Virus record (IMG/VR): IMGVR_UViG_3300011337_000231
Location: 1 to 25,116 of that record
Strand: one strand, 5' to 3'
Source of the DNA: a virus
Lineage: Duplodnaviria > Caudoviricetes
Length of the DNA stretch: 25,116 nt
In this document: piece after piece, positions 1 through 25,116 of the stretch
Numbering within the stretch: the first letter of the stretch is position 1
How the letters are laid out: each line of letters opens with the position of its first letter
Position numbers and translations under genes: made by a program
The notes under the pieces: generated by a model
What the model was told of the DNA's origin: nothing
Seen by the model: only the letters and a program-made list of their open reading frames with translations
Databases searched by the model: none

Positions 1-89
1 AGCTAAAATGCCTAGCATATCTTAAAGATTATAACAAGCACAAAGAACTAGAATACAAAAAATGGTCACTGCAAGCCAAGCTAAAGTAG
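1..89 (+). CDS. 3' end of a truncated CDS (LKCLAYLKDYNKHKELEYKKWSLQAKLK*), possibly a tail assembly chaperone C-terminus
   Basis: Frame from nt 3 is open to TAG at 87-89 and overlaps the next gene. The chaperone call rests only on position and the L..LAYLKD-like motif. Confidence 0.45.
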   Translation, partial: LKCLAYLKDYNKHKELEYKKWSLQAKLK

Positions 90-685
90 ACGGATTAATC
101 AACATCGGAGGGGTTTCCCGATCAGGGGTGAACTATGTCAAAGATGTAGATGCCATGCTTGTGAAGAATGTGACTCAGGCTATGGAAAAGCTAGGGGCAA
201 AATTAGCCTTGAAACTTTCAGAAAATGCACCTTCAGATACAGGTGCTATGGAAGGGGCTTTCAACTTTCTAGGGGTAAAAGAAACCAAGACAGGATACAG
301 GATTGAAATCAAGGTAGGTGTAGACTATGCTGATTACATAGATAAGGGTGTGAAGGGTATCCAAAACAGGCGGAAGACCTACCCAAATGCAGAAGGGAAG
401 CACTATCAATATAAGACCTATGGAATGCCACCTGAAGCCTTGCAACAGCTACAGGGATGGATGCAAAGAAAGAACATGGAGATAGAAGCCACAAACCTAA
501 TTGAAGGAAGGCAGATGCTCCCACAGATTTCTACTTCAGCAAAAAGACTAGCATACTACATCAAGAAATATGGTATTGAAGGAAGGCAGTTCATCAAGAA
601 ATCCATAGATGAAGCTACCCCTGATTTTCAAGTAGACCTTAGAACACTAGGTCAAGATACACTCATTCTAAAAGTAAGTAAATGA
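62..685 (+). CDS. HK97 gp10-like tail completion/neck protein
   Basis: 207 aa with AP.DTG, 'DYADYIDKG' and a C-terminal 'GIEGRQFIKKSID', motifs typical of the HK97 gp10-like family; lies in the tail cluster. Confidence 0.65.
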   Translation: MVTASQAKVDGLINIGGVSRSGVNYVKDVDAMLVKNVTQAMEKLGAKLALKLSENAPSDTGAMEGAFNFLGVKETKTGYRIEIKVGVDYADYIDKGVKGIQNRRKTYPNAEGKHYQYKTYGMPPEALQQLQGWMQRKNMEIEATNLIEGRQMLPQISTSAKRLAYYIKKYGIEGRQFIKKSIDEATPDFQVDLRTLGQDTLILKVSK

Positions 686-1863
686 TAACTCTCACACAGC
701 CATCTATAAGCATCCTTCCTGCTTTCAATAGGATAAACTATCAGATAGTTTCTACCAATGCTACAGAGGTAGGCTTCAAATATGTAGTCAAGGTCTACAA
801 TTCAGCAAATGAGTTGATAACCACTGCCTACTATGATTCACCTGCTGATGCATCTGATCCTGTGGAATTTGATGTCTCAAAATTTGTTTCTACCCAATTC
901 GAATACACCAAGGGATTCTATGAGACTGCTACTTCTTCTAACAGCACAAACATACTGAAGGGCTTCTACCTAAAGTGCTATGAGTACTATGAGGTGGCAG
1001 GAGAATTTGTGATAGTCCTTGCATCTGAGGTGATATCTGACACCAAGTATGCCCTTGCAGGGGCTTTGCCTTTGCTAGAATTGGATGATTGGTATGCTGA
1101 TGTGAACCTATACAATGGATCAAGCAATACTACCTACAAGCCTTTGACAGCATGGGATACAATCAAGGTCAGAGAATCAGATGCACAGGTATTCGGATTC
1201 ATAAACACAGGATTTCTGACAAATGTAGAACTACTTGTCACCTACAATAATGCCACCACACAGACATACTTCATTGCCAAGTCAGGAAGTGTGTACCCAA
1301 ATGTGAACTATTTTCAGATCACCCCTTTGACCTATGGGGGCAATGTAGCTTCAATTCAGCTATTTGTAAATTGGAATAATGGCACTGCAAGAAGGTACAA
1401 ATTTGCTACCCTATACACTCAGGAATGTGGTAAGTTTGATCCTATGCGGATAGCCTACCTGAACAAATACGGGGCATTCGATTTCTTCAATTTTGACCTA
1501 GTGAATAAGACTACTTTAAGCATTGAGAAGAAGGGCTATCAGAGAAACTATGACGGCAGCATCTATGAGGCGAATGGGGTAGTAGTGAAGAACACTAACC
1601 CTGTATACTTCACAAAAGAGATGCAATCTTGGAAGATCATTTCTGACTACCTGAATGATGCACAAAGCGAATTGATCAGGGAACTATATTCTAGTCCTTT
1701 GGTCTACATGAATCTTGTGAATGATAACTACATCAGGCCATCATGGATTCCTGTGAAGCCTACAGCGACATCCTACGAGATCAAAAAGACTGCGACTGAT
1801 AAACTATTCAACTTGGAATTAGACCTTGAATTTGGGCTTGAAAATAATCGACAGGTGATATGA
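682..1863 (+). CDS. tail/baseplate structural protein (distal-tail-like)
   Basis: 393 aa, beta-rich, with 'YLNKYGAFDFFNF' and 'ELYSSPLVY' motifs I associate with Bacteroidota siphophage tail proteins; overlaps both neighbours. Confidence 0.55.
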   Translation: MITLTQPSISILPAFNRINYQIVSTNATEVGFKYVVKVYNSANELITTAYYDSPADASDPVEFDVSKFVSTQFEYTKGFYETATSSNSTNILKGFYLKCYEYYEVAGEFVIVLASEVISDTKYALAGALPLLELDDWYADVNLYNGSSNTTYKPLTAWDTIKVRESDAQVFGFINTGFLTNVELLVTYNNATTQTYFIAKSGSVYPNVNYFQITPLTYGGNVASIQLFVNWNNGTARRYKFATLYTQECGKFDPMRIAYLNKYGAFDFFNFDLVNKTTLSIEKKGYQRNYDGSIYEANGVVVKNTNPVYFTKEMQSWKIISDYLNDAQSELIRELYSSPLVYMNLVNDNYIRPSWIPVKPTATSYEIKKTATDKLFNLELDLEFGLENNRQVI

Positions 1864-4037
1864 GTGCTAGACTATTTGTAGAAGGGGTGGAGGTAGATAC
1901 CCTAGGGAATATTGATGTAGAATTCACCTATTCGGTGGCTGATGTTACTGACATTGAAAGAATAAACACATCCTATTCACAGACTATCACACTGCCCTCA
2001 ACTTCAAAGAATCAGGGGCTATTCGGGAACATCTTTGATATTTCGGTATCCAATGACTACTACCCTATGGATGTAAACATAGGTCAGAACTTCAACCCTG
2101 CAAAGCAAGCCAAAGCACAAATCTTCCTAGACAATGTCAAAATATTTGACGGGGTGATCAGGATGATGAAGATCAATAATCTTTCAGGGAACATCCTATA
2201 TGAGGTGAATGTCTTTGGAAGACTTCGGGACATCCTTCATGAACTAGGGGATAAGACATTAGCTGACCTTGACTTTGATGACTATGACCATGTTTGGAAT
2301 AAAGCGAATATTGAGGCATCATGGGCTAGGACTGAATATGTCGAAGGCGGTACAAACTATGTCTATCCTTTGGTGGATTATGGCATCAGTACTGATGGGG
2401 TCACATACCCTATTCGGAACTTCAAGCCTGCTGTATATGTATCAGAAATCCTGTCAAGAATTTTCAGTGAGGCAGGCTTCCAAATTACAGCACCAATCTT
2501 CACATCATTCTACTTCAAGAAGTTGATTCTAGTGACGGCAGAGAAGATGATCACAAAGGAATCTACTACTCTGTTAGATCAAACCCCTGTCCTGTATCAG
2601 CAGGAAGTGACTACAACCCCTTCATTCTCCAGGCTGCTTAATTTCAGCAGTACTTTGGCATCAGGCTTTTTGATCCAAAATTCAGGAACTAGATTCAGAT
2701 GGAATAAGGCACAGAACCTGAATACAGGATTGAACTTGAATCTTAGGCTATCCTTCGAATCACTAGAAGCATTCACAGAAAATACATGGACTGTATCTGT
2801 GCTGAAAAATGGGTCACCTATTTTGACTTCTACTAGAACTGCTTCCTTAATTTCAGCAGGTCAGTTCTACTATTGGAATGTTGAGATTTCAGGGGGAATA
2901 GACCTTGCTTTGAATGACTACTTTGAGGTGAGACTCACAGGTCAGTCAGTAGGCAATGTAGGCTACAATCCGAACATTCAGTCTGAGGTAGTGATAGCAC
3001 CTATTGGATCACTTAAGATAGGGAACACTGTCCCTGTGGCAGTGGAACTTGAAGAAGGTGACACAATGAAGATTGAAGACACCCTGCCAAAGTCAATGAA
3101 GCAGCGTGATTTTCTCAAGTCCATCATATCGATGTACAATCTGTACATAACACAGGACAGGCTACGGACAAATGTCCTAGAGATTATCCCCTACAATGAG
3201 TTTTACCAAACCTTCAAGGATGAAGCCCTAGATTGGAGTGACAAACTAGATGTAGGTCAGGAGATCAGCATTACACCTTTGAGCGAATTGTCAGCGAAAG
3301 AATACAGGCTTGCATTTGATACAGATCAGGACTATTGGTCTGAATTCTACAGGACTAAATTCAATCAGGTATATGGGGAAAGCAGAACCATCATAGACAA
3401 TGATTTCATTTTAGACACAAAGACTGTCAAGGTGATCTTTGCACCACCTGTGATGAGGGAAGAAGTCCCAGGCAGAATCATGATCCACCTGTACAAGGTA
3501 GAAAATGGTGTGAAAATCCCTGATAACTTCAAGCCTAGGATAGCCTACTTCCTTCCAGGGGTGACTACTACGCAATGGAATATTGGATATGCAGCAGGGA
3601 ATACTCCCTATAATGTCTACCCATATGCAGGTCACTTGGATAGTCCTACAGAGCCTTCAAATGATGTGCTTTTTGCTTCCCCTAGGGAGGTATATTTCTC
3701 GATCGGGGTCTACCCTCAGAATAGTAACCTGTATACAGAATACTATCAGGGGCTGATAGACTCAATCGGTGATCGGAACAGCAGACTACTTGAAGGGTAT
3801 TTCTACCTAACACCTACAGACATCATGAATCTTGATTTTCGCAAGATCATCAAGGTAGGGAATCACTACTTTCAACTTGAAAAGGTGGATAAATACAATC
3901 CGATTGCAAACGGGTTAAGCTATGTTTCACTATTTAAGATACTTGGAAACATCAGCCCTGTGGACTATGACTTCATCCTTCTTGAGAATGATGCCTATAT
4001 GCTACAGGAAAACGGGGTAAATAGATTTTATATTTGA
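1860..4037 (+). CDS. tail tip/baseplate hub-like protein
   Basis: 725 aa; N-terminal 'SYSQTITLPST..N..LFG', 'YVYPLVDYG', 'DFLKSIISMYNL'; C-terminal 'LLEND.YMLQENG' motif; precedes the fibre gene. Confidence 0.55.
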   Translation: MSARLFVEGVEVDTLGNIDVEFTYSVADVTDIERINTSYSQTITLPSTSKNQGLFGNIFDISVSNDYYPMDVNIGQNFNPAKQAKAQIFLDNVKIFDGVIRMMKINNLSGNILYEVNVFGRLRDILHELGDKTLADLDFDDYDHVWNKANIEASWARTEYVEGGTNYVYPLVDYGISTDGVTYPIRNFKPAVYVSEILSRIFSEAGFQITAPIFTSFYFKKLILVTAEKMITKESTTLLDQTPVLYQQEVTTTPSFSRLLNFSSTLASGFLIQNSGTRFRWNKAQNLNTGLNLNLRLSFESLEAFTENTWTVSVLKNGSPILTSTRTASLISAGQFYYWNVEISGGIDLALNDYFEVRLTGQSVGNVGYNPNIQSEVVIAPIGSLKIGNTVPVAVELEEGDTMKIEDTLPKSMKQRDFLKSIISMYNLYITQDRLRTNVLEIIPYNEFYQTFKDEALDWSDKLDVGQEISITPLSELSAKEYRLAFDTDQDYWSEFYRTKFNQVYGESRTIIDNDFILDTKTVKVIFAPPVMREEVPGRIMIHLYKVENGVKIPDNFKPRIAYFLPGVTTTQWNIGYAAGNTPYNVYPYAGHLDSPTEPSNDVLFASPREVYFSIGVYPQNSNLYTEYYQGLIDSIGDRNSRLLEGYFYLTPTDIMNLDFRKIIKVGNHYFQLEKVDKYNPIANGLSYVSLFKILGNISPVDYDFILLENDAYMLQENGVNRFYI

Positions 4038-4042
4038 TTGAT

Positions 4043-6655
4043 ATGGCAGATAAGAGAATAAGTCAACTGATTGAAAGGGTAGACATTGCGAATAATGATG
4101 TACTTCCTATAGTAGCAAGCGGTGCTACCACCACAAACAAGGTCACTGTATCAACCCTTCAGGATTGGATGCAGGACAACCTAGATGTAGGGGTCACCTC
4201 TGTAGGTCTATCTATGCCTTCAGCCTTTGTGGTATCAAATAGCCCTGTGACAGGAAGCGGAAATATAAGCGTTACAGGTGCAGGGACAGTCTCCCAATAT
4301 ATCAGAGGTGATGGTTCTTTGGCTGACTTCCCTTCAGGCGGTGGAGGTGGTGGTTCATCTGTTAACTACTACCTAAATGGTTCGGTATCTCAGGGTACTA
4401 TTGGAGGTATTGCCTACAAAGAGATGAACAAAGTCCCTGTACTAGGTGCAGGCACTGACTTTGTGGCTATTGCTGACGGATATCTTGCTTCATTCATAAC
4501 GGATGCAGGTGACCCTGCTTTGCTTGAAATCCCTGCGGGTAATTGGAATTTTGAAACTTACTTTTCTGCTTCTTCAGGTGGAGGTACTCCTTCCTTCTAT
4601 GTGGAATTATACAAGGTAGATATAGGTGGTACTGCTACCTTGATAGCTTCCAATTCGGGAACTCCTGAACTGATTGCATTTGGCACTACCATAACCCCTT
4701 ACTTTTCTACTTTGGCAGTACCTACTACTAGCCTAACTTTAACAGATAGACTAGCACTTCGGTACTATGTGGCACGCTCAGGTAGAACTATCACTTTGCA
4801 CACAGAGAATAGTCACCTTTGCCAAATCATTACCACATTCACCACAGGCTTGACTGCTTTGAATAGCTTGACGGCACAAGTTCAGAACTTCGCAACGGGC
4901 ACAAGTGGAACAAATTTTGGAATAAGTAGTACGGGAAGTACTCACACATTCAATCTGCCTACGGCAAGTGCTACAAATAGAGGTGCTTTGAGTAGTGCCG
5001 ATTGGTCTAGTTTTAATGGCAAAGTACCCTACACAGGTGCAGTAGCAAATGTGGATTTAGGGGTGTATAGTATTACTGCAAGTGCAATAAATTCAACAGG
5101 TTCAGGTTCTGTTGCAGGGCAGATTAATTTAAGAAGTGATGCCTTTTTCACTTTGGTAAATGGCTATGGAAGTATAGCTTCAGGGACAACTAATCAATTC
5201 AATTTATATCAGACTACAGGGGCAGGTGTTTTTCGTGGTGCTATTTTAAGTTTGAATAGCATCACTGCATCTGCTACAAGAACCTATACTTTGCCTGATA
5301 CTGATGGCACTTTAGCATTGACTAGTCAAATCCCTGCAAATATTGTGACAGGTACAGGGGGGCAGGGAAGGGTAGCCTATTGGGATTCGACAGGTGTAAT
5401 AAAATCTGACCCTGTTTTCCAATACAATGACTTTTCCAAAAGGGTAGGAATCGGAAGAACACCTACTGTCTCTTTGGATGTAGAAGGAGCGGGTTATTTC
5501 TCAGGTGCATTAGGTGTAGGAGGTGCTTTGAACGGGACTAGTGCGGTGTTTAGTGGTAATGCGCAAGTAAGTAAACTCCTTTTAGGAACTAGCACCGCAA
5601 ATTCTTATCGAATTAATTTGGTTGCAAATAGTGACTTTGACACCGCAGGCATTTTGCTTACCGACACAAATACAGGAGGCAGGTCTTATGCAATTGGTTC
5701 GTCAATTACAACTATTGGAAGTTTAGAGTTTAGAGATAATACCGCAGGTCAAAATAGACTGACAATCTCCTCCACAGGAGCAGCGACCTTCAGTAGTAGT
5801 GTTAGTGGAAGTCAATTTGTAGCAAATGGTAATTCAGCAGGAGGATTTGAAGGATTAAGAATTGTGAATGCATCTACAGGTGCAGCACAAATTGCATTAA
5901 ATAATTCTGCTCAGTCATGGCTAGTAAATACTAGAACTGACAATCAATTCAGCATATTTAATTCTACTGCATCTACTACTCCTTTGCTTATTTCAACCAC
6001 AGGAGCAGCGACCTTCAGCAGTAGTGTGACGGCTATTGGTCTTCTTCAAAGTAACGATAGATTATATATGCCAGGAAATCAACCGATCGCGAATTGGTTT
6101 TCAAGTAGTTTGTCGGCGGGTTATAGTTCAAGCAATGGATACGGATGGGTAAATGGAGCAGGTAATCTAGTTCTTGGAACGAATGGAAGCGAAAAAATTA
6201 GAGTAACAGGTGACGGCTTAACCTTTAACGGAGACACAGCAGCAGCAAATGCCTTGGATGATTATGAGGAAGGGACTTGGACACCTGAGTTTATTGGAGG
6301 CGGAGGAACTGCAACATACTATAGTAGAAGGGGATGGTATACTAAAATAGGTAGACAAGTTACTATAGTTTGGCAAGTATCATTTCAAAAAGGAGCGATC
6401 ACTAGTTCATTAGGAATGAGTGGTCTTCCATTTGTTGTGTTAGCTGATAGCAGTTCTTTTTATCCTCAAGGTACTGTCCTTTTAGATAATTTATTAATTG
6501 CTACTAATAACATAACTTTTCAAGTTGCAAATGGATCAACTCAAGGAGATTTTATTGGTGGCAATGGTGGCACAACAGGCCATACAGGTTTATCTGCGTC
6601 TTCATTAGGAATGGGAACTATGATGTGCAGAGGAACTGCAACTTATTTCGTTTAA
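4043..6655 (+). CDS. tail fibre / receptor-binding protein (mosaic)
   Basis: G/S/T-rich, starts MADKRISQL (ATG 4043 preferred over the track start at 4034). Has a poly-Gly hinge, repeated (S/T)TGAATFSSSV, and an 'ANALDDYEEGTWTP' distal motif common in aquatic phage fibres. Confidence 0.8.
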   Translation: MADKRISQLIERVDIANNDVLPIVASGATTTNKVTVSTLQDWMQDNLDVGVTSVGLSMPSAFVVSNSPVTGSGNISVTGAGTVSQYIRGDGSLADFPSGGGGGGSSVNYYLNGSVSQGTIGGIAYKEMNKVPVLGAGTDFVAIADGYLASFITDAGDPALLEIPAGNWNFETYFSASSGGGTPSFYVELYKVDIGGTATLIASNSGTPELIAFGTTITPYFSTLAVPTTSLTLTDRLALRYYVARSGRTITLHTENSHLCQIITTFTTGLTALNSLTAQVQNFATGTSGTNFGISSTGSTHTFNLPTASATNRGALSSADWSSFNGKVPYTGAVANVDLGVYSITASAINSTGSGSVAGQINLRSDAFFTLVNGYGSIASGTTNQFNLYQTTGAGVFRGAILSLNSITASATRTYTLPDTDGTLALTSQIPANIVTGTGGQGRVAYWDSTGVIKSDPVFQYNDFSKRVGIGRTPTVSLDVEGAGYFSGALGVGGALNGTSAVFSGNAQVSKLLLGTSTANSYRINLVANSDFDTAGILLTDTNTGGRSYAIGSSITTIGSLEFRDNTAGQNRLTISSTGAATFSSSVSGSQFVANGNSAGGFEGLRIVNASTGAAQIALNNSAQSWLVNTRTDNQFSIFNSTASTTPLLISTTGAATFSSSVTAIGLLQSNDRLYMPGNQPIANWFSSSLSAGYSSSNGYGWVNGAGNLVLGTNGSEKIRVTGDGLTFNGDTAAANALDDYEEGTWTPEFIGGGGTATYYSRRGWYTKIGRQVTIVWQVSFQKGAITSSLGMSGLPFVVLADSSSFYPQGTVLLDNLLIATNNITFQVANGSTQGDFIGGNGGTTGHTGLSASSLGMGTMMCRGTATYFV
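5772..6027 (+). repeat. 31-nt direct repeat CCACAGGAGCAGCGACCTTCAGyAGTAGTGT (5772-5802 and 5997-6027)
   Basis: 30/31 identical and 225 nt (75 codons) apart; read directly from the sequence. Confidence 0.9.
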
Positions 6656-6667
6656 ACAAAAAATAAA

Positions 6668-6934
6668 ATGGCTTTAACAGAAAAAACAATCGTAGACAAA
6701 ATAGAGATTCTTGAGAATAACTCTATACAGGTAAGGACTGCAAACATTATTGAAAAAGATGATGTAGAAATCACAAGAACCTTTCATCGTTATGTGGTCA
6801 ATCCTAGCAATGACATCAGCGGAGAAGATGCCAAGGTACAAGCGGTAGCAAATGCCATTTGGACTGAGGAGATTATTTCTGCCTATTTAGAATCACAAAA
6901 CCAAAACCAAATACAAGATGAAAGTAACGCTTAA
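6668..6934 (+). CDS. small fibre-associated protein (putative fibre chaperone/cap)
   Basis: 88 aa 'IQVR...R.FHR.V..P..D.S.ED..VQA.ANA.WT', directly after the fibre gene. Confidence 0.6.
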   Translation: MALTEKTIVDKIEILENNSIQVRTANIIEKDDVEITRTFHRYVVNPSNDISGEDAKVQAVANAIWTEEIISAYLESQNQNQIQDESNA

Positions 6935-7058
6935 CGAAGAACAAATCAAAATGCTTGAAGCATGGGCACAGGAACTGCCTACAAAGTACGGGATGTCCTT
7001 CATCCAATTCCTAGCACAGCAAGTGCAGGAGCAGAACCCGAAGGAAGAAGCAGAATAG
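6918..7058 (+). CDS. 46-aa hypothetical protein (MKVTLNEEQIKMLEAWAQELPTKYGMSFIQFL...)
   Basis: Below the ORF-track cut-off; AACCAAA-type leader; fills the gap before a hairpin. Confidence 0.7.
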   Translation: MKVTLNEEQIKMLEAWAQELPTKYGMSFIQFLAQQVQEQNPKEEAE

Positions 7059-7064
7059 TACAAA

Positions 7065-7087
7065 TGGGGAATCAAATCGATTCCCCA
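7065..7087 (+). other. intergenic stem-loop TGGGGAATC-aaatc-GATTCCCCA
   Basis: Perfect 9-bp stem with no U-tract directly behind it; may be a weak terminator or an mRNA stability/processing element. Confidence 0.6.
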
Positions 7088-7108
7088 AACCTTTAAAAAC
7101 CCCAACCA

Positions 7109-9304
7109 ATGGCTGAAGAAAATAAGATCATATTAGATGCTGATGTCAAACCCTTAAAGAAGCAACTAAGGGAAGCGACACAGGAACTGCAACTTGCTAG
7201 GCAGAGATATGGAGAATTCTCCACAGAAGCGGTAAATGCTGCTCAAAAGGTAGCAGGTATTCGTGACAGCATTGAAGATGCAAATGAGGCGGCACAGCTA
7301 TTTGATCCAGGGAAGAGATTTCAGGCATTGACTACGGCAGCCTCCACAGCAGCAGGAGGGATAGCAGCAGTACAGGGGGCTATGGCCTTATTCGGTGGTG
7401 AATCACAGGAAGTAGAAAAGGCACTCCTGAAAGTTCAGTCAGCAATGGCACTTTCTCAGGGACTATCCCAACTCAAAGACATTGGAAAGGTAGGTGCTCA
7501 GTTGAAGACTTCCTTCATGGGATTGACAGCAGGGGTGAACGGATTCAAGAAGGCTTTGATAGCTACAGGAATAGGTGCATTGGTGGTGGCTGTGGGTCTA
7601 TTGGTGACCTATTGGGATGACATCCTAGGTCTAGTGAATGGAGTAGGCAGTGAACAGAAGAAACTCAATGAAGCCACCTTAAAAGACCTAGAAGCAAACA
7701 AGGAAAAATTAGACGCAATAGATGGTCAGGCGAATCAATTAAAACTACAGGGAAAGTCTGAAGAAGACATCTTGAAATTGAAGATAGCCCAAACAGATGA
7801 GGCTATTAAGGCAGCAGAGATAAACCTACAGAATGCTGAAGCTACCAAGCAGGCACAACTAGAAGCATCTATAAGAAATAAGCAGCTACTTCAGGGATTG
7901 ATAGCAATGGTGACAGCACCAATCACAGCAGTCCTTGTAGGCATTGATTTAATAGGTAAGGCAGCAGGGCAGAACTTCAATCTTGCAGAAGGCTTCACAG
8001 GTGGAATAGCTGAAATGGTATTCGATCCTGAAGCAGTAGCAATGGAAGGGGATAAGACAATCAAGGAAGCACAGGCACAACTCAATCAACTAAAGGAAAA
8101 AAGGGCAGGATTTGAACTATCTGTTTTAGATGGTCAGAAAGCAGCAGGTGAAAAAGCATCAGCAGAGAGAGAAAAGCAGAACCAAAAGGAGCAGGAAGCA
8201 CTAGCAATCTTAAATGATGCTAGAACAAAGATGCTAGACAAACAGAAGCAGGAAGAAGAGGCAGTAGAAAAGGCTTATTCTGAGAAGTTCCTGAAGTTGA
8301 AAGAAGCAGGGATTGAAGATGATGGCATCCTAGAAGCATCCAAGCAGAAAGAACTACAGGACATCAAAGATAAATATCAGAAGGAAGAGGCTGACAAAGA
8401 AGAGGCATTCCAAAAACAGCTAAATGAGATTAGAACTCAGACTAGACTTGAAGGCATCAAGGATGAAAATGAGAAAGCTAGACAGCAGATTCTACTTGAT
8501 TATGAAAAGCAAAGATTAGAGATATTTGAGAATGAGAAACTGACAGCAGAACAGAAGACAGCCCTAGTGCTAGAACTAGCAACACAGGAACAGCAGGCAC
8601 TAGCAGCCCTTCAGTTGACTATTGATCAGCAGGCAGCAGCAGAAGACCTAGCAGAACTTGAAAGGGAGATGGCACAGGCTGACCTATCCTTCCAAATTCA
8701 AAGGAATCTTCTTGATCAGAAAGAAGCCCTTTTGACTGAGCAGCTAGAAGCAGGACTGATCACAGAAAAAGCCTACACAGAAGCCATCAGGGAGAATGTA
8801 GATGCAAGGATTGAACTAGACAAGAAAGAAGCAGATGCAAAGCTAGAAAATGCTGCAAGGGTTTCAGGACTTCTTGCAGGTGTGGCTGATTTGGTGGGTA
8901 AGAATACAGCAGCAGGAAAGGCTACGGCAATAGCTGCTACTACTATTGACACCTATCTAGGGGCACAGAAAGCCTACACTTCACAGCTAGTCCCAGGTGA
9001 TCCATCTTCCCCTATTCGTGCTGCCCTTGCTGCTGCCTTGGCTGTGGCAGGAGGTATCAAAAATGTTAGAGCCATAGCAAAGACACAAGTCCCAGGTGGT
9101 AAGGGTGGAGGAGCATCTGCACCTGATGTATCTGCATCAGCACCACAGACTGCTTCAGCAGTTCCTACTGTTGGGAATAGCCCTGTGACAGCACTAGGTC
9201 AGGTCATGAATAATCAGCCACCACTCAGAGCCTATGTAGTGGAAAGCGAAGTGACAGGCACTCAGAAGCGTGTGGCAGATATTGAACGCAGAGCGGGATT
9301 CTAA
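7109..9304 (+). CDS. tape measure protein
   Basis: 731 aa, Ala-rich with hydrophobic segments ('ALIATGIGALVVAVGLLV..WDDI'), a long E/K/Q coiled coil and a C-terminal 'RAYVVESEVT' motif. Confidence 0.75.
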   Translation: MAEENKIILDADVKPLKKQLREATQELQLARQRYGEFSTEAVNAAQKVAGIRDSIEDANEAAQLFDPGKRFQALTTAASTAAGGIAAVQGAMALFGGESQEVEKALLKVQSAMALSQGLSQLKDIGKVGAQLKTSFMGLTAGVNGFKKALIATGIGALVVAVGLLVTYWDDILGLVNGVGSEQKKLNEATLKDLEANKEKLDAIDGQANQLKLQGKSEEDILKLKIAQTDEAIKAAEINLQNAEATKQAQLEASIRNKQLLQGLIAMVTAPITAVLVGIDLIGKAAGQNFNLAEGFTGGIAEMVFDPEAVAMEGDKTIKEAQAQLNQLKEKRAGFELSVLDGQKAAGEKASAEREKQNQKEQEALAILNDARTKMLDKQKQEEEAVEKAYSEKFLKLKEAGIEDDGILEASKQKELQDIKDKYQKEEADKEEAFQKQLNEIRTQTRLEGIKDENEKARQQILLDYEKQRLEIFENEKLTAEQKTALVLELATQEQQALAALQLTIDQQAAAEDLAELEREMAQADLSFQIQRNLLDQKEALLTEQLEAGLITEKAYTEAIRENVDARIELDKKEADAKLENAARVSGLLAGVADLVGKNTAAGKATAIAATTIDTYLGAQKAYTSQLVPGDPSSPIRAALAAALAVAGGIKNVRAIAKTQVPGGKGGGASAPDVSASAPQTASAVPTVGNSPVTALGQVMNNQPPLRAYVVESEVTGTQKRVADIERRAGF

Positions 9305-9315
9305 TACTTAAAGAC

Positions 9316-10356
9316 ATGGATAAGAAAATACCACTATATCAAATGATGATAGGGGATGCTATTGAAGATGATGAAGAAGTTGATTTCATTGCCCTAGTAG
9401 AATACCCTGCAATTCAGAAAAACTTCCTTGCTTTCAAGGATCAATTTGTAGAGCCTACAGCAAACGAATCAAAGGAAGAATTCCTTCCTAGATGCATTGA
9501 ATATGTGATCAATGAAGGTAAGGAATCAGAACAGGCTGTAGCTATTTGTTCGAACTTATGGGAAGGTAGATTTCAGGAAGACTCATATTCTGACTATCCC
9601 CAATCTGCAAAGGACAATGCTGAAAGAGGAATCCGTTTGAATGAGGAACTAGGAAATAAGTGTGCCACACAGGTGGGAAAAATTCGAGCCACCCAAATCA
9701 TGAACGGGGAAAATCTTTCAAAGGATGTTATCAGAAGAACTTATTCCTACCTAAGTAGAGCAGCGGAATACTACAAGCCTGAAGACACAGAAGCCTGTGG
9801 GACTATCTCTTATCTTCTTTGGGGTGGTGAACCTATGCTAAGATGGGCAGAATCCAAGATGAATCAGGAAGACTTCAGGGCAGTAGGACACAATCAATTC
9901 AACATTCAAAACCCTGAACAGCGGATCGTGACAGGTGCTTTGATGATTGCGGATTTACCGATCTACAGAAGGGATGGGGATGAGGAGTACTATGTGACTT
10001 TCTCTGCTGCTGAGATCAAGAAGATAGTGCAGCGTTTCTTCAAGAAGGGCTACCAATCTAGGGTAAATGTAGAACATTCTACACCTGTGGATGGGGTCTT
10101 CATGTTTGAAAGCTACATCATTGACAGGGAGAAAGGAATCATGCCTCCTAATGGATTTGAAGAAGTATCTGATGGGTCATGGTTTGGATCATTCAAGGTG
10201 GAGAATGATAAGATTTGGGAAGAAGTGAAGGCGGGAACTTTCAAAGGCTTTTCTGTGGAGGGGCTTTTCAGATATGAGAAGACAAACAAGGTGATTACAG
10301 AGGAGGAGCAGATCATGTCACAAATTTTCAAAATATTGAGTCAAATTGAACATTAA
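9316..10356 (+). CDS. XkdF-like prohead serine protease with two inserted domains
   Basis: 'EQRIVTGALMIAD..IYR', 'NVEHS', 'FESYIID', 'GSWF', 'WEEVKAG.FKGFSVEG' match the XkdF/S78-like family; upstream of scaffold and capsid genes. Confidence 0.8.
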   Translation: MDKKIPLYQMMIGDAIEDDEEVDFIALVEYPAIQKNFLAFKDQFVEPTANESKEEFLPRCIEYVINEGKESEQAVAICSNLWEGRFQEDSYSDYPQSAKDNAERGIRLNEELGNKCATQVGKIRATQIMNGENLSKDVIRRTYSYLSRAAEYYKPEDTEACGTISYLLWGGEPMLRWAESKMNQEDFRAVGHNQFNIQNPEQRIVTGALMIADLPIYRRDGDEEYYVTFSAAEIKKIVQRFFKKGYQSRVNVEHSTPVDGVFMFESYIIDREKGIMPPNGFEEVSDGSWFGSFKVENDKIWEEVKAGTFKGFSVEGLFRYEKTNKVITEEEQIMSQIFKILSQIEH

Positions 10357-10379
10357 ATACTAAACGAATACTTACAATT

Positions 10380-10976
10380 ATGAACGCAAAAGAAGCACTA
10401 GTACAGATTAAGCAACTTCTTTTTTCAGAAGCAGAAAAGAAGGCAGCCTTTGCAATGACTGAAGGCAAACTAGTAGATGGAACTATTGTAGCCTATGATC
10501 TAGAATCAGGTGAAATCTTTGTAGTAGGAGCAGAAGGTGAAAGCATCCCTGCACCTGTTGGAGAACATCAGCTAGAATCAGGTGAAATAGTGGTAGTCCT
10601 TGAAGAAGGTAAGATTGCAGAGATTAAGAAAGCAGAAGAAGAGCCTAAGATCGAAGTAGAGATTGAAGCATCTGCTGAAGAAGTACCTGCTGAAGCACCT
10701 GTGAAGGATGAAGCAATGGCCAAAGTAGAACAGGCCATGGGTGACCTTGAAAAGAAAGTTGAAGAACTTGCTGCCAAGGTAGAAGAAATGGCAAAGAAAA
10801 ATCAAGATATGAAGCAGGCAGTCGAATTGTAAGCAGTAGTTCTTGAAAGCCTTGCCAAAGAACCAAGTGACAAAGCAATATCTGCACCCAACTCTTTTCA
10901 TAAGGCAATCAAAGTAGAGAAGGAAGACAGATATTCAAACATTCAAAAAGCATTTCAAATTTTAAAACAAAAATAA
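10380..10976 (+). CDS. capsid scaffold-like protein, interrupted by in-frame TAA at 10830-10832
   Basis: Acidic, 'PAPVGEHQLESG..VVV.E.GKIAEI' then coiled coil. The frame continues 47 codons past the TAA to TAA 10974-10976, 1 nt before the capsid ATG. Confidence 0.7.
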
Positions 10977-10977
10977 A

Positions 10978-11934
10978 ATGGCCTTAGATTTATCAGCATT
11001 AACTAACTATGTGAAGGAGAATGAATTGCAGCTAACATCTGCTGCTATCTTCTCTGCAAAAACTGCTTCTTTGATCGAAGCAAGAGGAAATGTCCAAGTG
11101 GGTATCAAATCCGCTGAGACTATCAACATCATGACTACTGATGCAGTATTCCAAGCAGGTGGAACTTGTGGTTTCTCTTCTAGCGGAACTACTACTATCA
11201 CTCAAAGAACCCTTACTGTAGGTAAGATTAAGATTCAAGAATCAATCTGCCCTAAAGCATTTGAAGCTAAGTACACTCAGAAGGCTTTGAGAGAAGGATC
11301 AAGCTATGACTACATGGCTTATGCATCTGAATATTCTGCACAGAAAGTACAGAGAATTGGTGCTGCTTTGGAAACTGCTTTGTGGCAGGGAAATACTGCC
11401 TCTTCTGATGGTCAGTTGAACAAGTTCCAAGGAATCGGAACTATCATCAATGCCCTAGGCTTTGGTGGTGCAGGTGATCCTATCAATGGAAACTCTGCCA
11501 ATGTTACTACATTGACTACTTCAAATGTGATTGCTGCTGTAGATGCAGTATTTGCTGCCCTTCCTGCTGCCCTTTTGGACAAGGATGATGTGGTTATCTT
11601 CTGCGGAAATGATACCTTCAGAGAATATGTGATTGCATTGCGTGATCAGAACCTATTCCACTACCCTGTAGATGCGGCTAACATGGAATTGATTGTTCCA
11701 GGTACTGCTATCAAATTGATTGGTGTGAATGGATTGAATGGTACTGACTACCTTTTCGGACTTTCTATGAGCAACTTGTACCTTGGTACTGATATGCTTA
11801 ACGAGCAGGATCGTTTCGAATTGTTCTACGCAAAAGAAGCGGATGAAATGAGATTCGTAGTTGAATTCAAGCTAGGTGTACAGATTGCCTTCCCTGACGA
11901 AGTAGTGTTCTGGAAGAAGTATGTTGCTCCTTAA
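10978..11934 (+). CDS. major capsid protein
   Basis: 318 aa after protease and scaffold; HK97-like layout ('ETALWQG', 'MRFVVEFKLGVQIAFPDEVV'); followed by a stable hairpin. Confidence 0.85.
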   Translation: MALDLSALTNYVKENELQLTSAAIFSAKTASLIEARGNVQVGIKSAETINIMTTDAVFQAGGTCGFSSSGTTTITQRTLTVGKIKIQESICPKAFEAKYTQKALREGSSYDYMAYASEYSAQKVQRIGAALETALWQGNTASSDGQLNKFQGIGTIINALGFGGAGDPINGNSANVTTLTTSNVIAAVDAVFAALPAALLDKDDVVIFCGNDTFREYVIALRDQNLFHYPVDAANMELIVPGTAIKLIGVNGLNGTDYLFGLSMSNLYLGTDMLNEQDRFELFYAKEADEMRFVVEFKLGVQIAFPDEVVFWKKYVAP

Positions 11935-11951
11935 TTTGAATTAAAAAAATC

Positions 11952-11975
11952 GGGGGAGATGGTGGCATCTTCCCC
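11952..11975 (+). terminator. hairpin after capsid gene, GGGGGAGATG-gtgg-CATCTTCCCC
   Basis: 10-bp stem (one G-U), A-run upstream, only TT downstream; leaky terminator or stabiliser. Confidence 0.55.
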
Positions 11976-11999
11976 TTCACAATCTAAATAATAAAAAAT

Positions 12000-12503
12000 A
12001 TGCCTTGTGCCTTAACTCAAAATTATACCCTTGACTGCAAAGATTCAATCGGCGGTTTGAAGGAAGTTTATTTTGCAGCAGTAGAGGACATTGCATCTTG
12101 GACAGGATCAGCAGGCACTTACACAGGTGTGACTATGGATTCAGGTAAATACTTTTGGAAGTACGAACTAGTAAAAGAAAGTTCAAACTTTGCAGAAGCA
12201 GTAAATACCAATGTTCAGAATGGCACTGTATTCTACGCTCAGACCTTGGAGGTCATCCTTAATAAATTGCAGGTAAATACAAGAAACGAAATCCTTCTTT
12301 TAGCCAAGAATAGACTTGTTGCTTTGGTAAAAGATAACAATGACAAAATTTGGGCTTTGGGAGAAGTGAATGGTCTTGATCTTACAGGTGGCGGATCAGC
12401 TACAGGTACTGCATTCGGTGATCGAAATGGCTACACATTGACCTTCACAGGCAATGAGAAAGAACTAGCACCACTATTCACGGGAAGCATTCCTTTGGAC
12501 TAA
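12000..12503 (+). CDS. major tail tube-like protein
   Basis: 167 aa 'C.LT....LDCKDSIGGLKEVYF ... TGTAFGDRNGYTLTFTG.E', typical of Bacteroidota siphophage tube proteins. Confidence 0.7.
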   Translation: MPCALTQNYTLDCKDSIGGLKEVYFAAVEDIASWTGSAGTYTGVTMDSGKYFWKYELVKESSNFAEAVNTNVQNGTVFYAQTLEVILNKLQVNTRNEILLLAKNRLVALVKDNNDKIWALGEVNGLDLTGGGSATGTAFGDRNGYTLTFTGNEKELAPLFTGSIPLD

Positions 12504-12527
12504 GATATTTGGTTTGTAGTTTATGTG

Positions 12528-12561
12528 AAAAGCACCTCCGATTGTGGAGGTGTTTTTTTTT
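12528..12561 (+). terminator. Rho-independent terminator AAAAGCACCTCC-gattgt-GGAGGTG-T9
   Basis: GC-rich stem followed by a long T run. Confidence 0.9.
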
Positions 12562-12595
12562 GTGTACATGGGTAGTCTATTTTGTATTTATGGTT

Positions 12596-12955
12596 ATGGT
12601 TATAATTCAGAAAGGATCAGCAAGTGCTATCTACATAGCCCTATTTGATAAGAGGGAAACAAGCAGCAACACCTACACCTTCCTATTTCAGCATGAAGTA
12701 ACAAAGGAAGAGGTGACCTTGAGCCTAGCAGATGTCAGTACCCATAAGGAAAGATATTCAGAATTCAATATCCTAGAGGCTTCTTTTCAGAATAGCACTG
12801 TGGGATTTTGGCGGTACTATGTAACCCAAGCGGGAAGCGGTGCTACAATCATAGCCACAGGAAAGATGGAATTGACAGCAGTGAATTTGTCAACAGCAGG
12901 AGTGGTCAGATATGATGGCTACAATGGTAACTACAAAACATACACGACAATATGA
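12596..12955 (+). CDS. hypothetical virion protein (beta-rich)
   Basis: The track start at 12509 runs through the terminator, so ATG 12590 or 12596 is more plausible; overlaps the portal start (ATGA). Confidence 0.6.
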   Translation: MVIIQKGSASAIYIALFDKRETSSNTYTFLFQHEVTKEEVTLSLADVSTHKERYSEFNILEASFQNSTVGFWRYYVTQAGSGATIIATGKMELTAVNLSTAGVVRYDGYNGNYKTYTTI

Positions 12956-14982
12956 TTAAGTTTTTCAAATTTGACCAAGTACCCCTACCCATTTACAAAG
13001 AAGTGAAGGGAAAGGATTGGATTTATTATGGGGAAAGAAATGACTACCCAAACTATCTACTAAGGCTGTACAATAATTCTGCAAAGCATAATGCTATTGT
13101 GACAGGGAAGGTAGACTACATCTGTGGGAATGGGTGGTCTGTGAAGGCTGAAGATGAAATGCAAAAGGCCAAGGCCTACGGAATGATCAATCAGGTCAAT
13201 TCATCTGAAGAATCCTTGAATGAACTGACCAAAAAGCTAACTACAGACATGACCATCTTTGGAGGGTACTACCTTCAGGTGATATGGACAAAAGCCACAG
13301 GTGAAATAGCTGAACTCTATCATGTAGACTACTATAAGGTCAGAACGAATCATGACAATAGTGAATTCTATGTGTCTGATAATTGGATCAAGAATGACAA
13401 TGTCAACCCTAGACCTGACTATGAGACCTTCCCTGCCTTCGATCCAAACAATAGAACAGGATCACAGATTCTGTACTTTAAGGAATACAGAGCAGGAGCA
13501 AATACCTATTCACTACCTGACTACAGAGGTGCGATCTCCTACATTGAACTAGATATATCTATAGGGGAATACCACCTGAACACTATCAATAACGGAATGT
13601 TCTCTTCCAAGTTGATTAACTTGAATGGTGGTAAGGTATCCCAGGAAGAAGAAGATAGAATTGAAAGACAATTCAAAGACAAATTCTCAGGATCAAAGAA
13701 TGCAGGAAAATTCATGCTTGCCTTCAATGACAGCAAAGAGAATGAGCCTTCAATAGTAGACCTATCAGGGACTGAACTTGATAAGCACTTTGACCTTTTG
13801 AATAAGACAGTGCAAACTGAAATTTTCTCAGGTCACAAGGTGTCTTCACCTATGCTTTTTGGAATTAAAACTGAAGGTCAGCTAGGTGGTAGATCAGAGA
13901 TGAGAGAAGCATACGAACTATTTCAGAATACCTATGTGAACACCAAGCAGCGGAACATAGAAGAGACCATCAATTACCTGTACAAATTCAATGACTTGGC
14001 AGCCCTGCTAGAACTTAGAAAGACTGAGCCTATCAACTTTGAATTCTCTGAGGCTATAATCTCTGCTAACATGACACAGGAAGAGATCAGAGAAAAGCTA
14101 GGTCTGAACCCAATCGAAAAGAAGGAAACAGCAGGATCACAGGACATCATCAATTCCCTGAACAGCCTATCTCCTTTGATTGCCACCAAGGTAGTAGAAT
14201 CTATGGATGTGAACGAATTGCGTGGCCTTATCGGGCTTCCAATCAGAACAGATATAGTAACCCCTATTGCGATAAATGAAACCCCTGTAGAAGAGCCTAC
14301 AGCCTTCCATGATCACAAGCACCTGAACTGCTCGATCTCTGATCATGATGCAGAAATCCTAGCGAAGTTTGAAGGAAAAGGATTCAGCAGGGACAGGTTT
14401 AAAATCCTAGAATCAAATAAGATGTTCTTTTCTTCAATGGATGAATTCGTAAAGGAAGAACTATTTGCAGAATACATCTTGAATGAGGTTCAGCGGAATA
14501 TTGTAAAGCAGATTCAGAATGATCCTGCCATTACCATTCCACAGATTGCAAAGGCTACGGGAATAGATGAGGCTTCTGTAATAGGTAGAATCAACACCCT
14601 GATTGATGACAATGTGCTTGAAGAGAAGATTGACAGGGAAGGCTTAATCACTAGAAAAGTTACCCGGACAGGGGAAGCAGCAGTCAGAAGACTTGAGCCT
14701 ATCACATCTTTCAGGGTGCTATATTCCTATGAAGAAAGATCAGGAGTTCCTGCTGCTAAAAGTGGAAGTAGACCTTTGTGCGATATGCTATATAATGCAG
14801 ACGGCAAAGGGAAAAGCAAACTATTCACCCGTGAAGAGATTCAGAATATCTCAAATCAACTAGGCTATTCTGTTTTTCAGTTATGCGGTGGATGGTATAG
14901 AAGACCAGGTACAAACATAGTTACTCCCTATTGCCGTCACGAGTGGAAAAGAAATGTAGTAATTGAAAAGACAAGCCGATGA
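12952..14982 (+). CDS. portal protein with C-terminal wHTH-like and Cys/His extension
   Basis: 'YGERNDYP.YL..LYNNSAKHNAIV.GK', 'GSKNAGKF', 'GHKVSSPMLFGIK', 'MTQEEIREKLGL' portal motifs; roughly 250 extra C-terminal residues. Confidence 0.8.
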   Translation: MIKFFKFDQVPLPIYKEVKGKDWIYYGERNDYPNYLLRLYNNSAKHNAIVTGKVDYICGNGWSVKAEDEMQKAKAYGMINQVNSSEESLNELTKKLTTDMTIFGGYYLQVIWTKATGEIAELYHVDYYKVRTNHDNSEFYVSDNWIKNDNVNPRPDYETFPAFDPNNRTGSQILYFKEYRAGANTYSLPDYRGAISYIELDISIGEYHLNTINNGMFSSKLINLNGGKVSQEEEDRIERQFKDKFSGSKNAGKFMLAFNDSKENEPSIVDLSGTELDKHFDLLNKTVQTEIFSGHKVSSPMLFGIKTEGQLGGRSEMREAYELFQNTYVNTKQRNIEETINYLYKFNDLAALLELRKTEPINFEFSEAIISANMTQEEIREKLGLNPIEKKETAGSQDIINSLNSLSPLIATKVVESMDVNELRGLIGLPIRTDIVTPIAINETPVEEPTAFHDHKHLNCSISDHDAEILAKFEGKGFSRDRFKILESNKMFFSSMDEFVKEELFAEYILNEVQRNIVKQIQNDPAITIPQIAKATGIDEASVIGRINTLIDDNVLEEKIDREGLITRKVTRTGEAAVRRLEPITSFRVLYSYEERSGVPAAKSGSRPLCDMLYNADGKGKSKLFTREEIQNISNQLGYSVFQLCGGWYRRPGTNIVTPYCRHEWKRNVVIEKTSR

Positions 14983-15572
14983 GTGCAAATGTTCTAATGA
15001 TCAGTGAGCAGTCCTTCAAGGATTTCACTGTAGCCTCCGCAAATATAGACCTGAAGAATGTGACACAGGTGGTAAAGATGACTCAGGACAGGTACATTCA
15101 TCCCATCCTAGGGTCTGCACTCTATGACAAAATACTTTCTTTGATCGTGGCAAACACCATAGGTCAGGGAGGGAATGCAGTCTATAAGACTTTGCTAGAT
15201 TCATACATCACAGATACCCTGTTCAACTATGTCCTAGGTGAATTGCCTATGGCATTGCAGTATAAGTTCGTGAACAAAGGTGTAGTGAAGCGAAAGTCTG
15301 AAAACATAGAAGAACCTACCTTCGCAGAATTGCAGTCAATCAGCCAATACTACAAAGGTTATGCTGAGTGGTACGCTGAAAGGACTATCAATTATTTGTG
15401 TGCCAATTCTACCCTATACCCTGAGTACTTAAATCCAGGATCTGATGTGACTACTATTCAGCCTGTATCTAATCAGTACAAGGTGGCAATCAATCTAGGC
15501 AGTGGATACTATGAAGACCCTAGACCATACAGCGAAAGATACCAAGGAAACAGATACAAAAAACCATTTTAA
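14979..15572 (+). CDS. head-tail connector/adaptor protein
   Basis: 197 aa 'QDRYIHPILGSALYDKI ... YLCANSTLYPEY', directly after the portal. Confidence 0.6.
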   Translation: MSANVLMISEQSFKDFTVASANIDLKNVTQVVKMTQDRYIHPILGSALYDKILSLIVANTIGQGGNAVYKTLLDSYITDTLFNYVLGELPMALQYKFVNKGVVKRKSENIEEPTFAELQSISQYYKGYAEWYAERTINYLCANSTLYPEYLNPGSDVTTIQPVSNQYKVAINLGSGYYEDPRPYSERYQGNRYKKPF

Positions 15573-15574
15573 TC

Positions 15575-15700
15575 ATGGCCTATTCCAAGAACGAAAAAAA
15601 ACTCAAGGAATATTTATCCAAACAAAATGACTCTATCAGAACTAGTAGCAAAGTTAAAGGCAATACAGGAAGCACACCCAATGATAAGAACCTTCGGTGA
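15575..15700 (+). CDS. possible 41-aa basic peptide (MAYSKNEKKLKEYLSKQ...)
   Basis: ATG 2 nt after the previous stop, but overlaps the next gene by 74 nt. Confidence 0.35.
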   Translation: MAYSKNEKKLKEYLSKQNDSIRTSSKVKGNTGSTPNDKNLR

Positions 15701-16061
15701 AGGGGATATCTATGACTATGTAGATAATGGAGGTGAAATTGAATACCCTGTCCTTTGGACTGTGGTAAGGCCTGCCCAATATGCTACATCTGTGATCAGA
15801 TACAGGGCTGTCCTTCTATTTGCTGATCTGCTAACTGAAGACAAATCAAACAGGCTACAGATTCAAAGTGATCAGATGCTTGTGGCTTTGGATGTGCTAG
15901 GAAAGTTAAAACTAGATACAGCCTATTCCTTCAATCCTTCAACAAATGCTACCATTGAATTCTTTCAGGAGAGATTCGATGACTTTACGGCAGGGGTATC
16001 TATTGAGATAGAGATCAGTAGCCCTGTACCTTTGAACCTTTGTGCAATCCCTACAACTTAA
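15627..16061 (+). CDS. tail terminator / head-tail joining-like protein
   Basis: 144 aa, 'YPVLW', 'FFQERFDDFTAGV'; position within the connector cluster. Confidence 0.55.
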   Translation: MTLSELVAKLKAIQEAHPMIRTFGEGDIYDYVDNGGEIEYPVLWTVVRPAQYATSVIRYRAVLLFADLLTEDKSNRLQIQSDQMLVALDVLGKLKLDTAYSFNPSTNATIEFFQERFDDFTAGVSIEIEISSPVPLNLCAIPTT

Positions 16062-16066
16062 GCGAA

Positions 16067-16273
16067 ATGAATGTCTTTCAAAAGGATGAAATTGGACTTC
16101 CTTCCACACTAGTAGCAATTATTGCTAACATATTTCAGGCTATTGACTTGATGAATGTGAATGTCTTCTTGACTATCATCATCTCACTGCTATCAATCGT
16201 GTGGCTAGTCTTTAAAATCAAAAACGAAAAAGCAATCTTTGACAGCAAAAAGAAAGATGAAGAAGGGAAGTAG
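16067..16273 (+). CDS. holin-like membrane protein
   Basis: 68 aa from ATG 16067; one or two hydrophobic helices and a highly charged C-terminus; upstream of the endolysin. Confidence 0.55.
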   Translation: MNVFQKDEIGLPSTLVAIIANIFQAIDLMNVNVFLTIIISLLSIVWLVFKIKNEKAIFDSKKKDEEGK

Positions 16274-16379
16274 TACGCAGATCAAAATCACCTTTGGAAA
16301 GCGAAGGAATGGGAAGGCAAAGAAGGCCTACTCAAAGGCATTAAATAAGCCCAAGAAATACAGGGGTCAGGGAAGATGA
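16257..16379 (+). CDS. 40-aa very basic peptide ending KKYRGQGR
   Basis: MKKGSSTQIKITFGKRRNGKAKKAYSKALNKPKKYRGQGR*; its stop overlaps the endolysin start (ATGA). Confidence 0.75.
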   Translation: MKKGSSTQIKITFGKRRNGKAKKAYSKALNKPKKYRGQGR

Positions 16380-16798
16380 AAAGACCCATCAAGTATATTG
16401 CAATACACTGCACTGCAAGTCAGCAGACAGCAACAGTACAAGCTATTCAAAGGCATTGGAAAGATACCCTTGGATGGAAGTCCCCAGGCTATCATCTGCT
16501 GATAGAAAAAAATGGCACTATTCATAGACTGCTGCCATTTGATAGTATAGCAAATGGGGTGAAAGGATTCAACAAAGAAAGCGTTCACATATCCTACATT
16601 GGAGGGATAACCAAGGAAGGAAAGCCCGTAGATAACAGAACTGCTGTGCAAAAAGAAGCTATTTTGAAGTGCATAAATGAGGTGATTGAATGGTCAGATA
16701 ACAAGTGCCTGATCATTCAGGGACACAGAGACTTCCCGAATGCAAATAAGGCCTGTCCTTGCTTTGATGCCAAGGCAGAATACAGGGGAATAGTATGA
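16376..16798 (+). CDS. endolysin, N-acetylmuramoyl-L-alanine amidase (Amidase_2, T7 lysozyme-like)
   Basis: 'IAIHCTA', 'GYH', 'GHRD', 'KACP' zinc-amidase motifs. Confidence 0.92.
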   Translation: MKRPIKYIAIHCTASQQTATVQAIQRHWKDTLGWKSPGYHLLIEKNGTIHRLLPFDSIANGVKGFNKESVHISYIGGITKEGKPVDNRTAVQKEAILKCINEVIEWSDNKCLIIQGHRDFPNANKACPCFDAKAEYRGIV

Positions 16799-17016
16799 AG
16801 GCAATCCTAAAATTCAAGCTACCTGAAGACAATCATGAATTCACAAATGCTGTGAATGGTGCAAAGATGAAGTCTATCCTGTGGGACTTGAAAGAATACT
16901 TCAGGGATGAATTAAAATACAAAGACCTTAATGAAGTTGAATACAAAACCTTAGAAAAAGCATCTGAGTATTTTTGGAATTTAATCAATAGTGAAAATAT
17001 AGACCTAGACTCATGA
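16795..17016 (+). CDS. 73-aa hypothetical protein
   Basis: 'MKAILKFKLPED'; ATGA overlaps on both sides. Confidence 0.75.
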   Translation: MKAILKFKLPEDNHEFTNAVNGAKMKSILWDLKEYFRDELKYKDLNEVEYKTLEKASEYFWNLINSENIDLDS

Positions 17017-17201
17017 AGGTTCAGAATGTAAAGCAATGGAAGACCACAGCCCTAGGATTGATTTTGATCCTATCTAGTATTGCTTCTGTATTTGTGAAGG
17101 GCTTATCATGGTCTGATGCTTCCTTCGGGATAGGCATAGGTCTAGTCCTGATCTTCAGCCCTGATTCAATCCTGTCTAGGTTTGAAAAGTTTGTAAAATA
17201 A
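17013..17201 (+). CDS. two-TM holin-like protein
   Basis: 62 aa 'WKTTALGLILIL' plus a second hydrophobic helix; inside the lysis module. Confidence 0.6.
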   Translation: MKVQNVKQWKTTALGLILILSSIASVFVKGLSWSDASFGIGIGLVLIFSPDSILSRFEKFVK

Positions 17202-17215
17202 CTAAAACCAAATAA

Positions 17216-18097
17216 ATGGAACTTACCAAAATTGCAAGGAATGTGCATAGCCTTTCACTTAGCAAAGAGGAGAACAGGGTGGCACTTTTGTCTGACATCC
17301 ATTGGGACAATCCCAAGTGTGACAGGGATATGCTTAAAAGACATCTTGACTACTGCCTTGAAAATCAGATGCCCGTTTTTATCAATGGAGATTTCTTCTG
17401 CTTGATGCAGGGCAAAGGTGATAGAAGGGGGAATAAAAGCGATATCCTGCCTGAGCATAACAATGCCAAGTATTTGGATAGCATAGTAGAAACGGCTGTA
17501 GAATGGTGGTCACCTTATGCATCTATCTTGACTGTGATAGGATATGGCAATCATGAGACTGCGATCATCAAATACCAGGAAACAGATTTGCTTCAGAGAT
17601 TTGTAGACCTGATGAACTACAAAAACAATAGCAACATTTTCACAGGTGGATATGGTGGATGGATTGTTCTGAAATATCAGGTAAGGAATAATACTTCAAT
17701 GACAAAAAACCTGAAGTACTTTCATGGATCAGGTGGTGGAGGTATAGTCACCAAGGGTGCAATCAACTTGACTAGGGCTTTGGAAACCTATGAGAATATG
17801 GACATTTTTGTGATGGGTCATATTCATGAGAATTCAAGCAGGAATGATGTCAGGGATACCCTGCACTACAATCAGGGGAAGAGGGTCTATGAATTACAGC
17901 AGAAGCAGATTCACCTTACTCTCACAGGATCGTACAAGGAAGAATACGGGGATGGATCACATGGGTGGCACATTGAAAGAGCAGCACCTGTCAAGCCTGT
18001 AGGTGGTCGAATCCTGACCTTGAATGGCAGGAGATTTGTTAAGGATGGCTTAGAGAATTATGAACTTCTAGTAGACTCACAAAAATTCCCATTGTAA
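17216..18097 (+). CDS. calcineurin-like metallophosphoesterase
   Basis: DIH, GDFFC, GNHE, FHG and GHIH motifs in canonical order. Confidence 0.85.
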   Translation: MELTKIARNVHSLSLSKEENRVALLSDIHWDNPKCDRDMLKRHLDYCLENQMPVFINGDFFCLMQGKGDRRGNKSDILPEHNNAKYLDSIVETAVEWWSPYASILTVIGYGNHETAIIKYQETDLLQRFVDLMNYKNNSNIFTGGYGGWIVLKYQVRNNTSMTKNLKYFHGSGGGGIVTKGAINLTRALETYENMDIFVMGHIHENSSRNDVRDTLHYNQGKRVYELQQKQIHLTLTGSYKEEYGDGSHGWHIERAAPVKPVGGRILTLNGRRFVKDGLENYELLVDSQKFPL

Positions 18098-18633
18098 TGG
18101 ACAGAGAACAGACAAGGATAGCAGGAATATTCTTTTTGATCGGGGCAATAGTAGCTATCATTCTATTCCCAAAGAGGGAGATAGAGACCATCTATAAGAC
18201 TACCACCAAGATAGAAAAGGACACGATCTATGTAGCCTCCACAGATACTATCTACATCCCAAAGACTAGGATTAAAACTCAAGTTTTGAGGGACACAATC
18301 CTTCTCGATTCTAAGCCTAAAATTAGCCTGTTTCAGGCATCCTTTCCTTTCGAGTATGGAAGTACCAAGGTGAGCGGTGAAGTCCTTGGAGAAGTCCTAA
18401 AAATGACTGCTATCAATGACTATACTATTCCTGTGGTGACCAATACAATCACAGAGACAAAAACAGAGAAGGTGATTGTGAAACCGAAGGGATTATACCT
18501 AGGTGCAGCAATCAATTCAGTTCTTGATCCTAGTGTGAAAGTAGGCTACTTGGATAACAAGTATTTGTTTCAATATGGATATCAGCCTTTCGAAAAAATA
18601 CACACACTAAGTGTTAGCAAAAAACTATTCTAG
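18097..18633 (+). CDS. membrane-anchored lysis accessory protein (spanin-like candidate)
   Basis: N-terminal TM helix, repeated DTIY/DTIL motifs, C-terminal amphipathic strands ending in Phe. Confidence 0.5.
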   Translation: MDREQTRIAGIFFLIGAIVAIILFPKREIETIYKTTTKIEKDTIYVASTDTIYIPKTRIKTQVLRDTILLDSKPKISLFQASFPFEYGSTKVSGEVLGEVLKMTAINDYTIPVVTNTITETKTEKVIVKPKGLYLGAAINSVLDPSVKVGYLDNKYLFQYGYQPFEKIHTLSVSKKLF

Positions 18634-18634
18634 G

Positions 18635-18880
18635 ATGTGGATTGAAATAGATGTGATGCTGTCAGGTAGTACTATGGATTGGAAAGAATTGGGACTTGAT
18701 GTCAAGCATGAATTTGTCAGAAGGATGGTAAGGGTTCAGGACATAGCCTATGTACAGGAATTGGTGCATGATATCCAGGTGATATCCTTCTATGATAAGA
18801 CTAGCTGTCTGATCAGGGGTGAATACCAAAGGATCAGGGATGAAATCCTGCATTTAGATCAGGAAGAAGAAGACCTATAA
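18635..18880 (+). CDS. 81-aa hypothetical protein
   Basis: ATG 18635 lies 1 nt after the previous stop; last gene of the + strand late block. Confidence 0.7.
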   Translation: MWIEIDVMLSGSTMDWKELGLDVKHEFVRRMVRVQDIAYVQELVHDIQVISFYDKTSCLIRGEYQRIRDEILHLDQEEEDL

Positions 18881-19106
18881 GTTCAAAAAGTTTCACTATT
18901 TGTAAACCTATGAGTATATGCTGTTACCTTTTTGCATAATTCTGTAACAAATACACCCCTTTTTTGTTACAAGTGTAGACAAATTGTCTACAGTTATTCG
19001 GATAATTCCCGAATATGTCCTTGATTTTTTACAGGTTTTGTCAGGCTAATGTAAAGTATCTTATACATTAAGGGGGCAAAATGTAAACTAGCGTTTACTT
19101 TATCAT
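18881..19106. repeat. array of adjacent, mutually different inverted repeats between convergent genes
   Basis: IRs at 18943-18971, 18974-18992, 18995-19015, 19047-19070, 19083-19098, plus weaker ones. Confidence 0.8.
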
Positions 19107-19298
19107 TCATTCTGCATGAATTTTTCCTAGATATTCATCTACTATCTGCTTGATACTGACTTCCTTTTCCATGCTATCCATGTAGAACATCAGCCCTGCA
19201 TTTGATGATGTGCTGTAGTGCTTGATGAACCAATTCAGAAACAGACCTAGTTCATTCTTTTGATCAGTCAAAGAAATCCCATTTTTCATTCTCTTCAT
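19107..19298 (-). CDS. hypothetical protein, 60-63 aa
   Basis: Part of the minus-strand block; overlaps the upstream gene; the start may be 19289. Confidence 0.6.
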   Translation of the reverse strand: MKRMKNGISLTDQKNELGLFLNWFIKHYSTSSNAGLMFYMDSMEKEVSIKQIVDEYLGKIHAE

Positions 19299-19602
19299 TC
19301 ATTATTCTTTGAAACTTTGTAAGGAGTTCCATCTGATTTGGCTGTTCCTTTTTGTGCAGAATCTTCAGCAGCACTAGGTATCCTATCAGGTCATTGATGA
19401 CATCTTCATCATCCTTGTCAAGGCTTCCATTCTTGATTCTCTTTAGCTTATCATCTATCCTGACCTTCAGCCCTTCTTCAGGTGTCAGGTCTGAGAATAT
19501 CCCTAGGGGTTCTATGGCTGAATTGCCATACTTCTGATTCTTTGCTATCAGCATTTCTGTGATCTCTGATAGGACTTTATAGACTTCTTGGTGAAAATTC
19601 AT
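19264..19602 (-). CDS. DUF1599-like (nucleotide-modification-associated, all-alpha) protein
   Basis: 'KNQKYGNS', 'VRIDDKLKRI', 'DLIGYLVL' motifs; ATG 19602 is coupled to the upstream stop. Confidence 0.7.
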   Translation of the reverse strand: MNFHQEVYKVLSEITEMLIAKNQKYGNSAIEPLGIFSDLTPEEGLKVRIDDKLKRIKNGSLDKDDEDVINDLIGYLVLLKILHKKEQPNQMELLTKFQRIMNEENEKWDFFD

Positions 19603-19688
19603 GATAGACATTCAAATAGGTAAATGATAGCAATGGCAAAGATAAGGGTGTAGGCTACAAATAAAAGACAGCCCTTAATCTCTCTCAT
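19599..19688 (-). CDS. 29-aa single-TM peptide (MREIKGCLLFVAYTLIFAIAIIYLFECLS)
   Basis: Exactly bridges the two neighbouring minus-strand genes, with an ATGA overlap. Confidence 0.6.
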   Translation of the reverse strand: MREIKGCLLFVAYTLIFAIAIIYLFECLS

Positions 19689-19923
19689 AGTTCTGCCTGA
19701 ATGATTTGAACCTATCCCCATGCAGGTACTGAGATGTCCTGAACTTTGATCTTCCCTTCTTGACTAGTAGGCCATCTTCAAAAAGCACATAGAATTCATT
19801 CTCTGCTATTGCCTCATTCATGTCTAGGTAATCCCACCACCATTCAGCAGGCTTTCTATTTTCATCTATGACCTTTGAGGCTTTCCCGTACCCAAAAGGA
19901 TTCAGGATTTCTGATTCTTCCAT
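19675..19923 (-). CDS. 82-aa hypothetical protein
   Basis: First gene of the leftward block. Confidence 0.7.
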   Translation of the reverse strand: MEESEILNPFGYGKASKVIDENRKPAEWWWDYLDMNEAIAENEFYVLFEDGLLVKKGRSKFRTSQYLHGDRFKSFRQNYERD

Positions 19924-20071
19924 AAGAAATTTTCTGCATTTATACGGCTAAAAATCGACATTCTTAAAAAATATCAGATTTTGTTTAAAATATTTTTACT
20001 TAGTTGTAGGATTCTAATTTATTTATTCGTTTCTTTGATTCATCAAACAGGGACATAAAACCAAAAACACC
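19924..20071. promoter_or_regulatory. AT-rich divergent control region with degenerate -7 box (TTTCTTTG 20030-20037)
   Basis: Lies between divergent genes; shares a 13-bp element with the promoter at 22280. Confidence 0.6.
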
Positions 20072-20287
20072 ATGAACAGTAAACTTATTAGCAAAAAAAC
20101 AGATGCAAACGGAAACGAAATTTTAATTTATAGGCATTTCGTTTTAGCAGGAATGGAATTTTGTTATGCAAATGGCACAACAAAAAATAATAAAATTAAA
20201 AAGGTAGCTAGTTACACTTACCAAATAATTTATTCCCCATTGGGCGAAACAATATCTGAAACAAAAGGCAAAACAGTCTTTTATTAA
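20072..20287 (+). CDS. 71-aa AT-rich hypothetical early protein
   Basis: AACCAAA leader; followed by its own hairpin. Confidence 0.7.
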   Translation: MNSKLISKKTDANGNEILIYRHFVLAGMEFCYANGTTKNNKIKKVASYTYQIIYSPLGETISETKGKTVFY

Positions 20288-20294
20288 ATGAAAT

Positions 20295-20316
20295 GCCCCT
20301 TCGGGGGCTTTACTTT
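20295..20316 (+). terminator. GCCCC-TTCG-GGGGC-TTTACTTT hairpin (cUUCGg tetraloop)
   Basis: 5-bp GC stem, extra-stable loop, T-rich tail. Confidence 0.75.
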
Positions 20317-20329
20317 AAACCCTAAAAAA

Positions 20330-20584
20330 ATGAACTACAATTTAGACCACTACACAGATCAAGAAGTTGACTTCACCTATGATGGCATTGACTACAAATG
20401 GATAGGTGACTACACCATCGAATACTATGGTGAAGATGAAAGCGAATTTGCACCTGCCTACGGGGAGATGGAAGTCAGAATCAATCACACATCAAGCCTC
20501 ATGTCTTATGAAGATGGTGCTGATATAATCCCTACAGCATCTATCCTGATGGCAGTAGAACTAGAAATAGAACGCAATCAATAA
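20330..20584 (+). CDS. 84-aa acidic hypothetical protein
   Basis: ATG 20330 after an A-run is preferred, because the track start at 20288 crosses the hairpin. Confidence 0.7.
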   Translation: MNYNLDHYTDQEVDFTYDGIDYKWIGDYTIEYYGEDESEFAPAYGEMEVRINHTSSLMSYEDGADIIPTASILMAVELEIERNQ

Positions 20585-20602
20585 CCAATAAATACAAACC
20601 AA

Positions 20603-21154
20603 ATGGAAAGATCACCAAGTATCACAAATCTCACACAAGCCCTAGCAAAGTTTCACACTATGGTAGGAAAAATTTCAAAAGATGCTGCAAATCCTTTTTT
20701 CAAGAAGAACTATGCAAGCCTTCCCCACATCATTGATGAGATCACAGAACCCCTAGAAAAGGCAGGGCTAGTGCTGATGTCATTCCCTGATGCTGAAGGA
20801 TTGACTACCATGCTATCCCATGCTGACAGCGGTGAATACATGGCTGCCACCTACACACTTCAGGTAGTTAGGCAGAATGATCCACAGGCACAGGGTTCTT
20901 CTATCTCTTATGCTAGGAGGTATGCCATTACAAGCATCCTGAATCTACGGATTTCAGATGATGATGCAGAGGCAGCCACAAGGCCTGTGAGACAGCAGCC
21001 TGTACCTACAAAGTTAGCACCTACTGAAGAGCAATTTGCCTACATAGTCAGATACCTGAATGGCACAGATGCACAGAAGAAGCAGGCAAAGGAAGCCATG
21101 AGCAAATACACTTTCAACAAAGACCAACAAGATACCCTAGACGGACTAATATGA
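20603..21154 (+). CDS. erf: ERF-family single-strand annealing protein
   Basis: 'NPFFK.NYASL', 'PQAQGSSISYARRYA...L.I..DDD' ERF signature. Confidence 0.9.
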   Translation: MERSPSITNLTQALAKFHTMVGKISKDAANPFFKKNYASLPHIIDEITEPLEKAGLVLMSFPDAEGLTTMLSHADSGEYMAATYTLQVVRQNDPQAQGSSISYARRYAITSILNLRISDDDAEAATRPVRQQPVPTKLAPTEEQFAYIVRYLNGTDAQKKQAKEAMSKYTFNKDQQDTLDGLI

Positions 21155-21633
21155 ACCTATACGAAATCACTCAGGAAGCACAGTATCTAGCTGTGCTTCT
21201 TGAAACTGAAGAACTGACAGCAGAACTAGAAGAAGCCCTGATCATTAATCAGGATCAACTTCAGGCAAAGGCTGTGAACTATGCAAAAGTGATAGCCAAT
21301 TTCCAGGCAGAATCAGATGCTATAGATCAGGAGATCAAGAGACTGAAGGCCATGAAGGAAAGTAGAGAAAAGAAGATTGAATGGCTAAAGGAATCTGTTA
21401 AGAAGGCCATGCTAGTTAGCGGAATTGAGAAGGTAGAAAGCCCACTTTTCAAGCTATCTGTGAGGAGATCAGAAGCGGTGGAGGTAGATGTAGTGGAAGC
21501 CCTGCCTGCTGCCTTTCAGAATGTCAAGAATGTGGTGACAGCAGACAAGGTAGCCATCAAGGAAGCCATCAAAAGAGGTGAATTTGTGATGGGTGCTAGG
21601 ATAGTAGAAAACTTCAACCTACAGATCAAATGA
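21151..21633 (+). CDS. Siphovirus Gp157-family protein
   Basis: 'MNLYEI', coiled coil, 'DKVAIKEAIKRG..V.GA......LQIK'; adjacent to erf. Confidence 0.88.
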   Translation: MNLYEITQEAQYLAVLLETEELTAELEEALIINQDQLQAKAVNYAKVIANFQAESDAIDQEIKRLKAMKESREKKIEWLKESVKKAMLVSGIEKVESPLFKLSVRRSEAVEVDVVEALPAAFQNVKNVVTADKVAIKEAIKRGEFVMGARIVENFNLQIK

Positions 21634-21818
21634 GCCCTGATATAGATAAGTGCATAGGGACAAATTGTCCCCACAAAGAAACCTGCTACAGGTATACGGC
21701 TTTGCCTAGTGAATACCAATGGTATTTAAAGCCTCCTATCAAAGACGGGAAGTGCGATATGTATTGGGGAAAGAACGCTGAAAATATTTGGAATCAACTT
21801 AAAGAAATTGTCAAATGA
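21630..21818 (+). CDS. 62-aa Cys-rich protein (C-x4-C-x5-C...C)
   Basis: Four cysteines; ATGA overlaps on both sides. Confidence 0.7.
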   Translation: MSPDIDKCIGTNCPHKETCYRYTALPSEYQWYLKPPIKDGKCDMYWGKNAENIWNQLKEIVK

Positions 21819-21961
21819 ATAACTATCTATACCTAGGAAAATTTATCAAGAGACCTGGAGACCTAGCCCCTAAGGGGGTGAAGTCTACCTGTCAGACAGA
21901 AAGGCTACCATTCAATGAAACCTTTGAAAGATTATGGCATCTCATAAGTTCCAAAAAGTGA
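21815..21961 (+). CDS. 48-aa hypothetical protein (MNNYLYLGKFIKRPGDLAPKG...)
   Basis: ATGA-coupled to the upstream gene; fills the gap. Confidence 0.65.
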   Translation: MNNYLYLGKFIKRPGDLAPKGVKSTCQTERLPFNETFERLWHLISSKK

Positions 21962-22275
21962 GCAGGACTATACTATACCTGTATTCACAAGGATACACGA
22001 AAGTGCAGATTGCAGAAGGTCTAGGAATGAAAGATAGTCAGGTTACCTATGTCCTGTACACCCTGCTGAAGGTACATGAGGATCAGCCTAGGAAGTCCTG
22101 TGGTACTAGCCTAGTTGAATCAATGCCTAGGGATCAGGTGAACAGAATCATCACCTTGGCCTCATGGGGATATAATGGAAAGGAGATTGCAGAAGATACC
22201 TGCCTGCCTTACAATCGGATTCAGCTAGTGATCAAAGAGGCTACGGCAAAAAATTTGATAAAAAAATTTGTCTAG
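21934..22275 (+). CDS. tandem helix-turn-helix DNA-binding protein
   Basis: Two HTH-like repeats, 'LYSQGYTKVQIAEGLGM..SQV' and 'LASWGYNGKEIAEDTCL..NRI'; true start may be GTG 21958. Confidence 0.7.
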   Translation: MASHKFQKVSRTILYLYSQGYTKVQIAEGLGMKDSQVTYVLYTLLKVHEDQPRKSCGTSLVESMPRDQVNRIITLASWGYNGKEIAEDTCLPYNRIQLVIKEATAKNLIKKFV

Positions 22276-22279
22276 GGTA

Positions 22280-22309
22280 TTGTTTATTCTAATTTATTGT
22301 TTAGATTTG
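22280..22309 (+). promoter_or_regulatory. Bacteroidota-type housekeeping promoter TTG-N19-TAGATTTG
   Basis: TTG at 22280-22282 and TAnnTTTG at 22302-22309, 19 nt apart, intergenic. Confidence 0.75.
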
Positions 22310-22342
22310 TGAATCGAATAACAGCAAACAACCAAAACAGAC

Positions 22343-22546
22343 ATGGAAAATTTAATCAGTAAGAATCAGGAAGCACTTTCAACAGTAGACACCAAACATC
22401 TTCAGAAATTGTATGACTTTGTCAATGAGCAATTGATCATTCATCAGTTCAAAAGACATCTTGATTTAACAAAAAGAGATGAATATCAGCAAGATTGGTT
22501 TGACATTCAGCTAATCCTTCAGCAAAGAAATAACCTAACCAAATAA
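22343..22546 (+). CDS. 67-aa hypothetical protein
   Basis: First gene after the promoter; AACCAAA leader. Confidence 0.7.
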   Translation: MENLISKNQEALSTVDTKHLQKLYDFVNEQLIIHQFKRHLDLTKRDEYQQDWFDIQLILQQRNNLTK

Positions 22547-22550
22547 GATC

Positions 22551-22652
22551 ATGAAAAAAGCACTTAAAATCACAGGCAAGATTCTCTATTTCATCATTGC
22601 CCTGTCTCCCTTCTTTGCCCTGGGCTATATGCTAGGGATGAAATTATCGTAA
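22551..22652 (+). CDS. 33-aa single-TM peptide (MKKALKITGKILYFIIALSPFFALGYMLGMKLS)
   Basis: Fills the gap; basic N-terminus plus a hydrophobic helix. Confidence 0.65.
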   Translation: MKKALKITGKILYFIIALSPFFALGYMLGMKLS

Positions 22653-22674
22653 ACCAAAACAAACCAAAAAAGCA

Positions 22675-22980
22675 ATGGAAAATTTGACCATCAAAATTAC
22701 TCAAACTCAGGAGGTAGAATCTGAGGTATCTATACCAAAGTACTTCTGCATCAATAAGTACTACTACTACAAACTGATCTCAGAAAAAGCAGTCCTTGCA
22801 GTAACTTACTACACAGACAAGATAGAGAACATAGTAGCCCTAGAATTGTGGCCATCTATCAAGATAGAACACATCAGATATGTATCCTATATCCTGAAGG
22901 CTGACAACCTGGAAGAGATCACAGAAGAGGAGTTCAATTTACATCTAAATGCTGCAAAGAAATTAATCTATTCACTATGA
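22675..22980 (+). CDS. 101-aa hypothetical protein
   Basis: Double AACCAAA leader; 'EEITEEEF' motif. Confidence 0.7.
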   Translation: MENLTIKITQTQEVESEVSIPKYFCINKYYYYKLISEKAVLAVTYYTDKIENIVALELWPSIKIEHIRYVSYILKADNLEEITEEEFNLHLNAAKKLIYSL

Positions 22981-23180
22981 AGACTGACTCACAGAATGCT
23001 TTGATCAAGGGATGGCTATTGAATGGCCACTCCCTTACTACCCTAGATGCCTTGACTATGTTTGGATGCTTCAGGCTATCTGCAAGGATATCAAACCTGA
23101 AGGATCAGGGAATGAACATCACCACAGAAATGGTGGAGGTAAATGATAAACGAATAGCAAAATACTACCTAGCAAAATGA
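22977..23180 (+). CDS. small winged-HTH protein (HTH_39-like)
   Basis: 'G.SLT.LDAL..FGCFRLSARI..LK..G.NI.T'. Confidence 0.8.
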   Translation: MKTDSQNALIKGWLLNGHSLTTLDALTMFGCFRLSARISNLKDQGMNITTEMVEVNDKRIAKYYLAK

Positions 23181-23326
23181 GACGCAGATATCTAACAGAA
23201 TACGAAAAGGAACTCATCTTTGAAAGATGGCAGGACAGGATTCCTACAAAGGTCATAGCCATAGAATTAGGGGTCAGTTATATGTGCGTTTATAACCAAT
23301 TAAAAAAACGCTACCTAGTAGGATAA
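23177..23326 (+). CDS. 49-aa HTH protein (MRRRYLTEYEKELIF...IAIELGVSYMCVYNQLKK)
   Basis: ATGA-coupled; 'LT..E...I...IA.ELGVS...V' HTH pattern. Confidence 0.7.
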   Translation: MRRRYLTEYEKELIFERWQDRIPTKVIAIELGVSYMCVYNQLKKRYLVG

Positions 23327-23340
23327 TTCAAAAAAAGTTT

Positions 23341-23348
23341 TATATTTG
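23341..23348 (+). promoter_or_regulatory. -7 promoter box TATATTTG
   Basis: Exact TAnnTTTG directly upstream of the structured leader; no clear -33 TTG. Confidence 0.65.
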
Positions 23349-23351
23349 AAT

Positions 23352-23444
23352 ATCGAATTATTCCTGAGGTGAGAGGCAAGAATAATTCCATAGGTTAAAT
23401 TCAACCTGCCCGACAGACTCTCACCTGTTGGGCTTTTTTATTTT
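23352..23444 (+). ncRNA. structured leader/small RNA: three hairpins, the last an intrinsic terminator, with loop-loop complementarity
   Basis: Stems 23355-66/23377-88, 23392-96/23403-07 and 23408-16/23425-33 followed by TTTTTTATTTT; AGGTGAGAG (23367-75) is complementary to CTCTCACCT (23418-26). Confidence 0.7.
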
Positions 23445-23448
23445 CAAG

Positions 23449-24162
23449 ATGTTAGGATGGATTAAAGTTCACAGGCAACTTACTGACCATTGGATTTGGC
23501 AGAAGCCTGAGTATTTGAAATGGTGGCTTGATATTATCATTCAGGCAAACATAGAACCTAAGAAGGTACTGATCAAAGGTCAACTTCTAGAAGTCAACAG
23601 GGGACAGGTAATTTACTCCTATGATACCTGGGCGAATAGGTGGAAAATTAGCAAATCAAAAGTCATCAGGTTTTTAAAAATGCTTGAGAAGGATTCTATG
23701 ATAGTGCTAAAAAACGAAACGATAACGACACGGATAACTATCTGTAAATATGACACTTACCAAGGTGAGCGACACGATAGTGAAACGCAAGTGACACGCA
23801 CACGACACGCAAGTGACACGCAAGTGAAACCAACTAAAGAATATAAAGAATTAAAGAATGAAAGAACAGAAGAGAAGTACTTGTCTTTCGTAGAAATAGA
23901 AGCGGATATGGAAAAAGAGAAGCCCTTGAAAAGACCATACTTTAGAAGGATGTGTGAGATATATGACCTAGATGAAAAGACAGTAAGGGAATCATTCAAA
24001 AAATGGGCAGTCCTTAAAGAAGGAGAAGCAATGACTATAGACAAAGCACAGAATTCATTCAACCTGTACCTACAGAATAATTCAAAGACCTTGAAAGGAA
24101 CTACAGAAAAGGTGGAGGTATCAAAATACCCGAAGTCAACCCTAGAAGATAATTGGTGGTAA
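23449..24162 (+). CDS. replication initiator / replisome organiser (lambda O-like organisation)
   Basis: 'GWIKVHR.L..HWIW' N-terminus, wHTH-like region, 'ITICKYDTYQ' followed by an iteron-encoded linker; upstream of the helicase. Confidence 0.8.
   Translation: MLGWIKVHRQLTDHWIWQKPEYLKWWLDIIIQANIEPKKVLIKGQLLEVNRGQVIYSYDTWANRWKISKSKVIRFLKMLEKDSMIVLKNETITTRITICKYDTYQGERHDSETQVTRTRHASDTQVKPTKEYKELKNERTEEKYLSFVEIEADMEKEKPLKRPYFRRMCEIYDLDEKTVRESFKKWAVLKEGEAMTIDKAQNSFNLYLQNNSKTLKGTTEKVEVSKYPKSTLEDNWW
23714..23870 (+). repeat. iteron array (11-mers, consensus GTGACACGCAA) plus A-rich AAAGAAT repeats; putative replication origin
   Basis: Six tandem units at 23769-23834 and two more at 23714-23735, in the same 11-nt register. 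Confidence 0.8.
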
Positions 24163-24482
24163 TGGAATCAAAGCAGATACAGGAAATGAATGACCTGAAT
24201 AGGGATATTTGGGGAATGATAGTTCAAGCACAGAAGACTAAGAATTGGGCACTGATAGAAATCAACCTGAAGAGGCTGTACTCCTTACAAAAAAAGTATA
24301 TTAATATTATTAATATAATGGATTATGATTTAAAAGGTACTACCTTGGCATGGAAGGATGAGATCAGGGTCAGGAATCAATTTGAGAAGCAGTGGTTCAA
24401 GGATGTGGCAGAACGCAATGGGCACTACAAAGCAATGAAAGAGAACATAGATAAATACTTTGGTAATGAAGAGACAATCTGA
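24162..24482 (+). CDS. hypothetical protein between initiator and helicase
   Basis: TAATG coupling to the initiator; overlaps the helicase start. Confidence 0.65.
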   Translation: MESKQIQEMNDLNRDIWGMIVQAQKTKNWALIEINLKRLYSLQKKYINIINIMDYDLKGTTLAWKDEIRVRNQFEKQWFKDVAERNGHYKAMKENIDKYFGNEETI

Positions 24483-25116
24483 AAAGACATTTGACCTGGA
24501 CTTCTGCGAGGCTTCAATCAAAACCTTTGCAGCCCAAAAGGATTCAATGCTTCAGAACTTCCGTAAAGGAAAGGAAGCAGGATCAAAGACCTATGTGAGG
24601 GATATGGATCATGTCAGTAGTGGAGGGATGCAGAATAAGATGTGGTCATGGAAGGCAGGAGAATTTAACCTGTGGACAGGATACAACAATGAAGGCAAAA
24701 GTCAATTCCTGATCTTCCTTTGTGTATTGAAGGCAATAAATGAGGGGTGGAAGTTTGCATTCTTTAGCCCTGAGAACTACCCACCTGATGAGTTCTTTGA
24801 TGACATCATTCACACTATCCTAGGAAAGTCTACAGATAGAGCCTACAAGAATTTTGATGTGCAGGAAGATGAGTATCTGAGAGCCTTTGACATGGTGAAG
24901 GATAACTTCTTTTTTGTCTATCCTGAAAAGGACAAAGTGCCTGACTTTCGGATAGAGCAGATTGAATCTGTATTTGAATACCTTGTATGGGAGAAGGATG
25001 TGAAGGCAGTGATAGTAGATCCATACATCAAGATACGGCATGAGATGAGTGCAGGAGAACCTGAACACCTGTATGCATCTAGGTTCATGATGGACAGGAT
25101 CAACTTTACTAGAAAG
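24466..25116 (+). CDS. DnaB-like SF4 replicative helicase, truncated by the window end
   Basis: Open to the end (217 codons, absent from the track): Walker A 'TGYNNEGKS', 'FSPEN', Walker B-like 'VIVDPY'. Confidence 0.85.
   Translation, partial: MKRQSEKTFDLDFCEASIKTFAAQKDSMLQNFRKGKEAGSKTYVRDMDHVSSGGMQNKMWSWKAGEFNLWTGYNNEGKSQFLIFLCVLKAINEGWKFAFFSPENYPPDEFFDDIIHTILGKSTDRAYKNFDVQEDEYLRAFDMVKDNFFFVYPEKDKVPDFRIEQIESVFEYLVWEKDVKAVIVDPYIKIRHEMSAGEPEHLYASRFMMDRINFTRK

Follow-up and report, generated by a model that had tools for sequence, protein, structure and literature searches.

Two-block ordering of CCAGG sites in a Caudoviricetes genome and its relatives, and the directional nuclease it may reflect

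Landmark genes and site counts in the window

The stretch of DNA analysed here, referred to as the window, comprises 25,116 nucleotides of a river virus of the Caudoviricetes (IMG/VR record IMGVR_UViG_3300011337_000231). The sequence is real, since between positions 5200 and 25116 all 30 of 30 bins are covered by contigs of four public runs, part of which may represent the source samples. The following genes and single sites served as landmarks.

10978..11934, plus strand: likely major capsid protein (phrog_11320, function unknown), located after protease and scaffold-like genes
11909..11913, plus strand: TCTGG (CTGG at 11910), the sole CCAG[ACT]-type site, formed by Phe-Trp codons of the capsid gene
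12952..14982, plus strand: portal protein, closest among cultured phages to that of Nonlabens phage P12024 (28% over half)
14663..14667, plus strand: CCCGG, containing the sole CCGG (at 14664)
20603..21633, plus strand: genes for an Erf-like annealing protein and a Gp157/Gam-like protein, both of which mark the early region
21815..21961, plus strand: 48-aa ORF with Pro-Gly-Asp, its Pro codon being CCT in the window and in the relatives G013 and G011, and CCA in G004 and G012
23449..25116, plus strand: replication initiator-like gene, followed by the start of a helicase gene

Repeats seen by eye at about 23770-23830, in the initiator-like gene, are likely iterons. The capsid gene was used as the marker for retrieving relatives; capsid searches identified neither prophage relatives nor a cultured phage. 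The portal match hints weakly at a Bacteroidota host, and a search for the host with the Erf-like protein gave only distant matches of mixed taxa. TAnnTTTG is a promoter motif, and it was not enriched (25 versus 22.6).

CCAG/CTGG is the most depleted 4-mer of the window, with 21 sites versus 163.4 in a Markov model (z -11). All 15 CCAG are part of CCAGG, and five of the six CTGG lie within CCTGG, so that 20 of the 21 sites are CCWGG. This near absence outside CCWGG had been described in a sequence-only reading of the same DNA, and a recount reproduced all of its coordinates. That reading had called for a codon-aware null, which was obtained from synonymous-codon shuffles of the 21.9 kb of coding sequence, with one 249-bp minus-strand ORF, about 1% of the input, taken as plus strand. 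CCAG occurs 15 times versus 75-80 in the shuffles and CTGG four times versus 74-88, the lowest count of either word over 200 shuffles being 56-69; codon or codon-pair usage was thereby ruled out as the cause of the loss. CCWGG itself had been considered normal, which did not hold: it occurs 20 times versus 49 in a second-order model for the whole window, and 18 times versus 34-40 in the coding sequence under the codon null. This deficit is mainly the absence of the other orientation. CTAG, described as common, is indeed not avoided, at 1.1-1.46 times the codon null in the coding sequence; however, its 144 occurrences are no excess (288 versus 322 expected on both strands).

Two orientation blocks and their junctions

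Along the window, 15 consecutive CCAGG are followed by five CCTGG (permutation p 1.2e-4). The segregation of the two words (Fisher 6e-5) is the second best among the 512 5-mer pairs of the window. ACACAG, with a ratio of 18:0 in the window, was rejected as a polarised word, since it did not follow the blocks in a pooled test. The blocks and junctions are as follows.

2629..21307, plus strand: F block, 15 CCAGG and no CCTGG, at 2629, 3468, 3555, 6071, 7307, 8993, 9092, 11698, 13641, 14905, 15435, 16484, 17575, 18775 and 21303; ten sites encode Pro-Gly as CCA GGN
21854..24499, minus strand: R block, five CCTGG (CCAGG of the minus strand) and no plus-strand CCAGG, at 21854, 22619, 22908, 23627 and 24495
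21303..21858, no strand: tolerated inverted junction, CCAGG...CCTGG, 551 bp
1..2628, no strand: stretch without sites, forming the right-hand portion of the avoided junction CCTGG...CCAGG

The order of all CCAGG before all CCTGG was already present, unremarked, in the coordinate lists of the sequence-only reading. Eleven of the 20 surviving CCWGG sites are forced by Pro-Gly, which rules out that all survivors are of this kind. With CCGG banned, Pro-Gly can be written solely as CCA GG or CCT GG. In the F block, CCA is used in 10 of 10 Pro-Gly, although CCT leads (141 to 53); block orientation thus overrides codon preference. Among relatives, the Pro codon of the 48-aa ORF switches along with the block boundary. 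Four CCTGG lie to the left of the initiator-gene repeats, so the block switch is not located at the likely origin. In relatives, the R block extends through the terminase region. The closest relatives (98% in a 393-aa gene) have their last CCTGG about 1.4 kb to the left of window base 1, and their convergent gap is 3924-4049 bp.

For a wider comparison, a class of 26 dereplicated sequences was picked solely for low CCAG[ACT] and low CCGG. Unbroken CCAGG/CCTGG blocks were identified in 26 of 26, with both orientations present in 15. Among contiguous and gapped 4-6-letter patterns, CCAGG, besides its own sub-patterns, is the only word that follows the blocks; the blocks are defined by CCAGG itself, and this test shows that no other word tracks them. 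In these genomes, counts close to zero were also obtained for GGNCC, CCGG, ACGT, CTGCAG, GGNNCC and further words. In unpolarised relatives, no residual block bias was found (77:44 and 24:17).

The two junctions differ in their geometry. The divergent junction, CCAGG then CCTGG, spans 331-2541 bp in 10 of 10 cases. Its position drifts across about 2.5 kb of early genes, and the switch intervals are disjoint among the window, G013, G004 and L094, so that there is no fixed switch point. The convergent junction, CCTGG then CCAGG, spans 2978-5014 bp in eight of nine distinct site pairs, which represent about four independent lineages and one exception, whereas only 7 of 230 same-orientation gaps reach at least 2900 bp. 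The exception is L190, with a convergent pair at 299 bp; in the tree, L190 clusters with a lineage that is partly mixed. Short convergent gaps also occur just outside the class filter, in L015 (1940 bp), L299 (1937/1939 bp) and L245 (812 bp). The convergent gap lies at differing places by lineage, where unpolarised relatives hold many sites. On two gene trees, the polarised genomes are dispersed. Both junctions nevertheless keep to the same pair of zones in every lineage, which is not expected from a pair rule alone and for which descent and recombination must be invoked.

A second phage family and the separability of the two traits

G014, whose capsid is unrelated to that of the window, contains 39 CCAGG and no CCTGG, without an orientation switch over 30.6 kb including the initiator gene. 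CCAGC and CCAGT are retained in this genome, so that the orientation of sites and the loss of CCAG are two distinct traits. Among 49 dereplicated members of this second family, four further all-CCAGG loci of 14-23 sites were identified, as well as cases of a lone CCTGG followed by gaps of 3348, 2681 and 2862 bp. The gap in L338 overlaps a stretch that is also site-free in relatives carrying CCAGG only. Exceptions with short convergent gaps are L331 (255 bp) and L311 (1112 bp). One-strand words such as GCGAG are found in members of this family that lack polarisation as well, and resemble a coding-strand bias.

Within the class of the window, loss of CCAG[ACT] always accompanies polarisation, a constant pairing for which a single cause would be the simpler explanation. 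CCAGA, CCAGC and CCAGT are lost jointly in this class, with 47 residual sites in 360 kb (30 of the 47 in the context TCCAG), and also in L187, which has no CCAG in 17.2 kb while CCGG is kept. In other lineages they are lost separately, each of CCAGA, CCAGC, CCAGT and CCAGG having disappeared independently. The sequence-only reading had set depletion by several 5-6 bp sites against its single CCAG target, and this independent loss speaks for the former. GCCAGG is scarce even inside CCWGG (9 versus 101). A single directional system acting on the 4-mer CCAG was rejected, because the residual CCAG[ACT] ignore the blocks (4 versus 12 in F, 5 versus 13 in R) and because CCAG[ACT] in the permitted orientation are also absent.

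Candidate mechanisms for the ordered sites

The reading to which we give slightly better than even confidence combines a purge of CCAG[ACT] by several host restriction specificities with a directional, collision-type nuclease that orients CCAGG. The host would possess two restriction layers, one directed against CCAG[ACT] in any orientation and one acting directionally on CCAGG. In the latter, an ATP-driven nuclease would bind CCAGG/CCTGG asymmetrically and travel toward the 5' side of the strand that carries the adenine, and a double-strand break would be made only upon head-on collision of two motors; CCTGG...CCAGG would drive the motors together and CCAGG...CCTGG would drive them apart. With Pro-Gly dependent on CCNGG and with CCGG banned, CCWGG could not be fully purged, and escape would be by orientation. 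One block per direction would form, the divergent junction would be left tight, and the sole unavoidable convergent junction would be stretched to about 3-5 kb, past the distance that the enzyme can likely cover in the cell, predicted at about 3 kb. Related phages with a single orientation would stand at the T7-like limit.

The predicted polarity is that of the Type ISP enzymes. For LlaGI and LlaBIII, translocation is one-way, toward the 5' side of the strand with the methyl-adenine, and cleavage occurs on convergence only, same-direction sites being just nicked (PMC3553950, PMC4666363); the cut is described as lying opposite to what is downstream on the methyl-adenine strand, and as being made for head-to-head sites only (PMC3553950). 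This convergent geometry is the one avoided in the polarised phages, where a gap was identified in 8 of 9 CCTGG...CCAGG and in 0 of 10 CCAGG...CCTGG junctions. The match in polarity amounts to one bit. CCAGG also has an adenine on one strand only, CCTGG having none. However, the two formats of the Type ISP prototypes are targets of 6-7 bp that are read from position -1 to +6, whereas CCAGG has 5 bp and would need a contact at position -2. A Type ISP gene was not found, and the literature searched contained no phage footprint of such enzymes. CglI and BceSIV share an ATP motor that reads a pseudo-palindromic 5-bp C5-methylase site one way (GCSGC/GCWGC; PMC5737866), but direct repeats are their best substrate, and the phage keeps direct repeats, some less than 100 bp apart. 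Ordinary Type II avoidance concerns palindromes and gives no orientation, while CCAG[ACT] is asymmetric and yet lost on both strands. For CCWGG with a directional helicase defence, the literature search gave nothing relevant.

Alternatively, a single defence might cut unmethylated CCAG in any orientation, with CCWGG masked by host Dcm-type methylation. The sequence-only reading had proposed a defence against an asymmetric motif with CCWGG masked; selection by a defence, as judged from the codon and deamination tests, and the asymmetry of the motif stood, but masking as the full account did not. A CCWGG methylase would mask both orientations alike, which leaves unexplained the survival of just one of them per place, so an extra directional, 5mC-dependent SauUSI-like nuclease acting on one strand of methylated CCWGG is needed, three components in all. 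SauUSI is far more active on head-to-head than on tail-to-tail sites at low enzyme (10.1101/2025.10.16.682607), and in Parabacteroides distasonis the core set of methylated motifs includes CCAGG and CCTGG (PMC10333322); on CCAG in Bacteroidetes methylomes, nothing relevant was found in the literature. The joint loss of CCAGA, CCAGC and CCAGT in the class and lineages such as L187 also agree with masking. So does the tolerance of CCWGG in the permitted orientation, which outside Pro-Gly (57 versus 97 expected) is about 17-fold better than that of CCAG[ACT]-type sites (22 versus 641 expected), both under a partly circular codon null; these counts also speak for the two-layer reading. Against masking stand the separate loss of the four CCAGN elsewhere in the family, the depletion of GCCAGG inside CCWGG, and the lack of a clear rescue of CCGG inside CCNGG (5 of 8 sites). 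A phage-encoded C5 methylase, which the sequence-only reading had suggested looking for, was not found in G004, G007, G013, G014 and the complete polarised relative G012, which encodes no methylase. PF00145 was above cut-off in one of seven polarised records of the window family (G006; not G004, G007, G011, G012, G013 or G015), of which two, G012 and G004, reach a completeness of 90% or more, and not in G014. The C5 methylase of G006 is nearly identical to that of the CCWGG-poor G003. As a whole this explanation is unlikely; the CCAG[ACT] part alone may reflect a 4-bp CCAG target that is masked by Dcm of the host.

Orientation could also arise from replication or packaging, if a site-bound protein (BREX- or Ter-like) harmed forks from one side, the blocks being replichores and the gap a termination zone or the location of headful ends. 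In agreement with this, the junction zones are constant, one at 1-3.5 kb to the left of the initiator gene, the other at 3-7 kb to the right of the terminase genes, and a termination zone is also expected to be site-free. However, switch intervals are disjoint in close relatives, the likely iterons have four CCTGG on their left, and G014 shows no switch through its initiator gene. The arms are unequal as well, at about 1:2, the figures for G012 being 8-11 kb of 31 kb. The antipode lies 1.1 kb away from the gap in G004 and 4.5 kb away from it in G012. In the contigs, no genome ends were seen. We consider this origin quite improbable.

Very improbable, in our estimation, is a Type III enzyme (m6A on CCAGG or m4C on CCTGG) or a MANTIS-type system acting against any inverted pair, the two blocks being an unfinished route to T7-like uniformity. 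Phage T7 keeps an asymmetric site in one orientation and thereby dodges EcoP15I, a Type III enzyme that needs inverted pairs, according to PMC3874151 and PMC12707154, and G014 and its relatives show exactly this pattern. CCAGG fits the Type III format of a 4-6 bp asymmetric motif methylated on one strand, and has its adenine third as in AGACC of EcoP1I (PMC8259958); an m4C enzyme on CCTGG would place a head-to-head pair at the avoided junction. Unlike T7, the class of the window has two blocks on a circular map, tolerates one inverted geometry at 0.3 kb while the other is kept at about 3 kb or more, and uses a site that is the Dcm/EcoRII pseudo-palindrome. Type III enzymes are described as cutting both inverted geometries whatever the spacing, whereas pairs at 331-551 bp are tolerated here. 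For MANTIS (Gao_RL), inverted pairs were best restricted and virulent phages were depleted on one strand, in the text at hand (10.64898/2026.09.23.753747), which describes hemimethylated 6-bp m6A sites, a graded response and no visible preference for either the head-to-head or the tail-to-tail arrangement. The polarised word has 5 bp, and every flanking letter occurs.

Mutation bias, by 5mC deamination of CCAG to CTAG with or without Vsr, or by codon-pair usage, can be dismissed, since despite a CpG content of 0.27 of expectation in the window and CCTAG/CTAGG raised 1.5-2.3-fold above codon nulls, CTAG is at expectation, symmetric methylation gives neither orientation nor gap, losses at 757 aligned CCAG[ACT] sites hit every position of the word (inner C-to-T in merely 62, led by A-to-T in 151 and G-to-A in 128), and 9 of the 757 are kept versus 32-34% of control words. 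The sequence-only reading had also judged Vsr-type repair the poorer explanation.

Strand bias of restriction sites is already known from T7 and recently from MANTIS. To this, the directional-nuclease reading would add from the two-block layout the direction of a motor and its working range in the living cell, values so far obtained mostly in the test tube, and it predicts a specific enzyme that recognizes CCAGG and acts on convergence from the 5' side within about 3 kb. Site avoidance is strong enough to dictate Pro-Gly codons and to strip Gly-Pro from the proteome, a loss on which the literature search gave nothing relevant. It is conceivable, though on balance doubtful, that freshwater bacteria carry an undescribed motor nuclease which reads CCWGG one way, cuts only convergent sites and reaches about 3 kb, and that at least two phage families were rebuilt around it. 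The scan for two blocks and their junctions is applicable to any phage collection. If the reading is true, the junction geometry of phages would be a general, sequence-only readout of the motif, direction and reach of undescribed defence motors.

Oriented CCWGG sites in the window and its relatives

By gene content, the 25.1-kb window comes from the genome of a small tailed phage; it carries tail genes, tape measure, protease, likely capsid, portal, amidase, Erf, Gp157, initiator and helicase, almost all on the plus strand. The sequence is present in riverine and freshwater metagenomes, and the portal match weakly suggests a Bacteroidota host. A variant without the Erf, Gp157 and HTH cassette (20316-22547, 2232 bp) was identified at high depth in three of four runs and likely arose by cassette exchange between repeated promoter regions.

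The coordinates of the sequence-only reading were exact: the window contains 15 CCAG, all in CCAGG, six CTGG, five of them in CCTGG, one CCGG and 144 CTAG. No 4-mer is more depleted than CCAG/CTGG (21 versus 163 expected); synonymous-codon shuffles never fell below 56 per strand form, where the coding sequence has 15 and 4. CTAG, described as frequent, is numerous but at expectation, and CCWGG (CCAGG plus CCTGG), described as normal, is at about 0.4-0.5 of expectation. CpG is at 0.27. The pattern is real and more structured than that reading reported, which missed the site order along the window: 15 CCAGG on the plus strand (F) followed by five CCTGG (R; Fisher 6e-5, permutation 1.2e-4).

For the comparison, 240 loci were fetched via the capsid, Erf and a tail gene (80 each of 242, 122 and 142 relatives), and 13 metagenome loci and 12 whole records were added. 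Sequences of at least 4 kb with <0.5 CCAG[ACT]-type sites, <0.2 CCGG and >0.2 CCWGG per kb were assigned to the window's class, site order being unused. The filter was passed by 61 of 250 sequences, of which 26 (360 kb) were left after dereplication; all 26 showed unbroken F and R blocks, with exactly two orientation switches in G004, which is near-complete, and in G012, which is complete. Relatives outside the class are unpolarised (G002, G005) or almost without CCWGG (G003), and a search for residual block bias in other relatives found none.

G014 represents a second family, which has the early module in common with the window's family and an unrelated capsid. Its 30.6 kb contain 39 CCAGG and not a single CCTGG. 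CCAGC and CCAGT are abundant here, with CCAGA at 1 versus 39 expected; thus, CCAGG orientation and CCAG[ACT] loss are separate traits. Among 49 dereplicated loci of this family (from 73 of at least 9 kb), five are all-F with 14-30 sites each, many lack CCWGG and many are mixed. Both-strand avoidance of asymmetric CCAGA, ACAGC, CCTGC, CCCGC and CACTG was also observed (L100-L124, G014). In locus L432, AACAC/GTGTT forms blocks (26 and 11 sites in five runs, p 5e-6), which may represent repeats or a further oriented motif.

Junction geometry and a putative translocating nuclease

F-then-R junctions in the window's class span 331-2541 bp (10 distinct site pairs), the same as same-orientation spacing. 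R-then-F junctions span 2978-5014 bp in eight of nine distinct site pairs, representing about four independent lineages; only 7 of 230 same-orientation gaps reach at least 2900 bp. The exception, L190 (299 bp), is placed in the tree beside a partly mixed lineage. The position of the gap varies between lineages, and it falls where unpolarised relatives carry many sites. Just outside the class filter, the rule is kept by L294 (2911 bp) and L293 (2901 bp) and broken by L015, L299 and L245. In five nearly all-F loci of the second family, R is followed by gaps of 3348, 2862, 2681, 1112 and 255 bp, where 5 of 153 same-orientation gaps reach at least 2600 bp; three fit and two do not, one fit overlapping a naturally empty stretch.

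A ban on nearby CCTGG...CCAGG with CCAGG...CCTGG allowed is the rule that would be expected of a one-way translocating nuclease. The sole adenine lies on the CCAGG strand, so that the converging pair would be R then F, the gapped junction. If a genome is circular and contains both orientations, one converging junction would be unavoidable and hence stretched; with one orientation only, none would exist. The enzyme, its direction and its 3-kb reach are what we infer from this geometry.

Type ISP enzymes are reported to cut head-to-head pairs only, moving toward the side opposite downstream of the methyl-adenine strand (PMC3553950), and only nick at same-direction sites (PMC4666363). The claimed likeness would concern the manner of working and not membership, because CCAGG does not match the prototype target format (PMC4872093). 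Type III enzymes are described as cutting both inverted forms whatever the spacing (PMC3874151, PMC5737866, PMC8259958), whereas the window's class tolerates F-then-R pairs. CglI is reported to prefer direct repeats (PMC5737866). MANTIS sites are given as 6-bp (bioRxiv 10.64898/2026.09.23.753747), in contrast to the 5-bp CCAGG oriented here. A SauUSI-like motor that depends on 5mC and reads a single strand of Dcm sites would produce the same geometry. Every P. distasonis isolate is reported to carry methylated CCAGG and CCTGG (PMC10333322).

Orientation might instead follow replication or packaging, the gap marking a termination zone or headful ends. The two junction zones are indeed constant, which pair geometry explains only via descent and recombination among compatible genomes. 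This alternative is weakened by the unequal arms, by G014 and by drift of the tight junction. In G013 this junction lies upstream of the early genes; in the window it follows Gp157, in both G004 and G012 it falls within the HTH gene, and in L094 it lies further right.

One-strand bias was already known for T7 and MANTIS (also PMC12707154). The literature covered, mostly open-access main texts, yielded no description of two-block avoidance specific to geometry and distance, nor of CCWGG serving as an oriented target.

Loss of CCAG[ACT] and methylases

CCAG[ACT] loss reflects selection, probably by orientation-blind enzymes. Residual sites do not follow the F and R blocks; 9 of 757 aligned sites were kept, compared to a third of control words, and the changes are spread over every position, inner C-to-T accounting for 62. 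Under a partly circular null, the class has 22 versus 641 CCAG[ACT]-type sites and 57 versus 97 permitted-orientation CCWGG not forced by Pro-Gly. In 63 dereplicated long sequences, the losses affected either CCAGA or CCAGG on its own, CCAGA together with CCAGC, CCAGC plus part of CCAGT, or all four. Several enzymes are more likely than the single 4-bp CCAG target with CCWGG masked by host Dcm. In the search for a phage methylase, G012 proved to encode none, G004 has one of the N6/N4 type only, and the stretch between helicase and terminase of the close relative G013 showed none. Therefore, the methylase need not be phage-supplied.

An accessory slot near the helicase was identified at L257:1204-1896, L265:4049-4966 and L083:8357-9070. 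In G012 it holds a Mom-family protein, and in G006 and G003 a C5 methylase overlapped by an ORF in the opposite frame; the G004 methylase lies near it.

In a lineage comprising L227, L224, L007, L233 and L230, the trinucleotide CAG/CTG itself has almost disappeared, with 33-44 occurrences in 11-14 kb. CTAG and AGCT are near zero there, and CCGG and CpG are plentiful, suggesting a different, possibly 3-bp target.

Pro-Gly coding and the proteome

Palindromic sites at or near zero in the class include GGWCC, GGNNCC, CTGCAG, ACGT, CCGG, the GAGCTC core (AGCTC), AAGCTT, GTGCAC, ACATGT and AGCGCT; the host group likely carries many restriction systems.

Pro-Gly coding necessarily creates CCNGG and, with CCGG banned, is possible only as CCA GG or CCT GG. 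Such forced sites make up 11 of the 20 in the window, nine being avoidable. Pro-Gly in the F block uses CCA in 10 of 10 cases, against a proline codon preference of 141 CCT versus 53 CCA, and a homologous Pro-Gly-Asp uses CCA in some relatives and CCT in others.

Pro-Gly is reduced to half. The window's proteins contain no Gly-Pro (0 versus 14.4), and its family is nearly devoid of it (2 versus 104 in seven polarised genomes; 2 versus 39 and 5 versus 37 in others), because GGN CCN forces GGNCC, which has no sites in the window. The second family retains both Gly-Pro (65 versus 95) and GGNCC (244 sites). Site avoidance thus appears to have altered the proteome.
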